IMG/VR virus record: IMGVR_UViG_3300042465_005589
Coordinates: 141,741-205,740 of that record
Length of the DNA: 64,000 nucleotides
Direction: 5' to 3' (one strand)
From: a virus
Numbering within the stretch: the stretch's first letter is position 1; each line of letters starts with the position of its first letter. The translations under genes were made by a program, and so were the position numbers. Shown in pieces: positions 1-64,000 of the stretch. Below the pieces are notes generated by a model. It saw only the letters and a program-made list of their open reading frames with translations, was not told the origin of the DNA and did not search any database.

Positions 1-271
1 TCTTTAAAGTATTTGGTTGGATGGTAGCATCTTCAAAAGATTCTGTGGAAACAAACTCACTTTTCATATATTCAATTACGTGTTCAAACATTTCATAATC
101 TTTAAAATCACCTCGTTTGTGTCCAGCCTTCATTAATAATGACATACCCGCAGCCAACATCATTGTTGTTTGCTTGACTGATAATAATTCTTGGTCTTTT
201 GGGAATCCAATATCAAAATAGTTTCTCTTATCTTCTCGTCTCCAAGTTACTCCAACTGTTAAACTGTCCAT
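1..271 (-). CDS. Hypothetical protein, partial. The N-terminal 90 codons are in the window and the gene continues past the window start.
   Basis: Minus-strand ATG at 269-271 opens a frame that runs to position 1 with no stop (MDSLTVGVTWRREDKRNYFDIGFPKDQELLSVKQTTMMLAAGMSLLMKAGHKRGDFKDYEMFEHVIEYMK...). It is not in the ORF track because it has no stop codon. Confidence 0.45.
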   Translation of the reverse strand, partial: MDSLTVGVTWRREDKRNYFDIGFPKDQELLSVKQTTMMLAAGMSLLMKAGHKRGDFKDYEMFEHVIEYMKSEFVSTESFEDATIQPNTLK

Positions 272-276
272 AATTT

Positions 277-702
277 TTATATTTGAATTGGTAATAATCT
301 CTCAGGTAAGTATTGTTCCGGACATACGATGGTAACGCTTTCAATATAATACGGATACTTCAATAAGTAATCCATTGACATTTTAGAAGTATCTCTATAA
401 TTCAAAACTATATACGGAGTGGTTACTTTATTATCAATTTTGATTCTAACCTTTTCAAAATCAAATTGCATAAAACGATATTCCCCATTAACATCCCCCA
501 TAAGTTTTACAACTGTATTGGTTTCAGTATTTGAATTAACCGAACCGGCAATCAAAAAGAACGAACCCGATGTATGGGTTTGTGTGATATCCCGGTTAAC
601 CAACTGTCTTAAATAAATTTTATCACTATGTAAATCTTTATATTCAATTGGTTGACACCCAATCATAAACAACACCACTAATAACCCTAATACTTTTTTC
701 AT
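277..702 (-). CDS. Predicted lipoprotein. Start moved to the internal Met (MKKVLGLLVVLFMIGCQ...).
   Basis: Track ORF 277..750. The internal Met precedes a typical signal peptide and lipobox (FMIGC). A TATCTTTG -7-like motif lies about 19 nt upstream of this Met. Confidence 0.55.
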   Translation of the reverse strand: MKKVLGLLVVLFMIGCQPIEYKDLHSDKIYLRQLVNRDITQTHTSGSFFLIAGSVNSNTETNTVVKLMGDVNGEYRFMQFDFEKVRIKIDNKVTTPYIVLNYRDTSKMSMDYLLKYPYYIESVTIVCPEQYLPERLLPIQI

Positions 703-718
703 CTCTATTATTTTTTCA

Positions 719-745
719 CAAAGATACAAATAATATTTGAAACTA
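719..745 (-). promoter_or_regulatory. Copy of the conserved upstream motif (minus-strand reading ...TATTATTTGTATCTTTGTG...), which contains a TAnnTTTG -7-like element.
   Basis: About 19 nt upstream of the preferred start of 277..702. Confidence 0.45.
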
Positions 746-771
746 TCCAAAAAAAATATTATATTTGTTAT

Positions 772-2178
772 ATGAAAAATGCAATTAATTTATTAATGGA
801 AAAGTGGATTAAAGGTGTGGATACATATACCCACAATGGTTCTACTTGGTTAATATTTACCGATTCCAAAAAATGGGTAATTGAACTAACCGATTCTAAA
901 ACCCTATGGTATAACTACAACTTCTTCAAACAAATATTTGATTTCACTTCGTTGGATGTTGTGGAGAATCAATCATACATCACCAAATGGGTGGAAGATA
1001 ATATTATCAATGGGGTAAACCATACCGGAGCACCTGATTGGAATAGAGATAAGGTTGCCAAATATGCAATTGAAAATGGTGTGAAGAACACCAAACAATC
1101 ACATATAGATAACCGAATCCAAGAACGTGTTGAAGGTACCATTGAAAATGGGGTAAAGAAAACCAATTATAAATCTCTAGTGACAAGAGGTAATATTGAA
1201 GACATCATTGATGGCGGGGTTAAGGAAACTATTAGTACACTACGACGTACTCTTCTTGGGGTTGACGATATCATTCAAAATGGAATAAAAGAAACCCGTT
1301 TGGAAATGAACATTACTGAAGGAGAAGTTGATGACATCATTCAAGATGGGGTGAAACACACCTTTGGTGATAAGTGGCATAAGCATAATTTTGTTGAAGA
1401 CATAATTCAAAATGGTGTAAGAGATACACAGAGTAACCCGTATGAAAATACAAGTTGGATTGAAGGTGTTATTAAAAAAGGTGTAAAACTTACCGGACGC
1501 ATTCATAAAGATTATACTGAAGTTGTTGAATACCTTATTGAAAATGGTGTGAGGAAAACCTATCACGACACAGATAACTATACTGACGATGTGAAAGAAG
1601 TCATTAGAGAAGGTGTGAAAGAAACAAAGGAGATGTTGGATTGGGTTTGTACCGACCGAATGTTATCTAATGTTCTTGAAAATGGTGTGAGAACTTCCCA
1701 CCCACGTGCATATGTAGATGAAAAAATGATTGATAAGGTGATTGATAAGGGTGTAATAGAAACCCACGATGATGTATATCACCACAAAGGAAGAATTGAT
1801 GGTGTGATTAAGAATGGTATTAAAGAAACGTTGAAAGCATCATATCTTAATGTTGATGATGTAATTCAAGATGGTGTTAAAGAAACAAAAACACCCGGTG
1901 ATTGTGACCTTGTATCAACCATTGAATGGATGAATGAAAATAATACCAGTAATGTTCCCATAATGATTGATGATGTTATTGAGAATGGTGTTAAAGAAAC
2001 TGTGGCAGCCGGATGTGTTGACAAAAAGACGGGTATTTTTCATTATCGGATTCAAGAACAAGTTGATGATGTTGTTGACAATGGTGAAAAAGTTAACGGA
2101 ACTTACGCTGGCGGTCAACGTCAAAGTGAAAAATGTAAATCCGTTGTTGAATATGGAACAAAAAACCCCACCGATTAG
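772..2178 (+). CDS. Tandem-repeat protein with about 16 copies of a 22-24 aa unit (core [VI]xxIIxNGVKET). Possible surface or structural protein.
   Basis: Repeat units are visible in the translation (IENGVKNT, IENGVKKT, IIDGGVKET, IIQNGIKET, IIQDGVKHT, IIQNGVRDT, VIKKGVKLT, LIENGVRKT, VIREGVKET, VLENGVRTS, VIDKGVIET, VIKNGIKET, VIQDGVKET, VIENGVKET). A TATATTTG -7-like motif lies 6 nt upstream of the ATG. Confidence 0.7.
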   Translation: MKNAINLLMEKWIKGVDTYTHNGSTWLIFTDSKKWVIELTDSKTLWYNYNFFKQIFDFTSLDVVENQSYITKWVEDNIINGVNHTGAPDWNRDKVAKYAIENGVKNTKQSHIDNRIQERVEGTIENGVKKTNYKSLVTRGNIEDIIDGGVKETISTLRRTLLGVDDIIQNGIKETRLEMNITEGEVDDIIQDGVKHTFGDKWHKHNFVEDIIQNGVRDTQSNPYENTSWIEGVIKKGVKLTGRIHKDYTEVVEYLIENGVRKTYHDTDNYTDDVKEVIREGVKETKEMLDWVCTDRMLSNVLENGVRTSHPRAYVDEKMIDKVIDKGVIETHDDVYHHKGRIDGVIKNGIKETLKASYLNVDDVIQDGVKETKTPGDCDLVSTIEWMNENNTSNVPIMIDDVIENGVKETVAAGCVDKKTGIFHYRIQEQVDDVVDNGEKVNGTYAGGQRQSEKCKSVVEYGTKNPTD

Positions 2179-2192
2179 GATGGGGTTTTAAA

Positions 2193-2651
2193 TTATATTT
2201 CTTCTCCGAAAATATCATCGGTCCAATTCTCGGGAATCATTACAATAATATATCCTTGTCTAACTTCAATTAATGATTCCGGAACCACACCATTAAGTTG
2301 TTCCATTATTTCAGGTCGTTCTTTAAAAACAACTCTCAACTTACCATCAGGAGCAGTATCAACAACTTTGTGGTTAAACCCATCCATAATTTCCTTGAAT
2401 TTATCAAGTCCTCCGAAATCTTCAGATTCTTCAGAATCAATATCCAATTCACCACCCAAAAATCTTTCAGGTACATTACTCTCACCACCACTCTTTAAAT
2501 ATTTAATTTCTTCATCAGTCATACCCTCAAGTCCAACCTCATTATATAAATCTAAAATAATATCGTAGTAGTCATAATCAAATTGTTCATCCAAAAGTTT
2601 TAACACAATTTTTTTTAAATCCGATTCCGTTAATTTTATAATCTTTTTCAT
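2193..2651 (-). CDS. Hypothetical acidic protein with an N-terminus (MKKIIKLTESDLKKIV) related to the ITE family.
   Basis: 152-aa ORF that lies antisense between two plus-strand genes and has protein-like composition. Confidence 0.5.
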   Translation of the reverse strand: MKKIIKLTESDLKKIVLKLLDEQFDYDYYDIILDLYNEVGLEGMTDEEIKYLKSGGESNVPERFLGGELDIDSEESEDFGGLDKFKEIMDGFNHKVVDTAPDGKLRVVFKERPEIMEQLNGVVPESLIEVRQGYIIVMIPENWTDDIFGEEI

Positions 2652-2723
2652 ATCAATAAATATGCAAAAAAAATATTAAAAACAAAGGGGCGTTAATTTT
2701 AAATCTATTAAGTATTTATAGAT

Positions 2724-4310
2724 ATGTCAAATATCATAAAATATAATTTAAGTACATCACCAAATTCAATACAATCAGGTAATTTTAATGTTGCTGTTAA
2801 TAATACTCCAACAAATTTAACCGGATTTTATAACGGAATTTCCCCAATAAATGGGGGTTACACCATTTACATTAATAAAGAGTCTAATGGACCATCCATT
2901 TACGTCCCACAAAATGATAGTGATTTAATTCAAATAGTTAAACAATTGGGGGGTAATGTTTCAACTGCAGCGGAAGCTTTGGTTTGGATTAATTCTCAAA
3001 GTAATATGACGGTTCTAAATAATAATTACCCCTCAATTGTAACCAGTGGACTTGTATTAAATGTAGATGCAGGATTTGTATCTTCATACCCAAAAACCGG
3101 AACAACTTGGAAAGATTTGAGCGGTGGTGGAAATAACGGTACTTTAGTTAATGGACCAACTTATAGTAGTGGGAGTATAGTTTTTGATGGCGCGGATGAT
3201 AGAGTTCAGACAACATATTCTCCAAATTTTGGGGATTTTACAGTTTGTCTTATTTTTAAAGATAATGGTTCAAATGCTTGGGGGAGATTAGTAGATAAAT
3301 TATATACTACAGGTTTTTTCATTTCAAGCTATTTTGCATCATCAGGCGCTAATTACGTAGGCGCCGGAATAATAGAGCCTAATTATCCTTACGGAATAGC
3401 ACTTCCTTATGAATCAGGAAAGTATCACTATTTCGCCTCAGTTAGAAACGGAACAACTCATACAATCTACCTAGATGGTATTACCCAAACCACAAGCAAA
3501 ACAGTATCTTCTAATCTTCTAGATAGTACTTCTATCGCCTTTGGGGATTGGAGCGGGGGGGTAAGTCAACCTTTTAAAGGTGATTTACCATATGTTCAAA
3601 TTTACAACAGAGCACTCTCAGCCGCTGAGGTTCTACAAAACTATTACGCAGGACTACAAAGATTTATACCAACAGACGGATTAGTACTTTCATTAGATGC
3701 TCAAAATACAAATTTATATGCAATCTCTCCAACCACAGCATACGATGTGAGTGGGAATAATATAAATGGTACATTAACAAATGGTGTTCAATATGTTGGT
3801 GATGGAAATGGTTCATGGAGATTTGACGGGGTTGATGATGTGATAACATTAGGTTATCAACCATTATTAAATAATACTGATATAACACAGGAAGCTTGGG
3901 TTAATGGAAATTCTTTTACGAGTTGGCACGGAATTATTTCAAACATGCCTTCTTGGGGGACAGGGTTTAGTTTACAAATTGGTATAATACAAAATATTGC
4001 GGCAATGGTTAGTGGGACTTATTTGAAAACTTCTTGGGCGCCCTCTGTAAATGTTTGGTATCACATTGTGGCAACACATAGAAGTAGTGATAATTTCACT
4101 GCATTATATGTTAATGGTGTTTTAGAAAATACAACAACGCAAGCGGTAACTTATTCTGAAAATGCGATAACAACAATAGGGGTTTTTTATACTTCAGGGT
4201 CATTACCATTTAATGGTGAGATTGGGTCTGTTAAAACATACAACAGAGCATTAACGGCAACAGAAGTAACAACAATATATAACGCAACTAAATCAAGATA
4301 CGGATTATAA
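2724..4310 (+). CDS. Protein with two tandem LamG-like (Laminin_G_3 / concanavalin-like) domains. Candidate receptor-binding or tail-fibre-associated protein.
   Basis: Two repeated modules. The first runs W-KDLSGGGNNGTLVNGPTYSS...FDGADDRV and ends ...YNRALSAAEVLQNYY. The second runs YDVSGNNINGTLTNGVQYVGDG...FDGVDDVI and ends ...YNRALTATEVTTIYN. These are characteristic Laminin_G_3 motifs. Confidence 0.65.
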   Translation: MSNIIKYNLSTSPNSIQSGNFNVAVNNTPTNLTGFYNGISPINGGYTIYINKESNGPSIYVPQNDSDLIQIVKQLGGNVSTAAEALVWINSQSNMTVLNNNYPSIVTSGLVLNVDAGFVSSYPKTGTTWKDLSGGGNNGTLVNGPTYSSGSIVFDGADDRVQTTYSPNFGDFTVCLIFKDNGSNAWGRLVDKLYTTGFFISSYFASSGANYVGAGIIEPNYPYGIALPYESGKYHYFASVRNGTTHTIYLDGITQTTSKTVSSNLLDSTSIAFGDWSGGVSQPFKGDLPYVQIYNRALSAAEVLQNYYAGLQRFIPTDGLVLSLDAQNTNLYAISPTTAYDVSGNNINGTLTNGVQYVGDGNGSWRFDGVDDVITLGYQPLLNNTDITQEAWVNGNSFTSWHGIISNMPSWGTGFSLQIGIIQNIAAMVSGTYLKTSWAPSVNVWYHIVATHRSSDNFTALYVNGVLENTTTQAVTYSENAITTIGVFYTSGSLPFNGEIGSVKTYNRALTATEVTTIYNATKSRYGL

Positions 4311-4576
4311 TGGAAATACAAGAATACGACAACAGAGAATTTATGATTTTTAATGTTAATGAATTATCTAACATTAATTTTGAAGAGGTTTTAGAAACCT
4401 CAATTGACACGGTTAGAAAATCGGTTGACCTAACAAAAACATTTGTTAAATGGGATGGTGTGATGCCAATATGTGTGTCAGATTTAACGACAAAAGAAGG
4501 TCCTTATACATATGATGAGATATTACAAATTCTATCAACACCTGAATGGACTATGCCAATGCCGGATATGTTATAA
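4310..4576 (+). CDS. Hypothetical protein, translationally coupled to the upstream gene through a TAATG overlap.
   Basis: 88-aa ORF whose ATG overlaps the stop codon of 2724..4310. Confidence 0.5.
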   Translation: MEIQEYDNREFMIFNVNELSNINFEEVLETSIDTVRKSVDLTKTFVKWDGVMPICVSDLTTKEGPYTYDEILQILSTPEWTMPMPDML

Positions 4577-4582
4577 TTTATA

Positions 4583-4900
4583 TTACACACATTCCTTATC
4601 GTAAATACCTTGTAGATAATCGGCAAAATTATCTACCATAAAATAATACAAAGTATCTTTGGTTTTAGAATCAATCTTTCCGCCGTTTTCATAATAGTAA
4701 TCATCAATTAAATCCAATACCAGCATATCACACATTTCACCAATAAAATCACCCAAACTTCCATAATCACAAGGATTATAATTCTGTATAACAAAATCTA
4801 AATGACCTTTAATTTCGTCATAATTAAACCTTCTACGAAGTGATGCCGGGATATTCTCCATTAACAAGTTATGCTGTCTTTCAGTGATTATAATTTTCAT
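4583..4900 (-). CDS. Hypothetical protein of the ITE N-terminal family (MKIIITERQHNLL...).
   Basis: Conserved N-terminal MKIIITE peptide. Its stop and the downstream start overlap as ATGA. Confidence 0.6.
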   Translation of the reverse strand: MKIIITERQHNLLMENIPASLRRRFNYDEIKGHLDFVIQNYNPCDYGSLGDFIGEMCDMLVLDLIDDYYYENGGKIDSKTKDTLYYFMVDNFADYLQGIYDKECV

Positions 4901-5259
4901 TCCTCAACAAATTCCTCAATTAATTTATTCAAACTTATTCCCAACATATCAAGACCAAGTATTTTTAAAAAATTATTTTCGCTAATTTTACGATTGTGAG
5001 ATTCACTTAAAACTAAGGTACCATATTCTTTACCTTGAGGGTGAAGATAATAATTATTTCCATTAACCTTAAACAAATACATTGGACCATAATTATTAAG
5101 TAACCACCTAAACTCATCTCTACCATCAGTAAACAAGTTTTGACCTTTAGGACCTAATTCAATCCAATTTGTAATTATTTCAATATTGTCGGATAAGTTA
5201 TAACCCAATATATTATTGATTAACCCTTTTAATCTGTTTTCTGTTATTATTATTTTCAT
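4897..5259 (-). CDS. Hypothetical protein of the ITE family and paralog of 10259..10633. Start moved to the internal MKIIITENRL.
   Basis: Track ORF 4897..5286. About 45% identity to 10259..10633 (NNILGYNLSDNIEIITNW vs NNTLGYDLSDTIEMITNYW; LGLDMLGISL...EEFVEE vs MGIDMFGIPL...DNFVKEE). Confidence 0.65.
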   Translation of the reverse strand: MKIIITENRLKGLINNILGYNLSDNIEIITNWIELGPKGQNLFTDGRDEFRWLLNNYGPMYLFKVNGNNYYLHPQGKEYGTLVLSESHNRKISENNFLKILGLDMLGISLNKLIEEFVEE

Positions 5260-5600
5260 AATTCTTCCTCCACTCTTTTCCACCACCAGGGGTTATCGTC
5301 TCTCGCCGAAACATTATTTGAATGTAAACCATATTCCTCCAATAACCATTTTTTTAATATTGTTTGAACATCAGAAAAATCTAATCCAAATATTTTGGTT
5401 AACCCACTCCATATATTAAACACATCAACATACACATTAGTGTTTGTTAAATGATAGTCAATCATTACCTTACCGTCTTTAACATAGAAAAGACGAGTTG
5501 GGTTGGATTCGCTTGTAACCGAAGGTAACCCTCCAAATTTATCGGTCAACCATTTTAGGACCAATCTATGTAATCTATCTTCAGTAATTATCATTCTCAT
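5256..5600 (-). CDS. Hypothetical protein of the ITE family (MRMIITEDRLHRLV...).
   Basis: 114-aa ORF with the conserved N-terminal peptide, tightly packed with its neighbours. Confidence 0.6.
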   Translation of the reverse strand: MRMIITEDRLHRLVLKWLTDKFGGLPSVTSESNPTRLFYVKDGKVMIDYHLTNTNVYVDVFNIWSGLTKIFGLDFSDVQTILKKWLLEEYGLHSNNVSARDDNPWWWKRVEEEL

Positions 5601-5601
5601 A

Positions 5602-5919
5602 TTAATTTAATCTTCTAGTAAAAAAAGTTGATTTTAATGCTGACGGTTCATTAAATTTAATTGAAACATATTCTTTACAGATATCCACCAAATCAGGTAT
5701 AGACATCCCTAACATATTTTTAGCGGTATAAAAATCATCGTAGTCAAATCGTATTGATTCTTGTTTGGTATCATATTCAAAAGCGGTACGACCATTATCA
5801 TCCATATATTCATATAGAACGTGAGGATACCCCATACGTATCGGTCGTCTCCCGTGTTTCTCATAACCCCTAAAGGTCATATCAAAATATTTAAAGATGA
5901 GTTCTTTCTTTCTGTTCAT
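5602..5919 (-). CDS. Hypothetical protein.
   Basis: 105-aa ORF spaced 2 nt from the upstream gene. Confidence 0.55.
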   Translation of the reverse strand: MNRKKELIFKYFDMTFRGYEKHGRRPIRMGYPHVLYEYMDDNGRTAFEYDTKQESIRFDYDDFYTAKNMLGMSIPDLVDICKEYVSIKFNEPSALKSTFFTRRLN

Positions 5920-5930
5920 AATTAACTACT

Positions 5931-6335
5931 CTAATTTAATCCGGAACAACGTCCACCTTTACACGGGGACTTAGGACCATTATCTCCAGCCCAAAAAGTT
6001 CTTTCTCCTTTAGGTTCAGGATTTTCAGCAGCGTTCTTTTTTGTTCTATCATCAAATTCTTTATACCATTGGTCAAAAGTTTGTCCGGGTTTTTTATACT
6101 TTTCGTAAGATTTTGTCCAAACAAGTTTATTTCGTTCTTTCTTTAAAGAATCTTTAATAGCAAATGCTTTAGCCCGTTCTTGACGTAGAGCCTCCGCTTT
6201 TTCTTTATTAAGTTCAATTTGTTTTAATCTTTGTTGTTGAGGTGTTAAAACGGTAGTTGTCCCCCCACTAGTTACCGGAGGAGTGGTTTGTTCAATCAAA
6301 AAATTATACTGTGATTCTGTAATTAATATCTTCAT
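5931..6335 (-). CDS. Hypothetical Lys-rich protein of the ITE family (MKILITESQYNFLIEQ...).
   Basis: 134-aa ORF with the conserved N-terminus and a basic, coiled-coil-like middle region. Confidence 0.55.
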   Translation of the reverse strand: MKILITESQYNFLIEQTTPPVTSGGTTTVLTPQQQRLKQIELNKEKAEALRQERAKAFAIKDSLKKERNKLVWTKSYEKYKKPGQTFDQWYKEFDDRTKKNAAENPEPKGERTFWAGDNGPKSPCKGGRCSGLN

Positions 6336-6347
6336 ACAAATAAATAT

Positions 6348-6373
6348 CCCCCAACACCGAAATAAAAGGGGGG
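6348..6373 (-). terminator. Hairpin (CCCCC...GGGGGG) downstream of the stop of gene 6379..7416.
   Basis: GC stem in an AT-rich context, with the TTAA/T-rich flank seen in the rest of this terminator family. Confidence 0.4.
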
Positions 6374-6378
6374 TTAAA

Positions 6379-7416
6379 TTAATCTACGTTAGTTATTTCG
6401 GTGGGGTGCTCTGTAAATACAGCAGAATTAAAACTGTGGGTATAATTTTTATTATCAAATTCCAACATTTTATTTGGATTAACAAATAATATTTTATCAA
6501 CCAATGATTTTCCCTTATAATCTCTCATACCATAAGTTTTAATGAAAAAAGGACCTTCTTTTTTACCGGCATACGAGACCAATGGTTTAATTTGATAGTT
6601 TATACCATCAATAGTAGCATCAACCCCTTCATATCTATCCATTATAGAACCCGATGGATAAAATGTAGTATTACTACCTTTTTTTAATATTTTAGCCAAT
6701 TCTTCACTTTTATATCCATTCTCAATGGATTGCCATTGACGTTCAACTAAAGGTTCAATAAAAGATGGATTATCTCTAAGTTCATTAGCCAACCAATTAA
6801 CAATATCCAAATCACTGTCCGATTTAGAGTATCTTTTGTTTATCAGTTCCTGAATTTCTTTTTTGGTATCAAAATAATTTAAAATAGACCAATCATCTTC
6901 ATTACCCAATTTTTCACCAATGGTATAGACACCTCTCACACCAGCAGAAAATATGTTATCTTGATAGTTCCATTTACCCGGACCATCATTATCCGGTGGG
7001 AACGCCAATTCCAAAGCCTTACGAATTTGATAAGATGTTATCTCCTGTTTAATATTGGTTTTAGAATCATCAAGTAAATTGAATAATATGTTATAGTATT
7101 TCCTATCCTTATAATATAATTCATCACTAAAAATAAATGGAACTCCTCCCTTATATCTAATATCATTTTTATCCAATTCAAATACCCCGTTAGGACCTCT
7201 AAAGATTACAAATTGAGGTTCGTTTGGTTTTTTATAATCCGATTTTCCAAATTCAGTACCATTAAAAAATGCAATAAATTTTTTAGGGTATTTTTTATCA
7301 GGAACAACACCGATTGATTTATACTCATATTCAGGATTCTCATCCGAATAATCAAACGCACGATTAACCTCACTAACTAATACTTTATATTGTCGTTCTT
7401 TTATTAATATATTCAT
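6379..7416 (-). CDS. Hypothetical protein (345 aa) with an ITE-like N-terminus (MNILIKERQYKVLV).
   Basis: Long ORF. A hairpin terminator (6348-6373) follows its stop and an intergenic repeat copy lies upstream. Confidence 0.65.
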   Translation of the reverse strand: MNILIKERQYKVLVSEVNRAFDYSDENPEYEYKSIGVVPDKKYPKKFIAFFNGTEFGKSDYKKPNEPQFVIFRGPNGVFELDKNDIRYKGGVPFIFSDELYYKDRKYYNILFNLLDDSKTNIKQEITSYQIRKALELAFPPDNDGPGKWNYQDNIFSAGVRGVYTIGEKLGNEDDWSILNYFDTKKEIQELINKRYSKSDSDLDIVNWLANELRDNPSFIEPLVERQWQSIENGYKSEELAKILKKGSNTTFYPSGSIMDRYEGVDATIDGINYQIKPLVSYAGKKEGPFFIKTYGMRDYKGKSLVDKILFVNPNKMLEFDNKNYTHSFNSAVFTEHPTEITNVD

Positions 7417-7437
7417 AATAATAAATATCTATGTTTT

Positions 7438-7508
7438 CAAAAAAAGGGGCGGGGGGATTTTAATTCGACCGGAGGAAGATTGGGTGGGGAATAACGTTAC
7501 CACCAACC
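7438..7508. repeat. Intergenic repeat copy A (AAAAAAAGGGGCGGGGGGATTTTAATTCGACCGGAGGAAGATTGGGTGGGG...).
   Basis: It shares the AAAAAAGGGGGCGGGGGGATT head with copies B and C. It sits directly upstream, on the coding strand, of gene 6379..7416. Confidence 0.55.
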
Positions 7509-7627
7509 TTTAAATTTTCCATTTAAGAAAACTGTACCCACAATGGGTATTAATATTCGTAGAACTAATAGACCCAAACATATAAAACCTATGGTCTCCA
7601 AAAAATTATATTTCCAAATTATCTCCA

Positions 7628-8458
7628 TTACTTATTTAAATATTCTTTATACTCTTTCTCTAACACTTCTCTACTATCCGTTAAATAATCATTTTTAGAT
7701 AACCAATCAAATAACCACCTTGTTTGGTAATGAAATACATTATTATAAACTTTCTCTTCTCTAATTCTAAATCTCTCATTACTCTCCTCAACAAACTTAC
7801 TTGGTTCCTTAGATACAATCTTTTCCAACTTCTCACTAAGGGTTTCTACTTTACCAAAATATTTCTTTGGAACCATAAGTGGTCTAACTATTTCGTCCTT
7901 AACCTCAATACCCACCTTAGTTATGTACCCATAATCAACTCCAGTACAGTCATTACAATTTTCACACTGAAAACTACATTGTTCTCCGTAGTCAACCTCA
8001 TCACCACAATAGAAATTCTTTATTGGAAGAATGATTTTGTAAAATGAAGATTCATAAAATTCCATTGCCCCATCATAATGACCTCCTGTTCTATATATCT
8101 CAACTTCCTCACATCTTTGATTCTTCACAAACCACTTAAGGAACTCATCACTAATTTCCTGAACACCATCTTTTTGAAGGTCTAAGTCTGTTGTTAATAT
8201 CACTTTGTTTTTAAAATTACCTTCATCTCTTGGTCTTGCTTGAAACACACTTCCTTCATATACATAATAGTCTTTATCATATACGCCTTCTTCATCATTA
8301 GTGATGTACAAATTATGTGTAGATTTAATGTCTGTATGATACTTTGGAAACTCACATAGTTGATATGTTCTTTCTTGGCTATTGTAATATAGCCTACTTG
8401 TGTGTTCCGTTGGTAATACGTGTATGTTTTTCATTTTATTTCTTTTTAAATTGTTCAA
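7628..8458 (-). CDS. Hypothetical protein with a Cys-rich C-terminus, tandem paralog of 8436..9116.
   Basis: It shares a roughly 110-aa N-terminal domain (YDKDYYVYEGSVFQARPRDEGNFKNKVILTTD...) at about 85% identity with the neighbouring gene. The DNA blocks 8187-8299 and 8861-8973 are nearly identical. Confidence 0.65.
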   Translation of the reverse strand: MNNLKRNKMKNIHVLPTEHTSRLYYNSQERTYQLCEFPKYHTDIKSTHNLYITNDEEGVYDKDYYVYEGSVFQARPRDEGNFKNKVILTTDLDLQKDGVQEISDEFLKWFVKNQRCEEVEIYRTGGHYDGAMEFYESSFYKIILPIKNFYCGDEVDYGEQCSFQCENCNDCTGVDYGYITKVGIEVKDEIVRPLMVPKKYFGKVETLSEKLEKIVSKEPSKFVEESNERFRIREEKVYNNVFHYQTRWLFDWLSKNDYLTDSREVLEKEYKEYLNK

Positions 8459-9116
8459 ACCATCCTAATTTAACAGTATCTTTATGTTTTTGTTCAAAGT
8501 AAGTACAGTGCTTTTCAACTATCTCATTAATCATCACTATAACTTCTTCCTCACTATAACTTCTTTTTTGTTGCCATTTAGCACCAAATTTCATAGCTCC
8601 TAATACAAATCCTTTAGTAAGTTGTCCACAAAAATTAGTTTCCATAAATTTTTCAAAAGCTTCTTCAAGTGTTTCTTTAGATTCTTGTTTTGGTTCATCA
8701 GCAAAGTACATTCTTCTAATATGATATTTCCCAAATGTATATTTTCCGTTTATAAAATCTCCTTCTACTATTTCAACTTCCTCACAACTTGGATTCTTTA
8801 CAAAAAATTGTAAAAACTCATCATCAATCTTTTGCACACCATCTTTGATTAAGTCTTGGTCTGTTGTTAATATCACTTTGTTTTTAAAATTACCTTCATC
8901 TCTTGGTCTTGCTTGAAACACACTTCCTTCATATAGATAATAGTCTTTATCATATATACCTTCTTCATCAGATGTTATATACACATACTCGTGGGAACAC
9001 TTGGTACATTCGTTACTATTGGAATGGGATAAATTATCAAACCTCAATTTATTGGAATCCAAATCTCTCCACAATCTACTCTCCTTATCGGTGGGAATTA
9101 AAAATATGTTTTTCAT
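8436..9116 (-). CDS. Hypothetical protein, tandem paralog of 7628..8458 with a divergent C-terminal half.
   Basis: Conserved N-terminal domain. The promoter motif TATCTTTGT lies 13 nt upstream. Confidence 0.65.
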   Translation of the reverse strand: MKNIFLIPTDKESRLWRDLDSNKLRFDNLSHSNSNECTKCSHEYVYITSDEEGIYDKDYYLYEGSVFQARPRDEGNFKNKVILTTDQDLIKDGVQKIDDEFLQFFVKNPSCEEVEIVEGDFINGKYTFGKYHIRRMYFADEPKQESKETLEEAFEKFMETNFCGQLTKGFVLGAMKFGAKWQQKRSYSEEEVIVMINEIVEKHCTYFEQKHKDTVKLGWFEQFKKK

Positions 9117-9128
9117 AAATTATTTTTT

Positions 9129-9152
9129 TACAAAGATAACATTATTTTCCAA
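9129..9152 (-). promoter_or_regulatory. Conserved upstream motif copy (plus strand reads TACAAAGATAACATTATTTT).
   Basis: 13 nt upstream of the start of gene 8436..9116. Confidence 0.45.
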
Positions 9153-9639
9153 ACAATTCAAAAAATTTATCCTTATTTGTTTTCTCGGGTGGAAAAATAA
9201 ATGATTGAACGTGAAAGGTTATATAATCCATATCACTATAGGTCATCTTAAAATAATCATCAATCTCCTTACCGTATTCATTCTTACTTTTCTTCATACC
9301 ATTATGATTATTAAAATAGATATCAATACCAACCAAATACTTATATATCGGATTAAATGTCATAGGGTCATACACAGTTTGTTCTCTATAACCAACTGAA
9401 ACAACATCGTTAATCTCGGGACATAACTTCAAGATAACATCCTTGAATGTTTCGGGGATTGAAATCACCTTATTATCAGGAGACCCGTTGAGGTCAGGTT
9501 CAACACCTTTTTGTAATTCTCGTATAGGTTCATAATAATCCCGATAACATCCAGCAGGTCCGGTATCTATAATCCTATATGCCCCGTTTTCGTCTTCGTT
9601 TTCCATAATAACAATTAGAACATTTCTTTTACTGCACAA
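9142..9639 (-). CDS. Hypothetical protein.
   Basis: 165-aa ORF. Confidence 0.55.
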   Translation of the reverse strand: MCSKRNVLIVIMENEDENGAYRIIDTGPAGCYRDYYEPIRELQKGVEPDLNGSPDNKVISIPETFKDVILKLCPEINDVVSVGYREQTVYDPMTFNPIYKYLVGIDIYFNNHNGMKKSKNEYGKEIDDYFKMTYSDMDYITFHVQSFIFPPEKTNKDKFFELFGK

Positions 9640-9911
9640 ATATCTTGTGTTTCGTTTGTGATTTTATCTCTACGAATATCCATTTCGTTAAGTTGTTCGG
9701 CTAATGAGGCATAACCATATTCATCATTGGTCGGTTTCATTTCCCAAGCATTTACTTCAACATAATTAATAGCTTCCTCTTGAGTCATACCATCTAATTC
9801 CGGATAATCAGAAAGGGTTAATTCTACCGGTTGTTTAGTGATTGATGTTTCATAATATTCTCTTGAGAATACTGCAATTGTTTTTGGGGTTTGTTCTGTT
9901 TGTTCTGACAT
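9615..9911 (-). CDS. Hypothetical acidic protein.
   Basis: 98-aa ORF that overlaps the downstream gene by 25 nt. Confidence 0.5.
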   Translation of the reverse strand: MSEQTEQTPKTIAVFSREYYETSITKQPVELTLSDYPELDGMTQEEAINYVEVNAWEMKPTNDEYGYASLAEQLNEMDIRRDKITNETQDICAVKEMF

Positions 9912-9940
9912 GATATATAATTTTAGATAAAGATATAAAT

Positions 9941-9965
9941 AAAAAACCCCACAATCAAGTGGGGG
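9941..9965 (-). terminator. Intrinsic terminator. The minus strand reads CCCCCACTTGATTGTGGGG followed by TTTTTT.
   Basis: 6-bp GC stem plus a T run, directly after the stop of 9966..10256. Confidence 0.6.
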
Positions 9966-10256
9966 TTAATAAAGTTCCTGGTAATTACGATAATAATCAA
10001 TCCTATTACCAAAATTTTTTCTAATTAAATCAGTTACATAAACTTTCTGTCCTAATGTTAAATCCTGTCTATCCGTTAAGTCGGAAATAACACGACGAAC
10101 AACCTCATCAAAATAATCATCACGATAATAAAATCTGGATACAATTGTAGGTTCACCCATAGAAACCAAATACTTGTCAACAAGTTTTCTGATAAGGTCA
10201 ATTCTTCTCTTAAACCATATGTTATTAAATTGATTCTCTGTAATTATTATTTTCAT
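9966..10256 (-). CDS. Hypothetical protein of the ITE family (MKIIITENQFNNIW...).
   Basis: Conserved N-terminus. An intrinsic terminator follows the stop at 9941-9965. Confidence 0.6.
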   Translation of the reverse strand: MKIIITENQFNNIWFKRRIDLIRKLVDKYLVSMGEPTIVSRFYYRDDYFDEVVRRVISDLTDRQDLTLGQKVYVTDLIRKNFGNRIDYYRNYQELY

Positions 10257-10258
10257 AT

Positions 10259-10633
10259 CTATTCTTCTTTTACAAAATTATCAATAATAGTGCTAAGAGG
10301 AATTCCAAACATATCAATACCCATATAAGATAATAGTCGATGTTCATCAATACGTTCAACATATTCGGGTTTATAACCACCTTCATAAATAAACCATTCA
10401 CGACCTTCACGTTGTTGAGCCAACCACTTGCCATTTCCGGGTGTCTTAATCCAAAACATAGGTCCCCAATGATTTAATAGTGTATTAAATTCTCCTTTAC
10501 TCTCAAACATACGACGTATAAGAACATTAGCTTCCCAATAATTTGTAATCATTTCAATCGTATCCGACAAGTCATACCCCAATGTGTTGTTGACCATATT
10601 CATCAACTTACTTTCTGCAATAATAATTCTCAT
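10259..10633 (-). CDS. Hypothetical protein of the ITE family (MRIIIAESKLMNMV...), paralog of 4897..5259.
   Basis: See 4897..5259. Repeat copy B sits directly upstream. Confidence 0.65.
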   Translation of the reverse strand: MRIIIAESKLMNMVNNTLGYDLSDTIEMITNYWEANVLIRRMFESKGEFNTLLNHWGPMFWIKTPGNGKWLAQQREGREWFIYEGGYKPEYVERIDEHRLLSYMGIDMFGIPLSTIIDNFVKEE

Positions 10634-10656
10634 AATGATAAATATACATCATTCCA

Positions 10657-10704
10657 AAAAAAGGGGGCGGGGGGATTTGAGAACGACCGAAGGGAGTCCG
10701 GGTT
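10657..10704. repeat. Intergenic repeat copy B (AAAAAAAGGGGGCGGGGGGATTTGAGAACGACCGAAGGGAGTCCGGGTTATC).
   Basis: It shares an identical 19-nt core, GACCGAAGGGAGTCCGGGT, with copy C. It sits directly upstream of 10259..10633 and overlaps the stop of 10703..11302. Confidence 0.6.
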
Positions 10705-11302
10705 ATCTTTCATTATAAAAATCATCTAAAAATATTTCCAAAGAAGTTTTAGTATTATTTCTCATCATACTAAGTTTTATTAATCTATTGTAATCATCAC
10801 TCCCCTTAACAAATGTTTTAGAAAGACCAACTTGGGTATTACCCTCATTTGACTTTTTTGTCCCATTTTGATATGTTAAATTAAACTCTTTCACAAATGA
10901 ATATAATGGAATACAGTAGTATTCCGTATTAAAATTATCTAAAGCGTCTACGAAGGTAATTAATAAAAAATCAAAATGTTGATAAGGTCTAATATTCTTA
11001 ACATTAAACTTCTTATTTACACTTATTGATAATTTATTTTCAAAAACAATATTCTCTTTAGTTTTTTTGGTTCTAAGAAAAAAATCACCATACCCTAATG
11101 ATGCGGGAATAGGATACAAATACTTAAAATGATATAATAATTTATCCGTCCATTTATTACCATAAGACTGTGAATTACAATACAAGTAACAATTAATAAA
11201 AAATCTAATCCAATCCCCTTTGAATACAATATCTGAAATTACATTATGACTAACTAATTTCTTATTAGCTAATACCAATTCTTTTAATACGTTTTTTCTC
11301 AT
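10703..11302 (-). CDS. Hypothetical protein, weak candidate for a PD-(D/E)xK-type nuclease. The gene is bracketed by repeat copies B and C.
   Basis: The track ORF starts at a TTG (11308) and the first ATG is at 11300-11302. A possible D...(IVF)ENK motif (GYGDFFL ... IVFENKL) is the only functional hint. Confidence 0.5.
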   Translation of the reverse strand: MRKNVLKELVLANKKLVSHNVISDIVFKGDWIRFFINCYLYCNSQSYGNKWTDKLLYHFKYLYPIPASLGYGDFFLRTKKTKENIVFENKLSISVNKKFNVKNIRPYQHFDFLLITFVDALDNFNTEYYCIPLYSFVKEFNLTYQNGTKKSNEGNTQVGLSKTFVKGSDDYNRLIKLSMMRNNTKTSLEIFLDDFYNER

Positions 11303-11317
11303 TATCAATTTATTTTT

Positions 11318-11345
11318 GACAAAGATATAAATAATATTTTAATTA
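11318..11345 (-). promoter_or_regulatory. Conserved upstream motif copy (GACAAAGATATAAATAATATTTT).
   Basis: About 15 nt upstream of the start of 10703..11302. Confidence 0.45.
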
Positions 11346-11353
11346 TCCAAACA

Positions 11354-11430
11354 AAAAAGGGGGCGGGGGGATTGAACCCGACCGAAGGGAGTCCGGGTCC
11401 ACAGAGGTCCGTCATTCCCGACCCCAACCG
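11354..11430. repeat. Intergenic repeat copy C, the longest (AAAAAAGGGGGCGGGGGGATTGAACCCGACCGAAGGGAGTCCGGGTCCACAGAGGTCCGTCATTCCCGACCCCAACC).
   Basis: It sits upstream of 10703..11302 and overlaps the 3' end of 11412..11819. Confidence 0.6.
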
Positions 11431-11819
11431 TAATGAATAATCTTACCATTCACGTATTCCTTCCAAGTTTTATTCCAACGTCCCGAGAACAATACCGTCA
11501 TACATCCGGAACTATTAGATATCCGATGATAGGAATCACGGGGGAAATAAACCAACACCTTCTCACGTCTAGCAATACGATATTCCCCACTAATCTCATC
11601 ATCCAAGATGTGCTCGTCATACCCCCCAAACAGTTTCACAGACCACGCGTTAAAAGCGTGGGTATGAAACCTATCCTGACTACCAAAGGATTTATGAAAA
11701 TAAAAGAAGATGATGGAGAATAGCCACTTACATTCAAAGACCACGAATTGACTAACGATTTGTTCCCCAAACTCAAACCTGTTGTATTTGAGAAATGAAA
11801 TTGATTTTGTTTTTACCAT
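11412..11819 (-). CDS. Hypothetical protein, locally higher in GC. Its C-terminal codons overlap repeat copy C.
   Basis: 135 aa, preferred over the antisense ORF 11433..11723 because it is longer and matches the strand of its neighbours. Identity unknown. Confidence 0.4.
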   Translation of the reverse strand: MVKTKSISFLKYNRFEFGEQIVSQFVVFECKWLFSIIFFYFHKSFGSQDRFHTHAFNAWSVKLFGGYDEHILDDEISGEYRIARREKVLVYFPRDSYHRISNSSGCMTVLFSGRWNKTWKEYVNGKIIHYGWGRE

Positions 11820-11890
11820 AATTGTTATATACCTTATGGAATTAAATGATAATCAATTATATTCCGGATGTCAACCAATCAAAGCGGGGG

Positions 11891-13153
11891 TTAATGTCTA
11901 TTCCCTTGACTCTTGTTATCAGAACTCTCCTGTAACACCAAGTTATCATACGTACTATCACCACCTTTAGAATGTGGTTTATCCTTATGACCCCCATTTA
12001 TAACCTTACCGTTCTTAACCTGAAGGGGGGTGTAAATCTCAACACTACCATCCAACCTCGTAACAACACCTCCGGTCTCAATACACTTAGCCAACTTCTC
12101 CATCTCAGTGAACAATCTCTTAGAATCCAACTCATAGAAGTATTCCCCAATAAACGGGTGGAAATCATTATACATACACTCAAACTTATATTTCAAATTC
12201 TTAGTCATAGAACGACATAGATATGTCCAATTACTATTCATAGGATTCTTAAAGGTATCAATTATCCTCTGATTGTCCAATTCCAAATACTTATCAACAA
12301 ACTCAGATATCAAATCCTTATTCAATACACAGTTGTATTCACGACTCATATCCAATAAGAACATAAACAAATTAAATGAATTACCCTTAGTAATATCCGA
12401 TTTAGTTTCGTGTATCAAATTAATACACTTACCCCATACCTTCATAATGTCATTGAAATTCTTCTCATTGAATATTTCAACATTCTTATACATCAAATCC
12501 AAATTAGTAGTGTTCAATGTCTTGTCCTTTGATTGGTGATAAGATAAAAACTGACTAACCAATTCCAAATCTTTCATCCTTGAAAAGGTCAACCCACTTA
12601 TCTTTAATAACTCCCCACTATAATCAATACCGTTCTTACGAATAAACTCAGAAATAATCCCCTCCTCAGCATTCCTTCTCTCTTGGGGATTAGCAGATGT
12701 ATTACTGTTCAAATTAATGAAGGTTCTATGTAATTGATTCTTCGTAGCATTGAAAATATACTTTAAACTAATCTCACTATTGAAGAAGTCAAACATCATA
12801 TCACTCAATGGGGAATTCCAATCAATCTCATTATACTTCTCAATCAAAAACTCAGTCCTGTTCCCCCCATCTATTGAAATGTAACGATACCCCTGATTCC
12901 ATAAACTTGAAAAATATTCATAGTCCTTCGTATTATTCTGACTAAAGGAATATTCCATTGAAGACTTAATGTCACACAATACAATGTTACTCGCATCTGT
13001 ACCATCTAACAATGATAAATGATAACTAACCTTGTCGGTTTTCTTCCACACTTTTCTTCTTTGAATAGTTGGGTCATAATATACCCTATTCCCCTTAACA
13101 ATGTGAATGAACCCCTGAATTGTTTTTGACTCGTACTTCTTAATGATTCCCAT
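11891..13153 (-). CDS. Candidate GmrSD-like type IV (modification-dependent) restriction protein, with an N-terminal DUF262 (ParB-like) region and a C-terminal DUF1524 (HNH-like) region.
   Basis: DUF262-like motifs YYDPTIQRRKVW and ISIDGGNRTEF (compare xPxYQRxYxW ... IDGQQR). C-terminal GGHKDKPHSKGGDSTYDNLVLQESSDNKSQGN resembles the DUF1524 H..P...GG...NL.L...N..KGN signature. Promoter motif lies 27 nt upstream. Confidence 0.55.
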   Translation of the reverse strand: MGIIKKYESKTIQGFIHIVKGNRVYYDPTIQRRKVWKKTDKVSYHLSLLDGTDASNIVLCDIKSSMEYSFSQNNTKDYEYFSSLWNQGYRYISIDGGNRTEFLIEKYNEIDWNSPLSDMMFDFFNSEISLKYIFNATKNQLHRTFINLNSNTSANPQERRNAEEGIISEFIRKNGIDYSGELLKISGLTFSRMKDLELVSQFLSYHQSKDKTLNTTNLDLMYKNVEIFNEKNFNDIMKVWGKCINLIHETKSDITKGNSFNLFMFLLDMSREYNCVLNKDLISEFVDKYLELDNQRIIDTFKNPMNSNWTYLCRSMTKNLKYKFECMYNDFHPFIGEYFYELDSKRLFTEMEKLAKCIETGGVVTRLDGSVEIYTPLQVKNGKVINGGHKDKPHSKGGDSTYDNLVLQESSDNKSQGNRH

Positions 13154-13179
13154 AACGTTTATGTTTTAAAGTTTAACGG

Positions 13180-13207
13180 GACAAAGATAATACTTTTTTT
13201 TTAATAA
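13180..13207 (-). promoter_or_regulatory. Conserved upstream motif copy (GACAAAGATAATACTTTTTTTTTTAATA).
   Basis: 27 nt upstream of the GmrSD-like gene start. Confidence 0.5.
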
Positions 13208-13426
13208 CCAAATTTTTTCCAGAATTTTTTTTTTCATATCTCATATTCCAATATACGATATGACCCCATCCGGAAATTTTCCGGATTACTAATCATTATT
13301 TCCGGATACCCAATTAACAGGGGGGATTTTCCCCAATTTTTTTCCAAAAATTTTTTAAGGTTTTTTTTCTCGAATACTTTGTTTAAGGGATTATCCCCCC
13401 TATTTGACTGTCAATATGTCATATAT

Positions 13427-13475
13427 GGAGGGGGGATACGGGGGAGGGAGGGGGTATGCCCCCACATAGGGGGTA
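13427..13475 (+). other. G-quadruplex-forming motif (G6-ATAC-G5-A-G3-A-G5) that overlaps mutually exclusive GC hairpins (GGGGGTATGCCCCC and CCCCCACATAGGGGG).
   Basis: GGAGGGGGGATACGGGGGAGGGAGGGGGTATGCCCCCACATAGGGGG, set in a genome of about 30% GC. Confidence 0.6.
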
Positions 13476-13531
13476 AGATGGGAGGAGTTATCATAAGTTA
13501 TGAACACTCCCTCCGGTATGATGTTAATAAG

Positions 13532-13972
13532 TTATTGCATTATGTAATGGTCACGACGTATTCGTCTTGGTACATTAACTATCTCCCCTCTGAAGTTTTC
13601 GTAAGGGTAATTGATTTGGAATTCTTCCGGTAGTTGTTCATTGACATCAGTCATTAGACGTTCCATGTTATCTGTTGTATCATATGATAGGTCTTTAAGT
13701 TGGGGGTTGTCATCGTAACTGAATAGACCACCCAATGTATATGTTTCATATGGACCTTGTGTATCAAGATGTTCTACCCAATGTTTATTGGTTTCAATAC
13801 CAAAGAAGTTAGCTAACATCTTATAGTCCACCATGAAGTCAATGTTTAACATGGTATCATACTTAAGGAAGTCATTAGATGGTTTCCATCCTAAGATGAA
13901 AGGGTATTTCTTTTTGATAGCGTTGACCATCATGTCCACACTTCTCATTTGTTTTTTAGTTAATTGTTCCAT
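13532..13972 (-). CDS. Hypothetical protein inside the low-coding region.
   Basis: 146-aa ORF with protein-like composition. Confidence 0.5.
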   Translation of the reverse strand: MEQLTKKQMRSVDMMVNAIKKKYPFILGWKPSNDFLKYDTMLNIDFMVDYKMLANFFGIETNKHWVEHLDTQGPYETYTLGGLFSYDDNPQLKDLSYDTTDNMERLMTDVNEQLPEEFQINYPYENFRGEIVNVPRRIRRDHYIMQ

Positions 13973-14054
13973 ATGTTAATAAATATAATGAAATTTGTTT
14001 GTGGATACAAATCTTTTTTGTATCTTTGTACCACAGAATCGGTAATCAGTCCGG

Positions 14055-14096
14055 ATGGGGGCGAACCTTAAGGGTGGAAGAGTAGACTCCACAGCG
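14055..14096. repeat. Degenerate repeat copy D (GGATGGGGGCGAACCTTAAGGGTGGAAGAGTAGACTCCACAG).
   Basis: It shares the GGGGGCG(A/G), AAGGG and CCACAG segments with copy C. Confidence 0.35.
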
Positions 14097-14414
14097 CTCT
14101 ATATTTATATATATCCCCCCATTTACTGAGAATATGATAATGGAGTATATATACTTCTGAAAATAATTGTTAATGAATCCCCCATTTTGTTGAGAATGTC
14201 ATAATTTATTTATATCTTTGTTAATTGACGGTGATTATCGCCGGTAACTATTAAACATTTAAACTATGATGATACTATTTAATATACTAATTGTGATGGG
14301 GGTTCTTATTTTCATTGGTGAAGTTGTGGCTCAGAAACTACCTAAAGACAATTCCTTTGTTATATGGTGGAGGAAACATATCATCGAACATTTATCCGAT
14401 GATGACCCCCGATT

Positions 14415-14744
14415 CTAATTCCCGTTTATAATATAGTCCTCGACACATTGAAGGGAATGTTCCCTTATCTCCATAGTCATCCCTGTTAAGTCATCACTTG
14501 ATAGGGGGGAATCTATATTTATCTTTTCTATAATATCCCCCATCTCACATGCCGTTAGAAGTAAAATCTTTTGACTGATTGGTTTTCTCTGTCCCGGAAG
14601 ACTAACATAATTATACTCACACACTCCTGTGTACTGCTCATAACTATAATTTACAATATACTTTTCCCCCTCACAAACAACCTCAATTGCGAAATTGTTT
14701 AGTAATCTTTGACTCTTATTTAGACTTGTTCTGTTTTGGTACAT
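14415..14744 (-). CDS. Hypothetical protein inside the low-coding region.
   Basis: 109-aa ORF. Confidence 0.45.
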   Translation of the reverse strand: MYQNRTSLNKSQRLLNNFAIEVVCEGEKYIVNYSYEQYTGVCEYNYVSLPGQRKPISQKILLLTACEMGDIIEKINIDSPLSSDDLTGMTMEIREHSLQCVEDYIINGN

Positions 14745-15282
14745 ATTATTAACACTTATTTGTTAATAAATATAAGGGTCTAATGTTTATTCTACATACT
14801 CATGGGGGGAATTGTTGATAACTTAATATGTTAAATTCCTTGATTTTGTCAAAATGTCATGTCTGTTTCACGATGGGGATAATCCTTTTTCCCACTTTTT
14901 CCCCCATTTAACCTACACAGTCTACCACTTTTTACCACCGGATATGGTCATGACGCTATGTCAGTGTCCACTTTTCCCCCTCTGTAGGTAGTGTTAGGAC
15001 CAATAAATTAGGTATAGACGTTTCCCAGTAAATTGTATTAGTTATGGTCTATGATGCGGTGGAACCGTTAGGTGTTAGGAGATTCACTTCAACGACCCGT
15101 TAAGGGTATATAATTGACCACTAATGAACGAATTAAAAATATATAATATGGGACACTATAGAGACATAAAATACCATTAAAACTTACTATTCGTATCACT
15201 CTTGTGAGTTTAAAACTGACTGTAGTGATACAAAACATAACTTTTTAATCGATACCGTAATACAAGTTACCGTAACGTCCAT

Positions 15283-15340
15283 TACAATGTTCATTTAAAT
15301 CTATTGTTCATTGCAAATGAACATACTCTAATAATGAACA
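15283..15340. promoter_or_regulatory. Cluster of TGTTCATT / AATGAACA half-sites, including the palindrome TGTTCATTGCAAATGAACA. Operator-like.
   Basis: Four half-sites within 58 nt at 15288-15295, 15305-15323 and 15333-15340. Confidence 0.4.
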
Positions 15341-15712
15341 CCTCATCCGGATAACTAATCATGTCTGTAGTTTGTGTCGGAGACCGACACATAGTGGAGT
15401 CCCACTCTATATGGGGGGAACTTGTTCCCCCAACATAAATGGGGGGATTGTTTACTTGACTATTAATGGTCAATAGTAAAATGTATATATGGTGAGTAAA
15501 AGGATTATAATATATGATGTGTAAAGTAAAACAGTTATAATATGTAAACTAATAGTATCTGTATAGATTATTGAGTTTTTTATACAGATGGAAGTTAACG
15601 TATATAAATAAATGGATTTCTTATACATAAGAAAATAGTAAAGGATAAAACTATGAGTGAATTCCGGAGTGAAACGCAGGACTATGAACGAATGGTTTAA
15701 TCGTTTAGTATT

Positions 15713-16171
15713 TTACATATTGTATTCTAATGCGTCAACCATAAACAGGAAAATCTCATCTAATGTATTATCATCTAAATCCGTATATCGTTCAGTAAAA
15801 CTACCTTTGTGTCTATCATACTCTTCACCATCATAAACATCTATGGTAACAAAGTCCGGATTGAAATACTCAATTTGTTGTAACTCATAATCAGGAGAAC
15901 CATATGGAATAGCATTCATATTTAATTCATACGTAGATATCCCGGTTGAATTGTATTTTTCTGTTAACTGTTTTATTGCATCTCTAATGAAATTAATTTT
16001 ATCATCAATGGTAAAGTATTTGTGACCAAGAATATTTAATATTGGTTCATATCCACCCATTAACTTAATGGTATGATATAACCCGTACTTGGATATCATA
16101 TTCTTCACCATTTCCTCCCGGTTCTCCGTTAGTAATGATTGGATTCTATGTATGTTCTCGTGTAAATTCAT
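15713..16171 (-). CDS. Hypothetical protein of the MNL N-terminal family (MNLHENIHRIQSLLTEN...), paralog of 16175..16597.
   Basis: Conserved N-terminus plus an internal similar block (LQQIEYFNPDFVTIDVYDGEEYDRHKGSF vs LRQIEYLGKNRAMVDVYDEDMGTHLGDY). Confidence 0.6.
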   Translation of the reverse strand: MNLHENIHRIQSLLTENREEMVKNMISKYGLYHTIKLMGGYEPILNILGHKYFTIDDKINFIRDAIKQLTEKYNSTGISTYELNMNAIPYGSPDYELQQIEYFNPDFVTIDVYDGEEYDRHKGSFTERYTDLDDNTLDEIFLFMVDALEYNM

Positions 16172-16174
16172 ATC

Positions 16175-16597
16175 TTACTTATTGATTAATATCTCAACCA
16201 ATTCATCAAGTATTTGCCCCGGCAAACTTTCATATGGAATATTATAATCACCTAAATGAGTACCCATATCCTCATCATAAACATCTACCATAGCTCGGTT
16301 CTTACCCAAATATTCTATTTGACGTAATTCACCATCCTGTTCACTAAAATGAATTGGTTCTTCATTTATCTCGTGTAAAGCAAAACCACTACCATCATCA
16401 TTTATTTCTATAATTTTCTCTTTAATATAATTTACTTTGTCAATTTCCTTTAAGTATGGCTCAATCACATAGTAATTCCCCGTCATTTTAATGGCGTCAG
16501 CAACACCCATCTTGTCAATCATATTTCTGATGGCTTTATCCCTGTCATTTTCAGAGATTAAGGTATTAATTCTTTGTATGTTTTCTATTAAGTTCAT
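16175..16597 (-). CDS. Hypothetical protein of the MNL family (MNLIENIQRINTLISEN...).
   Basis: Paralog of 15713..16171. Confidence 0.6.
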   Translation of the reverse strand: MNLIENIQRINTLISENDRDKAIRNMIDKMGVADAIKMTGNYYVIEPYLKEIDKVNYIKEKIIEINDDGSGFALHEINEEPIHFSEQDGELRQIEYLGKNRAMVDVYDEDMGTHLGDYNIPYESLPGQILDELVEILINK

Positions 16598-17355
16598 TAT
16601 CCAATATTTGCTCCGGTTATTTGTCTAACCCCATATTCAGGGAAATGTTTCTTAAAGTAGTCCTGAACCGCATACCTGTAATGTCTTGACACATATCCAA
16701 AAGGAACAAATTGAACTAACTCATCATGTAATGAATAGTCCCACCATATTTGTTCGTCCTTTTTATCGTATCTCATTAAAGTTTTTTTAAGGTCTTTATC
16801 ATTAAACAATATAATTACATTATCATTCTCATCATACGCGTTTATTGCCATATCTAAAAACTTAACCATAGTTTTCCCCCACTTTGGATATTCATCTTCA
16901 TACTCTTGGTCAAAAGAAGCTCTTGAAACATAAGCGTCTTTACCCTCGCTCATCATATGTTTAAACACTTGTTTAATATGTTTTGGTAAGGAATTAATCG
17001 GTATTACTTTTGCTCTAATTGTTTCTAATCCTTGTCTTGCGGCTTTCTGTGCTCTGTGGTGCCCATCTATAATCGTTATGAACTCCCCATCATCATTAAC
17101 AAAGATTAATATTGGATATTGTAAGTCAGCGCTTTCTATCTTTCTAACCTCATCTTCATCCCCATCCCACGATAATAAGTGTGACTTTAATTCTTCTACA
17201 GATATTTTCCTCACCGGAATATCTTCTGTGGCGTTTAATAAATCAATAAGGGTGATTTTATCCCCCTCGTCATTTTCCCAAGATGTATCATGCAACCCTT
17301 CATTGATTACCCCCATCATCTGATGGATTCTATGTATGTTCTCTTGTAAGTTCAT
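16597..17355 (-). CDS. ParB-like nuclease domain protein of the MNL family (MNLQENIHRIHQMM...).
   Basis: ParB N-terminal domain signature ...ILIFVNDDGEFITIIDGHHRAQKAARQGLETIRAKVIP... Confidence 0.6.
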   Translation of the reverse strand: MNLQENIHRIHQMMGVINEGLHDTSWENDEGDKITLIDLLNATEDIPVRKISVEELKSHLLSWDGDEDEVRKIESADLQYPILIFVNDDGEFITIIDGHHRAQKAARQGLETIRAKVIPINSLPKHIKQVFKHMMSEGKDAYVSRASFDQEYEDEYPKWGKTMVKFLDMAINAYDENDNVIILFNDKDLKKTLMRYDKKDEQIWWDYSLHDELVQFVPFGYVSRHYRYAVQDYFKKHFPEYGVRQITGANIG

Positions 17356-17356
17356 A

Positions 17357-18130
17357 TTATTTGAAGTCCGGTAATTTAGTATCTTTAATAAACTTCTTGT
17401 GCGAATCTTTATACGATTTTTGAGTCTCGTCAGTCACTTTCTTGGTGTACTGCCAATTCCAATATAAATCATCGTTTGGTTTGAATCCGTAGAATCCATG
17501 TACTTCCTTCTGTGTTTCACTTACTGTCTCCCCGTTCCAATTCTGCCCAACACAAATGAAACCGGTCTCAATATCTTTTACAAGATTTGATTCCCCCAAT
17601 GTTGCGTGTCTATTCTCAATCCAAGTCAGTCTCTCAATTAAGTTCTGATAAAACATATTTGTTTGTCCCCACCTTACCGAACTAAAGAATATAACAGCGT
17701 CAGATTCAAACAACTCTTTGGAAATCTTCCATAACTCATCCTTTGGGTTGTTATAACTTGCCCAACATCTATGGTCTCCCGATGGATTCTTTTTCTTATC
17801 TTTGAGCATCGCTTTCAGTAATCCACAAGAGTTACCATCCTTTCTCGATACATTTCCCTCACAAGAAACAATATTAAGTTCCGAAACATCTATTAGAACT
17901 GACTTATCACCCAACTCATCGTTCAGGTACATCGCAATCATTTTTGACTTTGGAATGTCTATGTTTTTATCATCCCAATTATATCTATTGGAACAACTAA
18001 GTAGTAATACTTTCTTTTTCTTTTTAAGAATATCTAAAGTATTCTTAATTGATTTCCAAGCATCGGACTGAACCATCTCTTCGGAAATCATAATCTCTCT
18101 TATTCTTTGTATATCTTCGTTTAAATTCAT
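17357..18130 (-). CDS. Flavodoxin-like fold protein (NAD(P)H-dependent FMN reductase or quinone reductase-like) of the MNL family (MNLNEDIQRIREIM...).
   Basis: VLLLSCSNR... and SDAVIFFSSVRWGQTNMFYQNLIERL match the flavodoxin-like-fold reductase signature (DAxIFxSPxYWGxMSxxLKxFIDR). Confidence 0.5.
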   Translation of the reverse strand: MNLNEDIQRIREIMISEEMVQSDAWKSIKNTLDILKKKKKVLLLSCSNRYNWDDKNIDIPKSKMIAMYLNDELGDKSVLIDVSELNIVSCEGNVSRKDGNSCGLLKAMLKDKKKNPSGDHRCWASYNNPKDELWKISKELFESDAVIFFSSVRWGQTNMFYQNLIERLTWIENRHATLGESNLVKDIETGFICVGQNWNGETVSETQKEVHGFYGFKPNDDLYWNWQYTKKVTDETQKSYKDSHKKFIKDTKLPDFK

Positions 18131-18243
18131 AATGATAAATATAATGTTTGGTGAAACAGTTTTAATTGTTATATTGACGTATTTTTTTATTTATAAATAT
18201 CTTACTAAGCGGAATAATTAAATATATGTTGTATCTTTGAAGT

Positions 18244-18528
18244 ATGAAATTACTTAAATACTTAATCATCCGTCTAACAACCAAAGGGTCCGATAACGCC
18301 ATTAAAGTATATAATACTTTATACCCAACAACTCAACCGGAAATCAAATACGTTAGAGTTCCCGTAACTGAATCAACTATTCAGGTTCCCAACTCACCTA
18401 TGAAACCTGCCGATAAACGTGAAGAGCTTGAGGAATCATTATCCTACTTGAATAACAAGAAAGTTAAAACCAAACAGGACAAGGAATCCATCGAAATCAT
18501 CAAGTCAATATTGAAGAATATGAAGTAG
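18244..18528 (+). CDS. Hypothetical small Lys/Glu-rich protein.
   Basis: 94-aa ORF. A TATCTTTG -7-like motif lies 5 nt upstream and a hairpin lies downstream at 18543-18578. Confidence 0.45.
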   Translation: MKLLKYLIIRLTTKGSDNAIKVYNTLYPTTQPEIKYVRVPVTESTIQVPNSPMKPADKREELEESLSYLNNKKVKTKQDKESIEIIKSILKNMK

Positions 18529-18652
18529 TTACTTTTTGTGGTAAGATAGACCCCACCTTTTGGGGTTTATCTTGTGGTGATTGGTAATATATTTTATTCA
18601 CGGTTTACTACGCATTGTGTAGTGTTACGCAAATGAAATATATCTGTTGATT

Positions 18653-18712
18653 ACACTTTTTGGTACGAATAAATGTAATAGATAACACTTTTTGGTACGA
18701 ATAAATGTAAAT
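18653..18712. repeat. Two 26-nt direct repeats (ACACTTTTTGGTACGAATAAATGTAA) spaced 32 nt apart.
   Basis: Exact duplication visible in the sequence, adjacent to the 13-bp hairpin. Confidence 0.7.
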
Positions 18713-18762
18713 GTCCGTTATTACAAACATTATTATTGTTTTTGATTAGAATAACGGACATT
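18708..18762 (-). terminator. Long hairpin (13-bp perfect stem AATGTCCGTTATT / AATAACGGACATT with a 29-nt loop) abutting the stop of gene 18762..19097.
   Basis: Perfect inverted repeat with no clear T run, so it may instead be a regulatory or processing site. Confidence 0.4.
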
Positions 18763-19097
18763 TAATCCTCATTGTGATACCCCATCAAATATACTTCTTC
18801 GGGTTCTAACCTTATTCTATCTTTAAACCACCAAAAAATAACTCTTTGTAGTTCTTCCTCACCAAATGAGAAAACCGATAGAGGTAACCAAAAATCCCTA
18901 TAAACATATAATCCCCCATTATTCTCTAACCATTTCAATATAATTTTACCATCACTATCTTTGAATAACACTCGGTGATTACTAAACACTGAATTTACAT
19001 TCATATCTTTATCTTCACGTGTTAATTTACTCAAGACATTATCTAATACCTTATAGGATAATTGTCTTCTTTTATCTTCTGTAAGAAGTACTCTCAT
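18762..19097 (-). CDS. Hypothetical protein with an ITE-like N-terminus (MRVLLTEDKRRQL).
   Basis: 111-aa ORF. A 13-bp stem hairpin abuts its stop codon. Confidence 0.55.
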   Translation of the reverse strand: MRVLLTEDKRRQLSYKVLDNVLSKLTREDKDMNVNSVFSNHRVLFKDSDGKIILKWLENNGGLYVYRDFWLPLSVFSFGEEELQRVIFWWFKDRIRLEPEEVYLMGYHNED

Positions 19098-19483
19098 ATA
19101 TAATCATTAGTTATTTGAGCAACATTTAATCCTGTGTTTTCTTCAAACCATTCCTTAAATACCGGTAACCATCTATCACCAAATAAAGATGTTAGTTCTT
19201 GACCAACTCTCGGATATATAGATAGTAAAGGACATTTATAATTATGTAAGTGACCATAACCAGCAAAGAATTCATCTTCCGGACCAGCATTTGCGTTACA
19301 CCCATAGTAAATGTAGCTATCAGCATCATCTATAAAGAAAACAATATCACCCCACTTATCAACATCTCTTTGATATGAACCGTGTCTTGTATTTTCATTC
19401 CACCCATAATCCGGATAAAATTCTTTGTCTAAATACTTACGTATAATCTGATTAACTTTATTTTCTGATATAATTACTTTCAT
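19094..19483 (-). CDS. Hypothetical protein of the ITE family (MKVIISENKVNQII...).
   Basis: 129-aa ORF whose start and stop overlap with its neighbours. Confidence 0.6.
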   Translation of the reverse strand: MKVIISENKVNQIIRKYLDKEFYPDYGWNENTRHGSYQRDVDKWGDIVFFIDDADSYIYYGCNANAGPEDEFFAGYGHLHNYKCPLLSIYPRVGQELTSLFGDRWLPVFKEWFEENTGLNVAQITNDYI

Positions 19484-20091
19484 TCTTTTATAATTCTAAA
19501 TCTCAATAATGGTTTACCATTAATTGTGATGTCACCTTTATCATTTTTTTCTATTGTCTTAACAATAACTTTTTTGTTTTTAAATTTACCCCCCATTAGA
19601 GTATCACCAACTTTAATATCTAACTTAATCATTTCACTTAATGTTAATTCTTCTTCATCATGATGATTCCAAGTATCACCACCTGTTCCTTTGTATATTA
19701 ATCTAACGGCATTCGCCGGAATATCCCCAAAGGTAACGATATGTTTAGTATCACCACCCTCAAAATGAGCGTCTTTATACCATTGCACACCAGCTCTTTC
19801 AGTATCAATCACCCATATGTCATCATCATAAGTTGAATCAAACATATCTTTCTTCTTTAAACTATCTGTTGCAAACACAGCAGGAATACATTCTTCATCT
19901 TCACCATAATTACTATCGGCATAAATCAAATAACATTCCCCCAAAGATACCTGAAGACCTGTAGTTGAAATATTATCTCTATTTGATGGATTTGATGAAT
20001 GAACAATAAATCTTCCGGGAGTAATCTCTTCCCCCTTCACTCGTTGTTCTTGTAGTTTTCTATATTGTGTTTCTGTTATAATTACTTTCAT
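19480..20091 (-). CDS. Hypothetical protein of the ITE family (MKVIITETQYRKLQ...).
   Basis: 203-aa ORF. Confidence 0.6.
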   Translation of the reverse strand: MKVIITETQYRKLQEQRVKGEEITPGRFIVHSSNPSNRDNISTTGLQVSLGECYLIYADSNYGEDEECIPAVFATDSLKKKDMFDSTYDDDIWVIDTERAGVQWYKDAHFEGGDTKHIVTFGDIPANAVRLIYKGTGGDTWNHHDEEELTLSEMIKLDIKVGDTLMGGKFKNKKVIVKTIEKNDKGDITINGKPLLRFRIIKE

Positions 20092-20399
20092 TAGTCCCTT
20101 ACCATTTTAACTTCCATACCCCAACTTGCACCATATGTATTAATATAAAGACCAAACATTGAATTAATATCATTTCTTATTTGTCTAGCCATATAACTTG
20201 GACTATGTGTCATCTTACCATCAATGAAGTCAATGTTTAGTATATTTCTAACAATATCATTCTCACCTTTTTCATTTGGTTCACCGGCTAAACGAATTAA
20301 CTTTGTTGTAAAAAACACCCTTTTAACCATAGGATATCCTTTAAGAATATATTTCTCAATTGAACTATTTAACCTATTTTCTGTGATTATTACTTTCAT
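20091..20399 (-). CDS. Hypothetical protein of the ITE family (MKVIITENRLNSSI...).
   Basis: 102-aa ORF. Confidence 0.6.
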   Translation of the reverse strand: MKVIITENRLNSSIEKYILKGYPMVKRVFFTTKLIRLAGEPNEKGENDIVRNILNIDFIDGKMTHSPSYMARQIRNDINSMFGLYINTYGASWGMEVKMVRD

Positions 20400-20992
20400 T
20401 ATGTACCTATATTATTCAATCGTGCGTTATAAACACTTCTGTAGTCAGATTTTAGTTTATCATCAGGTAATTCTTCCAATTCACTTCTTCTTTTTAATGT
20501 TTGAGTATCTAAATAATCAATCATATATTCTCTACTCAACTTATCAGTATCAACCATCTCATAACATTTACGAGGGTCATCAGTTTCCAAAGTTTCATAA
20601 ATTTCAAATTCCGGATGACCGGTCTCTTGTCCAAATTTGGGTGTGTATCTATCATCATACCATTCGGTTATCACATTATAAATAAATGTCTTTCTAACCT
20701 GTAACATTTTGGATAAAAACTCAATCTCCTCCGCATCAACATACAAATCACCTGTGAAAAATTCATCAGTTTCATCATCAATATGATATCTGGCTTCAAT
20801 AACTTTCTTACCACCTTTACACCACTCTTCAATAAAGATACCATAGTTATCTTCAGGTGGTGGAATAATTCTTTTTGAATTGGAGATTATACTCTCCATA
20901 TGTTTAATAATAATACGTTCAAAGTTCGGATTAGATTTTGTAAATCTCTTCTGAACTTCCTCTCGTAATATTTTTCTAATTAAATTTTTCAT
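20399..20992 (-). CDS. Hypothetical protein with an N-terminus (MKNLIRKILREE) of the ELIRRILRE type.
   Basis: 197-aa ORF. Confidence 0.6.
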   Translation of the reverse strand: MKNLIRKILREEVQKRFTKSNPNFERIIIKHMESIISNSKRIIPPPEDNYGIFIEEWCKGGKKVIEARYHIDDETDEFFTGDLYVDAEEIEFLSKMLQVRKTFIYNVITEWYDDRYTPKFGQETGHPEFEIYETLETDDPRKCYEMVDTDKLSREYMIDYLDTQTLKRRSELEELPDDKLKSDYRSVYNARLNNIGT

Positions 20993-20993
20993 A

Positions 20994-21323
20994 TTAGTTT
21001 AATATATGTTTATTTACGTGATGAACTTTTTCAACCGGTAACTCAAAAAACTCCGAGAACCATTTACCAACTAACCTTTTTACTTCAGGTGGAGTATAAC
21101 TAAAATATGTAATTGGTTTTACCACATCTTCACAAATATATAACGTTTTATTTCTATCACCATAAAGCATAATAACACCATCACCATTACGAAATTCGAT
21201 TTTTTTTTGTTCTCCAACACTATCTGTCATATAACTAACATCTTCATACATATTAGAGAAGGCTTTATCTAATTCTTTTTTAGCTAATTGGTCTCTTCGG
21301 CTTTCTATTATCAAAATCTTCAT
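20994..21323 (-). CDS. Hypothetical protein of the ITE family. Start moved to the internal MKILIIESRRD.
   Basis: Track ORF 20994..21338. The terminator hairpin at 21351-21369 lies just upstream and favours the internal start. Confidence 0.55.
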   Translation of the reverse strand: MKILIIESRRDQLAKKELDKAFSNMYEDVSYMTDSVGEQKKIEFRNGDGVIMLYGDRNKTLYICEDVVKPITYFSYTPPEVKRLVGKWFSEFFELPVEKVHHVNKHILN

Positions 21324-21344
21324 ATTAATAAATATCATATAAAT

Positions 21345-21369
21345 TAAAAACCCCCACGTTTGTGAGGGT
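21345..21369 (-). terminator. Intrinsic terminator. The minus strand reads CCCTCACAAACGTGGGGG followed by TTTTT.
   Basis: Hairpin plus T run after the stop of 21375..21569. Confidence 0.55.
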
Positions 21370-21374
21370 TATTA

Positions 21375-21569
21375 TTATTGGATGTTGATTTCAGTATATT
21401 CTTCATCAGCACCATCATATTCTTCCTTTGTGGATTTGAGTAAGACGTAACCATTATCAGCAACATAGTCCAACACCGCCACCTCATTCTCTGTATCAAT
21501 CTCCATAGCAATATATCCTACGAGCTCACCATCTATTGTCTCTATCTTCGCATAATTATACTCTGACAT
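21375..21569 (-). CDS. Hypothetical small acidic protein.
   Basis: 64-aa ORF followed by an intrinsic terminator. Confidence 0.45.
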   Translation of the reverse strand: MSEYNYAKIETIDGELVGYIAMEIDTENEVAVLDYVADNGYVLLKSTKEEYDGADEEYTEINIQ

Positions 21570-21904
21570 TACAATACTTCAGTCAATATTCTCCAACTCT
21601 TTAACATATTTCCATCAAGGGTTACCTCAACCGGCTTTCCTTTTAATTTGTCAACTGAATCGACCTTAGCGTCTTTGAGTAAAGATGAAATATATCTCAT
21701 AATCTCAGCGTACCAACCATCTCTGTCTTCTTCAGACCATTTACTATGTTCTGACCACTTTATTTGTTCCGCATCCCAATTTGATTTTGTATCTCCAACA
21801 CCCCAACTCCCATTACCTAGTGTAACGTGAAGCCCTAACATTGCTCCTTGATATCCACCAAGACCAAAACTTACCGACTCAATTTTTCCTAATTTCTTTT
21901 CCAT
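21569..21904 (-). CDS. Hypothetical protein.
   Basis: 111-aa ORF. Confidence 0.55.
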   Translation of the reverse strand: MEKKLGKIESVSFGLGGYQGAMLGLHVTLGNGSWGVGDTKSNWDAEQIKWSEHSKWSEEDRDGWYAEIMRYISSLLKDAKVDSVDKLKGKPVEVTLDGNMLKSWRILTEVL

Positions 21905-21906
21905 AA

Positions 21907-22515
21907 TTAATCTTTTAATCGTTCACCTGTTTCTTTAACTTTGAATTGTGATAGGTTGTTTGTACCACTACCACCTTTAACTCCCTTAACGAATTTTACC
22001 ACTCCGTTATTATATAACTTGTTTGGTGTATCAAAATACTCCCCATTGAAGACCAACATCCCCTTTGTTGTTAGTATCACTTCATAATCATTCCCCAAAT
22101 AAGTTCTGATTAATACTGTATCTTTACCAAATCCATTTGCCAAGTCAATTAATCTTGTGTCCGGAGTTGATTGTAACGATTCTCTCGATTCTTTAATCTC
22201 ATTGATGTCACACACAACTCCACCATACGTATTCATAAAGTTAATGAACTCACCGGTTAATGTGTCCTCATCATCTTTAAACCACTCACCAAATACTCTA
22301 CGACTATCCAATATGGAATGTAACATCTTCTCAACTTTATTCATATCATCAACCTTATACACAGCAATGATTGAATAACCTATTGGTGACTTGGTCCTAT
22401 TAAGTTGATATTCTCTCGATACAGGGTCTTTGGACAATCCAATTTTCTTATCCGATAATGTTAAGGTTCTACCCAACACATCGTAGTATTGACCTAAATA
22501 AATGTAACCTTCCAT
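21907..22515 (-). CDS. T5orf172 (GIY-YIG-like) domain protein.
   Basis: N-terminal MEGYIYLGQYYDVLGRTLTLSDKKIGLSKDPVSREYQLNRTKSPIGYSIIAVYKVDD...EKMLHSILDSRRVFGEWF matches the T5orf172 signature. Confidence 0.55.
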   Translation of the reverse strand: MEGYIYLGQYYDVLGRTLTLSDKKIGLSKDPVSREYQLNRTKSPIGYSIIAVYKVDDMNKVEKMLHSILDSRRVFGEWFKDDEDTLTGEFINFMNTYGGVVCDINEIKESRESLQSTPDTRLIDLANGFGKDTVLIRTYLGNDYEVILTTKGMLVFNGEYFDTPNKLYNNGVVKFVKGVKGGSGTNNLSQFKVKETGERLKD

Positions 22516-22769
22516 TACTTTCCTCTATTTTTACTTACAAAATCTATTAATTCATTTGCCAATCTCAACGCCTCATCATAAGACATATATAATCTTGCTG
22601 AACCCGGTTCTTCCACCTCAACGATGTTTAAGACAACCGAATTCTGTGCCGGACTTGGTTGGATGATTGCCTCTTGGTAACCTCCATCCATTACTAATTT
22701 AGTTTCTACCCACATATTATTCAATTGATTTATATAATTTATCTCTACGTTCCTGAGCATCTTTCTCAA
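22515..22769 (-). CDS. Hypothetical protein.
   Basis: 84-aa ORF. Confidence 0.5.
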   Translation of the reverse strand: MRKMLRNVEINYINQLNNMWVETKLVMDGGYQEAIIQPSPAQNSVVLNIVEVEEPGSARLYMSYDEALRLANELIDFVSKNRGK

Positions 22770-23133
22770 TAAGATATACTCTCATATCATTCATAGCTTT
22801 TCTTAATCGTCTTGACTTATTACTAAACGGATTATGATACACCCAAAATGGAATTTCCCACGCAAATTCACCATCAATATAAGCACTAACGTAGTCCCTA
22901 TCAGAAAAAGATAAAGTCCCTTCGTTTGTTGTTGGATATTTTGGACTATAGTAATCCACAAAACATCCATCCATTCCACACATCACTTCTCTCTCCCAAA
23001 GTTCTTTATCATTCTCTAATGACCCAATAATACGATTAACATATTTCTCGTTAATCTCCTTCATAGTTAAACCCTGAGGTTTATCACCCATTTCATTCGC
23101 TGTGTAAGAATACTCACTCATAATCGTCTTCAC
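22717..23133 (-). CDS. Hypothetical protein.
   Basis: 138-aa ORF. Confidence 0.55.
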   Translation of the reverse strand: MKTIMSEYSYTANEMGDKPQGLTMKEINEKYVNRIIGSLENDKELWEREVMCGMDGCFVDYYSPKYPTTNEGTLSFSDRDYVSAYIDGEFAWEIPFWVYHNPFSNKSRRLRKAMNDMRVYLIEKDAQERRDKLYKSIE

Positions 23134-23704
23134 TTTTTTTTATTGAAACAGGCTCTTCGTAGTCCCACTCAATTGTTTCTAATTCATTTCTCCACCCAAG
23201 AATATCTTGTTCTGTCCACATCGGAGCAAAGGTTGGTCTTGAATGGAATGGAATGTTATCTCTATCTTTCCATTTTGACAACCTCTCCTCAGCACTTTTT
23301 ATTGAAGATATTAATTTCTCACTATCTTTCCACTTACGGTATTGTTCCTCCGATTTGATGTAGTTAACCTCACCGTAGTTATTAATATCTGCATCCGGAT
23401 TGGTTGTATATACATCCACAATACCATCATAACCATCGTAATCGGCACACAAATCATTCACAGCAAGTTCATTGGTGTATTTATTCACCCAATTTTTACC
23501 ATACGACCTAATCTCACAGATATAAACAAAATCATCATTACGAGTTTGTAAATAATAACCAATCTTATTTTGAAGTTCTCTTAATTCTTCTACCGAGTAT
23601 TTTGTAAAGTCCATTTCCATAGCACAAATGTAGGCATAAAAAAAGGAACTACAAAATAGTTCCTTACTTTTTTTACTTTTTATTGAAGTCAGTATTACTA
23701 ACAT
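23114..23704 (-). CDS. Hypothetical protein.
   Basis: 196-aa ORF. Confidence 0.55.
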   Translation of the reverse strand: MLVILTSIKSKKSKELFCSSFFYAYICAMEMDFTKYSVEELRELQNKIGYYLQTRNDDFVYICEIRSYGKNWVNKYTNELAVNDLCADYDGYDGIVDVYTTNPDADINNYGEVNYIKSEEQYRKWKDSEKLISSIKSAEERLSKWKDRDNIPFHSRPTFAPMWTEQDILGWRNELETIEWDYEEPVSIKKSEDDYE

Positions 23705-24047
23705 ACTTCATGTCCCGGATTTCGTCAGGATATATTACACTCTTAAATCTTTTAGTGAATTTTTTATATATTCTTTTAATAATTTCATCTTTAATTATAT
23801 CATATAATTTATATGAACTAACCCATACACTAACCAAATCATAAAACTTTTCATCATTCACCACAACTCTATTTATGTCAGGGTAATATCTTGAAATAAC
23901 ATCACGTCTATTTCCCGGAGTCAGAAATTCCACATAACGTAAATTAATACTTCTTGTTTGAAACGAATCTCTACTATCCACACCAATACTATTAACTATG
24001 GTATCAATTATTTTTTCTAATTTCTCTTCACTAATTTTAATTTCCAT
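23673..24047 (-). CDS. Hypothetical protein with an ITE-like N-terminus (MEIKISEEKLEKII).
   Basis: 124-aa ORF. Confidence 0.55.
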   Translation of the reverse strand: MEIKISEEKLEKIIDTIVNSIGVDSRDSFQTRSINLRYVEFLTPGNRRDVISRYYPDINRVVVNDEKFYDLVSVWVSSYKLYDIIKDEIIKRIYKKFTKRFKSVIYPDEIRDMKYVSNTDFNKK

Positions 24048-24130
24048 ATCTATAAATATAACATGAGGGTAAAAATTACCCCCGTCTTTTGAACGAGGGT
24101 AATTATTTTATTTTTTTACTCTCATTAAAT

Positions 24131-24154
24131 AAAAAACCCATCCGGAGATGGGTT
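24131..24154. terminator. Hairpin AACCCATC-CGGA-GATGGGTT with A and T runs on both sides, so possibly bidirectional.
   Basis: 8-bp stem. A T run on the minus strand follows the block that ends at 24047. Confidence 0.5.
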
Positions 24155-24376
24155 TGATATTAGTACTTATCTTTGTTGTGTTTTGGTTTTCGATTGTAAG
24201 CTTTTTTACTTTTTTGAACAGATGGACGAGATGCTGCCCATATTTCTTGCATTGTGAAGGTAATTGTTTTCATAGTTTCTGTATGTGTTAAGGTTATTGT
24301 TTCATTTTGACAAGACAAAAGTAATTCTTTTAATCGAATTATACAAGTATTTATTAAAATATTTATATTTATTATT

Positions 24377-24862
24377 ATGAAAGAATTAATTAGACGGATA
24401 TTAAGAGAATATACAGAACCAAAACCTATTTTAGTATACGAAATTGTTGTAAACGATATTTTAAGTGAACAAGAGTTTATTAGACAAATATATAGAAATA
24501 ACGACAATTTAATTAATTTATATAAAAACCCACATTCTCAGGAATTCATAGGAAATAAAACCTCATTTCAAAGAGTTGACCCAGATGAGATTAACGATTC
24601 AATAATGGATATTGAACCGGCAATAATCAGTTCAGCTAAAAGAGTAATGGAAACATGTATTACAAGATGTTCAATTAATGTTATCGATAATATAGCAGGA
24701 ATTGATTACCACATGTGGTTAAATGGAACAAATAATAGGATTAAAATAATAATTAACACATCAATCAGACATCCCAACCATCTAAAATTTAGAGTTAATG
24801 AATCTCCAACAATAATAGTGGATAGGTACGGTGACATATCAACAAGAAACATATATAATTAA
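24377..24862 (+). CDS. Hypothetical protein of the MKELIRRILRE N-terminal family.
   Basis: Its N-terminus MKELIRRILREYTE is near-identical to MKELIRRILREEQEG of the minus-strand gene 41152..42072. A hairpin terminator follows it. Confidence 0.6.
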   Translation: MKELIRRILREYTEPKPILVYEIVVNDILSEQEFIRQIYRNNDNLINLYKNPHSQEFIGNKTSFQRVDPDEINDSIMDIEPAIISSAKRVMETCITRCSINVIDNIAGIDYHMWLNGTNNRIKIIINTSIRHPNHLKFRVNESPTIIVDRYGDISTRNIYN

Positions 24863-24890
24863 AAAAGGTCCCCGAAGGAACCTTTTTTTT
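24861..24890. terminator. Bidirectional hairpin AAAAAAGGTCCCCGAAGGAACCTTTTTTTTT.
   Basis: Ends the plus-strand gene 24377..24862 and, from the other side, the ORF-free unit that starts at the 25048 motif. Confidence 0.6.
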
Positions 24891-24895
24891 TATTT

Positions 24896-25035
24896 CACCA
24901 TAAGTTGAGGTTGTTAACCCGAATCATAACACTTGATTCTTAGCAGTTAGGTTTTAGGATTGCCTAACATTCCTTGTCACCATCTTTCGATGTATTTGGG
25001 TTTCCGCCCCTCTTTTTCGACATAATCTTTTATTC
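24896..25035 (-). ncRNA. Candidate small non-coding RNA of about 130 nt, running from the upstream motif to the hairpin terminator.
   Basis: No ORF longer than 19 codons. The segment is GC-richer and contains a GAGGGGCGGAAACCC segment related to the intergenic repeat head. It is bounded by the promoter-like motif at 25048-25072 and the terminator at 24861-24890. Confidence 0.25.
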
Positions 25036-25047
25036 CTTATTTGTTTG

Positions 25048-25072
25048 ACAAAGATAATACTTTTTTTAATAC
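25048..25072 (-). promoter_or_regulatory. Conserved upstream motif copy (GACAAAGATAATACTTTTTTTAATA) with no protein gene downstream on the minus strand.
   Basis: An ORF-free, GC-richer stretch of about 140 nt follows, then a hairpin terminator. Confidence 0.45.
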
Positions 25073-25167
25073 TACCAAACTTTTTTAAAGTTTTTTTTAT
25101 TTATTATCTAATTAACTTTAATGTCAGTAGTTATACGTATCATACATTAAAAAAGTTACAAAAACAT

Positions 25168-25353
25168 TCATTTCTTTTTCATTAATTCTTTAACAAATTC
25201 TTGTAGCTCAAATAGTTCAGGGTCCGTATCCAAAAGATAACGAGATTTCATATCATTATAGTTCTCTCGGATATCTGATATACACCATCCGAAGAACACA
25301 AACAATAATTTAACCTTTATTTTTATCTTTTTTAAACTCATCTTTAATAACAA
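25168..25353 (-). CDS. Hypothetical small protein with an uncertain start (TTG at 25353; ATGs further in).
   Basis: 61-aa track ORF. It overlaps, in another frame, a possible 34-aa membrane ORF. Confidence 0.3.
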   Translation of the reverse strand: MLLKMSLKKIKIKVKLLFVFFGWCISDIRENYNDMKSRYLLDTDPELFELQEFVKELMKKK

Positions 25354-25420
25354 TTAACGCAAAAACACAAACAATACCAATCAATAATGGTAGTGGTGCA
25401 GAAGGGTCTAATGTTTCCAT
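25316..25420 (-). CDS. Possible 34-aa single-pass membrane peptide (METLDPSAPLPLLIGIVCVFALIVIK...).
   Basis: Hand-translated. Its start overlaps the stop of the upstream small ORF as TAATG. Too short to be in the track. Confidence 0.25.
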
Positions 25421-25578
25421 TATTCCTCCTTAGATTTCTTTTTATTCACTTTTTTTTTCTTGACCGATGGTTTAACAACCATTTCCTCTTGAGCAATTCG
25501 TTTAGGGGTTTTCTTCACTAAATAAAGAACAAGTGATACTAAAATCACAAGGGTTGCGGCAAGTGCAATGAATTTCAT
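25420..25578 (-). CDS. Possible 52-aa membrane protein (MKFIALAATLVILVSLVLYLVKK...), Lys-rich at its C-terminus.
   Basis: Hand-translated, with a hydrophobic N-terminal helix. Confidence 0.3.
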   Translation of the reverse strand: MKFIALAATLVILVSLVLYLVKKTPKRIAQEEMVVKPSVKKKKVNKKKSKEE

Positions 25579-25593
25579 TTTTGTTGGGTTTGC

Positions 25594-25914
25594 TTATAGA
25601 TTAGGGAAGATTAATACATCTTCATCGGATAAATAGTCGTCTATTTTGCTTTGTTTTCTATTTTGATAAGTTTTTCCAATTTTTCTCATATTTTCACACT
25701 CTTCTTCCGAATATTCGTGAGTTATTCTATAAATAAGACCATCTTCACTAAGATTTAACGCAATTCCGTTCTCATTTCTAATGTGGGGAACTTCATATGA
25801 GACACAATTCTTGGTATCAACACAAATTGTATTAAAAACCTCACTAACAACACCTCTGTTTATCCCACCATACTTGGTAAATTGAACGTACTTATCCCCT
25901 TCTTTGAAATCCAT
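25594..25914 (-). CDS. Hypothetical protein.
   Basis: 106-aa ORF. Confidence 0.5.
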   Translation of the reverse strand: MDFKEGDKYVQFTKYGGINRGVVSEVFNTICVDTKNCVSYEVPHIRNENGIALNLSEDGLIYRITHEYSEEECENMRKIGKTYQNRKQSKIDDYLSDEDVLIFPNL

Positions 25915-25919
25915 CTTTT

Positions 25920-26318
25920 TTATTTACTAGGTTTACAAACATAGAACCACACATAGTCACTGAATTCTACCGTTAACGACAGATATCCCGGACTACTTTT
26001 TAGTGCTCCCAAATAAATGTTACAAGTTCTACCTAATAAATCAGAGCAATACCATCTACTTGAACCATTCGATAATTTACCATCAAATTTAATTACGTGA
26101 TATTCTTGTCTTGTTTGAGAATAAATTGTGATGTCAGTCTCGTTTAATTTAATTAAAATATCACAATCTCTATATGTTGTTGTGTCCCAAGTCACTTTAT
26201 TTTTAGAATCTTTACTACCCATTTCAAATGTCTCAGCTCTAACATAATAAGGAGCGTCTTGACCAAAGGTTAGTAATGTCGTAAGTAGTAATACGAATGT
26301 AATTAATAGTTTTTTCAT
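25920..26318 (-). CDS. Secreted protein with a Bacteroidota-type signal peptide (MKKLLITFVLLLTTLLTFGQ).
   Basis: N-terminal signal peptide ending LTFGQ. Confidence 0.6.
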   Translation of the reverse strand: MKKLLITFVLLLTTLLTFGQDAPYYVRAETFEMGSKDSKNKVTWDTTTYRDCDILIKLNETDITIYSQTRQEYHVIKFDGKLSNGSSRWYCSDLLGRTCNIYLGALKSSPGYLSLTVEFSDYVWFYVCKPSK

Positions 26319-26322
26319 TTTG

Positions 26323-26790
26323 TTATTTTAATAGTTGTATAATTGTTTCAATGATTGCCGATAATATAATTCCTGTTAACACACCTAAAGCAAATCTATG
26401 TTGTTTCACAGGTTCCGGAGTAACCTCAACAGGTGTTGGTTTATTGTATTTCTTTCTGTAGTATGGTTTTTTCTTTTTAACCGGTTTATCTTCAGAGATT
26501 CCCAATATGGATTCTTTTACGATTTTAGGTGTTGGTTTTATTACCTTTTCAGGGTCTACAGTTACTCTTTTTTCTTTGTTGAATAATTCTCCTTCAACAT
26601 GTTCGCTTAATTTTCTTGACGACATTTCTTTTGTTTTATTTATTAAATTTATTGGTGGTAGTGGGATAAACTTACTACCTTTTTTTGATGGCTTTAAAAA
26701 ACTCCAATAGTTATTTTGGAAATCAATTAATTGCTTTCTATATTCATCCATTGATTGACCGGGATATGGTACAGGTAATAGTTTTCCCAT
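26323..26790 (-). CDS. Lys/Pro-rich protein with a C-terminal transmembrane anchor.
   Basis: C-terminal hydrophobic segment FALGVLTGIILSAIIETIIQLL. Confidence 0.5.
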   Translation of the reverse strand: MGKLLPVPYPGQSMDEYRKQLIDFQNNYWSFLKPSKKGSKFIPLPPINLINKTKEMSSRKLSEHVEGELFNKEKRVTVDPEKVIKPTPKIVKESILGISEDKPVKKKKPYYRKKYNKPTPVEVTPEPVKQHRFALGVLTGIILSAIIETIIQLLK

Positions 26791-27038
26791 TAATGTTTTG
26801 ATTTACTTGCTCCGATTACAAGAAAAAAAAGTGACGGTATGGCAAATACCGCACTAACAGAGAACATTAAAATTATACAACCTAAAGATAAAAGGTCGTA
26901 TTTATTCTTTACTATAAAGTTTATTAAATTATCCATAGCACAAAGATAAATAAAAAACCCCAAGAACTCAACTCTTAGGGTTATTTTTTTTTTAACATTT
27001 ACAAATTCCATCACCACCTTTGGAAGGATTACAAACAC
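26790..27038 (-). CDS. Small membrane protein.
   Basis: Two hydrophobic segments. Confidence 0.45.
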   Translation of the reverse strand: MFVILPKVVMEFVNVKKKITLRVEFLGFFIYLCAMDNLINFIVKNKYDLLSLGCIILMFSVSAVFAIPSLFFLVIGASKSKH

Positions 27039-27160
27039 ATTCCCTCTTTGGTGTTCCCGTTTTTAGGGTATAATCCGGAAATAGTTTCATTAATGATTTA
27101 ACCTCATCAACTTTTCCGATACTATCAATAATTGTGATAGTTTTCTCTTCTGTATTAATT

Positions 27161-27283
27161 TTATATTCCACTGTACTGATTTATTACTAAGGCTCCGATA
27201 ACAATTATTATAAACATAATTATTAACATTTTTGTCCCTCTTTTATATTCTTTTTCCATCTCCATATAATCTTTCTTTTTCAT
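27161..27283 (-). CDS. Possible small membrane peptide (MKKKDYMEMEKEYKRGTKMLIIMFIIIVIGALVINQYSGI).
   Basis: Internal Met of track ORF 27161..27367, chosen so that it does not overlap the upstream gene. Confidence 0.3.
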   Translation of the reverse strand: MKKKDYMEMEKEYKRGTKMLIIMFIIIVIGALVINQYSGI

Positions 27284-27284
27284 T

Positions 27285-28004
27285 TTATTTTTTGTGGAAT
27301 TCAATAACTTCCCACACACCTTTTTTTGTCTCAACAAGAGCGGTACAATTTTCACACCAATCCCCACTATTCATATAATTATCTTTTAACTCCGGTTGAT
27401 GAATGTGTCCACATACGGCAACATCACATCCTTTTTTGTAAGCCAATAGTATTGCGTTATGTTCAAAATCATTTATAAAGTTAACGGCTTTCTTAACACC
27501 ATTCTTAATATCTTTAGAGATGGAATAATAAGGTAACCCTCTCATCTCACGATATTTGTTATAAACTCTATTCATCCATAATGCTAAGTCATAACCTATT
27601 GAACCAATGTGAGCCAACCATTTTGCTTTGGTTATAAATACATCCAACACATCTCCGTGAAACACATACATCTTACGACCATCTATAGATGTGAAAGTAT
27701 AATCCTCCGTGATTGTTAGATTGGATAATTGGAATGGAATAAAATCTTTTAGGAACTCATCGTGATTTCCTCTGAGCCAAATAACATTCACACCTTTCTC
27801 ACTCATCTTCATTATCTTTCTCAATACTTTGGTATGACTTTCCTTCCATTTCCCACCTCTTTTAAGAGCCCAACCATCTACGATATCACCATTTAAAATT
27901 AAGGTCTCTGTGGTGTTGTTTTCAAGAAATTCTACCACATCTTCAGCTCTACTTGATTTAGAACCCAAGTGAATGTCTGATAGAATTATTGTTTTATATT
28001 TCAT
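27285..28004 (-). CDS. Calcineurin-like metallophosphoesterase, possibly LpxH-like.
   Basis: Motifs ILSDIHLGS, LNGDIVDGW, LRGNHDEF and CGHIHQP. Confidence 0.7.
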   Translation of the reverse strand: MKYKTIILSDIHLGSKSSRAEDVVEFLENNTTETLILNGDIVDGWALKRGGKWKESHTKVLRKIMKMSEKGVNVIWLRGNHDEFLKDFIPFQLSNLTITEDYTFTSIDGRKMYVFHGDVLDVFITKAKWLAHIGSIGYDLALWMNRVYNKYREMRGLPYYSISKDIKNGVKKAVNFINDFEHNAILLAYKKGCDVAVCGHIHQPELKDNYMNSGDWCENCTALVETKKGVWEVIEFHKK

Positions 28005-28714
28005 TATGTCCAGTAATTATGTTCCTTTGTGAAGAACTCATCGTTATTTCTATTAAACCAAGATTTAATCATCATCTTAACCATATAGAATAAACCTTTG
28101 TTCTTAAATCGTCTTGATGTGGTATAAACAATTTTGTCCGCTACATAAAACTTATTTGGTTTTATCTTTGAACTTAAATGATAATCCTCAGCGAACTTGT
28201 CATCCGGATTAAATCCTCCCAATGAATTAAATTCCTCTAAATTAAATAACATAAATCCTCCAACCGCAAATGGTGTAGAGAATTTGGTTAAGTATTGGAT
28301 AACATCAAATGATTTATACACATAATTGTAATCACCATCGTCAGTTCTCATTTTAGTTGTTGACAAATGATAATCATTTTCTTTCATAACTTCAACCATA
28401 CAATTTAATAGGCAATATTGGTTGATGAATATGTCGGCATCCAAAAATAAAACATAAGGAGTTTTTATCTTTTTGGTTCCGTTGTTTCTGGCTTCGGCAG
28501 GAAATCCCCCTTTAACTATTTTTACATTGATATTGGTATGGTATGAACCAAGAATACATTTCTGTGTGAATCCATCGTCCGTTGAAGAATCGGCAACCAT
28601 TACATTTACACCTTTAATATTATTTTGCAAGTTTAACAATCCTAAAGTTTTCTTTATGATTAATCCCTCATTTTTACAGGGGATTACAATTGTTAAATCC
28701 TTACTTAAACTCAT
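28004..28714 (-). CDS. Glycosyltransferase family 2.
   Basis: TIVIPCKNE (N-terminal GT2 signature) and the DxD motif in LFLDADIF. Confidence 0.7.
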   Translation of the reverse strand: MSLSKDLTIVIPCKNEGLIIKKTLGLLNLQNNIKGVNVMVADSSTDDGFTQKCILGSYHTNINVKIVKGGFPAEARNNGTKKIKTPYVLFLDADIFINQYCLLNCMVEVMKENDYHLSTTKMRTDDGDYNYVYKSFDVIQYLTKFSTPFAVGGFMLFNLEEFNSLGGFNPDDKFAEDYHLSSKIKPNKFYVADKIVYTTSRRFKNKGLFYMVKMMIKSWFNRNNDEFFTKEHNYWT

Positions 28715-30405
28715 ATACTTATATCATCTAATCTATAATTAACATTTTCATTTACAACACTATCATCAGGTGATGGATACCATCTGTCATCGGGGTCAAA
28801 GTCAGGTTTATCAATATGACTTTCAGATAATAATTCATTAAATATTCCTTCTAAATCATACTTACCATCCCTATTCATATGATTTTCAAATATTTCATCA
28901 ACCCAACCTTCATCAATATCAACTAAATTAGCTAAATCGACTTGAATTTTGGCTCCGGTGTCATTAAATTCATATACATTACCATAAAACTCTAACGCCG
29001 ACTCAATTTCTTTCTGTAGAAAATCTACATAATCATTTGCGTCAGCATCATTTATCGCACCACCAATAGCATTTCTTATTTCCCAATCATCATCCACTTG
29101 TTTGATAGAATCTTCTAAATCTAAATCCTCATCTAATTCAACACCATCTCTTTCTGCCATTTTTCTAACAATATCCCACAATCTTTCTTCGGTTGGTTTG
29201 TCTACTGTATATTGGAAATAACTACCAAAATCTTCGTAACCGTCTTGATTCCACAAATCCCAAGCATCACCAGCCATTATTTCAACAAAAATACTTGTTC
29301 TTGTTTGTTTTCCGGTTGTTCTATTAGTATAAGTACGATAGGTACATCCATCAACATAATCATCAAAATCCTCAGGTTTAATTTCTAATGAGAATCCTGT
29401 TGGTAATGGTTCCATTTCAATAATACCCATCTTATCTAACAATCGTTGCATAGGTCTTGACGAGAACAACTCCGGTCTATTTTGATACAATTCTTTGATT
29501 GTTTGTTCCGGTAAGTCAGACAATTTAAAATCCTGTTCTGATGCGTACTCCGTTCCAAATCCTTGAATTAAATAATCATCTTCTTCACCTTCACCACCTA
29601 ACACGTAGAATAACGGTTGAATGTATTGATGGTATTCATCTTTTGGTTTTGAGTTCTTAACACCCTTCAACTGATACATAATACCATCCTCACCAATTGC
29701 CGCAGTTAGAACTGATTTGTTTAATTTATATTTGTTGTTAATCGGAATTACTTGTCTTAATGAATAAAGATATCCATAAGAACTTCTTCCACAATGCCCC
29801 ATTCTATTACATTCTTCTGATGAGTTTTTTGTATTCAAATCAGCCCAATAAAACCCATTTCCATTTTCATCAGTGAAATCTAATATAGTTGGGTTTTCTT
29901 CCTTATAATTAATATCACCCTGACCAATTTCCAAACTATCGTGCCATTGTTTTGATTTACGATGTAATTCATTCAAATTTAACTCTTTATTTTCACCTAA
30001 ATTACCATTCAAACCAACTCTAATCCAATCCATTATTGATGTAATATCTTGTCTATGTGAATTAATAGCTAAATTATTGTTCATATTTTTAATCGTAGCT
30101 CTTTTATATTCTTTATCATCGTCAAATTCCGGAAGGATTGATACTAAACGTTTAGAATAAAAATCAATAAATTTATTACCCATCCAAACAGATAAAGGAC
30201 CACATAGTTTATCCAATAGGTCAGCATTCTCCTCATTAAACCCAATCTTATCCATTAAGATTTGTTTCTTGGATGCCTCCGTAATGATTTGTCTTATACT
30301 CTCAATTAATTTCATACCTATATAAATATAACGAAAACAAAAAACCCCCAATGAGGAGGTTTTTTTATACTGTAAATTTGAAATGATTAGTTTCGTCAAA
30401 ATCAA
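28711..30405 (-). CDS. Hypothetical large acidic protein.
   Basis: 564-aa ORF. Confidence 0.65.
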   Translation of the reverse strand: MILTKLIISNLQYKKTSSLGVFCFRYIYIGMKLIESIRQIITEASKKQILMDKIGFNEENADLLDKLCGPLSVWMGNKFIDFYSKRLVSILPEFDDDKEYKRATIKNMNNNLAINSHRQDITSIMDWIRVGLNGNLGENKELNLNELHRKSKQWHDSLEIGQGDINYKEENPTILDFTDENGNGFYWADLNTKNSSEECNRMGHCGRSSYGYLYSLRQVIPINNKYKLNKSVLTAAIGEDGIMYQLKGVKNSKPKDEYHQYIQPLFYVLGGEGEEDDYLIQGFGTEYASEQDFKLSDLPEQTIKELYQNRPELFSSRPMQRLLDKMGIIEMEPLPTGFSLEIKPEDFDDYVDGCTYRTYTNRTTGKQTRTSIFVEIMAGDAWDLWNQDGYEDFGSYFQYTVDKPTEERLWDIVRKMAERDGVELDEDLDLEDSIKQVDDDWEIRNAIGGAINDADANDYVDFLQKEIESALEFYGNVYEFNDTGAKIQVDLANLVDIDEGWVDEIFENHMNRDGKYDLEGIFNELLSESHIDKPDFDPDDRWYPSPDDSVVNENVNYRLDDISI

Positions 30406-30667
30406 AGGTAGCTATCACATCATCTGTACCCCACACAAATCTAATAAAAAAACTAATGTCGGGATAAAGATTACCTGAATTTCCGGGAAATGAAATCACA
30501 ATTTCATGTTTTTGTGAATTATAATTGAGTTCTGCCCTCATCCTACCATCACCACCTAAATACTGTTTATAATTGGAGTAAGCACTAATTTTAATACCAA
30601 CTTTATCCCAAAGTGTAGGGTATTTGTGTTTTAATAACCTTTGGAAATAATTAACCTCGTGTGTCAT
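30365..30667 (-). CDS. Hypothetical protein.
   Basis: 100-aa ORF. Confidence 0.5.
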   Translation of the reverse strand: MTHEVNYFQRLLKHKYPTLWDKVGIKISAYSNYKQYLGGDGRMRAELNYNSQKHEIVISFPGNSGNLYPDISFFIRFVWGTDDVIATFDFDETNHFKFTV

Positions 30668-31208
30668 TCCCTACCCAATCAATCTTTGGACAATACTTGT
30701 TGTATTTCGCTTTGATAAATTCTGTGGTTAAATTAACTTTGGTTTTTTCATAAACCCATTTGTTCTCTGTTTCAGAATAATATGATTTATCTGTGGTAGA
30801 ATATTCTCTCAAATATTTAATACCTTCAATGATTCCAATCACAATTAACCCCAACCATACCATACAACCTAAGATTTGACAAAACTCCCAAAAACTTTTT
30901 GTTTCAATAGGTGTGAAGAAACCAGCAATCGCGGTGATTAAAGAGGTAACCAACAATATTCCAATATAAACACCACAACTAACTCCTAATCGTTCTCCTG
31001 TACCTCTATCACCATTCTCATATCGTTTATCAAACAAATCATAAACAACCACCGGGATTGATATTAATGTATATGGAATGATTGTTAGGTACATCAAAAC
31101 CACTTTCCAAAAGTAAGGACACAAGTTATTTGGTAACCCTTTCCACTCACTAACACCATAAAACCATTTGTATAGTTTTGAACTAACTGAATTTTTATTT
31201 AATCTCAT
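30651..31208 (-). CDS. Multi-pass membrane protein.
   Basis: Several hydrophobic helices. Confidence 0.55.
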   Translation of the reverse strand: MRLNKNSVSSKLYKWFYGVSEWKGLPNNLCPYFWKVVLMYLTIIPYTLISIPVVVYDLFDKRYENGDRGTGERLGVSCGVYIGILLVTSLITAIAGFFTPIETKSFWEFCQILGCMVWLGLIVIGIIEGIKYLREYSTTDKSYYSETENKWVYEKTKVNLTTEFIKAKYNKYCPKIDWVGNDTRG

Positions 31209-31558
31209 AATCCTAATTTTTCTTTTTTTGTTTTACCACTTTTTGCTCCCAACTCAACGTATAGTTTTTGAATCTCTCCATACGACTTATACCATCTCGG
31301 TATTGCACCAACATCTGAAATATAATAACCCATCAAACAAGTACTTAAACTTGAAGAGATATACGGGTTACCACTTGAACTAATCATACAATCCGGATTT
31401 TTTCCGTCTAAAAGGTATGGGTTACTTTTTCTAACTTTCTCAATGAACTCTAAAACATCCCCATCTTTTGGTGGGAACCCTGTAACACTTATATTTACAA
31501 TCTCATACACCGAGAAACACACAAACCCAACAATCAACAATATTACTAATCCTATCAT
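31205..31558 (-). CDS. Membrane-anchored protein.
   Basis: N-terminal transmembrane segment MIGLVILLIVGFVCFSV. Confidence 0.5.
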   Translation of the reverse strand: MIGLVILLIVGFVCFSVYEIVNISVTGFPPKDGDVLEFIEKVRKSNPYLLDGKNPDCMISSSGNPYISSSLSTCLMGYYISDVGAIPRWYKSYGEIQKLYVELGAKSGKTKKEKLGL

Positions 31559-31564
31559 AACCTA

Positions 31565-32422
31565 TTATTTTCTATTTAATAATATTCCCTGAGCCGAACC
31601 AAACACATTATTATGTCCGTATTCTGATGTACCATTCGTAGCTCTTATTCTCTCGGTCTCCGCTCTATACAACTCTAACAATTTAGGTTGAGATAAAATT
31701 TCCTTTGTTTTAGCGTCGTATAGTGCTGCCTCATAGTTACCTTTCGCATTTGCCACTTTCTTAAGTGCCGTTTGTTCCGCTTGTTTTGTTTGAGATATAA
31801 TGGTTGCCGTCTCCTGAAGAACCGCAATCTTTCTCTCAATAGCCGCCTTATACGAAGCCGGTAATGCCATTTTAAGGATTGCGATGTTATTCAATGTAAA
31901 CCCTTCTTTCTCTAACGCCACAGTCAAGGTCTTAGTCACGTTCGACTCATACACATTTCTATGTTGTAATAAACTATCCGATGCGAACGATACAGCATTT
32001 TCCAATAATTCCTTTCTAACAATCGTTCTTACTCTTGAATTAATTAAATCCTCCATACCCACTCGATACTTAATAAATAAGTCAGCCGCTCTCGCTCTCT
32101 GTAATTGTAAGTTAATCGACACATCTAACCCGAATGTCGCACCATCCGCAGATGTTACATCAATATGTTCATCCGTTGGGGAATCTTCATTTGAATCTGC
32201 TGACCATACTTTGTGTTGAACCGATGTTGGATACATAAACACATCCTGTGTTGGTGGGAAATAAAAGATAAACCCCGAAGCCATTTCAATATTGGGAATA
32301 CCCTTGTTAGTCCCAATTTGGTCCACCACTAACGCAACCTCAGCCGAGTCAGCAATCTTACAAGAAGCTACTCCAAAAATAAACAATAACACTACACCTA
32401 CTACTACTAAAATTCTTTTCAT
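31565..32422 (-). CDS. SPFH/band-7 (HflK/C-like, prohibitin-like) protein with a lipobox.
   Basis: N-terminal MKRILVVVGVVLLFIFGVASC (lipobox), an SPFH core, and an Ala/Glu/Lys-rich coiled-coil tail. The promoter motif lies 38 nt upstream. Confidence 0.6.
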   Translation of the reverse strand: MKRILVVVGVVLLFIFGVASCKIADSAEVALVVDQIGTNKGIPNIEMASGFIFYFPPTQDVFMYPTSVQHKVWSADSNEDSPTDEHIDVTSADGATFGLDVSINLQLQRARAADLFIKYRVGMEDLINSRVRTIVRKELLENAVSFASDSLLQHRNVYESNVTKTLTVALEKEGFTLNNIAILKMALPASYKAAIERKIAVLQETATIISQTKQAEQTALKKVANAKGNYEAALYDAKTKEILSQPKLLELYRAETERIRATNGTSEYGHNNVFGSAQGILLNRK

Positions 32423-32457
32423 TTTTTTTCTATTTTAATTATTACTTTTTTAATTGG

Positions 32458-32485
32458 GTACAAAGATATACCATTTTTTTTAATA
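32458..32485 (-). promoter_or_regulatory. Conserved upstream motif copy (GTACAAAGATATACCATTTTTTTTAATA).
   Basis: 38 nt upstream of the SPFH gene start. Confidence 0.45.
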
Positions 32486-32496
32486 CACAACTTTTT

Positions 32497-32739
32497 TTAT
32501 TCTTTTTTTTCTTTATCAAAGAAAACACCCTTCATATTCTTTAAGAACATTGCAATGTTATCCCCAAAATAGATTATTGGTCCGATAGTTGTTAACACCA
32601 ATAATAAAAACCCACCATAGAATACAAAGGTATTAGGTAGTTTCATAAGGTAAAACGATAATTTAATCAATTCTACCCAAGCGAAGATTCCAATTAGAAC
32701 TCCCATAAATTTCAATAAACTTTTCATACTTTTAATCAT
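32497..32739 (-). CDS. Small membrane protein.
   Basis: Three hydrophobic segments. Confidence 0.5.
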   Translation of the reverse strand: MIKSMKSLLKFMGVLIGIFAWVELIKLSFYLMKLPNTFVFYGGFLLLVLTTIGPIIYFGDNIAMFLKNMKGVFFDKEKKE

Positions 32740-33298
32740 TAAATAAATTATTCAAATATCTAAACATTTCACCATATGGGTGATTCTCTTTTCTATCCCA
32801 TCCTAACTGAACGATGAAATTATCATTCTCATTTTTATACATCTCAAACATACGAGATTTAGTCATCTTACCATACTGAACGTTTGCTATTCTATCACAT
32901 AGTTTCACAAACACTGCTCCCGGAGTATTTCTAATACCTTCGTAGTATTTGTCTCCAGCTCTCTCTTTACGATTCTTACCTTTGTCGTTGGTAACTGCGT
33001 AGATAATATCTGTAGCCTCTTCACCCAACTCAGTTTTAACATCGTTGTAAGACACTCGTGTGTCCTCAATTAAATCGTGACCCCAACTAGCTTTACGACA
33101 AGCATCTCTTAACGTGATTTGAAATGGTGGATGAGTAACTTTGTCACCGGTCTTCATATCAAATTCTCCATCCAATAGATGTTGGAAATCCTCACACACA
33201 TTATTCACCATTCGTAAGTGAAATTCATACGGTAAATATCTGTCGTATTGATGATTTGTTTTGCGGTGTTGTTCTATACACCAATCTACATAGTTCAT
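32732..33298 (-). CDS. HD-domain phosphohydrolase resembling the SpoT/Mesh1 (p)ppGpp hydrolase HD domain.
   Basis: SWGHDLIEDTRVSYNDVKTELGEEATDIIYAVTNDKG matches the RelA/SpoT hydrolase signature LHDvvEDT...FG..va.lV.gvTK. Confidence 0.55.
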   Translation of the reverse strand: MNYVDWCIEQHRKTNHQYDRYLPYEFHLRMVNNVCEDFQHLLDGEFDMKTGDKVTHPPFQITLRDACRKASWGHDLIEDTRVSYNDVKTELGEEATDIIYAVTNDKGKNRKERAGDKYYEGIRNTPGAVFVKLCDRIANVQYGKMTKSRMFEMYKNENDNFIVQLGWDRKENHPYGEMFRYLNNLFND

Positions 33299-33299
33299 T

Positions 33300-33509
33300 T
33301 TATCTTTGAATTAACATATTTGTATTTGCCATTGGTACTCTTAACACCGGAACTACTCCTCCGGTATCACCTGATTTTTGCATTACCTCGTAATACCCGT
33401 TTTCAACTTTCACAGTTGGAACATCTTTAAAGTTTAATAATTCCAACCCTCTTAACCCATCTTGGAGTACAACTGTTTTATCTGTACTGTTAAACACTAA
33501 TGTTTGCAT
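33300..33509 (-). CDS. Hypothetical small protein.
   Basis: 69-aa ORF. Confidence 0.45.
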   Translation of the reverse strand: MQTLVFNSTDKTVVLQDGLRGLELLNFKDVPTVKVENGYYEVMQKSGDTGGVVPVLRVPMANTNMLIQR

Positions 33510-33515
33510 AATTTG

Positions 33516-34301
33516 TTATTTTAATTTTAATTTATTCATCATTCTTTTAAATACACTCTCTTTTTCAACTTTTGGTCTTTCAATTATTCTTGGTTCTATA
33601 GAATAACTCATTTGTTGTTCACCACCAATATATTGTTTCATTCGTTCTTGTTTTCTATAATCAGAAACAAAATCATCTCTTAATTGAAGGAACTCTCTCT
33701 GTTCTCTACCTCTATCCATATAAGAATATGGGTCAGCCGCTAATGGGGCTTTTTGTGTTACTCTATCATATTCTCTGTTTCTAACTACCCATTCTTTCAT
33801 TTGTTGAATTCTTGGATGGGTTTCAATCACAACCCTAACATCCGACCATCTACGACTTTGACTCATCGTCACATATTCATACAACAAATCCAAATAAGTT
33901 TTTCCAATGGTTCTATGTGGCGTGATGATAAGGATATTGAAATTAACTATAGTAGTCAAGTCATACCAATCTAATACTTTATCCGTTGATTCCATAATAG
34001 CACCAATTAAAACTTCAGTTTGATTATATTCCTCCTTCATTTTATAAACAAAACAATAATTCCCAACACCCCAATATTTTGTAAAATAAACCTCCGATAA
34101 CATTGTATTGTCTTTATCAATATGATGACCCAACTCTATATCAAGAAGTCTGTTGATAATTTTAGTTCTTCTATCTTCATCCTCACGGAAATTACGATTC
34201 CAATCGGGGTTAATCTTATAACCTCGTGAAACTAAATTTAAATAATCCGTATATTTTAATTCTCTTGCCATATGAGGCAAATATAAGACAAAAAAAATCA
34301 C
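33516..34301 (-). CDS. Hypothetical protein.
   Basis: 261-aa ORF. Confidence 0.6.
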   Translation of the reverse strand: MIFFVLYLPHMARELKYTDYLNLVSRGYKINPDWNRNFREDEDRRTKIINRLLDIELGHHIDKDNTMLSEVYFTKYWGVGNYCFVYKMKEEYNQTEVLIGAIMESTDKVLDWYDLTTIVNFNILIITPHRTIGKTYLDLLYEYVTMSQSRRWSDVRVVIETHPRIQQMKEWVVRNREYDRVTQKAPLAADPYSYMDRGREQREFLQLRDDFVSDYRKQERMKQYIGGEQQMSYSIEPRIIERPKVEKESVFKRMMNKLKLK

Positions 34302-34345
34302 CTAACAAATTATTAGGTGATATTATTATAAAAAAAGTTATTAAA

Positions 34346-35470
34346 TTAAGGGTTGTAATGTCTTTGATATGATTTAAATCTTTGTTGACTAACATCATCA
34401 GTATCAATTATATTAAAATACTTCTCAACATTTGGATTGTTAAGTAACTTAAGAAAATAATTATTTACTTGACCTCTAGAGATAGATAATCTTTTTAATT
34501 TGGTATATCGTCTGATAGATAATTCTTTAGACATTTTTTTATACAACCAATACGGTATTTTAATAAATTCAAACCCTTCTTTACCTTCAACCGGTCCTAA
34601 CATTTCTATTTGAGATTTTGGTAGTTTAGCAAAATGAATGTCAATGTTATATGATTCCGCACCATCCATAAATAATCCTGAGCGGTCTAATTGTTCGTAA
34701 ATATTTAAAACATCAATCATCGTCCCACTGTCACCAACTATCATATAAGCACCTATCATCGTTTTTTCTTCTGGAAGATAAACTAACTTATTAAAGTCAG
34801 GTGTTGTATCAATTGGTTCTTCTTGTTCATTAATTCTTGAAGACAATGGTGGGTTTAATAAAAACTTATCATTAACCCAACGTCTTAATTCATTCTCAAC
34901 AAAATATTCAGGTACTTCCTCATCGTCCGGTTTTTCAGTCGCCAACTCAGCAATGTGTTTAGCAAATTTAACTTTATATTTATCATCCAACATGGTCATT
35001 AAACCATCTGAAATAAAGAATATCTTAGAGAAGGGGTCATCTAAATGTATGTCGCCTTCCGCAATTTGAAATGATTTAAGAATTGCTCTTCCCCAAAAAG
35101 TTTTATAACTTTCTGTTTCAGTTAAACTTGGTTTCAATATCTTATTGATAGCTCTAACAACACTACCAACAACACCCGGAATCATAAGTTGTGGTAAAAA
35201 CCAAGGCAATAATCTAATGGTCGCCTTAACACCTCCCTCACCAATGTGTTTGAATATTCTTTTCTTTGTCGCACTTTCAACAATCGCCCGTAACTGACCA
35301 AAGGTAATTTTACCCTGAGCATGACAAAACTTTTCACTATCACAAATATTTTTGACTGTAGTTTTTGAAGGTTCTACATCAATATTCTCAGTTAATTTCG
35401 TATATTGCGGTCCTGTAATCTTAATTTTCATAATTATAAATATCTTGAATATATTTATTGTTAAACTCAT
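34346..35470 (-). CDS. Hypothetical protein.
   Basis: 374-aa ORF. Confidence 0.6.
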   Translation of the reverse strand: MSLTINIFKIFIIMKIKITGPQYTKLTENIDVEPSKTTVKNICDSEKFCHAQGKITFGQLRAIVESATKKRIFKHIGEGGVKATIRLLPWFLPQLMIPGVVGSVVRAINKILKPSLTETESYKTFWGRAILKSFQIAEGDIHLDDPFSKIFFISDGLMTMLDDKYKVKFAKHIAELATEKPDDEEVPEYFVENELRRWVNDKFLLNPPLSSRINEQEEPIDTTPDFNKLVYLPEEKTMIGAYMIVGDSGTMIDVLNIYEQLDRSGLFMDGAESYNIDIHFAKLPKSQIEMLGPVEGKEGFEFIKIPYWLYKKMSKELSIRRYTKLKRLSISRGQVNNYFLKLLNNPNVEKYFNIIDTDDVSQQRFKSYQRHYNP

Positions 35471-35473
35471 ACA

Positions 35474-36286
35474 ATGGAAAAATACAAATTAATCAATTTA
35501 GTTAAAAAAACCAGTAGGTCATTCAGGAATCAAAGTCCGACCGGTATATATAGATTAATAATTACTGACAACAGTTACGAACCATTATCTTATGTACTAA
35601 AGGCTAAAGATTTGGTAATCTTTTCTCTATTAGTACCACGTTTTCATATGGGTTCCGATATCGACGAAGATTATGATAGAATTGAATTTAATATGTTCTC
35701 AGTTGAATTAGTTGAAGTTTATGATTCTGAACCTGAATTAGATTGTCCCGAATGTAATGACGGACATGTTAATTGTGATAATTGTGATGGTACAGGAGAG
35801 ATAGAATGTGATAGATGTGACAATACAGGTCAAGTTGATTGTTCTTCTTGTGGTGGTGATGGTGTTGATGATGAAGGTGAAGAATGTTCTGAATGTGAAG
35901 GCATGGGTAAAGAAAGTTGCAATTATTGTTACGGTAGTGGATACGAATCTTGTAATTATTGTGGTGGAGATGGAGATAATATTTGCCCAACTTGTGATGG
36001 TGAGGGTAAAAAATATTCTAAAGAAAAATCTGAAGTAATTTATTCTGATTTTATTTCTTGGAGTGGTCGTTGGAAATTATTTTTTTCCAATATTAAACAG
36101 GAAGAACAAATAGACCGTGAAGATTCTGATAATTTTCTTAACAATAACCAAACATTATTATTGAAAACTTATTATGAGATGTCTGAAGAATATGAAGGTT
36201 ATGAAAATGGTGACACTTTTTTATTTAAAATGAATGAAAAACCTGAAATAATAACTAGAGATAAAGAAGGTATTGTCAGAATTTAA
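35474..36286 (+). CDS. Cys-rich protein with repeated CxxCxGxG (DnaJ-type zinc finger) motifs.
   Basis: CPECNDGHVNCDNCDGTGEIECDRCDNTGQVDCSSCGGDG...CSECEGMGKESCNYCYGSGYESCNYCGGDGDNICPTCDGEG. Confidence 0.6.
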   Translation: MEKYKLINLVKKTSRSFRNQSPTGIYRLIITDNSYEPLSYVLKAKDLVIFSLLVPRFHMGSDIDEDYDRIEFNMFSVELVEVYDSEPELDCPECNDGHVNCDNCDGTGEIECDRCDNTGQVDCSSCGGDGVDDEGEECSECEGMGKESCNYCYGSGYESCNYCGGDGDNICPTCDGEGKKYSKEKSEVIYSDFISWSGRWKLFFSNIKQEEQIDREDSDNFLNNNQTLLLKTYYEMSEEYEGYENGDTFLFKMNEKPEIITRDKEGIVRI

Positions 36287-36307
36287 TAATAAACTATATT
36301 TATAATT

Positions 36308-36979
36308 ATGGTATCAGAAAGATTAATAAAATTATATTACGACAAACTTAAAAAACCCACAAATATGTTTGGGTTATTATTACACCCATTCATGTCTAAT
36401 AATAAAATAAAATGGGAATATGAAAATCCTAACGATGTTTCTTTTGCAACTACCGTAGTTGAAGGTCATCTTGAGGAGATGTTACACGACTTTTTACAAT
36501 TAGCTGGTATAACAAATGGGTTTAACCCTAATTCAGGACTTGATTGGTCACAACTATCTAAAGATTATTGTAAATTAACTAAATCAGATGTTTATATCAA
36601 TAAAGAAATTAGAAATAAAATAAATAGGTCATTTAATAATCTTAAAAAGATTGGATTATATGATAATGGAGAACTTTTAACCTCCGAATGTTCTATAAAA
36701 AATTGGTCTCTTGAATATCTTGATAAAGAAGCTCTTGGATTTCATTTAGATTTAGAATTATATAATCCTAAAATTGAAGGTAAAGAGGTTGATAATGATA
36801 CATTACAAGATTATATTCAAAGTTTTATATATGATGATGATGCTCACGAACAAGAATATGAAATCATAGGAAATGTATCGTCAATAGTTCGTGATGAAAA
36901 AAATCTTTTTGATAATGATTATATGTTTGTCCAACCAATAATTGGTTATTACGATTCTTTTGGAAATGGTTTAACTTAA
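36308..36979 (+). CDS. Hypothetical protein.
   Basis: 223-aa ORF. Confidence 0.55.
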   Translation: MVSERLIKLYYDKLKKPTNMFGLLLHPFMSNNKIKWEYENPNDVSFATTVVEGHLEEMLHDFLQLAGITNGFNPNSGLDWSQLSKDYCKLTKSDVYINKEIRNKINRSFNNLKKIGLYDNGELLTSECSIKNWSLEYLDKEALGFHLDLELYNPKIEGKEVDNDTLQDYIQSFIYDDDAHEQEYEIIGNVSSIVRDEKNLFDNDYMFVQPIIGYYDSFGNGLT

Positions 36980-37338
36980 TCAAAAGTTAAATCAACACAC
37001 ACCATAGGTAAGTATTGTTCTATATTATTTAATATTTTATCTTCAATATCATCTTGAACCCAACTTGGTAAATCCCCCATACCGTATTCTTCCCAATCAC
37101 CTTCAAACCCTACCATAACATCCACATCAAGATAAACAGTACCACTATAGTTACAACCAGGTTCAGATTCTTTTGAGAAAATCACAACACGTTTTACTTT
37201 AAACTTAACCTTCCAATCAGCGTAATCATCCTCTGAATGACTGTATGGCATACTATATTGACCTTCCATAGTATTATCACTATTAACAATTTTGTTAATT
37301 AATACCGCAATTTTTTCAATCTTTTCTTGTTTAGTCAT
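36976..37338 (-). CDS. Hypothetical protein.
   Basis: 120-aa ORF. Confidence 0.55.
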   Translation of the reverse strand: MTKQEKIEKIAVLINKIVNSDNTMEGQYSMPYSHSEDDYADWKVKFKVKRVVIFSKESEPGCNYSGTVYLDVDVMVGFEGDWEEYGMGDLPSWVQDDIEDKILNNIEQYLPMVCVDLTFD

Positions 37339-38372
37339 TATATATAATCAGGGAAAAACTCATTTATATATTTATCTACTAAACGACTATCAGGATAATC
37401 CGGTATTCTAAAGTCAAGCCAAGGCTCATCACCATTATCCATAAAAGTATTCATCATATTTAACCAAGTACTAACATAGTCAATGTTATTAGCATAATAT
37501 CCCCAATTACTAGTGTCCGCAACAAATTTCTTAATAGAATTTGATACTTCGTTTGGATTAAATTTAATGTAGTAGAACTCAGTAAGTTTGGTAGAATCAC
37601 CATACAAAGGAACTGCCTCCCACTTAGCTGATTTCATATCAAAAAAAGTTTCCAACTCATCTATAGCCATATTATATATTTCTGTTTCATGAGCAGTATT
37701 ATAAGCATTACTATGAATACTATATAAGTCACCTGTTAAGTCAGGTAAATAATCATTGTCAAGCAAGTATTGAAAAGATTCTTCATCACCAATAACATCA
37801 CTAACATTCTCCGGTGTTAAATAAAAAATACCCTCATCGTCAGCATAATTACGAAATAAATCAGGTGTCTCATCATCAACTTCTATTTTCCAATTAGTTA
37901 ACACATCTAACATATGTTGTTTTAATCGTTCCATGTTCTCGGGGTTCAATTCTTCAATAACATCTCTATGTATATCATCGGTAGTATTGTCATGATATTC
38001 CCAATTATCTTCACCAAATATAGATTTAACATAATCTCTCGCACTTAAATCACGACCACCACTATAAAATAATTCGGATAAGTCCTCTCTATCTTGAACT
38101 CTTAAATAATAAACCCCATCTTTAGGTATTATATCCGATAGTTGAGCAACACAATACTCTAAAGTTTTTTTATCATTTAAAACGTTTAAAAGATAATTTA
38201 ATATTTCTAACTGATAATCACTTACATCATCATCAAAAGGGTCGACATATTCTAATAAATTTTGTCTATGGAAAAACTTTAAAATATTTCCCACATTATC
38301 AAACATATCAATAAGATGGTCAATATCACCACCGTTAAAATCATTAACATATTTTAAATATTTTTCATTCAT
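37338..38372 (-). CDS. Hypothetical acidic protein.
   Basis: 344-aa ORF. Confidence 0.6.
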   Translation of the reverse strand: MNEKYLKYVNDFNGGDIDHLIDMFDNVGNILKFFHRQNLLEYVDPFDDDVSDYQLEILNYLLNVLNDKKTLEYCVAQLSDIIPKDGVYYLRVQDREDLSELFYSGGRDLSARDYVKSIFGEDNWEYHDNTTDDIHRDVIEELNPENMERLKQHMLDVLTNWKIEVDDETPDLFRNYADDEGIFYLTPENVSDVIGDEESFQYLLDNDYLPDLTGDLYSIHSNAYNTAHETEIYNMAIDELETFFDMKSAKWEAVPLYGDSTKLTEFYYIKFNPNEVSNSIKKFVADTSNWGYYANNIDYVSTWLNMMNTFMDNGDEPWLDFRIPDYPDSRLVDKYINEFFPDYI

Positions 38373-38374
38373 AA

Positions 38375-38905
38375 TTAATTCATTTGGAAATATCGACTAG
38401 AGTATTTAGGTCTGTCAAAAATAATGTTTATACCTGTCTGTGATGTAATGTTGTCCTTAAAATAATCATTGATACCCCAATTAACTTCATCTTCAACTTC
38501 CCATCCGTAATCATCATTGTCTAAAGCATCCTCTAATGTCTTGTGGTCACCACCTACATCAACATGACCACCCAAATCATCAACCTTAATTTTAACAACA
38601 ACATTTGGTTCTGAGCTATCTAAATACCAATTACCAATACCAATAACCTCAAAGAAAAAATTATAACCACCAAAATTATCTATATGGTGTGGGTTCTGAA
38701 GTAATAAGGTTTTAGCAAGTTCTTTCGATTCTTTTTCACCTCTCCACTCAATTAAGTATTTGTAGGCTTGGTTATAAGTAATGTCACTATCACTATTATC
38801 TAACCCAAAAAAAGAAATGAAATTCTTATCTACCTTACCAGCTGTTTTGTCCCAATACTTAAAAAGTATATTTTTGTATTTAGATTCAGTTATTATTAAT
38901 TTCAT
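38375..38905 (-). CDS. Hypothetical protein of the ITE family (MKLIITESKYKNIL...).
   Basis: 176-aa ORF. Confidence 0.6.
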   Translation of the reverse strand: MKLIITESKYKNILFKYWDKTAGKVDKNFISFFGLDNSDSDITYNQAYKYLIEWRGEKESKELAKTLLLQNPHHIDNFGGYNFFFEVIGIGNWYLDSSEPNVVVKIKVDDLGGHVDVGGDHKTLEDALDNDDYGWEVEDEVNWGINDYFKDNITSQTGINIIFDRPKYSSRYFQMN

Positions 38906-38955
38906 TTATTATTTTGTTTCTTAAATTATAATTATAAATAGTTAAAACTACAGAA

Positions 38956-39306
38956 ATGGCACACCCAATAATTCACGCGAAATCATCCGCCAAAAAGTTT
39001 GGTGGAATATGGGAAGATTATATCCACTTACATAACTGGCTTGACCACACAAAATCGTGGTATGGACATTCATTACATAGAATGTTCAGACATCACAGCG
39101 AGGGTATATTTGAAATGGAAGAGAAGTTTGGTCCAATGTTTACAAATAGTGACGGAAAGGTTGTCTATACTCGTTATGTGGGAGAACAACACGTTAAAGA
39201 GGATTGTTATAACTACATTCCAACAGCTCGTGAATGGATAATAGCTTTGGATTCCAAAGAAAAACCTATGTGGATGATTCGAACTATGGAAATTAACGTA
39301 GATTAA
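38956..39306 (+). CDS. Hypothetical His-rich protein.
   Basis: 116-aa ORF, preferred over the nested ORFs 38999..39241 and 39073..39309. Confidence 0.5.
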   Translation: MAHPIIHAKSSAKKFGGIWEDYIHLHNWLDHTKSWYGHSLHRMFRHHSEGIFEMEEKFGPMFTNSDGKVVYTRYVGEQHVKEDCYNYIPTAREWIIALDSKEKPMWMIRTMEINVD

Positions 39307-39328
39307 CATATTTATAATAAAAAGATTT

Positions 39329-40030
39329 ATGACACCACAAATAACAGAAGAACAATTAAAATCATTAAAACTTTTCGCATACTACTGTCGTTCACACGGT
39401 GCCGAAACTGTTCACAAAGAATATTATATAGAAAATTGTAATTTAGATTGGGAAGAAGAAAATTTTCAATCACCACAAATACGTACAAGTATCGAAAGTT
39501 ACTCTAAAATAGATGAAGTTCTTAATGAAATTATTGAAACTAACGAACTAATTGAAAATTCTACTACAGATTGTGACTTCAGAGGTCAGTTAACCATTGA
39601 AATTGATTGTGTTGAAAGAATACTAACTACGGACGCAATGGAGTGGCAATTTTCAAGTAATTTTAATGATTTTTCCAAAGACTTAACCGAGATTGCTGAA
39701 GATTATACTGAAGAAATATATAATGAAGTTTTAAGATTATTTGAACAAATTGGTGAAGATGGTGATGCTGAGTTAACATTTAATGGTGGTGGAGATAGTG
39801 GAGCTTTAGATGATTATATTAACATCAATGGGTCCACTGAGAACATTCCAAAACTTATTGAAGATATGTCGTATCAATGGTTAGAAGAAACCGGTTTAGA
39901 TTGGTTTAACAATGAAGGTGGTCAAGGTAGATTTGTGTTTAGCCCAAAGGATAATCAAATTATATTAGAAGTCGAAACAAACTACGAAGAAGATGTTAAT
40001 GTTCCTTTAAATTTTAAAATACAATTTTAA
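39329..40030 (+). CDS. Hypothetical acidic protein.
   Basis: 233-aa ORF followed by an intrinsic terminator at 40041-40067. Confidence 0.6.
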   Translation: MTPQITEEQLKSLKLFAYYCRSHGAETVHKEYYIENCNLDWEEENFQSPQIRTSIESYSKIDEVLNEIIETNELIENSTTDCDFRGQLTIEIDCVERILTTDAMEWQFSSNFNDFSKDLTEIAEDYTEEIYNEVLRLFEQIGEDGDAELTFNGGGDSGALDDYININGSTENIPKLIEDMSYQWLEETGLDWFNNEGGQGRFVFSPKDNQIILEVETNYEEDVNVPLNFKIQF

Positions 40031-40035
40031 AATAC

Positions 40036-40067
40036 AAAAACCCCCCGATTTCTCGAGGGGTTTTTTT
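40036..40067 (+). terminator. Intrinsic terminator AAAAACCCCCCGATTTCTCGAGGGGTTTTTTT.
   Basis: 8-bp stem with one mismatch plus a T7 run after the stop of 39329..40030. Confidence 0.65.
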
Positions 40068-40256
40068 ATAGTCAGGTTGGAAGTTCAATAAGTAAATCAA
40101 AAAGAGTTTTAAGTTTTGACAAATTAATTTTGAACTGCTGAGTGTTGAGGTTTGAGTACTTCATCATCATCAAAACGTCGACGACTTTCATAATGAGTTT
40201 GTAGGTAATACGGAATAGTCCATATATATTACATTATATCCCTTCCGGACACTGAA

Positions 40257-40694
40257 CTATATTTCGGTGATTTGGTTATGGTAATCCAAAATATCTTGAA
40301 TCTCTTCAATTTGTCCTTCCATATGTTTAACCATCTCGTCTCTCTCAACAATTGAGATTTCCGTTTCTTTCACAGCAGGTGTCTCACGATTTCTTGAGTA
40401 GTAATCTTGGACAATACCCTCATTACAATCCAAGTTTTTAATTCTCGCAATCATAGATTTCAATTCCGACAATCTAAAAATGTGTTGATACACCAAATCA
40501 TTTGCTCTGTGGATTTTAGTTTTAAGTTCCACTAACTCATTACTTTTTTGGTTAAGTAATTCCATTGATTCTTTAGCCGAATATGGTCTAACATTCCCAA
40601 CCTCAACTGAGTTGTATGTCGCCACTCTAGTGTGTAAATCTAAAATCTCTTTAACCAATCGGTTTTTCTCTTTTAAAGCTTTCTTTATGTTCAT
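40257..40694 (-). CDS. Coiled-coil protein.
   Basis: 145-aa ORF with heptad-like composition. Confidence 0.55.
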   Translation of the reverse strand: MNIKKALKEKNRLVKEILDLHTRVATYNSVEVGNVRPYSAKESMELLNQKSNELVELKTKIHRANDLVYQHIFRLSELKSMIARIKNLDCNEGIVQDYYSRNRETPAVKETEISIVERDEMVKHMEGQIEEIQDILDYHNQITEI

Positions 40695-40753
40695 AATAAA
40701 ATTGTTTTATTGTTTGTTTGTATAGTATAATTATTTTTTATTAAGAAGTCAAA

Positions 40754-41089
40754 TTACCACACCTCATATCCAAAACTTTTATACTCACTACCCCGTAAAT
40801 CTTTTATATTCTCATTTATTGGTTCTAAAATAAATTTTTCAAAATCGTCCGGTTTCATCAATGCCGCCTCAATAAAACCAAAAACAGGTGCCATTTGATT
40901 TATGTAAGAAACAAGGTCATTGTCATTGTAAGATTCAGGTATCAAGTTTGTTAGAACAAGGAAGTACTCCTTTGTAGGATATCCGTAATGTAAATAATAA
41001 AAACGATATTCAGGATGTCTCCTCAAGTGAGGAAACTCCTTATATATCTCTTTTAATAATAATTGTAAAGGTTTTGGATACGGATTCAT
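40754..41089 (-). CDS. Hypothetical protein.
   Basis: 111-aa ORF. Confidence 0.5.
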   Translation of the reverse strand: MNPYPKPLQLLLKEIYKEFPHLRRHPEYRFYYLHYGYPTKEYFLVLTNLIPESYNDNDLVSYINQMAPVFGFIEAALMKPDDFEKFILEPINENIKDLRGSEYKSFGYEVW

Positions 41090-41151
41090 AGTACAAAGAT
41101 AATACTTAATCCCATATAAACAAAAAAAAGGAACTAAATGTTCCTTTTTTT

Positions 41152-42072
41152 TTAATCTAATAATTCTATCTCAGTGTTATCATCCGTTAAGTATTTCGGA
41201 TAAGTTCTTAGTATGTCTTGTTTAATTGTATTTGTAATATTGTTCAATAACTCAGGATTGTCTCTAAAATTGGAATCCGGTATCATTTTCCTGTCAACCA
41301 TTTTACCAGCTTTAAGAACTTTGACAGATATTTTAATTTTACCATCAACATCCTCAATGTCTTTAATCATAAAATTAACTCTGTGAGCATTATCCCCCCA
41401 ACCTCCACTGATTAATTTTGATTGATTAGTTATTTTATCTTTATCTTTTACAAAGTTTGAAACTCTACTAGATTTAACCGTTTCAATGTTACGACTTCCT
41501 CGAATAAGACCTTCCATCTCATCTTTGGTAATACTCATAACATTTGCATTTAAGTTTGAATCAAATTTAACAGGGTTAACCTGACTCATTTGTTTTCTTG
41601 TAGAACTTGAATACGTTTCTAATGTTCTGTACCATTGGTCATTAATAAATAAGAACACTGGATACCACCCATATGATGTAATAACATAATACCAATCATT
41701 ATTATTATTTACATTCCACTGACCTTCAATATTTGAACCCTTAAACGGCATTCTAGCCGACGCATATTCATAAGCCGTATTATTAGTAACTTTTCTCTGT
41801 TTGAATTGTCTGAAATCCTTGAAATTCTCGTTTGTTAAATTTTCATAATCCCCTTCCGGTCTGAAGTTAGCCGTGTATACTTCATAATAAAAATGAGAGT
41901 CGTTTGGTGACATTCCAAGTACCGGTAAAATAGACCTTAAAAATTTTAAAAATTCAGGTTGAGTCTTAGTTTCCCTTTTATGTTTGTCAATATACTTAAA
42001 TAACATAATTTCCTTTTTAGTTAAAGGACCTTCTTGTTCTTCTCGTAGTATACGTCTAATTAGTTCTTTCAT
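41152..42072 (-). CDS. Hypothetical protein of the MKELIRRILRE family.
   Basis: 306-aa ORF with the conserved N-terminus. Confidence 0.6.
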   Translation of the reverse strand: MKELIRRILREEQEGPLTKKEIMLFKYIDKHKRETKTQPEFLKFLRSILPVLGMSPNDSHFYYEVYTANFRPEGDYENLTNENFKDFRQFKQRKVTNNTAYEYASARMPFKGSNIEGQWNVNNNNDWYYVITSYGWYPVFLFINDQWYRTLETYSSSTRKQMSQVNPVKFDSNLNANVMSITKDEMEGLIRGSRNIETVKSSRVSNFVKDKDKITNQSKLISGGWGDNAHRVNFMIKDIEDVDGKIKISVKVLKAGKMVDRKMIPDSNFRDNPELLNNITNTIKQDILRTYPKYLTDDNTEIELLD

Positions 42073-42076
42073 TATA

Positions 42077-42535
42077 TTATTTTAAGAATCTTAATTTATA
42101 TAATGTGGAATATATTAATTCTTGAACTGTATCAATTTGATTTTGAAGAAATGATTCTTTCACACTTTTTCTGTTTTTTTCAACCATTGAATCCAATGAT
42201 TTGAAGTACTTAATAACTTGTTCAGAACTTTTATACTCTTCAGTTTTGATTGAATTGTATCCAGTAATCACATCGTGTTTACCTTGATAACTTTCAATAA
42301 TACCATCTATAAGTGCATCAATCCCTTCATAATACCCTTGTAGAGCCTTATGTTCTGAATATGATTTTGTTTGTAAATGAAAAATGTGTACTTGAGTTTG
42401 TGAATGCAATAAAATAGACACCATATCTTTAAACCCTGAATTGGTTTTTGTATCATCTACCTCAATTTCACCCTCTTCTTTTTGCTCTCTCATTAAGTTT
42501 TTTTTCTTAACTTCTAATAATACATTGTTTCCCAT
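42077..42535 (-). CDS. Dps/ferritin-like protein (candidate).
   Basis: VHIFHLQTKSYSEHKALQGYYEGIDALIDGIIES resembles the Dps helix pattern (LKThNyHWNV.G..F..LH..fEeqY.el...iDeiAERi). Confidence 0.4.
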   Translation of the reverse strand: MGNNVLLEVKKKNLMREQKEEGEIEVDDTKTNSGFKDMVSILLHSQTQVHIFHLQTKSYSEHKALQGYYEGIDALIDGIIESYQGKHDVITGYNSIKTEEYKSSEQVIKYFKSLDSMVEKNRKSVKESFLQNQIDTVQELIYSTLYKLRFLK

Positions 42536-42577
42536 AATAAAGTTTTACATATAAATATATCGTTTAATTGTAATTTA

Positions 42578-42895
42578 TTATTTACCAATTATAATTTCAT
42601 CGTAATTTAATTTACCCATTCCATCATTGTTTTGGGACTCACCCTTAAATTCATCATACATAAATGTTTTTACAACACCAATAATACTTTGTTCTGCTTG
42701 AGATATTTTAGATTCCATCCAATCTTCAAGTTGCTCCCCATTTTCCATTTTTTCCCACATAGCGTTAGCTAATGTTGCAATAGTAAATAATTGTTGTTTA
42801 GCCATGTAAGAACCTTCTTCATGATTCTCGTTAACTGTTCTCATTTTACTAATCAACTTTTCAAGTTGTTTTTCTGTTAATATAACGTTACCCAT
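42578..42895 (-). CDS. Hypothetical protein. Start moved to the internal MGNVILTEKQLEKLI, an ITE-type N-terminus.
   Basis: The track ORF 42578..42928 would run through the terminator hairpin at 42933-42951. Confidence 0.5.
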   Translation of the reverse strand: MGNVILTEKQLEKLISKMRTVNENHEEGSYMAKQQLFTIATLANAMWEKMENGEQLEDWMESKISQAEQSIIGVVKTFMYDEFKGESQNNDGMGKLNYDEIIIGK

Positions 42896-42926
42896 AATTC
42901 TTTTATTTATAAATATCCGATTAAAC

Positions 42927-42951
42927 AAAAAACCCCCACTTTATGTGAGGG
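42927..42951 (-). terminator. Intrinsic terminator. The plus strand reads AAAAAACCCCCACTTTATGTGAGGG, a near-copy of the 21345 terminator.
   Basis: Downstream of the stop of 43007..43507. Confidence 0.5.
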
Positions 42952-43006
42952 TTAATTTTGGACCGACATAAAGTCGGCGACTCCACCATCCTATTTTTAA
43001 AGAGAA

Positions 43007-43507
43007 TTAGGAAAACTCAGTTGATGATGATACTCGAAGTCCATCAACTTCTTTATCATAATATTTTGACATATCGGTAAAAGGTTTGTAATGAGCCAAC
43101 TTACTTTGTTCGTCCATATAATTCTTATCCAACACATAACCATCCGGTTGACCCCACTCCAAAGCCATCTTAATGAACTCTTCGGTGTCTTGTAATTCAC
43201 CATATTCGTCCACAACTCTACCTGAACGGATGAACTTAAATAGTTCTTCCTTATTAGTGTAAAATTTGTTATCTTGGAAATTCCATAAGAATTTCCACCC
43301 TGAACTTCTTTTACCAATATGAATTTTCATACCATCAAGGAATTCATCCCAAGCAGACCATCTCTCATAACCCTTTTCAGTGGTTCTAAATTCATTATAA
43401 ATGTTTTCCGGACTCCATATGTCCAAATCGTTTATTTGTTCAACCAAGTTAAGGTATTTGACTCTAACCTCACTTGCTTTTGGAATTTTGTAATAATTTG
43501 TGCTCAT
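43007..43507 (-). CDS. Hypothetical protein.
   Basis: 166-aa ORF containing HIGKRSSGWKF. Confidence 0.55.
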   Translation of the reverse strand: MSTNYYKIPKASEVRVKYLNLVEQINDLDIWSPENIYNEFRTTEKGYERWSAWDEFLDGMKIHIGKRSSGWKFLWNFQDNKFYTNKEELFKFIRSGRVVDEYGELQDTEEFIKMALEWGQPDGYVLDKNYMDEQSKLAHYKPFTDMSKYYDKEVDGLRVSSSTEFS

Positions 43508-43516
43508 ACCTTACTA

Positions 43517-43792
43517 TTATTTAGTTACTAATGCTTCTACTTTACTTCTCATATGGTCAGCCAAGTCGTAATCGTTAACTGATGTAACAATAATTGAATC
43601 AACTAAGTATTTGTGTGGGACGTGAATTAAGAAGTCACTCCCGTTGAAGAATGTTAAATCATTTTTCAACTCAATACAACCCTGGACCATCTTCAAGAAT
43701 AATTTGAATTGAATTGCGTCCACGAATGTCTCGTGTAATAGTTTTCCGAACTTTTCGTTCTCAATTCTAATAGAGTAAGTATTTGTTTTCAT
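43517..43792 (-). CDS. Hypothetical protein.
   Basis: 91-aa ORF. The promoter motif lies 20 nt upstream. Confidence 0.5.
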   Translation of the reverse strand: MKTNTYSIRIENEKFGKLLHETFVDAIQFKLFLKMVQGCIELKNDLTFFNGSDFLIHVPHKYLVDSIIVTSVNDYDLADHMRSKVEALVTK

Positions 43793-43810
43793 ATGTTTAA
43801 TTTTCTATGG

Positions 43811-43836
43811 GACAAAGATAATACTATTTTTTTAAT
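43811..43836 (-). promoter_or_regulatory. Conserved upstream motif copy (GACAAAGATAATACTATTTTTTTAATA).
   Basis: 20 nt upstream of the start of 43517..43792. Confidence 0.5.
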
Positions 43837-43850
43837 ATACAAATTTTTTT

Positions 43851-44105
43851 TTAATATTCTGTAATGTTATACATACCACATATTCTATGTGACCTACCAA
43901 ACTCATCTTTGAATGTTATACATCCATCTTTCTCCACATACTTTTCAGTATAGAAACTTGTCTCTTGTCGTCTGTTACCCGGAATGGAGATTTCATATAA
44001 ATGACCCCCCTTTTTTATTCCACTAACCAAATAAACTTTATAACCTACAGAGGTTACGATAAGTAATAAAATTATCACCATAAAACCTAACACACTATTT
44101 CTCAT
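43851..44105 (-). CDS. Small membrane or secreted protein.
   Basis: N-terminal hydrophobic segment MRNSVLGFMVIILLLIVTSVG. Confidence 0.45.
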   Translation of the reverse strand: MRNSVLGFMVIILLLIVTSVGYKVYLVSGIKKGGHLYEISIPGNRRQETSFYTEKYVEKDGCITFKDEFGRSHRICGMYNITEY

Positions 44106-44106
44106 A

Positions 44107-44616
44107 TTATCTAAATTTTTCCATTCTTTTTTTAATCAACTCAGCGGTGTCATAATCTTCTTCTTCCAAAGCTTTCTTCAAATAAACCTCACATTCAACC
44201 TCATTCATTAAGTCAATAGGTTTACCATCAACTTTTTTACCTGTAGTTTCTAATTCATCACCAATAGTACCACTAAAACCAGGATTAACACCCATTACTT
44301 TTTTAGCCTCTTCATAGTTTTGTCTCCATAAGTCGGATTTATTAGTAAGTAATACATTCCAATTTACTTTATAAGTGGAACCATCACCACAATCAATATA
44401 TAAATCAGTCAAAGACCAACCTTTAAGGGTTGCGAATTCTTTTCTATTTTGTTTTAATATTGAAACGTAATCACCAACTCGGGTTAGAATCAGTTTATCA
44501 CCAACCTTCCAATTTTTACATTTTTTCTTTCTATAGTTATCTTTACCTGAACCGTTAACCCCAATTATCATTAACACTACTAAAATAACCCCCAATATAA
44601 TCCCTAATACTACCAT
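44107..44616 (-). CDS. Membrane-anchored protein.
   Basis: N-terminal transmembrane segment MVVLGIILGVILVVLMIIGV. The promoter motif lies 20 nt upstream. Confidence 0.55.
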   Translation of the reverse strand: MVVLGIILGVILVVLMIIGVNGSGKDNYRKKKCKNWKVGDKLILTRVGDYVSILKQNRKEFATLKGWSLTDLYIDCGDGSTYKVNWNVLLTNKSDLWRQNYEEAKKVMGVNPGFSGTIGDELETTGKKVDGKPIDLMNEVECEVYLKKALEEEDYDTAELIKKRMEKFR

Positions 44617-44636
44617 AATTTAAGATTTAAATTCCC

Positions 44637-44663
44637 GACAAAGATAATACTATTTTTAATATA
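44637..44663 (-). promoter_or_regulatory. Conserved upstream motif copy (GACAAAGATAATACTATTTTTAATATA).
   Basis: 20 nt upstream of the start of 44107..44616. Confidence 0.5.
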
Positions 44664-44665
44664 AA

Positions 44666-44705
44666 CAAAAAAAACCTCAACAAATTTTACTCTGTTGAGG
44701 TTTCA
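44666..44705. terminator. Strong hairpin AACCTCAACA-AATTTTACTC-TGTTGAGGTT flanked by A and T runs.
   Basis: Perfect 10-bp stem that separates the plus-strand RHH/HNH module from the minus-strand block. Confidence 0.6.
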
Positions 44706-44849
44706 ATGTGTCCAACCGTAAGAAAGGGGTTGTTGGCTTATGAGATTATAAATATATCGTAAAATTAAAAAAGTTAATCTTTTTTATAATTATATTTACA
44801 AAAGTATAACTTTTCATACTTTTCGTGATATTTATATATAAAGACAATT

Positions 44850-45002
44850 ATGAAACCAAGAAAAAACGAAGAAGATAAGAAAATTAAATTCGCTATTAGT
44901 TTAGACCCAAAACTTTTTAAGAGAATGGATAATGAAATGATAAACAAATCAAGATTGATTGAAAATTTATTAAAAGAGTATTATGGAAAGAAAGATTTGT
45001 AA
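44850..45002 (+). CDS. Possible ribbon-helix-helix (CopG/Arc-like) DNA-binding protein of 50 aa.
   Basis: Hand-translated as MKPRKNEEDKKIKFAISLDPKLFKRMDNEMINKSRLIENLLKEYYGKKDL. It shows a beta-strand then two-helix pattern and overlaps the start of the HNH gene by 20 nt. Confidence 0.4.
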   Translation: MKPRKNEEDKKIKFAISLDPKLFKRMDNEMINKSRLIENLLKEYYGKKDL

Positions 45003-45657
45003 AAAATGTGGTAAAGAAAAAAATGTTTGTGAATTTTATTCTGACAAAACAACCAAAGACGGTAAAAGAGGTTCTTGCAAACTATGTATGTCTTTATACG
45101 ACAAAAATTGGAAAATAAATAACCCAAATAAGGTATTAGAATTGTCTCGTAAATATAACTCTGAAAATAAAGAATTAGTAAATATAAAAACGAGAAAATG
45201 GCGAGAAAAAAATAAAACTTCAGAAATTATTAGAAATCGTGAGTGGAAAAAACTTAATAATGAAAAAATAAAAGAATCAACAAAAAAATGGAGAGAAAAA
45301 AATAAAGAAAATATAAAAGAATATAAAAAAAATTATGAAAAATTAAAAATAAAAACAGATATATTATACAAATTAAAAAAAACATTACGAAATACAATAT
45401 TACGATACCTTAAAAATAAAAGATTTACAACTACCGAAATTATTGGTTGTGATTATGATTCATTCAAGATTTATTTTGAATCATTATTTACCGAAGGTAT
45501 GTGTTGGGACAAATTAGGTTCTGAAATCCATATTGACCACATTATTCCATTATCATCAGCAAAAACAGAAGATGAGTTATATAAATTAAATCATTATACT
45601 AATCTTCAACCATTATGGGCGAAAGATAATTTAATAAAAGGTAGTAAATTATTGTAA
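44983..45657 (+). CDS. HNH endonuclease.
   Basis: Cys-rich N-terminus (CKKCGKEKNVCEF...CKLC) and the HNH core HIDHIIPLSSAKTEDELYKLNHYTNLQPLWAKDNLIKGSK. Confidence 0.7.
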   Translation: MERKICKKCGKEKNVCEFYSDKTTKDGKRGSCKLCMSLYDKNWKINNPNKVLELSRKYNSENKELVNIKTRKWREKNKTSEIIRNREWKKLNNEKIKESTKKWREKNKENIKEYKKNYEKLKIKTDILYKLKKTLRNTILRYLKNKRFTTTEIIGCDYDSFKIYFESLFTEGMCWDKLGSEIHIDHIIPLSSAKTEDELYKLNHYTNLQPLWAKDNLIKGSKLL

Positions 45658-46068
45658 AATTCTTTTAATTAAACGACATAGTTGGTCATTTTTGTCCTCA
45701 AATGGTAGGTTGTTAATATTGAAGTATGAGCACATAGAATGTTCATCACCATCGATAGCATTTTCCAAGTCAGGGTTGATTCTCTCATCCGTCTCCATCA
45801 TAAACACATACATCAATCCTTTAATCTCAGAACCATCACGATTATATCTTTTAACAAATCCAACTAAATTTAATTTATTATCTAACGTATAATTTGTTTC
45901 TTCTTTGAACTCTCTTTGGACCCCATCCATTGGATGTTCATCGTTTTCCAAATGACCACAAGGTATACTCCATTGTCCGGGCAAAGTACCTGTAGCATTT
46001 CTTTTACAAAGTAATACTTCATCACCACATTTAACAATTACACCGGAATATCGTTTAACTTCTTTCAT
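45649..46068 (-). CDS. NUDIX hydrolase.
   Basis: Nudix box GHLENDEHPMDGVQREFKEETNY. Confidence 0.7.
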   Translation of the reverse strand: MKEVKRYSGVIVKCGDEVLLCKRNATGTLPGQWSIPCGHLENDEHPMDGVQREFKEETNYTLDNKLNLVGFVKRYNRDGSEIKGLMYVFMMETDERINPDLENAIDGDEHSMCSYFNINNLPFEDKNDQLCRLIKRILQ

Positions 46069-46079
46069 TTTATATTTTT

Positions 46080-46445
46080 TTGTGTATTTATAAGTATATG
46101 GAACTAACTATAAACAAAAATAAATTCAAAGTCAAAACTGTTATATCTCCCAAAGACACTAGTCGTGGTATGATGAATAAAAGATTTGACGATACTTTTA
46201 ATGGTATGTTATTTATTATGTCAGATGGTCATCACTGTTTTTGGATGAAGAATTGTATAATTTCATTGGATATCATTATGATTGAAGACGATATTATAAC
46301 AAAAATTCACCACAACTGTCCTCCTTGTAAAACCAAAGATTGTAGAAACTATTGTGGTGAAGGTGATATGATACTTGAACTTCAAGGTGGTACCTGTAAA
46401 AAATTAGGGATTAAGTCCGGAGACAAAATCATTCATTACGATTGA
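46080..46445 (+). CDS. DUF192 (COG1430) family protein.
   Basis: RGMMNKRF...GMLFIMSDGHHCFWMKNCIISLDIIMIEDDIITKI...ILELQGGTCKKLGIKSGDKI. Confidence 0.5.
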   Translation: MCIYKYMELTINKNKFKVKTVISPKDTSRGMMNKRFDDTFNGMLFIMSDGHHCFWMKNCIISLDIIMIEDDIITKIHHNCPPCKTKDCRNYCGEGDMILELQGGTCKKLGIKSGDKIIHYD

Positions 46446-47842
46446 TTTATCTTTTCCTGTAACAATTTCACAAACTCATTCTGAATCATTTTTGTAAACT
46501 TAATATAAGGAGCATCTTCCGATTCTCTATTATACCCACCACTTCCTTTTGGTGGACGAGTACTTCTACCCATAAAGTTTAATCCTGAGATATTTGTAAT
46601 ACATTTGTGTCCACCACTATTTGCTTGAATGAAATCCCAAGCGTTTACCTTAATATCATCTAACATTTGTCTATGTTCTTCTGGCAATTCAGAAAATGGT
46701 TTTTCCATCATCTCACCAATATGTGTTAGTTTTTCTCTACCATTATCCATAGTTTTGAAATCTTTACCATATAACGCAACAAAGTCTTTAAATGTAAATC
46801 CTGTTGATTCAGGGTTAAAATCTTTTGAAGATTCCGATATCCACTTAATTGTTGAAAGGGATATTTCTCTTTGTTTTAATTGGTCTTCCCATTTTGATAA
46901 TACTTCTTGAGCAATCTCACCTAAGTTAACACCTTTCAATTGACGTTCACCTTTAAATGGGTTACAAGACGCTTGAACTAAACCTAAAGGCCAAGCAATT
47001 ACAATAAAATCAGCGTCAGGATTGTTTTTAAATGGTGTATATCTATCGTATGAACCGGGTTTAAACATTGAACCACCTCCGTATTGAACAATAACATTAC
47101 CTAATACCTTAACATTAGGATTTGTTTGCATTGATTTAACGTAATCTTCTTTATTTTTTTCAAGCTCTTCCGGTTTAGCATATCCCTTTTCAACCATTAT
47201 TCGTTTAATAGTTTGAAGGATATTTAATAATGATGGCGTACATTCCATAACCAACGTTTCTAAGAACCCTGGCTTATTTTTAAATGCTAATAATAGTTTG
47301 TTTGCAACTAACCCCATTAACATTTTATTTTTCTCTAACGATTTGTCCTTATCCAATTTAAATAAATAAGAAATTACTTGGTCTACTGAAATTTCATTAA
47401 CCGCATAATTTGCAGAATCCACTGTTGAAATAAGTAATATATCTGAAGACGGGAATAATTCTTTTGGAGAAACTACTTGAGATATTGTTTCAACATTTGA
47501 ACGAGAACTTCTAAATGATGTGGATTTAGTTTCTTCAGCTCCCGCTTGTCTATCGTGGTGGTCCGTATGAATCACAAACATTGGTTTTCCGTGAGCAAAA
47601 TCTACCAATACTGGCATAACATCACCGGTTGCGTCATTCTTCTTTACAGCAAACTCTTTATCGCCATATTGAATAATATGAGCATCCACCACTTTAATAC
47701 CGTTGTTCTCAAGATATTGTTTCATAGCAATTGCCGTCGTTACCCCATCCAAATCTTGATGAAAATATATTTCAGCTTTGGGGTATCGTTTAGCAAGAGC
47801 ATTAATATCTCTTAAACCACTTTCTTTTATAAGTTTTTTCAT
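46436..47842 (-). CDS. DHH/DHHA1 family phosphoesterase (NrnA/RecJ-like).
   Basis: DHH motifs YFHQDLDGVTTAIAM and MFVIHTDHHDR, plus the DHHA1 GGH motif (QANSGGHKCI). Confidence 0.7.
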   Translation of the reverse strand: MKKLIKESGLRDINALAKRYPKAEIYFHQDLDGVTTAIAMKQYLENNGIKVVDAHIIQYGDKEFAVKKNDATGDVMPVLVDFAHGKPMFVIHTDHHDRQAGAEETKSTSFRSSRSNVETISQVVSPKELFPSSDILLISTVDSANYAVNEISVDQVISYLFKLDKDKSLEKNKMLMGLVANKLLLAFKNKPGFLETLVMECTPSLLNILQTIKRIMVEKGYAKPEELEKNKEDYVKSMQTNPNVKVLGNVIVQYGGGSMFKPGSYDRYTPFKNNPDADFIVIAWPLGLVQASCNPFKGERQLKGVNLGEIAQEVLSKWEDQLKQREISLSTIKWISESSKDFNPESTGFTFKDFVALYGKDFKTMDNGREKLTHIGEMMEKPFSELPEEHRQMLDDIKVNAWDFIQANSGGHKCITNISGLNFMGRSTRPPKGSGGYNRESEDAPYIKFTKMIQNEFVKLLQEKINQS

Positions 47843-47843
47843 A

Positions 47844-48197
47844 TTACATTGAAGGTAAAATAGTTATTGCTATAACATCTCCACCTTTAAGACCTTTACC
47901 TAAATTACAACTTCTATTTGTTGCGATAATCTCATCAACACTCGAAACACCAGGATATTTTGATGCAATATCACTTAACGTATCACCTGATTTAACTTTA
48001 TATAGTTTAACATTGTAACCATAAGTTGCTTGAAGTCGTTTTGGGTCACCAAAACAATATTTACCCCCCATTTCAGGTTTAATTTTCCCCATTTGAACAT
48101 CAACACCTTTTTGTTGATTCATTTGTTCATTAACTAATCCGTATTTTGAAAGGATATCGCCTTTTTCTTCTTCTGAAATTATAAATCTTTTTGCCAT
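47844..48197 (-). CDS. LysM domain protein.
   Basis: YKVKSGDTLSDIASKYPGV. Confidence 0.55.
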   Translation of the reverse strand: MAKRFIISEEEKGDILSKYGLVNEQMNQQKGVDVQMGKIKPEMGGKYCFGDPKRLQATYGYNVKLYKVKSGDTLSDIASKYPGVSSVDEIIATNRSCNLGKGLKGGDVIAITILPSM

Positions 48198-48240
48198 AAT
48201 AAATCTTTTAGTTATAAATATACCGAAAATAAAAAAGAGG

Positions 48241-49104
48241 TTATAACACCTCTTCTTTTAATTCTAATTTTGTTTGTTTATGTTCATCAATTAACGATTG
48301 GACTCTTTTTCTCGCAATCTCTGTATAGTCCGGAGATAACTCAATCCCAATCCATCGTCTATCCAATAACTCAGCAGCAAATGCCGATGTTCCACTTCCC
48401 ATAAAAGGGTCAAGAACTATATCATTTTTATATGATAATATCTTAATTGCTTTTGATGGAATATCCATTGAGAATGTTGCTTTAGTTAACGACCTAGTAT
48501 CTGCAAAATATTCCCATCTACCAAAAACCAAGTTCATAAACTCTTTCTTATCTTCGTCCTGATAAACCATTTTATTTTTAGTTTTACCATCTTCTGTAGT
48601 TACTTCAGTTGGTGTACCTAACCACTGAGACTCCCCTTTGGTTAATTTCTTATTAGTTTTCTTGTAAGCTAGAATAATACATTCCTTAGGATTATAGATG
48701 TAAGGACAACTTGCGCTCATCCAAGAACCCCAAGCTGTTTGTCTAACTCTATGTGGGCTATCTTCTGTAAGGTCAACCATTCCATAAAATTTAAACCCAA
48801 CCTCTTTCATTTTCATCCAAAACTCTGCGTTGAATAATATTCTACCACCTCTTTCCTGTACGTTAATTTCTATAGGAACGTTGATTGCTATCCGACCATC
48901 ATCTTTTAATACTCTATAAGATTCTGTTAACCACTGCGTTGTAAAATCCCAATATTCATCCATAGGAATACTATCATTATAAACATCATATTTGATGTTA
49001 ACTCCGTAGGGTGGTGATGTCACCAATAAATCAATTGAACCTTCCGGGAAAGTTTTCATTACCTCAATACAATCTCCATTAATTATCTTTCCTGTTTCTA
49101 TCAT
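48241..49104 (-). CDS. Beta-class DNA methyltransferase (N4-cytosine or N6-adenine). The SPPY motif favours N4-cytosine.
   Basis: Motif IV LLVTSPPYGV near the N-terminus and motif I DPFMGSGTSAFAA near the C-terminus. Confidence 0.8.
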   Translation of the reverse strand: MIETGKIINGDCIEVMKTFPEGSIDLLVTSPPYGVNIKYDVYNDSIPMDEYWDFTTQWLTESYRVLKDDGRIAINVPIEINVQERGGRILFNAEFWMKMKEVGFKFYGMVDLTEDSPHRVRQTAWGSWMSASCPYIYNPKECIILAYKKTNKKLTKGESQWLGTPTEVTTEDGKTKNKMVYQDEDKKEFMNLVFGRWEYFADTRSLTKATFSMDIPSKAIKILSYKNDIVLDPFMGSGTSAFAAELLDRRWIGIELSPDYTEIARKRVQSLIDEHKQTKLELKEEVL

Positions 49105-49108
49105 TTTA

Positions 49109-49459
49109 TTATTTTGCGTGGTATTCCCACTCGTTTTCTTTATTTTTAATTGGTTCTAAACTTTGGTCCAAGAAAACCGCATTCTGTTCACCCGCGTATA
49201 ACCCTAATATATTATAATCATAAAACTCTTCCGCTTCTCCATAAAGCATTAAATCCCTTTCTTGTAGAATATCTAATATTCTTTGTTTTGAATATAAGAT
49301 TTTTCTTCCCGGAGAACCAAAGTCCTCAACAATACCTATAATAGCACTTTCTAACCCATCCAATAGAATCGCACCTTCCGCATATTGGTCAATATCGACA
49401 GTCACTTTACTCATCAAGTAAATTAATTTCAGTTGGTATTGAATCCACATCCTCATCAA
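49109..49459 (-). CDS. Hypothetical protein.
   Basis: 116-aa ORF. Confidence 0.5.
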   Translation of the reverse strand: MMRMWIQYQLKLIYLMSKVTVDIDQYAEGAILLDGLESAIIGIVEDFGSPGRKILYSKQRILDILQERDLMLYGEAEEFYDYNILGLYAGEQNAVFLDQSLEPIKNKENEWEYHAK

Positions 49460-49589
49460 CTAATTCCCAATTTTCTTCAAACGTACTCCAAAACGCATCT
49501 TCGTCTTCTAAATATTGTTGATACTCGTCATCTGATAACTCATATTCATAAACATAAGTTGTTGTCTCAATTTTTTCTAATTTCGCCAT
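49407..49589 (-). CDS. Hypothetical small acidic protein.
   Basis: 60-aa ORF that overlaps the downstream gene by 53 nt. Confidence 0.35.
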   Translation of the reverse strand: MAKLEKIETTTYVYEYELSDDEYQQYLEDEDAFWSTFEENWELVDEDVDSIPTEINLLDE

Positions 49590-49594
49590 AATTT

Positions 49595-49834
49595 TTATAT
49601 TTTGTTTTTTTCTAAATTTTCAATTTTACGATTTAAATACCATAAAGCTTTCTTCAAATCTTGTATTTCTTTATCCGAATCTTTTAATCCCGCTCTTGCA
49701 ACATACTTTACGACATTGAAGATATAAGCATCGTGGTCAAGACCCCAAGCCTCACATACTTTAACAACCTCGTATGGGTTATCTTCACCACCATAATGTA
49801 ATGGATGGTTCACCATTTCTTTATTTTCACTCAT
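49595..49834 (-). CDS. DUF3310 family protein.
   Basis: VNHPLHYGGEDNPYEVVKV...FNVVKYVARAGLKD...DLKKALWYLNRKIE. Confidence 0.5.
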   Translation of the reverse strand: MSENKEMVNHPLHYGGEDNPYEVVKVCEAWGLDHDAYIFNVVKYVARAGLKDSDKEIQDLKKALWYLNRKIENLEKNKI

Positions 49835-50085
49835 AATTTTACTATATAATATTTACCCAATTTAAGGGATTTTTTATAACCATTTCTAACAGAGAATAGT
49901 GGTTTTGTGGTTACATTAATTCCGAACCCACCATTAAATCTAATTGACCACCCAACAGGTGAAATACTAAACAATACGGAGTAATTAAAAATTTTAATTA
50001 TTGTCTGACTACAACCACTACCGATGTAATATGTTTTTTTAGATAGCCACATAATACCCTTCACTAATACCACTTTCTTTAACAT
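49831..50085 (-). CDS. Hypothetical protein.
   Basis: 84-aa ORF. Confidence 0.35.
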   Translation of the reverse strand: MLKKVVLVKGIMWLSKKTYYIGSGCSQTIIKIFNYSVLFSISPVGWSIRFNGGFGINVTTKPLFSVRNGYKKSLKLGKYYIVKL

Positions 50086-50221
50086 ATCCTTCAGATATTA
50101 AAATATCCAATTGTTTTTTTGTTTCTTCAAGATTCTGTCTAAGAATATATTTTGAAACGTAACTAATATGAATTGGTCGTCTCAACTTATCCATTAATAC
50201 TTTAATTTGTTTTTTGTCCAT
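50039..50221 (-). CDS. Hypothetical small protein, possibly DNA-binding.
   Basis: 60-aa ORF. Confidence 0.4.
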   Translation of the reverse strand: MDKKQIKVLMDKLRRPIHISYVSKYILRQNLEETKKQLDILISEGYVKESGISEGYYVAI

Positions 50222-50988
50222 TATGATAATAGTTTTCTTGTTATTTTGACATTTTGATTAATATATGATAATATTTTTCTTTTAAAAATTGGAACTAATG
50301 TTTCCTTTAACGGAAAGATGTCACTACAAAAAACTTCAAATATTGGATAATCCATTTCGTTATTTTTTTCGTATGTTTTTGAAAATGTAGAGATAATTTC
50401 CGGAATAGTCAAACTACCCTGTTGTCCTTTGAAAATTAATTTTAAAGATGTTTTTGTTTGATTTTTGGTCTTATACACCTTTCTTGTGGTATATTGCCAT
50501 ATAAACATTTCTTCAGGTAATTTAAAGTAAAAAAAACCTGATTTATTTTGTAAATTATTTTTGTTTTTCTTTACAACAACATCAATAGAATCATAAACAA
50601 TACTCCATATTGATTTTGCAAAATTAAAATAGTCATGTAGTTGTGGTTGACTATTTTTTAATATTTTTTGATATTCAATAATTTCCTCATCGTCAAGAAC
50701 AGGAATATCTTTAACCTTTAAATCAGACAATACTAGTTCATCATCATTTGATGTTAATTTTTTATCAACATATAAAATTTTGTTTTGCGTTAGTAAGGTT
50801 TGTATATTACCCAAGTGTAATGAAAGCTCAATAAACATTGGGTAGACCTCCATCCTTTCAAGATGTTTGTTCATCTTTTGGAAGTAATCTAATAATACAT
50901 ATTGTTTTTGTTCAGCGTCTAAAATGCCGTCAAATAACCAATCGGTGTCCATTATAAATTTATTCTTATTTTTCTGTTTCATTTCCAT
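50221..50988 (-). CDS. Hypothetical protein.
   Basis: 255-aa ORF. Confidence 0.55.
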   Translation of the reverse strand: MEMKQKNKNKFIMDTDWLFDGILDAEQKQYVLLDYFQKMNKHLERMEVYPMFIELSLHLGNIQTLLTQNKILYVDKKLTSNDDELVLSDLKVKDIPVLDDEEIIEYQKILKNSQPQLHDYFNFAKSIWSIVYDSIDVVVKKNKNNLQNKSGFFYFKLPEEMFIWQYTTRKVYKTKNQTKTSLKLIFKGQQGSLTIPEIISTFSKTYEKNNEMDYPIFEVFCSDIFPLKETLVPIFKRKILSYINQNVKITRKLLS

Positions 50989-51036
50989 ATTATATTATTT
51001 AAAATATACGGGAAAAGATTGGAAAAAGGAATAGTT

Positions 51037-52407
51037 TTAATTAATTCTCATTACGTAATAAGTCTCACCGGCAATATCAACACTATCATAATTACCATCA
51101 TAACTATTCATAAAACCCCAACCTTCGGAATCAACTAATCCCTGAGCTAAAGCTGATTCATCAACATATTCTTTAACAGGTAACCCATAATCATTAAGAT
51201 ACCCAATAGGGTCTCTTCTTACGTCTCTAACTAAACTCTCAACCATATTATCAATCATATCTTCGGTTGGTTCAGTATCAACTTCAATATTATCTAATTC
51301 CTCTTGGAGTGCTTCAATTTGATTATCTAAATCTTCTTCGTAGTCATAATAATTTTCATCATCCGAATCTAATTCAAGTTTTTGTTGTTCCAAATCCTCA
51401 ATTTGAGATTCAAGTTGTTCTATTCTTTCTTCTTGCTCCGAAGTCAATTCATAATCATCATCATTAAAATAACTTTCAGGATTCTCCCTCACTTGATATT
51501 CATAATCTTCTCTAGCAAATTCAACAATAGCATCTTCATCTAAATAATCATCAATAAAACCTTTACTAAACCCATCAACACCAATATCATCAACATAACT
51601 TTCAGCATACTCTAATGCAGCTTTATCCATTTCATCGTGGGTTCCCACCGAATATTCCTCATCTCTAAACCCATCAACTAAAACTTCGAATGAGGTTAAA
51701 CCATAATGACTATATTTTGATACTGGATACATATCATATATGTCAGCAACATCCTCTGTTAATTCACTAATTCTCTCCTCAACATCTTCAATTTTATTTA
51801 ATATTTCCACATTCTCATCTGGGTCACCATCTCTATGTTCATCATCATAATCCGCATTAAGTTCTTCTAATTGTTGAGTTAACAAACTTAATTCTTCTTT
51901 TTGTTCATCATTCAATACTGTAACTCTACCTTCACCTTCAAGCCATTCTAATAACGCCATAGCCTTTAATCCCTCTTCATCATGGTTTTGAAAATTCCAT
52001 TCATCATCTTCTCTTTTAGAATCCATCTCAGCTTGTTTACCCAAAAGTTCTTGTCTCTCTCTAATTTTCTCACGAGGAGTGTCCCTATCACTAATATATG
52101 ATTTAACTCTCATATCACCAAGATTAGATACCTTAGTATTACTAATATTTAATGAACCATCAACATAAGCAACATTTCCCAAGTTATCTGTTGGGGTTCC
52201 TTCAAGACTTAAATCTCCGGTTATCCATAATGGTTTACCTTCAAATCTTTTCATTTTAGTTATTGCTTTACCGTGATAACTACCTAACGACATTAATTGC
52301 AAATATTCTTCAGGAGATATTTTATAATATTCTTCCTCAACTTGTTCAACAATTTGTTTTACAACTTGTAATAATTCTTTATTTGTTAAAATCATTTTCT
52401 TATTCAT
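51037..52407 (-). CDS. Highly acidic coiled-coil protein.
   Basis: 456-aa ORF, rich in Glu and Asp with long helical stretches. Confidence 0.6.
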   Translation of the reverse strand: MNKKMILTNKELLQVVKQIVEQVEEEYYKISPEEYLQLMSLGSYHGKAITKMKRFEGKPLWITGDLSLEGTPTDNLGNVAYVDGSLNISNTKVSNLGDMRVKSYISDRDTPREKIRERQELLGKQAEMDSKREDDEWNFQNHDEEGLKAMALLEWLEGEGRVTVLNDEQKEELSLLTQQLEELNADYDDEHRDGDPDENVEILNKIEDVEERISELTEDVADIYDMYPVSKYSHYGLTSFEVLVDGFRDEEYSVGTHDEMDKAALEYAESYVDDIGVDGFSKGFIDDYLDEDAIVEFAREDYEYQVRENPESYFNDDDYELTSEQEERIEQLESQIEDLEQQKLELDSDDENYYDYEEDLDNQIEALQEELDNIEVDTEPTEDMIDNMVESLVRDVRRDPIGYLNDYGLPVKEYVDESALAQGLVDSEGWGFMNSYDGNYDSVDIAGETYYVMRIN

Positions 52408-52497
52408 ATTAATAAATACCAGTAATTAAAAATAAATCTTTACAATTAACGTAAAAGGTAGATATTTATTGTTATAAACGTTTAAATAAAAATTATC

Positions 52498-52656
52498 ATG
52501 GGTTGCGGATGTAAAAACAAAGCACAACAAACACAAACGACACAACAATCAAGTCAATCTCAAACTCTACAGCAGGTTCAGGCTCAAGCACCAAAAACTC
52601 AGCCAATACAAGAATCTATTCGTAAAGTTGTTGAGAGATATTATACTAAAAAATAA
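52498..52656 (+). CDS. Possible 52-aa Gln/Thr-rich peptide starting MGCGCKNK.
   Basis: Hand-translated, locally higher in GC, followed by a hairpin plus T run at 52678-52700. Confidence 0.3.
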   Translation: MGCGCKNKAQQTQTTQQSSQSQTLQQVQAQAPKTQPIQESIRKVVERYYTKK

Positions 52657-52671
52657 TATTATGTGTTTAAA

Positions 52672-52700
52672 AAAATAAAGGGATTTTTTGTCCCTTTTTT
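52672..52700 (+). terminator. Intrinsic terminator AAGGGATTTTTTGTCCCTTTTTT.
   Basis: 6-bp stem plus a T run after the small MGCGCK ORF. Confidence 0.5.
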
Positions 52701-52749
52701 CATTTATAATTAAATTTAATTTGTATATCCTTTCATATAATTTAAAAAT

Positions 52750-53571
52750 ATGAAATACGTAAATGAAAATTCAAATAAAGGGATTGTAAACCTATTCGCA
52801 GACTTTTTAGTAAAAGAGATAAACAAAACCAATCAATATGATGTTGTTATTGAAGTTACCGATTGTGGTAAATTTTTCATAGTAAATGGATTAACCAATT
52901 CAGATAAAATATTGGATATGGTAATCATTAAAGAGGGATTCTATAAAGAATATCAATCCTTAATGGAAGAGTTTGGATATAAAAATTTAAATATTATTGA
53001 TGTTATTATATATAATACTGAATTATCCAAAAAACTTGAATATATTTTTGATTTCCATAATTCTTCACGACCAATATATCATTCAGGTATAATCAAAGAT
53101 TTAATTGATAATCCCCAACCTAAATTTAATTCAATATCGTATAATAACAATAGATTAGAATACGAATTAGATTATTCTGAAGATGACACCTCTAATTTAA
53201 ATTATTACACATACTCACCATTAAATATTTCATCGGAGTTTCCTCACGGATATAGTTTAAGTATGGGTAGACAAGAGTTATACTATTCAGAATACATCTG
53301 TAATCAATTATTTGATGTACTACTAACAGACAAGTTAACTTTTAAATATTCTTCCGTTAAAGTGGACGATGATAATCAAATTGACATTGTTAGTAATTCA
53401 ATACATCCGAAAAAAGATATCATATCAATGGTGTTAGATGTTTTTGATTTTGATATGTTGGTGTTTAATAATAAAATTGAAGATTACGATATAATTGAAG
53501 ACACCACTTTACCATTTGATAAAAAACCTTGGCTAACAAGAGATAAAATTAAAGACCTTATATTATTTTAA
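52750..53571 (+). CDS. Hypothetical protein.
   Basis: 273-aa ORF followed by a bidirectional hairpin. Confidence 0.55.
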   Translation: MKYVNENSNKGIVNLFADFLVKEINKTNQYDVVIEVTDCGKFFIVNGLTNSDKILDMVIIKEGFYKEYQSLMEEFGYKNLNIIDVIIYNTELSKKLEYIFDFHNSSRPIYHSGIIKDLIDNPQPKFNSISYNNNRLEYELDYSEDDTSNLNYYTYSPLNISSEFPHGYSLSMGRQELYYSEYICNQLFDVLLTDKLTFKYSSVKVDDDNQIDIVSNSIHPKKDIISMVLDVFDFDMLVFNNKIEDYDIIEDTTLPFDKKPWLTRDKIKDLILF

Positions 53572-53572
53572 A

Positions 53573-53607
53573 AAGAAAATCCCCAATCAAGGGGATTTTT
53601 TTATTTT
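53573..53607. terminator. Bidirectional hairpin AAAATCCCCAATCAAGGGGATTTTTTT.
   Basis: Lies between the convergent genes 52750..53571 and 53601..53885. Confidence 0.6.
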
Positions 53608-53885
53608 CCAAAATGTTCTTTAATTATGTCAATACCTTCATCAATTTCATTAAAATCTCTTTCAGGTGCGAATAAATAACTCTTTGGTGATTCATCCGGA
53701 GATTCTACAATCATAAATGCCGGTACAAATTCGTTTTCAGTAATTTCAACAAACATATCGTATTCATCTTTGTGTTCGTTTATATCTCTTATAACAAACC
53801 CAATGTCATTTTTAATAAGTTGTTCCTTCATCATATCACAATATGGACAACCTTTCATCGTGAAAAGAATCAGTAACTTATCCAT
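53601..53885 (-). CDS. Glutaredoxin-like (NrdH-like) protein.
   Basis: CPYC active site (FTMKGCPYCDMMKEQL). Confidence 0.65.
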   Translation of the reverse strand: MDKLLILFTMKGCPYCDMMKEQLIKNDIGFVIRDINEHKDEYDMFVEITENEFVPAFMIVESPDESPKSYLFAPERDFNEIDEGIDIIKEHFGK

Positions 53886-54201
53886 TGATTAAATTAGTCA
53901 CTAATTGTTTAATTTGTGATTCCATTTGCATTCCCGGTTGAGAATAAACTTCTTTACCTGCGGAAAATGATTTAACTGTTGGAATTGCTCTAATACCTAA
54001 TTGAGCGGCAAATTCTTTATTTTCCTCAACATTCAATGTGAATAATTGAACTTCTGAATTTTCATTTCTGTATTGTTCGGAAACTTTTTCAAACGCTGGT
54101 TTCATAACTTTACAAGGTCCACACCATGGCGCCCAAAAGTCCACTACTAATTTTTCACCATTGTTAATTTTTTCCTGTAATAATTCTTGTGTAATTTCCA
54201 T
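53878..54201 (-). CDS. trx: Thioredoxin.
   Basis: VVDFWAPWCGPCKVMKP. Confidence 0.8.
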   Translation of the reverse strand: MEITQELLQEKINNGEKLVVDFWAPWCGPCKVMKPAFEKVSEQYRNENSEVQLFTLNVEENKEFAAQLGIRAIPTVKSFSAGKEVYSQPGMQMESQIKQLVTNLING

Positions 54202-54203
54202 TC

Positions 54204-54524
54204 TTAATCTTTTTTTGTTAATCGTTTTATTTGTAGTAATAAATACTCTACTACGTTTTGTTTATCCACCTTTGTTAAAATAAATATCTTGGTTTTTGAC
54301 TTCCGTAAAATTAAAATACCAGTCGCATCATATTCATATAATCTATCTTTATAAACTATCTCATGTTCATTATTTACAAAATAGTCAAACCATAGTAAAA
54401 GTGATTTATTTAATAATTTATCTGTATCTTCATTAGACATATTTGGATACACCTCTACAATATTAGGGTAACTCTTAAACCTTTCTTTAAAGGTATCTAT
54501 ACAATTTTGTGGTATTTCTATCAT
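54204..54524 (-). CDS. Hypothetical protein.
   Basis: 106-aa ORF. Confidence 0.5.
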   Translation of the reverse strand: MIEIPQNCIDTFKERFKSYPNIVEVYPNMSNEDTDKLLNKSLLLWFDYFVNNEHEIVYKDRLYEYDATGILILRKSKTKIFILTKVDKQNVVEYLLLQIKRLTKKD

Positions 54525-54525
54525 T

Positions 54526-56301
54526 TTAAAATCCTAAATCGTTCTCATCATTATAGACAGGAACAAGGTTATAATTATTATACGAATTTAATTTCATAAT
54601 TGAATCGTTTTCCCAACATAACCCCAATTTAGTTACATCTTTTCCTGTCTTAGTCACCGAATATGTTTTCACACTCATAGTACCCCAATCAGAGAACAAT
54701 TCTTTATTTTTAAACTCACCCTTAATTTGTAAGGTATCAAACAAATCCTCATATTGGTAAATTTTATTATCCAATTTGACTAACACTTCATTCCAACTCT
54801 CATCTAAACTACGATTGTGTTTACCCAAAGTTTGAACTCTCTCTAAATCAAAAGTATTATGTAGTGAAGGTAAAGTTATACGATATTCAATTGACGCTCT
54901 CTCTTCCGTTTCACCCTCACCTCGTCTCATAGAGATTAATAAAGAATCCACTCGTCTAACATATGTCTTAACACAATTGGACTGGAATGATGACTCATTG
55001 TTGTATCGTTTGGATGTTGTCAATACCTCCGGGAAGTACGGACCATCTTTGGTTAAGATAACCTCATTCACCTTATCCACAAACTCTTGGTTGTAAATTC
55101 TAGTAAAGTCACCATTGGTATAATGGTTGTATTTCTCCGACCAATCGTAGTGTTCTTGAACAAACTCATCGTGAGTTCTTGATGTCCATTTAACTGTCTC
55201 CATTTGGTCTAACAAACGATAAAATCTAAAGTGGTCTTCAATCACATTGTAGTTAATCAATCCTTTTTGAAATAATTTAAATATCTCAAAAAAATTGGAG
55301 AACTCTTTTTTAGTTAATAATCCTTTTCCAATATTATTATGAAATGTACTTTGTTTATTATGTTCCAATAATAATTGGACAAACTCATCCGGTTGATTTA
55401 AAATAAACTTCTCACCAAATATTGAACAAGCGTTATTAAAATTAAGAACACCCTCAAATGATTTAACGTTATGTAATACCCTTTTAACCTTATCCCCCTT
55501 TAATCCGTTAACCCTCATTAGAGCATCAATATACTTATAGTCACACTTCACCAAATCTTTCTTCTTTGGTTGGGGATAGACATTCATAAGTTCAAACCAA
55601 TTGTTTGGAACTTTGGTTCCTTGAGCATCCAAATATCTTTTGTAGATTCTTTGTTCAGGAAGTAAGTCGGCATATAATTCAGTTCCGGGAATGGCATTCA
55701 CAAAGGTTGAGATTACCTGATTAATAATTGTTGGGACATCCACCACTTTTTTATCAACTATTGAGTTCAACGAATCTCGTAAATGTCGTCTCATATTATT
55801 AATAGGGTCACTATTAAATAAAACTCTTCTAATTTTTTTACGACATTTTGTTTTCAAATGATAATTCTGTAATGAACCGGTATATAACGCATTTGTTTTA
55901 TAGTTGAATGTAATGAACTGACATTTAGTTCTTAATTTAAACCACTTACCCGCAACACGTCTTGTTTTACTATAATCAAATATCTTAAAAGAAACTTTAT
56001 CATTCTCTTTAGTCACACAAATAATTACCCTGTTCAAATATAATTGAGTCAGTGGGTTTCCGTAATGTTCTACGAATTTTTCTTCTGTATCATAATCCGC
56101 ATTAAAAGTATAGTCACCCCAAGGCGTATAACTTGTATGTCTACCAGAACTTAAACTAGTTTCTATTGTCCCCCAAAAATCATCCTCAACTTCTTTTTTA
56201 AGAGGTCGAATAGGATTGGTATCCAAGTATTCAGATACTTGATACTTCTTTACGGTATAGTTAAATAATTCTTCTTTCATCAGGTTTATTTTGAACCACA
56301 A
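54526..56301 (-). CDS. Hypothetical large protein.
   Basis: 591-aa ORF. Confidence 0.65.
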   Translation of the reverse strand: MWFKINLMKEELFNYTVKKYQVSEYLDTNPIRPLKKEVEDDFWGTIETSLSSGRHTSYTPWGDYTFNADYDTEEKFVEHYGNPLTQLYLNRVIICVTKENDKVSFKIFDYSKTRRVAGKWFKLRTKCQFITFNYKTNALYTGSLQNYHLKTKCRKKIRRVLFNSDPINNMRRHLRDSLNSIVDKKVVDVPTIINQVISTFVNAIPGTELYADLLPEQRIYKRYLDAQGTKVPNNWFELMNVYPQPKKKDLVKCDYKYIDALMRVNGLKGDKVKRVLHNVKSFEGVLNFNNACSIFGEKFILNQPDEFVQLLLEHNKQSTFHNNIGKGLLTKKEFSNFFEIFKLFQKGLINYNVIEDHFRFYRLLDQMETVKWTSRTHDEFVQEHYDWSEKYNHYTNGDFTRIYNQEFVDKVNEVILTKDGPYFPEVLTTSKRYNNESSFQSNCVKTYVRRVDSLLISMRRGEGETEERASIEYRITLPSLHNTFDLERVQTLGKHNRSLDESWNEVLVKLDNKIYQYEDLFDTLQIKGEFKNKELFSDWGTMSVKTYSVTKTGKDVTKLGLCWENDSIMKLNSYNNYNLVPVYNDENDLGF

Positions 56302-56330
56302 AAGTAAGACATTAAATTTAGATATACAAA

Positions 56331-56621
56331 TTAATTAAGGGAAAAGTGAGCGAATTTTGTGTGATAAATTATGGACTTAATCTTATCCATATCAACCTCA
56401 TCGTTCTGAGATTGTTTAAGAGCCACAACTATAGATATGATTTGTTTTTGAGTTAAGGAAACATCCTCACCATTATCAATATTATTTAAAGATTGTTGTT
56501 TTACTCTGTCGTAGAAGTCATCCTTCAAAACATCCCCAATTAACTCAAGTAAGTCATTGGGGTTGTTGTTAAAGAAAGTTATAAATTGATTAATGTAGAT
56601 TTCAACGTCAACATTTTTCAT
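56331..56621 (-). CDS. Hypothetical protein.
   Basis: 96-aa ORF. Confidence 0.5.
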   Translation of the reverse strand: MKNVDVEIYINQFITFFNNNPNDLLELIGDVLKDDFYDRVKQQSLNNIDNGEDVSLTQKQIISIVVALKQSQNDEVDMDKIKSIIYHTKFAHFSLN

Positions 56622-56644
56622 TTGTTTATTTTTAAGTATTAGTA

Positions 56645-58003
56645 TTAGTTAAAATAATAGAACCCCATTCCTTCATCTGTCAATCGTTCTTTTAATTTCT
56701 CAGGAATTTTAACATTCGGATTACTATCCTTTAAATTAATAAATGCCAATTCAGGTAAAGTCATTAAACATTCGGGCAACGATTCTAATTGTTTGTTATT
56801 TGGTAACGCCAAGAAATTTAATAATTTTAAATTACAGATTGAATCAGGAATACTTTTACAAATCTTCTCTAATTTTAACGCTTCTAAATTTTTAAATCTT
56901 CCAATAGATTCCGGAACCACCAACGCAATATCCTCGTTTGATTTATTACTAATTAATAATCTTTCAATCGTGTCCGGTAAACTATCAAATAATTCATCAA
57001 AACCATATAACGCAATGAATTTACCGGCAGCATTATCAGGGTATGCAATATCCACAACATTACCTGAACCACCTTTAACCAATCCTTTCGCAAACTGTGG
57101 TTTAAAATATTCTTTAAGTTCTTCACCTTTACCATTTAAAAATTCAACCAAATTAATTTGTCTGTCTCTCCTATCCATATATTGGTTTGAAGGGAAGTGA
57201 AATTGATATCTTTCTTTAGGTAATCCAGTCTTCTTACCAAATTCCGTAGCATTATTAGGTAAAATAACATATAATGGACCGTCTTTAATATAAGTGTAGA
57301 AATAACTACCACCAACGTTTGACGTACACCAATTAGTTTCATCAAACTCATCTCTCGTATCGTAGTAACCACCAAAGTAATCAGCCGCAGCGTCACCAAT
57401 TTTTGTTTTATCCTCTATTTTAACAATAGTCCAATTAGGACCAACGAAATCAATAGTAGACCCTTCAAATTTATAAGGGTTTTCTTTAGTAATTCTTTCT
57501 TCTTTTGCCGATTTAGAATCTTTAGTTAATTTGAATTCATCAACCGCTAATGATAAAGTTTGAGGAGTATACTTATTAATGTCTCTTTCACCTACAGGTA
57601 ATCTACTTTTAAATCTTTCAAATTTTAGTAAATCAACATTTAACTTATCCATATCTTCTATGAATAAACGTCGATATTCTTTAGCGTTTTGCTTATATTC
57701 CGGAGTACCTACTTCATCTTCTAATTTAGGTTGAATAAAGTTCTTCAACATCCATTGAACATATTTACCAACATGTATTTTACCCATGTCTTCAAAAGTC
57801 GCACTTTCTTTATCAAACCCTTGAGGGACAGTTGTTGAAGGGTCCCCAAAGATAATATTCTTTAATGTTTCAAAATCCATAGCGCCTTTAGGTTTTTCAC
57901 CAGGTTTTCTTGGTTTGTCAGAAGGTTTCACCAATTTGTCATATAAGACTTGGAAACGTGATTGTTCTGTAATTAAAGTTGATAGTGTATTAGTTAGTCT
58001 CAT
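56645..58003 (-). CDS. Protein with C-terminal leucine-rich repeats.
   Basis: LxxLxLxxN-type repeats (LEALKLEKICKSIPDSICNLKLLNFLALPNNKQLESLPECLMTLPELAFINL). The promoter motif lies 74 nt upstream. Confidence 0.55.
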   Translation of the reverse strand: MRLTNTLSTLITEQSRFQVLYDKLVKPSDKPRKPGEKPKGAMDFETLKNIIFGDPSTTVPQGFDKESATFEDMGKIHVGKYVQWMLKNFIQPKLEDEVGTPEYKQNAKEYRRLFIEDMDKLNVDLLKFERFKSRLPVGERDINKYTPQTLSLAVDEFKLTKDSKSAKEERITKENPYKFEGSTIDFVGPNWTIVKIEDKTKIGDAAADYFGGYYDTRDEFDETNWCTSNVGGSYFYTYIKDGPLYVILPNNATEFGKKTGLPKERYQFHFPSNQYMDRRDRQINLVEFLNGKGEELKEYFKPQFAKGLVKGGSGNVVDIAYPDNAAGKFIALYGFDELFDSLPDTIERLLISNKSNEDIALVVPESIGRFKNLEALKLEKICKSIPDSICNLKLLNFLALPNNKQLESLPECLMTLPELAFINLKDSNPNVKIPEKLKERLTDEGMGFYYFN

Positions 58004-58076
58004 TTTAATTGTTTTTATTATAAATATTTGTTTTTTCTAAATAATTCGCCAAAACCCATTTACTTTTGTTCAGCGG

Positions 58077-58103
58077 GACAAAGATAACGCTTATTTTTTG
58101 ATA
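58077..58103 (-). promoter_or_regulatory. Conserved upstream motif copy (GACAAAGATAACGCTTATTTTTTGATA).
   Basis: 74 nt upstream of the start of 56645..58003 and just after the stop of the Dam gene. Confidence 0.4.
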
Positions 58104-58109
58104 TCCAAT

Positions 58110-58958
58110 TTATTTTCTATAATTCATAATTAGTAATTCTTCCCCCATGTTCTGAACTTTACCTTTCTTAGCCGCAGCAGCTTTAGCAAATTCTTTCTTC
58201 TCCCAAACATATTGAAGAGGAGGGAACCAAGTATGTAATTGTGGGAAATCATAATACGATAATGAGAACTTCCCCTGAATACCTTTTAGACAATCAGCTA
58301 ATCTCTCGTGGTCTTTACTATCAAAGTCGTGGTTGTTATAATAGTTCTCTGTCTTCCAATATGGGGGGTCAGCGTAAACATAAGTAGATGGTCCATCATA
58401 CTTTTGAATAACATCTTGAAAGTCTAAATTTTCAACTTTAGTAATCTTTAAGAAATGTTCCACCCAATCCGGTTTAGATAACTTATCTCTGAAGGTAAGA
58501 TACTTTGATTTATATTTCCCTTTCAAGTCTATAAATGAACTTGTTTCCGGTTTAGACCCTGAGAATACCTGAGCTAGTACATAAGCGTATTTAGCTGCAA
58601 CCTGATAATCGTAAGCCTCTACCCTGAAATCTGTTTTAAATATTTCAGCTTGGAAGCTGATAAATTGTTCTTTATAGATGTCCGGTGTTGGGAACTCATC
58701 TCTTTGTTGACACGGAATTGAGTTAACAACCTCTAACAATCTCTCAGGATTCTGAAGACATTGAAATAAATTATAATTAAGTGGATTGAAGTCGTTATAT
58801 ACAACTTCTTTTAAGTTTGGGTATTTGGTTAGGTCCATATTAAAGAACACCCAAAACATACCTGAAAATGGTTCCACGTATGTTTCAATGTCTTGAGGTA
58901 TGAATGGAACAATCCACTTACCTATTTTTGATTTTCCCCCGATGTATGATAATGCCAT
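58110..58958 (-). CDS. Dam-like (D12 class, alpha) N6-adenine DNA methyltransferase.
   Basis: N-terminal YIGGKSK, motif I VEPFSGMFWVFF and motif IV VYADPPYW. Confidence 0.8.
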   Translation of the reverse strand: MALSYIGGKSKIGKWIVPFIPQDIETYVEPFSGMFWVFFNMDLTKYPNLKEVVYNDFNPLNYNLFQCLQNPERLLEVVNSIPCQQRDEFPTPDIYKEQFISFQAEIFKTDFRVEAYDYQVAAKYAYVLAQVFSGSKPETSSFIDLKGKYKSKYLTFRDKLSKPDWVEHFLKITKVENLDFQDVIQKYDGPSTYVYADPPYWKTENYYNNHDFDSKDHERLADCLKGIQGKFSLSYYDFPQLHTWFPPLQYVWEKKEFAKAAAAKKGKVQNMGEELLIMNYRK

Positions 58959-59050
58959 AATTTTCTTTTTTTAAAGTATAAGAAATAAAAAGTGAAAAAG
59001 CAAGTTTCTCTTTCATTTTTTTTCACTATACTTATTTAAAATATATTATT

Positions 59051-59254
59051 ATGGAAACAATCGAAGGACAAATTATTGAGGAAAAGGATATTATTTACGC
59101 CACTCCTGAACAACCTAAAAAAGAATGTAAATCTTGCAAACGTAAAACATTATCAAAAACACATTGGACGATGGTAATATCATCAGTTTATTTATTATTC
59201 GCATCAATATACGGGACTATTAAATTAGTTGAGAAAATAATAAGTCTTTTTTAA
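59051..59254 (+). CDS. Small protein with a C-terminal transmembrane segment.
   Basis: 67-aa ORF. Confidence 0.4.
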
Positions 59255-60168
59255 TTACGTTTAAATTTAACGTGTAACTTAACAAATAAGTCACCCGTAT
59301 TATGAAACCCTTTAGATTTTACTCTAAGGGGTTTTTCTGTATCAAACTCTTCAGGTAATTTTATTGACATAACACCTTTAGGATGTTTCAAGTCTAATTT
59401 TTCATTTTTTAATGTATTCAAATCAAAATAAGCATTATAAATTAAATCATCCCCCGATTTTTCAAAATTATCTTCAGGAGCAACTTTAACTCTAATTACC
59501 AAATTACCATACACACCATTAACATAATCACCTTTACCCTGTAATTTTAAAAATTGACCCTCATCAATTCCATGTGGGAGTTTAATTGTAACTGTTTCAG
59601 TTTTAGTTGATGTTGTTTCACCATTACATGAACCACACACAGTTTTATATGAGAATCCTTTTCCACCACATGAATTACACGTTTGTCTTATAAGTTGGAC
59701 AAATAATCCGGAACCCACTCTTTGAGTTATAAACCCTTCTCCACCACACGAAGTACAATTTATTCTTTCACCACCATTACCATTACATGGTTCACACTTA
59801 TGTTTTCTATTATATGTAAAAGTTTTTTCCGAACCGTTATACGATTCTATAACACCTATTTTAACTTCAATAACCTTATCAGGTGCCGACCTTCTTCTTT
59901 GTTGGTGAAAATGATTCTGAAACATATCCTCAAAAGGATTAAATCCTCCACCACCCATATTAGAAAATGGATTATTTTTTTGACTATCATATTGTCTTCG
60001 TTTATTATCATCACCTATCGTATCATAAGCTTCCGATATTTTTTTAAATGTCTCTTCATTACCCCCTTTATCAGGATGGTGTTCAATCGCTAATTTACGA
60101 TATGCCTTTTTAATCTCATCTTGAGTTGCGTTTTCATTTACACCTAGTGTTTGATAAAAATTCTCCAT
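59251..60168 (-). CDS. dnaJ: DnaJ co-chaperone (J domain, four CxxCxGxG zinc fingers and a C-terminal domain).
   Basis: [30 protein letters not shown] with the HPD motif, and the zinc fingers [31 protein letters not shown]. Confidence 0.85.
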
Positions 60169-60223
60169 ACTTATTTACTTATATTTAATATAAAACTAAC
60201 TTATTTATTATTATATATCCAAC

Positions 60224-60865
60224 ATGAACTATCAGATAGTATTATTCAAAAATAAAACAAAAAAGAAAATAATCAATAAATTTAAGACTCATAAAAGGGC
60301 AAATAATTATTTTGAATCTCTAATAAATGTTAGCGATTCAGTAATTTTTGATAGGAAGTACGAAAATGGTATTGAATGTAGTTATGAAATAGCATTAATT
60401 GAAAAAACTTCGGGAACTTTTCTTCCAATTTTTTTAAAAGATGAATTTGGTAGAAAAATTAAAGTGAGTTTGGATGATGATGATTTTACTATTTTAAAAA
60501 TAATGAAATATCGAATTGAGGAATCATTTTTAGATTATTCAAAAAATAAAAAAATTACTTTAAATGAATTATTAAAAACTTATCTAAAACAAGATGGTCT
60601 TAAATTAATATCCAAATTGAACAATAAAATAATTATTCAAAATGATGATAAATTTAAATTATTCACCTTTAAAAATAATGACGATGGTATAAGGTTTATA
60701 GATAATTTATCCAGTCATTTTATAAACGAAAAAAGATACGACTGTATGTTTGTTAAAGATTATACAACATCACAAAGAAAATACCTGTATGATTTATTAG
60801 TTGAAAATGGGTTTTCTAAGAATTATTTGATTCGACATTCGACGACTCATCCAATAAAAACATAA
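60224..60865 (+). CDS. Hypothetical protein.
   Basis: 213-aa ORF. Confidence 0.55.
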   Translation: MNYQIVLFKNKTKKKIINKFKTHKRANNYFESLINVSDSVIFDRKYENGIECSYEIALIEKTSGTFLPIFLKDEFGRKIKVSLDDDDFTILKIMKYRIEESFLDYSKNKKITLNELLKTYLKQDGLKLISKLNNKIIIQNDDKFKLFTFKNNDDGIRFIDNLSSHFINEKRYDCMFVKDYTTSQRKYLYDLLVENGFSKNYLIRHSTTHPIKT

Positions 60866-61067
60866 ATTCATTACCCGATATCTCTATTTTAAATTGTTTG
60901 TGTAAACGGTCAATTTCTCTAAAATTTTCTTGAACTTTTTTAAACTCAACTTCTTTTAATTCAAAAGCTATTGCCATTTTCCCATTAGGGAATAATTCAT
61001 CAGCAGCATCTGCAATCATTGCTAATTTTTCAATTATCCCATCAATACTTTTTTGATTCTCTGCCAT
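60816..61067 (-). CDS. Hypothetical protein.
   Basis: 83-aa ORF whose end overlaps the convergent upstream gene. Confidence 0.4.
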   Translation of the reverse strand: MAENQKSIDGIIEKLAMIADAADELFPNGKMAIAFELKEVEFKKVQENFREIDRLHKQFKIEISGNEFMFLLDESSNVESNNS

Positions 61068-61228
61068 AACGTTAATTTCTTAGGTGGTTTTGGAAGAATA
61101 TCTTCCCTTTTTAATTTTTTAATATTTTCAATTAATTTTGATTTTTCTTGGTCAAGGACAATTTTATCCTTTGTTAACTCATTCTGTAACCACTCGAGTT
61201 GTTGTAAGCTCTTCTTCATTATCTTCAA
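61034..61228 (-). CDS. Hypothetical small coiled-coil protein.
   Basis: 64-aa ORF. Confidence 0.35.
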   Translation of the reverse strand: MKIMKKSLQQLEWLQNELTKDKIVLDQEKSKLIENIKKLKREDILPKPPKKLTLWQRIKKVLMG

Positions 61229-61616
61229 GTTTTAATTTAGTTAATTGTTTAGTCTTTAAATCAAATTTTAAATTTTGTAAACTTTCTAAATTTTGTTTTT
61301 CAAAAATACTTTTTAATTCATCAACTTTGTTTTGAAACAATTTATCTTTTTCTTCTCTCTCAAGATTATACTTAATAATATTTTGTAAATTTTCTGTCAC
61401 TTGTTCAATATCGTTTTCATTTATTTCAGCAACAAATGAAAAAGTACGATTACCAGGAACCTTATTCTCCTGTTCCATTACTTTGTCTTCTTGGACATAT
61501 TTTTTAGGTAGTTTCCACGATATCGGAAAACTAATATCAAACGATAAATATTTTTCAATCTTTCTTACTGATTGAATATAGGGTAATAACTCCGAAAATT
61601 CTTTATACAAACTCAT
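61179..61616 (-). CDS. Hypothetical coiled-coil protein.
   Basis: 145-aa ORF. Confidence 0.5.
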   Translation of the reverse strand: MSLYKEFSELLPYIQSVRKIEKYLSFDISFPISWKLPKKYVQEDKVMEQENKVPGNRTFSFVAEINENDIEQVTENLQNIIKYNLEREEKDKLFQNKVDELKSIFEKQNLESLQNLKFDLKTKQLTKLKLEDNEEELTTTRVVTE

Positions 61617-61618
61617 AA

Positions 61619-61807
61619 TTAATTTTTAATAATATAGGTTAAACAATACGATATTGCCAATCCAAGATAAATAAGTTCCCCTTTATTCCATAAGAATCTC
61701 TTTGGTGGGTTTGAGAACAGGGAACTTACCAATCTAGCAACTGTTCTAAAAACAGTTAAAACTGAAAAGATAAATACAAATAAAAAAATTGTATCAATAC
61801 TATCCAT
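61619..61807 (-). CDS. Small membrane protein.
   Basis: 62-aa ORF with two hydrophobic segments. Confidence 0.4.
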   Translation of the reverse strand: MDSIDTIFLFVFIFSVLTVFRTVARLVSSLFSNPPKRFLWNKGELIYLGLAISYCLTYIIKN

Positions 61808-61983
61808 TACTCGTCTTTTTTTCTTTCAGATAAAATCTCTTTTCTCAAGACATCTAATAATTTTTTCAAATCTTGTGCAGATTTTCGTGCTCTTGTTCCT
61901 GCACTTTTATTACCTCCAAAAAATTTTGAAGTATCGACTGATAACTCTTCGGTTAAAGATTTAATTTGTTCTAATGTTTCCAT
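61807..61983 (-). CDS. Possible small basic histone-H1-like DNA-binding protein (Bacteroidota type), 58 aa.
   Basis: Hand-translated as METLEQIKSLTEELSVDTSKFFGGNKSAGTRARKSAQDLKKLLDVLRKEILSERKKDE. The GNKSAGTRARK motif is recalled from small Bacteroidota histone-like proteins. Confidence 0.35.
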   Translation of the reverse strand: METLEQIKSLTEELSVDTSKFFGGNKSAGTRARKSAQDLKKLLDVLRKEILSERKKDE

Positions 61984-62065
61984 TTCAAATTGTGTTAATT
62001 AATTTATTTTTAATACTTATAAAGTAATTTTTTTAATCGTATAGTAAACACTATAAAGGATTTTT

Positions 62066-62533
62066 TTATTTTTTAAGATTTTTATCTAATGTTTTATAAA
62101 TGGTTAAAATCATATCTAAATCTGATTTTGTAAAAGATTTCTTCATATTAAATAAATCTGTAAAAAAACTACTTATTGAATTTTTTATTTTATTTTCTAT
62201 TTGATTATAAAATATTTCATCAAAAAATGATTGGAAGTAATCAAAATGTTCCCCTTTTTTGTGAAAAACAATATTTTCTTTTTGGAAGTTGTTAATAATT
62301 TTTATCCAACACCATTCAAAGTGTTTTTCATTATCATCATCTGTTAGCCTGATTTTAGTTTCCGTAGATACATTATCTTGACCTAAGTAGGTCTCATGTA
62401 TTAAAATATATAATGTATGGCAAAAATCAGAATACAACTCCAATTTTTCAGAAGTTATATTATTCATTTTAAACCAAATATCTATATCTTCCGGTTTTAA
62501 AGGTTTTGTTATGTAGTTAAAAAAATTCTCCAT
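62066..62533 (-). CDS. Hypothetical protein.
   Basis: 155-aa ORF. Confidence 0.5.
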   Translation of the reverse strand: MENFFNYITKPLKPEDIDIWFKMNNITSEKLELYSDFCHTLYILIHETYLGQDNVSTETKIRLTDDDNEKHFEWCWIKIINNFQKENIVFHKKGEHFDYFQSFFDEIFYNQIENKIKNSISSFFTDLFNMKKSFTKSDLDMILTIYKTLDKNLKK

Positions 62534-62580
62534 AGATGTTGTCTATGGAGAAATTATAATTGAATTTATGTATTTGTAAA

Positions 62581-63945
62581 TTATTGAGTTTTTTGATTGT
62601 AACCAATTAATGATTTCATTCTTTCAAACTCTTCATTAATTTGTTTCGCTTTTTTAGGTTCAGTAGATTCTAATTTAGTCATAATATCGCTAGCTTTACT
62701 ACCACCATCCTTATCATTAACCACAGGTTGTGGCGATTTATTATACGCCATTCTTTTAAGTTTTGCTAACATATTATCTTTTCTAATCTTATTACGTTTT
62801 TTGTTAACATCTGATTCTCCTGTATTCGCCCAATCAGGGTTATTACCTGTTTTGGAAGAACCTTCAATATTATTTGTCACCCATTCCTCATTTGGATGGA
62901 TTTCATCATAGTCTAAATTTTCTAAAGCCGCCGCAGTAAAATTATCAATATAATCTTCAACAGCCTCTGATGGGACATACGCCTTTTTATCCATTTTAGC
63001 TAATTCACCATTTCCTTTTGGGAAAAATTTTGGATTTGTATTATATTCTCCTTTAGAACCATCCTTTAAATAATCTTTCATTTTTTGAGCAACCGCCTTA
63101 AGACTATCTTCATTTTCTTTCCCATCTTTTTTATGGATTTGTTCATATTTGTTATATCCCGGAGTATTACCTATTATTTTTGAGTTGGTTTTTTCCGCTG
63201 GGTCTTTAACGTTTTTAGATTTTTGTTCTATTATAATTTTTTCAATTAAATTAACCATTTCACTTTCACTCATTCTAACAGAATTACTTTCTTCCATCCC
63301 ATGTTTTGTAGAAATTTTATTTACTTTTTTAATAGATTTGTCAGATTTTGAATTTTTAAGTTTAACACCTCTACCAACTAAAACATCTTTACGAGTAACT
63401 TTACCATCACCGGTTAAATCAGGGAATTTTTTACCTTCCTTAGTTTCAAATTTTTTACCATCAACCTCAAAATCTTTATCACCTGTTTTTCTAGCTTGAG
63501 ATAATGCACCGGTAAAAGCATTTCCTTCATCTGTTTCAGATTTTTTACTTTGTCTTCTTTGACGACCTTTTAAAGATTCATTCATCGAATCACCACAAAA
63601 TTGTTTTGTTCTATCATCATCCGGACCAAATTTATCCATATGGTATTTACAAGACTCTTCATTCTCCACATTTGTTTCTGTTTCAATATCTTCTTCTTCT
63701 TGAACATAATCAAATTCATCTTTATTATTAATGTCTTCAACATCATAAATCCCTTCATCCATCATTTTACTACCACATTCGGTACATTCCCCCTCATACA
63801 TGTTACCACCACATTCACAAACTTCAGAATCTTCTTTGATTGATGTTTTAATTTTAGAAACTAAAGTTTCGGCTTTCTCCCCTAAATTTTCTTTTAAAAC
63901 TTTAGAAATCATTTTCTCTAAATAAGTTATATTTAATTTTTTCAT
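62581..63945 (-). CDS. Lys/Glu-rich protein with an N-terminal Cys cluster (CECGGNMYEGECTECGS).
   Basis: 454-aa ORF. Confidence 0.6.
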   Translation of the reverse strand: MKKLNITYLEKMISKVLKENLGEKAETLVSKIKTSIKEDSEVCECGGNMYEGECTECGSKMMDEGIYDVEDINNKDEFDYVQEEEDIETETNVENEESCKYHMDKFGPDDDRTKQFCGDSMNESLKGRQRRQSKKSETDEGNAFTGALSQARKTGDKDFEVDGKKFETKEGKKFPDLTGDGKVTRKDVLVGRGVKLKNSKSDKSIKKVNKISTKHGMEESNSVRMSESEMVNLIEKIIIEQKSKNVKDPAEKTNSKIIGNTPGYNKYEQIHKKDGKENEDSLKAVAQKMKDYLKDGSKGEYNTNPKFFPKGNGELAKMDKKAYVPSEAVEDYIDNFTAAALENLDYDEIHPNEEWVTNNIEGSSKTGNNPDWANTGESDVNKKRNKIRKDNMLAKLKRMAYNKSPQPVVNDKDGGSKASDIMTKLESTEPKKAKQINEEFERMKSLIGYNQKTQ

Positions 63946-64000
63946 TGTTGTTTTTTTATTATAAATATATTAGTTTTTTACTTTATTTGTTTGATTTTAA

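Follow-up and report, generated by a model that had tools for sequence, protein, structure and literature searches.

A near-invariant N-terminal peptide on unrelated proteins of an uncultured phage lineage: a candidate portable address tag

We identified a near-identical 11-residue peptide, MKELIRRILRE, in a 64,000-nucleotide stretch of viral DNA (the window) and on related contigs, where it is restricted to N-termini and interchangeable between cargo proteins. By analogy, we tentatively read this leader as a portable N-terminal address tag, working most likely like the capsid-targeting sequence (CTS) of phage T4 internal proteins, and place this reading somewhat short of an even chance.

A shared leader in three window genes

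MKELIRRILRE, or its variant MKNLIRKILRE, forms the N-terminus of genes 41152-42072(-), 24377-24862(+), and 20399-20992(-), which encode proteins of 306, 161, and 197 aa starting with MKELIRRILREE, MKELIRRILREY, and MKNLIRKILREE, respectively. An earlier sequence-only reading had described these three ORFs as sharing a near-identical start on bodies of these sizes, and they were recovered at the same coordinates, strands, and lengths. In-frame stops lie 2-22 codons 5' of all three ATGs, so each is the real start; two of the three genes directly abut an upstream gene. Within the window, the back-translated pattern M-K-[EDNK]-L-I-R-x-I-L-R-E has three matches, against 0.00 expected from 100 dinucleotide-preserving shuffles, and a chance origin was rejected on this count. 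Leader codons 1-12 occupy 42037..42072(-) in the 306-aa gene (ORF start, pattern match, and AlphaFold), 24377..24412(+) in the 161-aa gene (ORF start and pattern match), and 20957..20992(-) in the 197-aa gene (ORF start, pattern match, 120 orthologs, and AlphaFold). The span 20399-42072 is a mere envelope around three separate genes.

Modeled as a helix, the leader has a hydrophobic moment of 0.76-0.88, in the top 1-3% among its own shuffles, and is strongly amphipathic; the earlier reading had called it amphipathic and basic. The word basic suits the core (K2, R6, R/K7, R10), with E3, E11, and E12 bringing the net charge of the peptide to about +1.

Unrelated bodies behind the leader

Outside the leader the three bodies are dissimilar. 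All pairwise BLASTP comparisons gave E > 0.3, and HHalign on leaderless family profiles gave probabilities of 0.2-0.4%; the full-length similarity that would make the proteins paralogs was looked for by both methods and is absent. The N-terminal 16-31 residues do align among the three (E = 2e-4 to 2e-2), which would suit ordinary diverged paralogs whose leader is the last recognizable ancestral remnant. Such an origin is extremely improbable given the unrelated leaderless profiles and the differing secondary-structure order of the two modeled bodies, and ordinary paralogy was rejected on the BLASTP and HHalign values, no similarity extending beyond the N-terminus.

In the AlphaFold model of the 306-aa protein, a helix at residues 2-12 (mean pLDDT of 61 over residues 1-10) is followed by coil at 13-18 and a body with pLDDT > 90. 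Linker and cargo (41152..42036, minus strand) are predicted to comprise a helical N-domain, a DUF8033-fold center, and a C-terminal beta domain; a fold search related the center to DUF8033 phage proteins (probability 1.0, TM 0.6-0.75) and returned no PDB fold match for the body. Clustering at the 50% level leaves 331 representatives of the family. The model of the 197-aa protein is similarly arranged, with a helix at residues 2-16 (pLDDT 51-61), values below 50 at residues 14-19, and an alpha+beta body with pLDDT > 90 (linker and cargo at 20399..20956, minus strand), again without a PDB fold match in the fold search. The order of secondary-structure elements differs between the two bodies. In both models, the leader is structurally detached from its cargo, as a low-confidence helix and flexible linker ahead of confident, differing folds.

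The cargo of the 161-aa protein (24413..24862, plus strand) has orthologs on contigs L024, L048, and L053 at 79.5% identity. The leader of this protein, in its longer form MKELIRQILREYTEPK, also heads unrelated proteins of 213-218 aa on L010 and L045. None of the three leader proteins had a significant match in Pfam or PHROGs. Among deposited phages, we found neither DNA near-identical to the window nor a homolog of the 306-aa protein, and the lineage has no cultured member.

Leaders and cargoes are interchangeable

Besides the window genes, 63 more ORFs (58-635 aa) on 48 viral contigs carry the same leader peptide, and the 66 leader-bearing ORFs fall into 24 unrelated body clusters. A search without the ATG requirement returned 63 leader matches, 57 of them directly after an ATG and two further ones being N-terminal variants. 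Fusion proteins with an internal cargo domain have a leader only at their own extreme N-terminus.

The same cargo can also stand behind different leaders. In the window, four ITE-leader genes form a run directly downstream of the 197-aa gene (18762..20399, minus strand), and four MNL-leader genes lie at 15713..18130 on the same strand. The body of one ITE-leader gene, 19480-20091, recurs on L016 behind an MKELIRRILRE-type leader (residues 20-149 against L016 residues 18-150; 49% identity, E = 3e-35). Proteins with the MKELIRRILRE-type leader on L020 and L031 match the ITE-leader gene 5256-5600, and those on L007 and L015 match the MNL-leader gene 15713-16171, the homology to the MNL-leader group covering about 48 N-terminal residues. 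Orthologs of the 306-aa cargo start with an MKELIRRILRE-type, ITE-type, or MNL-like leader, or with none. These swaps and losses, together with the N-terminal placement in fusions, support a modular leader-plus-cargo architecture, and they also speak against diverged paralogs. The sequence-only reading had proposed such modularity across this genome region; it holds in the window, where about 25 of the roughly 105 ORFs bear one of the three leader types, but not as a limit, since it spans a whole uncultured phage lineage.

Conservation of the peptide and its upstream DNA

Within the 197-aa family, 120 of 120 orthologs begin MK[EDN]LI[KR][KRQ][IV]LREE, with L9, R10, and E11 invariant throughout, and residues 1-10 are the best-conserved block (entropy of 0.22 bits versus 0.45-1.15 elsewhere). 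Entropy in the leader alignment rises steeply past residue 12, and ILRE is followed mostly by Glu or Asp. Between distant orthologs, pairwise identity is 67% in the leader versus 31-35% in the body. Codon use inside the leader is varied, with five codons at Leu4, three at Ile5, and three to five at Arg6 and Arg10. Because synonymous codons vary so freely, selection acts on the peptide, whose conservation is at the protein level.

Alternatively, leader conservation may be a by-product of nucleic-acid function or expression, either through a mobile terminator-promoter-start cassette of the PeSL kind or through a start region tuned for near-leaderless mRNAs. Thirteen genes, 10 of them leader-bearing, have a ATATTTAT box exactly 4-6 nt ahead of their ATG, and a G/C hairpin precedes most of the 13; two overlapping copies at 24359..24372(+), promoter-like, precede the 161-aa gene, the second ending 4 nt from its ATG. 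The order of hairpin, promoter-like box, and start codon before the first gene of many leader-gene runs resembles PeSL cassettes, which mediate gene shuffling in hyperplastic regions of the T4 type, among them the internal-protein locus (PMC4122927), and the leader codons are A/T-rich. As DNA elements, however, PeSL cassettes reach no further than the start codon, whereas the conservation here lies in the coding sequence at the amino-acid level. Amino acids are fixed while synonymous sites vary, the leader is the most conserved block over 120 orthologs, and for translation, many other A/T-rich peptides would do just as well. Moreover, the DNA upstream of the three window genes is unrelated from one to another, and two of the three lack the box and are coupled to an upstream gene. 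We therefore consider a by-product origin quite unlikely. The T4 late promoter TATAAATA was rejected as the upstream motif of leader genes; the dominant motif is TATTTAT[AT].

Comparison with T4 capsid targeting

The reading that we favor is an address tag of the T4 CTS type. Such a tag would consist of a short amphipathic helix and a flexible, acidic linker, attachable to almost any soluble protein and selected for its binding partner rather than for the fold behind it. Docking, cleavage, packaging, and injection are inferred steps: the helix would dock the newly made protein on the prohead scaffolding core, the docked protein would be enclosed as the shell forms, a gp21-family prohead protease would cut past the (I/L)-x-Glu end (ILRE|E), and the cargo, now mature, would enter the next host together with the DNA. 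Alternative tags of this kind may be seen in the ITE and MNL leaders.

Like the leader, the CTS of IPI, IPII, and IPIII and the propeptides of gp24, gp22, and Alt are N-terminal, about 10 residues long, and end in (I/L)-x-Glu. Read from sequence, the T4 sites are MKTYQEFIAE|A in IPII and IPIII, MAKINELLRE|S in gp24, and MLKEQLIAE|A in gp22, propeptides of 9-10 residues. Both peptides are conserved, while the accessory proteins behind them, clustered in hyperplastic regions, evolve fast and are otherwise unrelated, and T-even internal proteins are diverse, with the CTS as their sole common part (PMC3012670; PMC5694885; PMC9958956). The leader end I8-L9-R10-E11 fits the prohead-protease site (I/L)-x-Glu, though with an atypical P1' residue: Glu or Asp follows the putative cut, as opposed to Ala or Ser in T4 and Ala, Ser, or Thr at T4, clade MCP, and clade scaffold sites of the cleavage type taken together. 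The leader helix is also basic with strong amphipathicity, the T4 CTS acidic with weak amphipathicity, and at least three interchangeable leader classes coexist in one genome, spread over about 25 genes within 64 kb. Compared directly with MKTYQEFIAE, the leader coincides only at M1, K2, and the terminal Glu; the two have a pattern in common but are not homologous in sequence. A tblastn search with the T4 CTS peptide gave named matches that include enterobacterial-type phages. Enrichment of (I/L)-x-E near N-termini was rejected as independent evidence because its peaks at positions 7 and 11 restate the ITE and MKELIRRILRE leaders.

The head genes of related phages bear on this comparison. The leader-bearing contig L055 encodes a Peptidase_S77 (E = 2.5e-28) with 34% identity to T4 gp21, as well as Gp23 (E = 2.2e-68) and an acidic scaffold; the interval between protease and scaffold holds a leader gene as well as a leader-like SprT gene. 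These matches show a T4-type head system in a tag-carrying phage. Protease, scaffold, and gp23-type capsid protein also occur throughout a clade with more than 8,000 MCPs and contigs of up to 464 kb. The clade keeps an L-[NT]-E|[SAT] site in its MCPs at the position of T4 FLTE|A, and its scaffolds begin M..KKSIIEE|ALLE|A. At loci picked by MCP alone, leader genes are co-directional and lie just past the MCP gene or within the module. In contrast to L055, the window's own contig of about 315 kb showed no T4-type head module among the matches listed. None of 29 T4 core proteins had a tblastn match in the window or in the 10 kb on either side, these flanks held no head genes, the best 120 of more than 8,000 MCP homologs included none on the 318,164-bp contig, and a DNA scan for an invariant MCP peptide gave none on the window's own contig among at least 120 matches listed. 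A 175,743-bp contig was rejected as syntenic to the window, being a different assembly.

The cargoes are soluble proteins. Among them, a GIY-YIG nuclease, a PAP2 phosphatase, and a SprT protease would make plausible injected effectors. Further observations count against capsid targeting: about 25 tagged ORFs in 64 kb far exceed T4's handful of internal proteins, the 306-aa cargo has leaderless orthologs, and the dominant upstream motif differs from the T4 late promoter.

The ejection and inner-body propeptides of the giant phages phiKZ, 201phi2-1, and SPN3US offer a second comparison, also in jumbo-sized genomes. There, identical short N-termini occur on diverged proteins, with a Glu-specific prohead-protease motif at the end; SPN3US gp53 and gp54, for example, share an identical N-terminal MANFVKSKLARESVE, and these propeptides have been proposed to act like the T4 CTS (PMC5694885). 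Unlike the bodies described here, however, those proteins are paralogs (34% identical), and most of the propeptides exceed 100 residues and end in A/S/G-x-E, compared with 11-16 residues for the leader.

If the leader is a packaging signal, sequence alone would mark the proteins that these abundant uncultured phages inject. In T4, injected internal proteins are anti-defense and host-takeover factors; here, most have no known fold. The T4 CTS principle would then reach beyond one small enterobacterial-phage locus into a large environmental lineage in which several tag classes occur, and a short, well-defined peptide might be at hand for loading foreign proteins into other capsids.

Other possible partners of the leader

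Instead of a prohead core, the leader may address a phage-encoded Clp machine, the main rival reading, as an N-terminal degron that times the removal of accessory proteins or as a Clp-adaptor docking peptide. On a contig that shares this window end, a ClpP-family gene (L151:1335-2069) is situated about 8-9 kb beyond the window, 53%-identical ClpP copies occur in the leader-bearing loci L019 and L032, and five leader-bearing loci encode a ClpC/ClpA-type double-AAA+ unfoldase, with a 58-aa zinc-ribbon leader gene directly or closely downstream and co-directional in all five. An exposed terminal helix on a disordered linker, as predicted by AlphaFold, is what unfoldases engage, and the large tagged share of accessory genes suits programmed turnover better than packaging. 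These loci were chosen for the leader, however, so the adjoining Clp genes may be incidental, and the ClpP family doubles as a head-maturation protease. A Clp tag would also leave unexplained both the terminal (I/L)-x-E and the leader genes inside or beside head modules. We know of no precedent for phage-wide degrons. Overall, a Clp tag seems unlikely to us, although, if present, it would make a programmed turnover system of a kind new to phages.

Another alternative is that the leader is a docking helix for a different shared partner, the three leader types being different addresses. Candidates include a host hub (RNA polymerase, ribosome, or DnaK), the phage's own DnaJ, and an intracellular phage compartment, and docking would work like that of bacterial-microcompartment (BMC) encapsulation peptides. 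The encapsulation peptides of PduP, PduD, EutC, and CcmN likewise pair a short amphipathic helix with a poorly conserved flexible linker and unrelated cargo, which is the definition of such peptides, and they suffice to address foreign proteins (PMC4594438). They have the same hydrophobic i/i+1/i+4/i+5 face, the spacing of leader residues L4, I5, I8, and L9 being that of PduP L9, I10, I13, and L14. A DnaJ and a DnaJ-type zinc-finger protein are encoded in the window, and the presence of three leader classes within one genome also fits separate addresses. This likeness is generic to amphipathic helices, however. Encapsulation peptides are 15-20 residues long, found at either terminus, and not conserved in sequence between enzymes, whereas the leader is near-invariant and strictly N-terminal. 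A scan of about 50 proteins from the window and its flanks showed no BMC domain, nor did the precomputed Pfam hits; no other shell or compartment gene was seen among the proteins scanned, and no candidate receptor was identified. We give docking of this sort limited credence.

More broadly, an uncultured T4-superfamily lineage that includes genomes of about 300 kb might use the interchangeable N-terminal peptides MKELIRRILRE, MK-IIITE, and MNL-ENI-RI as a general protein-addressing code, though we consider this doubtful. Each class would then lead to its own destination or fate (prohead core, Clp machine, or another hub), new genes could gain function simply by acquiring a tag, and the phage-encoded sorting system would be broader than the T4 CTS. 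A 534-aa gene in the window (28711..30315, minus strand) carries a hybrid leader, MKLIESIRQIITEA, that is intermediate between the MNL, ITE, and MKELIRRILRE types and has an amphipathic moment of 0.60.

A common leader on unrelated proteins

Three genes of the window encode proteins of 306 aa (41152-42072, minus strand; N-terminus MKELIRRILREE), 161 aa (24377-24862, plus strand; N-terminus MKELIRRILREY) and 197 aa (20399-20992, minus strand; N-terminus MKNLIRKILREE). All three begin with the near-identical 11-residue leader MKELIRRILRE, as a sequence-only reading of this DNA had noted. A degenerate nucleotide pattern encoding M-K-[EDNK]-L-I-R-x-I-L-R-E matched the window three times and 100 shuffled versions not once. 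Stops in frame 2-22 codons ahead of each ATG show that the starts are real. The window has a G+C content of about 31% and derives from a metagenomic contig of about 315-318 kb from lake samples, with no close relative among deposited phages; on the 314,678-bp JGI contig 3300042889 Ga0453676_0000002 it corresponds to about 111,090-175,089 in reverse orientation.

The bodies behind this leader were noted to differ in size, and pairwise comparison shows them to be unrelated. BLASTP found no similarity among the three proteins past residue 14 (E > 0.3), and HHalign of the leaderless family profiles returned probabilities of 0.2-0.4%. We therefore reject ordinary paralogy, which is hardly credible for bodies so dissimilar. 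The AlphaFold models of the 306-aa and 197-aa proteins are confident (mean pLDDT 92.7 and 89.1); both start with a helix (residues 2-12 or 2-16, pLDDT 51-61) and pass through a disordered linker to a well-folded body, and the order of secondary structure in the body differs between the two. Neither body matched the fold of a solved structure; the DUF8033 fold, common in phages, was found in the centre of the 306-aa protein.

Distribution and conservation of the leader

The leader is a widespread, peptide-level module specific to the N-terminus. Scanning IMG/VR with the back-translated leader recovered 63 further ORFs, 58-635 aa in length, on 48 contigs, of which ten exceed 200 kb; with the window genes added, these ORFs fall into 24 unrelated body clusters. 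When the requirement for ATG was dropped, 57 of the 63 matches still lay directly after an ATG and two more were N-terminal variants (one TTG start, one MADD-KELIRKILRE); the last four were degenerate or doubtful, and none was a clear internal copy. Among 120 orthologs of the 197-aa protein, collected independently of the leader, every one begins MK[EDN]LI[KR][KRQ][IV]LREE, and residues 1-10 are the best-conserved block of this protein. Orthologs as low as 22% in identity have a pairwise identity of 67% in the leader versus 31-35% in the body. Upstream of the window's three genes, the DNA sequences are unrelated to one another. That the leader is a by-product of expression or recombination is quite improbable, since synonymous codons vary freely within it.

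Leaders are exchanged between cargoes

Two other N-terminal leader types, ITE (MK-IIITE) and MNL (MNL-ENI-RI), occur in the window, and cargoes are found with more than one of them. The extension ahead of the conserved motif (P)LSxxEIxLFKYLN differs among 62 full-length orthologs (21-45% identical) of the 306-aa cargo: it may be the MKELIRRILRE leader, one of ITE type (MKYILTESQ...), an MNL-like one or none. Where this domain is internal to longer proteins, an acidic linker without a leader precedes it in nine of ten cases, and several such proteins (P0159, P0179 and P0163) themselves begin with a leader of ITE type. Conversely, three bodies from the window recur behind the MKELIRRILRE leader in other phages: those of 19480-20091 and 5256-5600, which have an ITE leader in the window, and that of 15713-16171, which has an MNL leader there. 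The leader is thus interchangeable and is dispensable for the cargo fold. With 24 unrelated body clusters behind one leader, and the same cargo behind different leaders or none, the modular leader-plus-cargo architecture earlier proposed for this region is supported.

Behind the MNL leader in window 15713-18130 comes a conserved helical stretch (..IK.LI.K.GL..A....GG), which is also present at L007, L015, L011:5395-5544 and L034 (about residue 320). In other phages it follows the MKELIRRILRE leader or is internal in proteins of 536-594 aa; in the GIY-YIG protein on L034, an internal NIIKKVLKEE copy precedes it. The adjacent window genes 7628-8434 and 8436-9116 share 61% identity over their N-terminal 116 residues (MKNI.[VL].PT...) and then diverge, a larger-scale case of a common N-terminal module with different C-terminal parts.

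A possible targeting signal

The T-even internal proteins are diverse defence proteins whose only common feature is a capsid-targeting sequence (CTS), which brings them, and foreign fusions, into the scaffolding core and is then removed by the prohead protease gp21 (PMC3012670; PMC5694885; PMC9958956). Read from the T4 genome, these N-termini and cuts are MKTYQEFIAE|A in IPII/IPIII, MAKINELLRE|S in gp24 and MLKEQLIAE|A in gp22. The leader resembles them in its length class, its terminal (I/L)-x-Glu and its one-tag, many-cargoes genetics, and its lineage encodes the same protease family. On these likenesses we tentatively favour a CTS-like signal, a reading somewhat short of even odds, in which the leader would dock its protein and cleavage would then fall at the terminal (I/L)-x-Glu. 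Against it counts the Glu or Asp, rather than a small residue, after the putative cut; the high number of tagged genes and the existence of some leader-free orthologs are further weaknesses. It is rather unlikely that the leader is a general docking helix for some other partner, in the manner of the encapsulation peptides of microcompartments (PMC4594438).

A serious alternative, if an unlikely one, is that the leader is a Clp tag at the N-terminus, either a degron or an adaptor tag. Genes for a ClpP of its own are present in the lineage, next to the window and on loci L019 and L032, as is a ClpC-type unfoldase gene, just downstream of which a leader-bearing zinc-ribbon gene is conserved. This phage-encoded ClpC/ClpA-type double-AAA+ ATPase occurs at L027:706-2879, L056:3248-5487 and L046:426-2438 and on L033 and L047; the 58-aa zinc-ribbon gene 3' of it carries the MKELIRRILRE leader and is immediately adjacent in two loci. 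The two proteins may be an adaptor or substrate pair.

Returning to the CTS-like signal, L055, one of the leader-bearing contigs, carries a T4-type prohead module: a protease (Peptidase_S77, E = 2.5e-28; 34% identical to T4 gp21), a very acidic scaffold protein and a Gp23-type major capsid protein (MCP; E = 2.2e-68). Between protease and scaffold lie one leader gene and an SprT protease gene with a leader-like start. The clade to which this MCP belongs is very large, with over 8,000 homologs and contigs as long as 464 kb. At the T4 gp23 cut position it retains an L-[NT]-E|[SAT] site, and it is only 35-45% identical to the nearest cultured MCPs. Loci picked by MCP alone contain few leader genes (about 10 of 1,112 ORFs), which sit directly after the MCP or within the module. 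For the window's own contig, no T4-type head module was found in the window and its 10-kb flanks or among the best 120 of the more than 8,000 MCP homologs. Indirect links do tie the window to the T4-type head clade: genome size and G+C content are similar, and the gene pools overlap. A DUF6915+DUF6878 pair in a T4-type head locus (L137:9977-11040) matches window 38956-40030 (72% and 24% identical, respectively), which points to gene exchange or common descent with that clade.

The SprT-like zinc metalloprotease (HELIHAAHG; L055:8711-9187) has the leader-like N-terminus MKAIIKKILREY; its gene, flanked by those for the prohead protease and the scaffold, is on the opposite strand, and L069 and L071 have it in the same position. 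Scaffold proteins of the clade start M..KKSIIEE|ALLE, resembling the ITE-type leader. Homologs (30-43% identical) of a 224-aa Cys-rich window protein (44983-45657) are encoded immediately 3' of the MCP gene in many T4-type head loci (L069-L148); this protein is probably a mobile endonuclease, since its position matches that of the homing endonuclease segD adjoining T4 gene 23.

We found no literature describing the MKELIRRILRE, ITE or MNL leaders. The principle of the CTS or encapsulation peptide is already known; what appears new is its scale, the three interchangeable tag classes and its occurrence in an abundant, uncultured lineage of the T4 superfamily that has jumbo genomes.

Genomic context of the leader genes

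One or other of the three leader types heads about 25 of the roughly 105 ORFs in the window, in tandem runs. The ITE type (MK[IV]IITE + S/N-Q/R-hydrophobic) heads about 18 tandem, often translationally coupled genes (4583-7416, 9966-10633, 18762-20399, 20994-21323, 23673-24047, 34346-35431 and 38375-38905). A ATATTTAT / TATTTAT[AT] box lies exactly 4-6 nt ahead of the ATG in 13 genes, 10 of them leader-bearing, a spacing that implies near-leaderless transcripts; boxes occur at 2656-2663, 6340-6347, 7421-7428, 10638-10645, 18135-18142, 21328-21335, 24052-24059, 24365-24372, 30322-30329 and 35436-35443, among others. Most lie just 3' of a G/C-rich hairpin with a T-run, and this succession of hairpin, box and start resembles the promoter-early stem-loop (PeSL) cassettes of T4-type hyperplastic regions (PMC4122927). 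TATTTAT[AT] is the dominant upstream motif (23 of 116 starts), and the T4 late motif TATAAATA showed no enrichment upstream of these 116 starts.

The C-terminal ~55 residues (147-203) of the 19480-20091 protein make up a small domain of their own, which shares 69-74% identity with stretches in Pelagibacter phage HTVC008M and in two genomes of uncultured phages, each over 630 kb; the remainder has no match in these three. In the flanks of the window lie genes for a protease of the ClpP family, a sigma-70-type factor and an SbcC-like protein. The protease gene (L151:1335-2069) is some 8-9 kb outside window position 1; PHROGs places its product with head-maturation proteases, and neither portal nor MCP is adjacent; two flank genes past window position 64000 are L149:5337-6137 and L149:2328-4694. 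For a phage, the chaperone and nucleoid proteins of the window are an unusual set: four genes (59251-60168, 35474-36286, 31565-32422 and 61807-61983) between them encode a complete DnaJ, with J domain, CxxCxGxG and C-terminal domain, another protein that has DnaJ-type CxxC repeats, an SPFH/Band-7 protein and a histone-like protein resembling Hc1.
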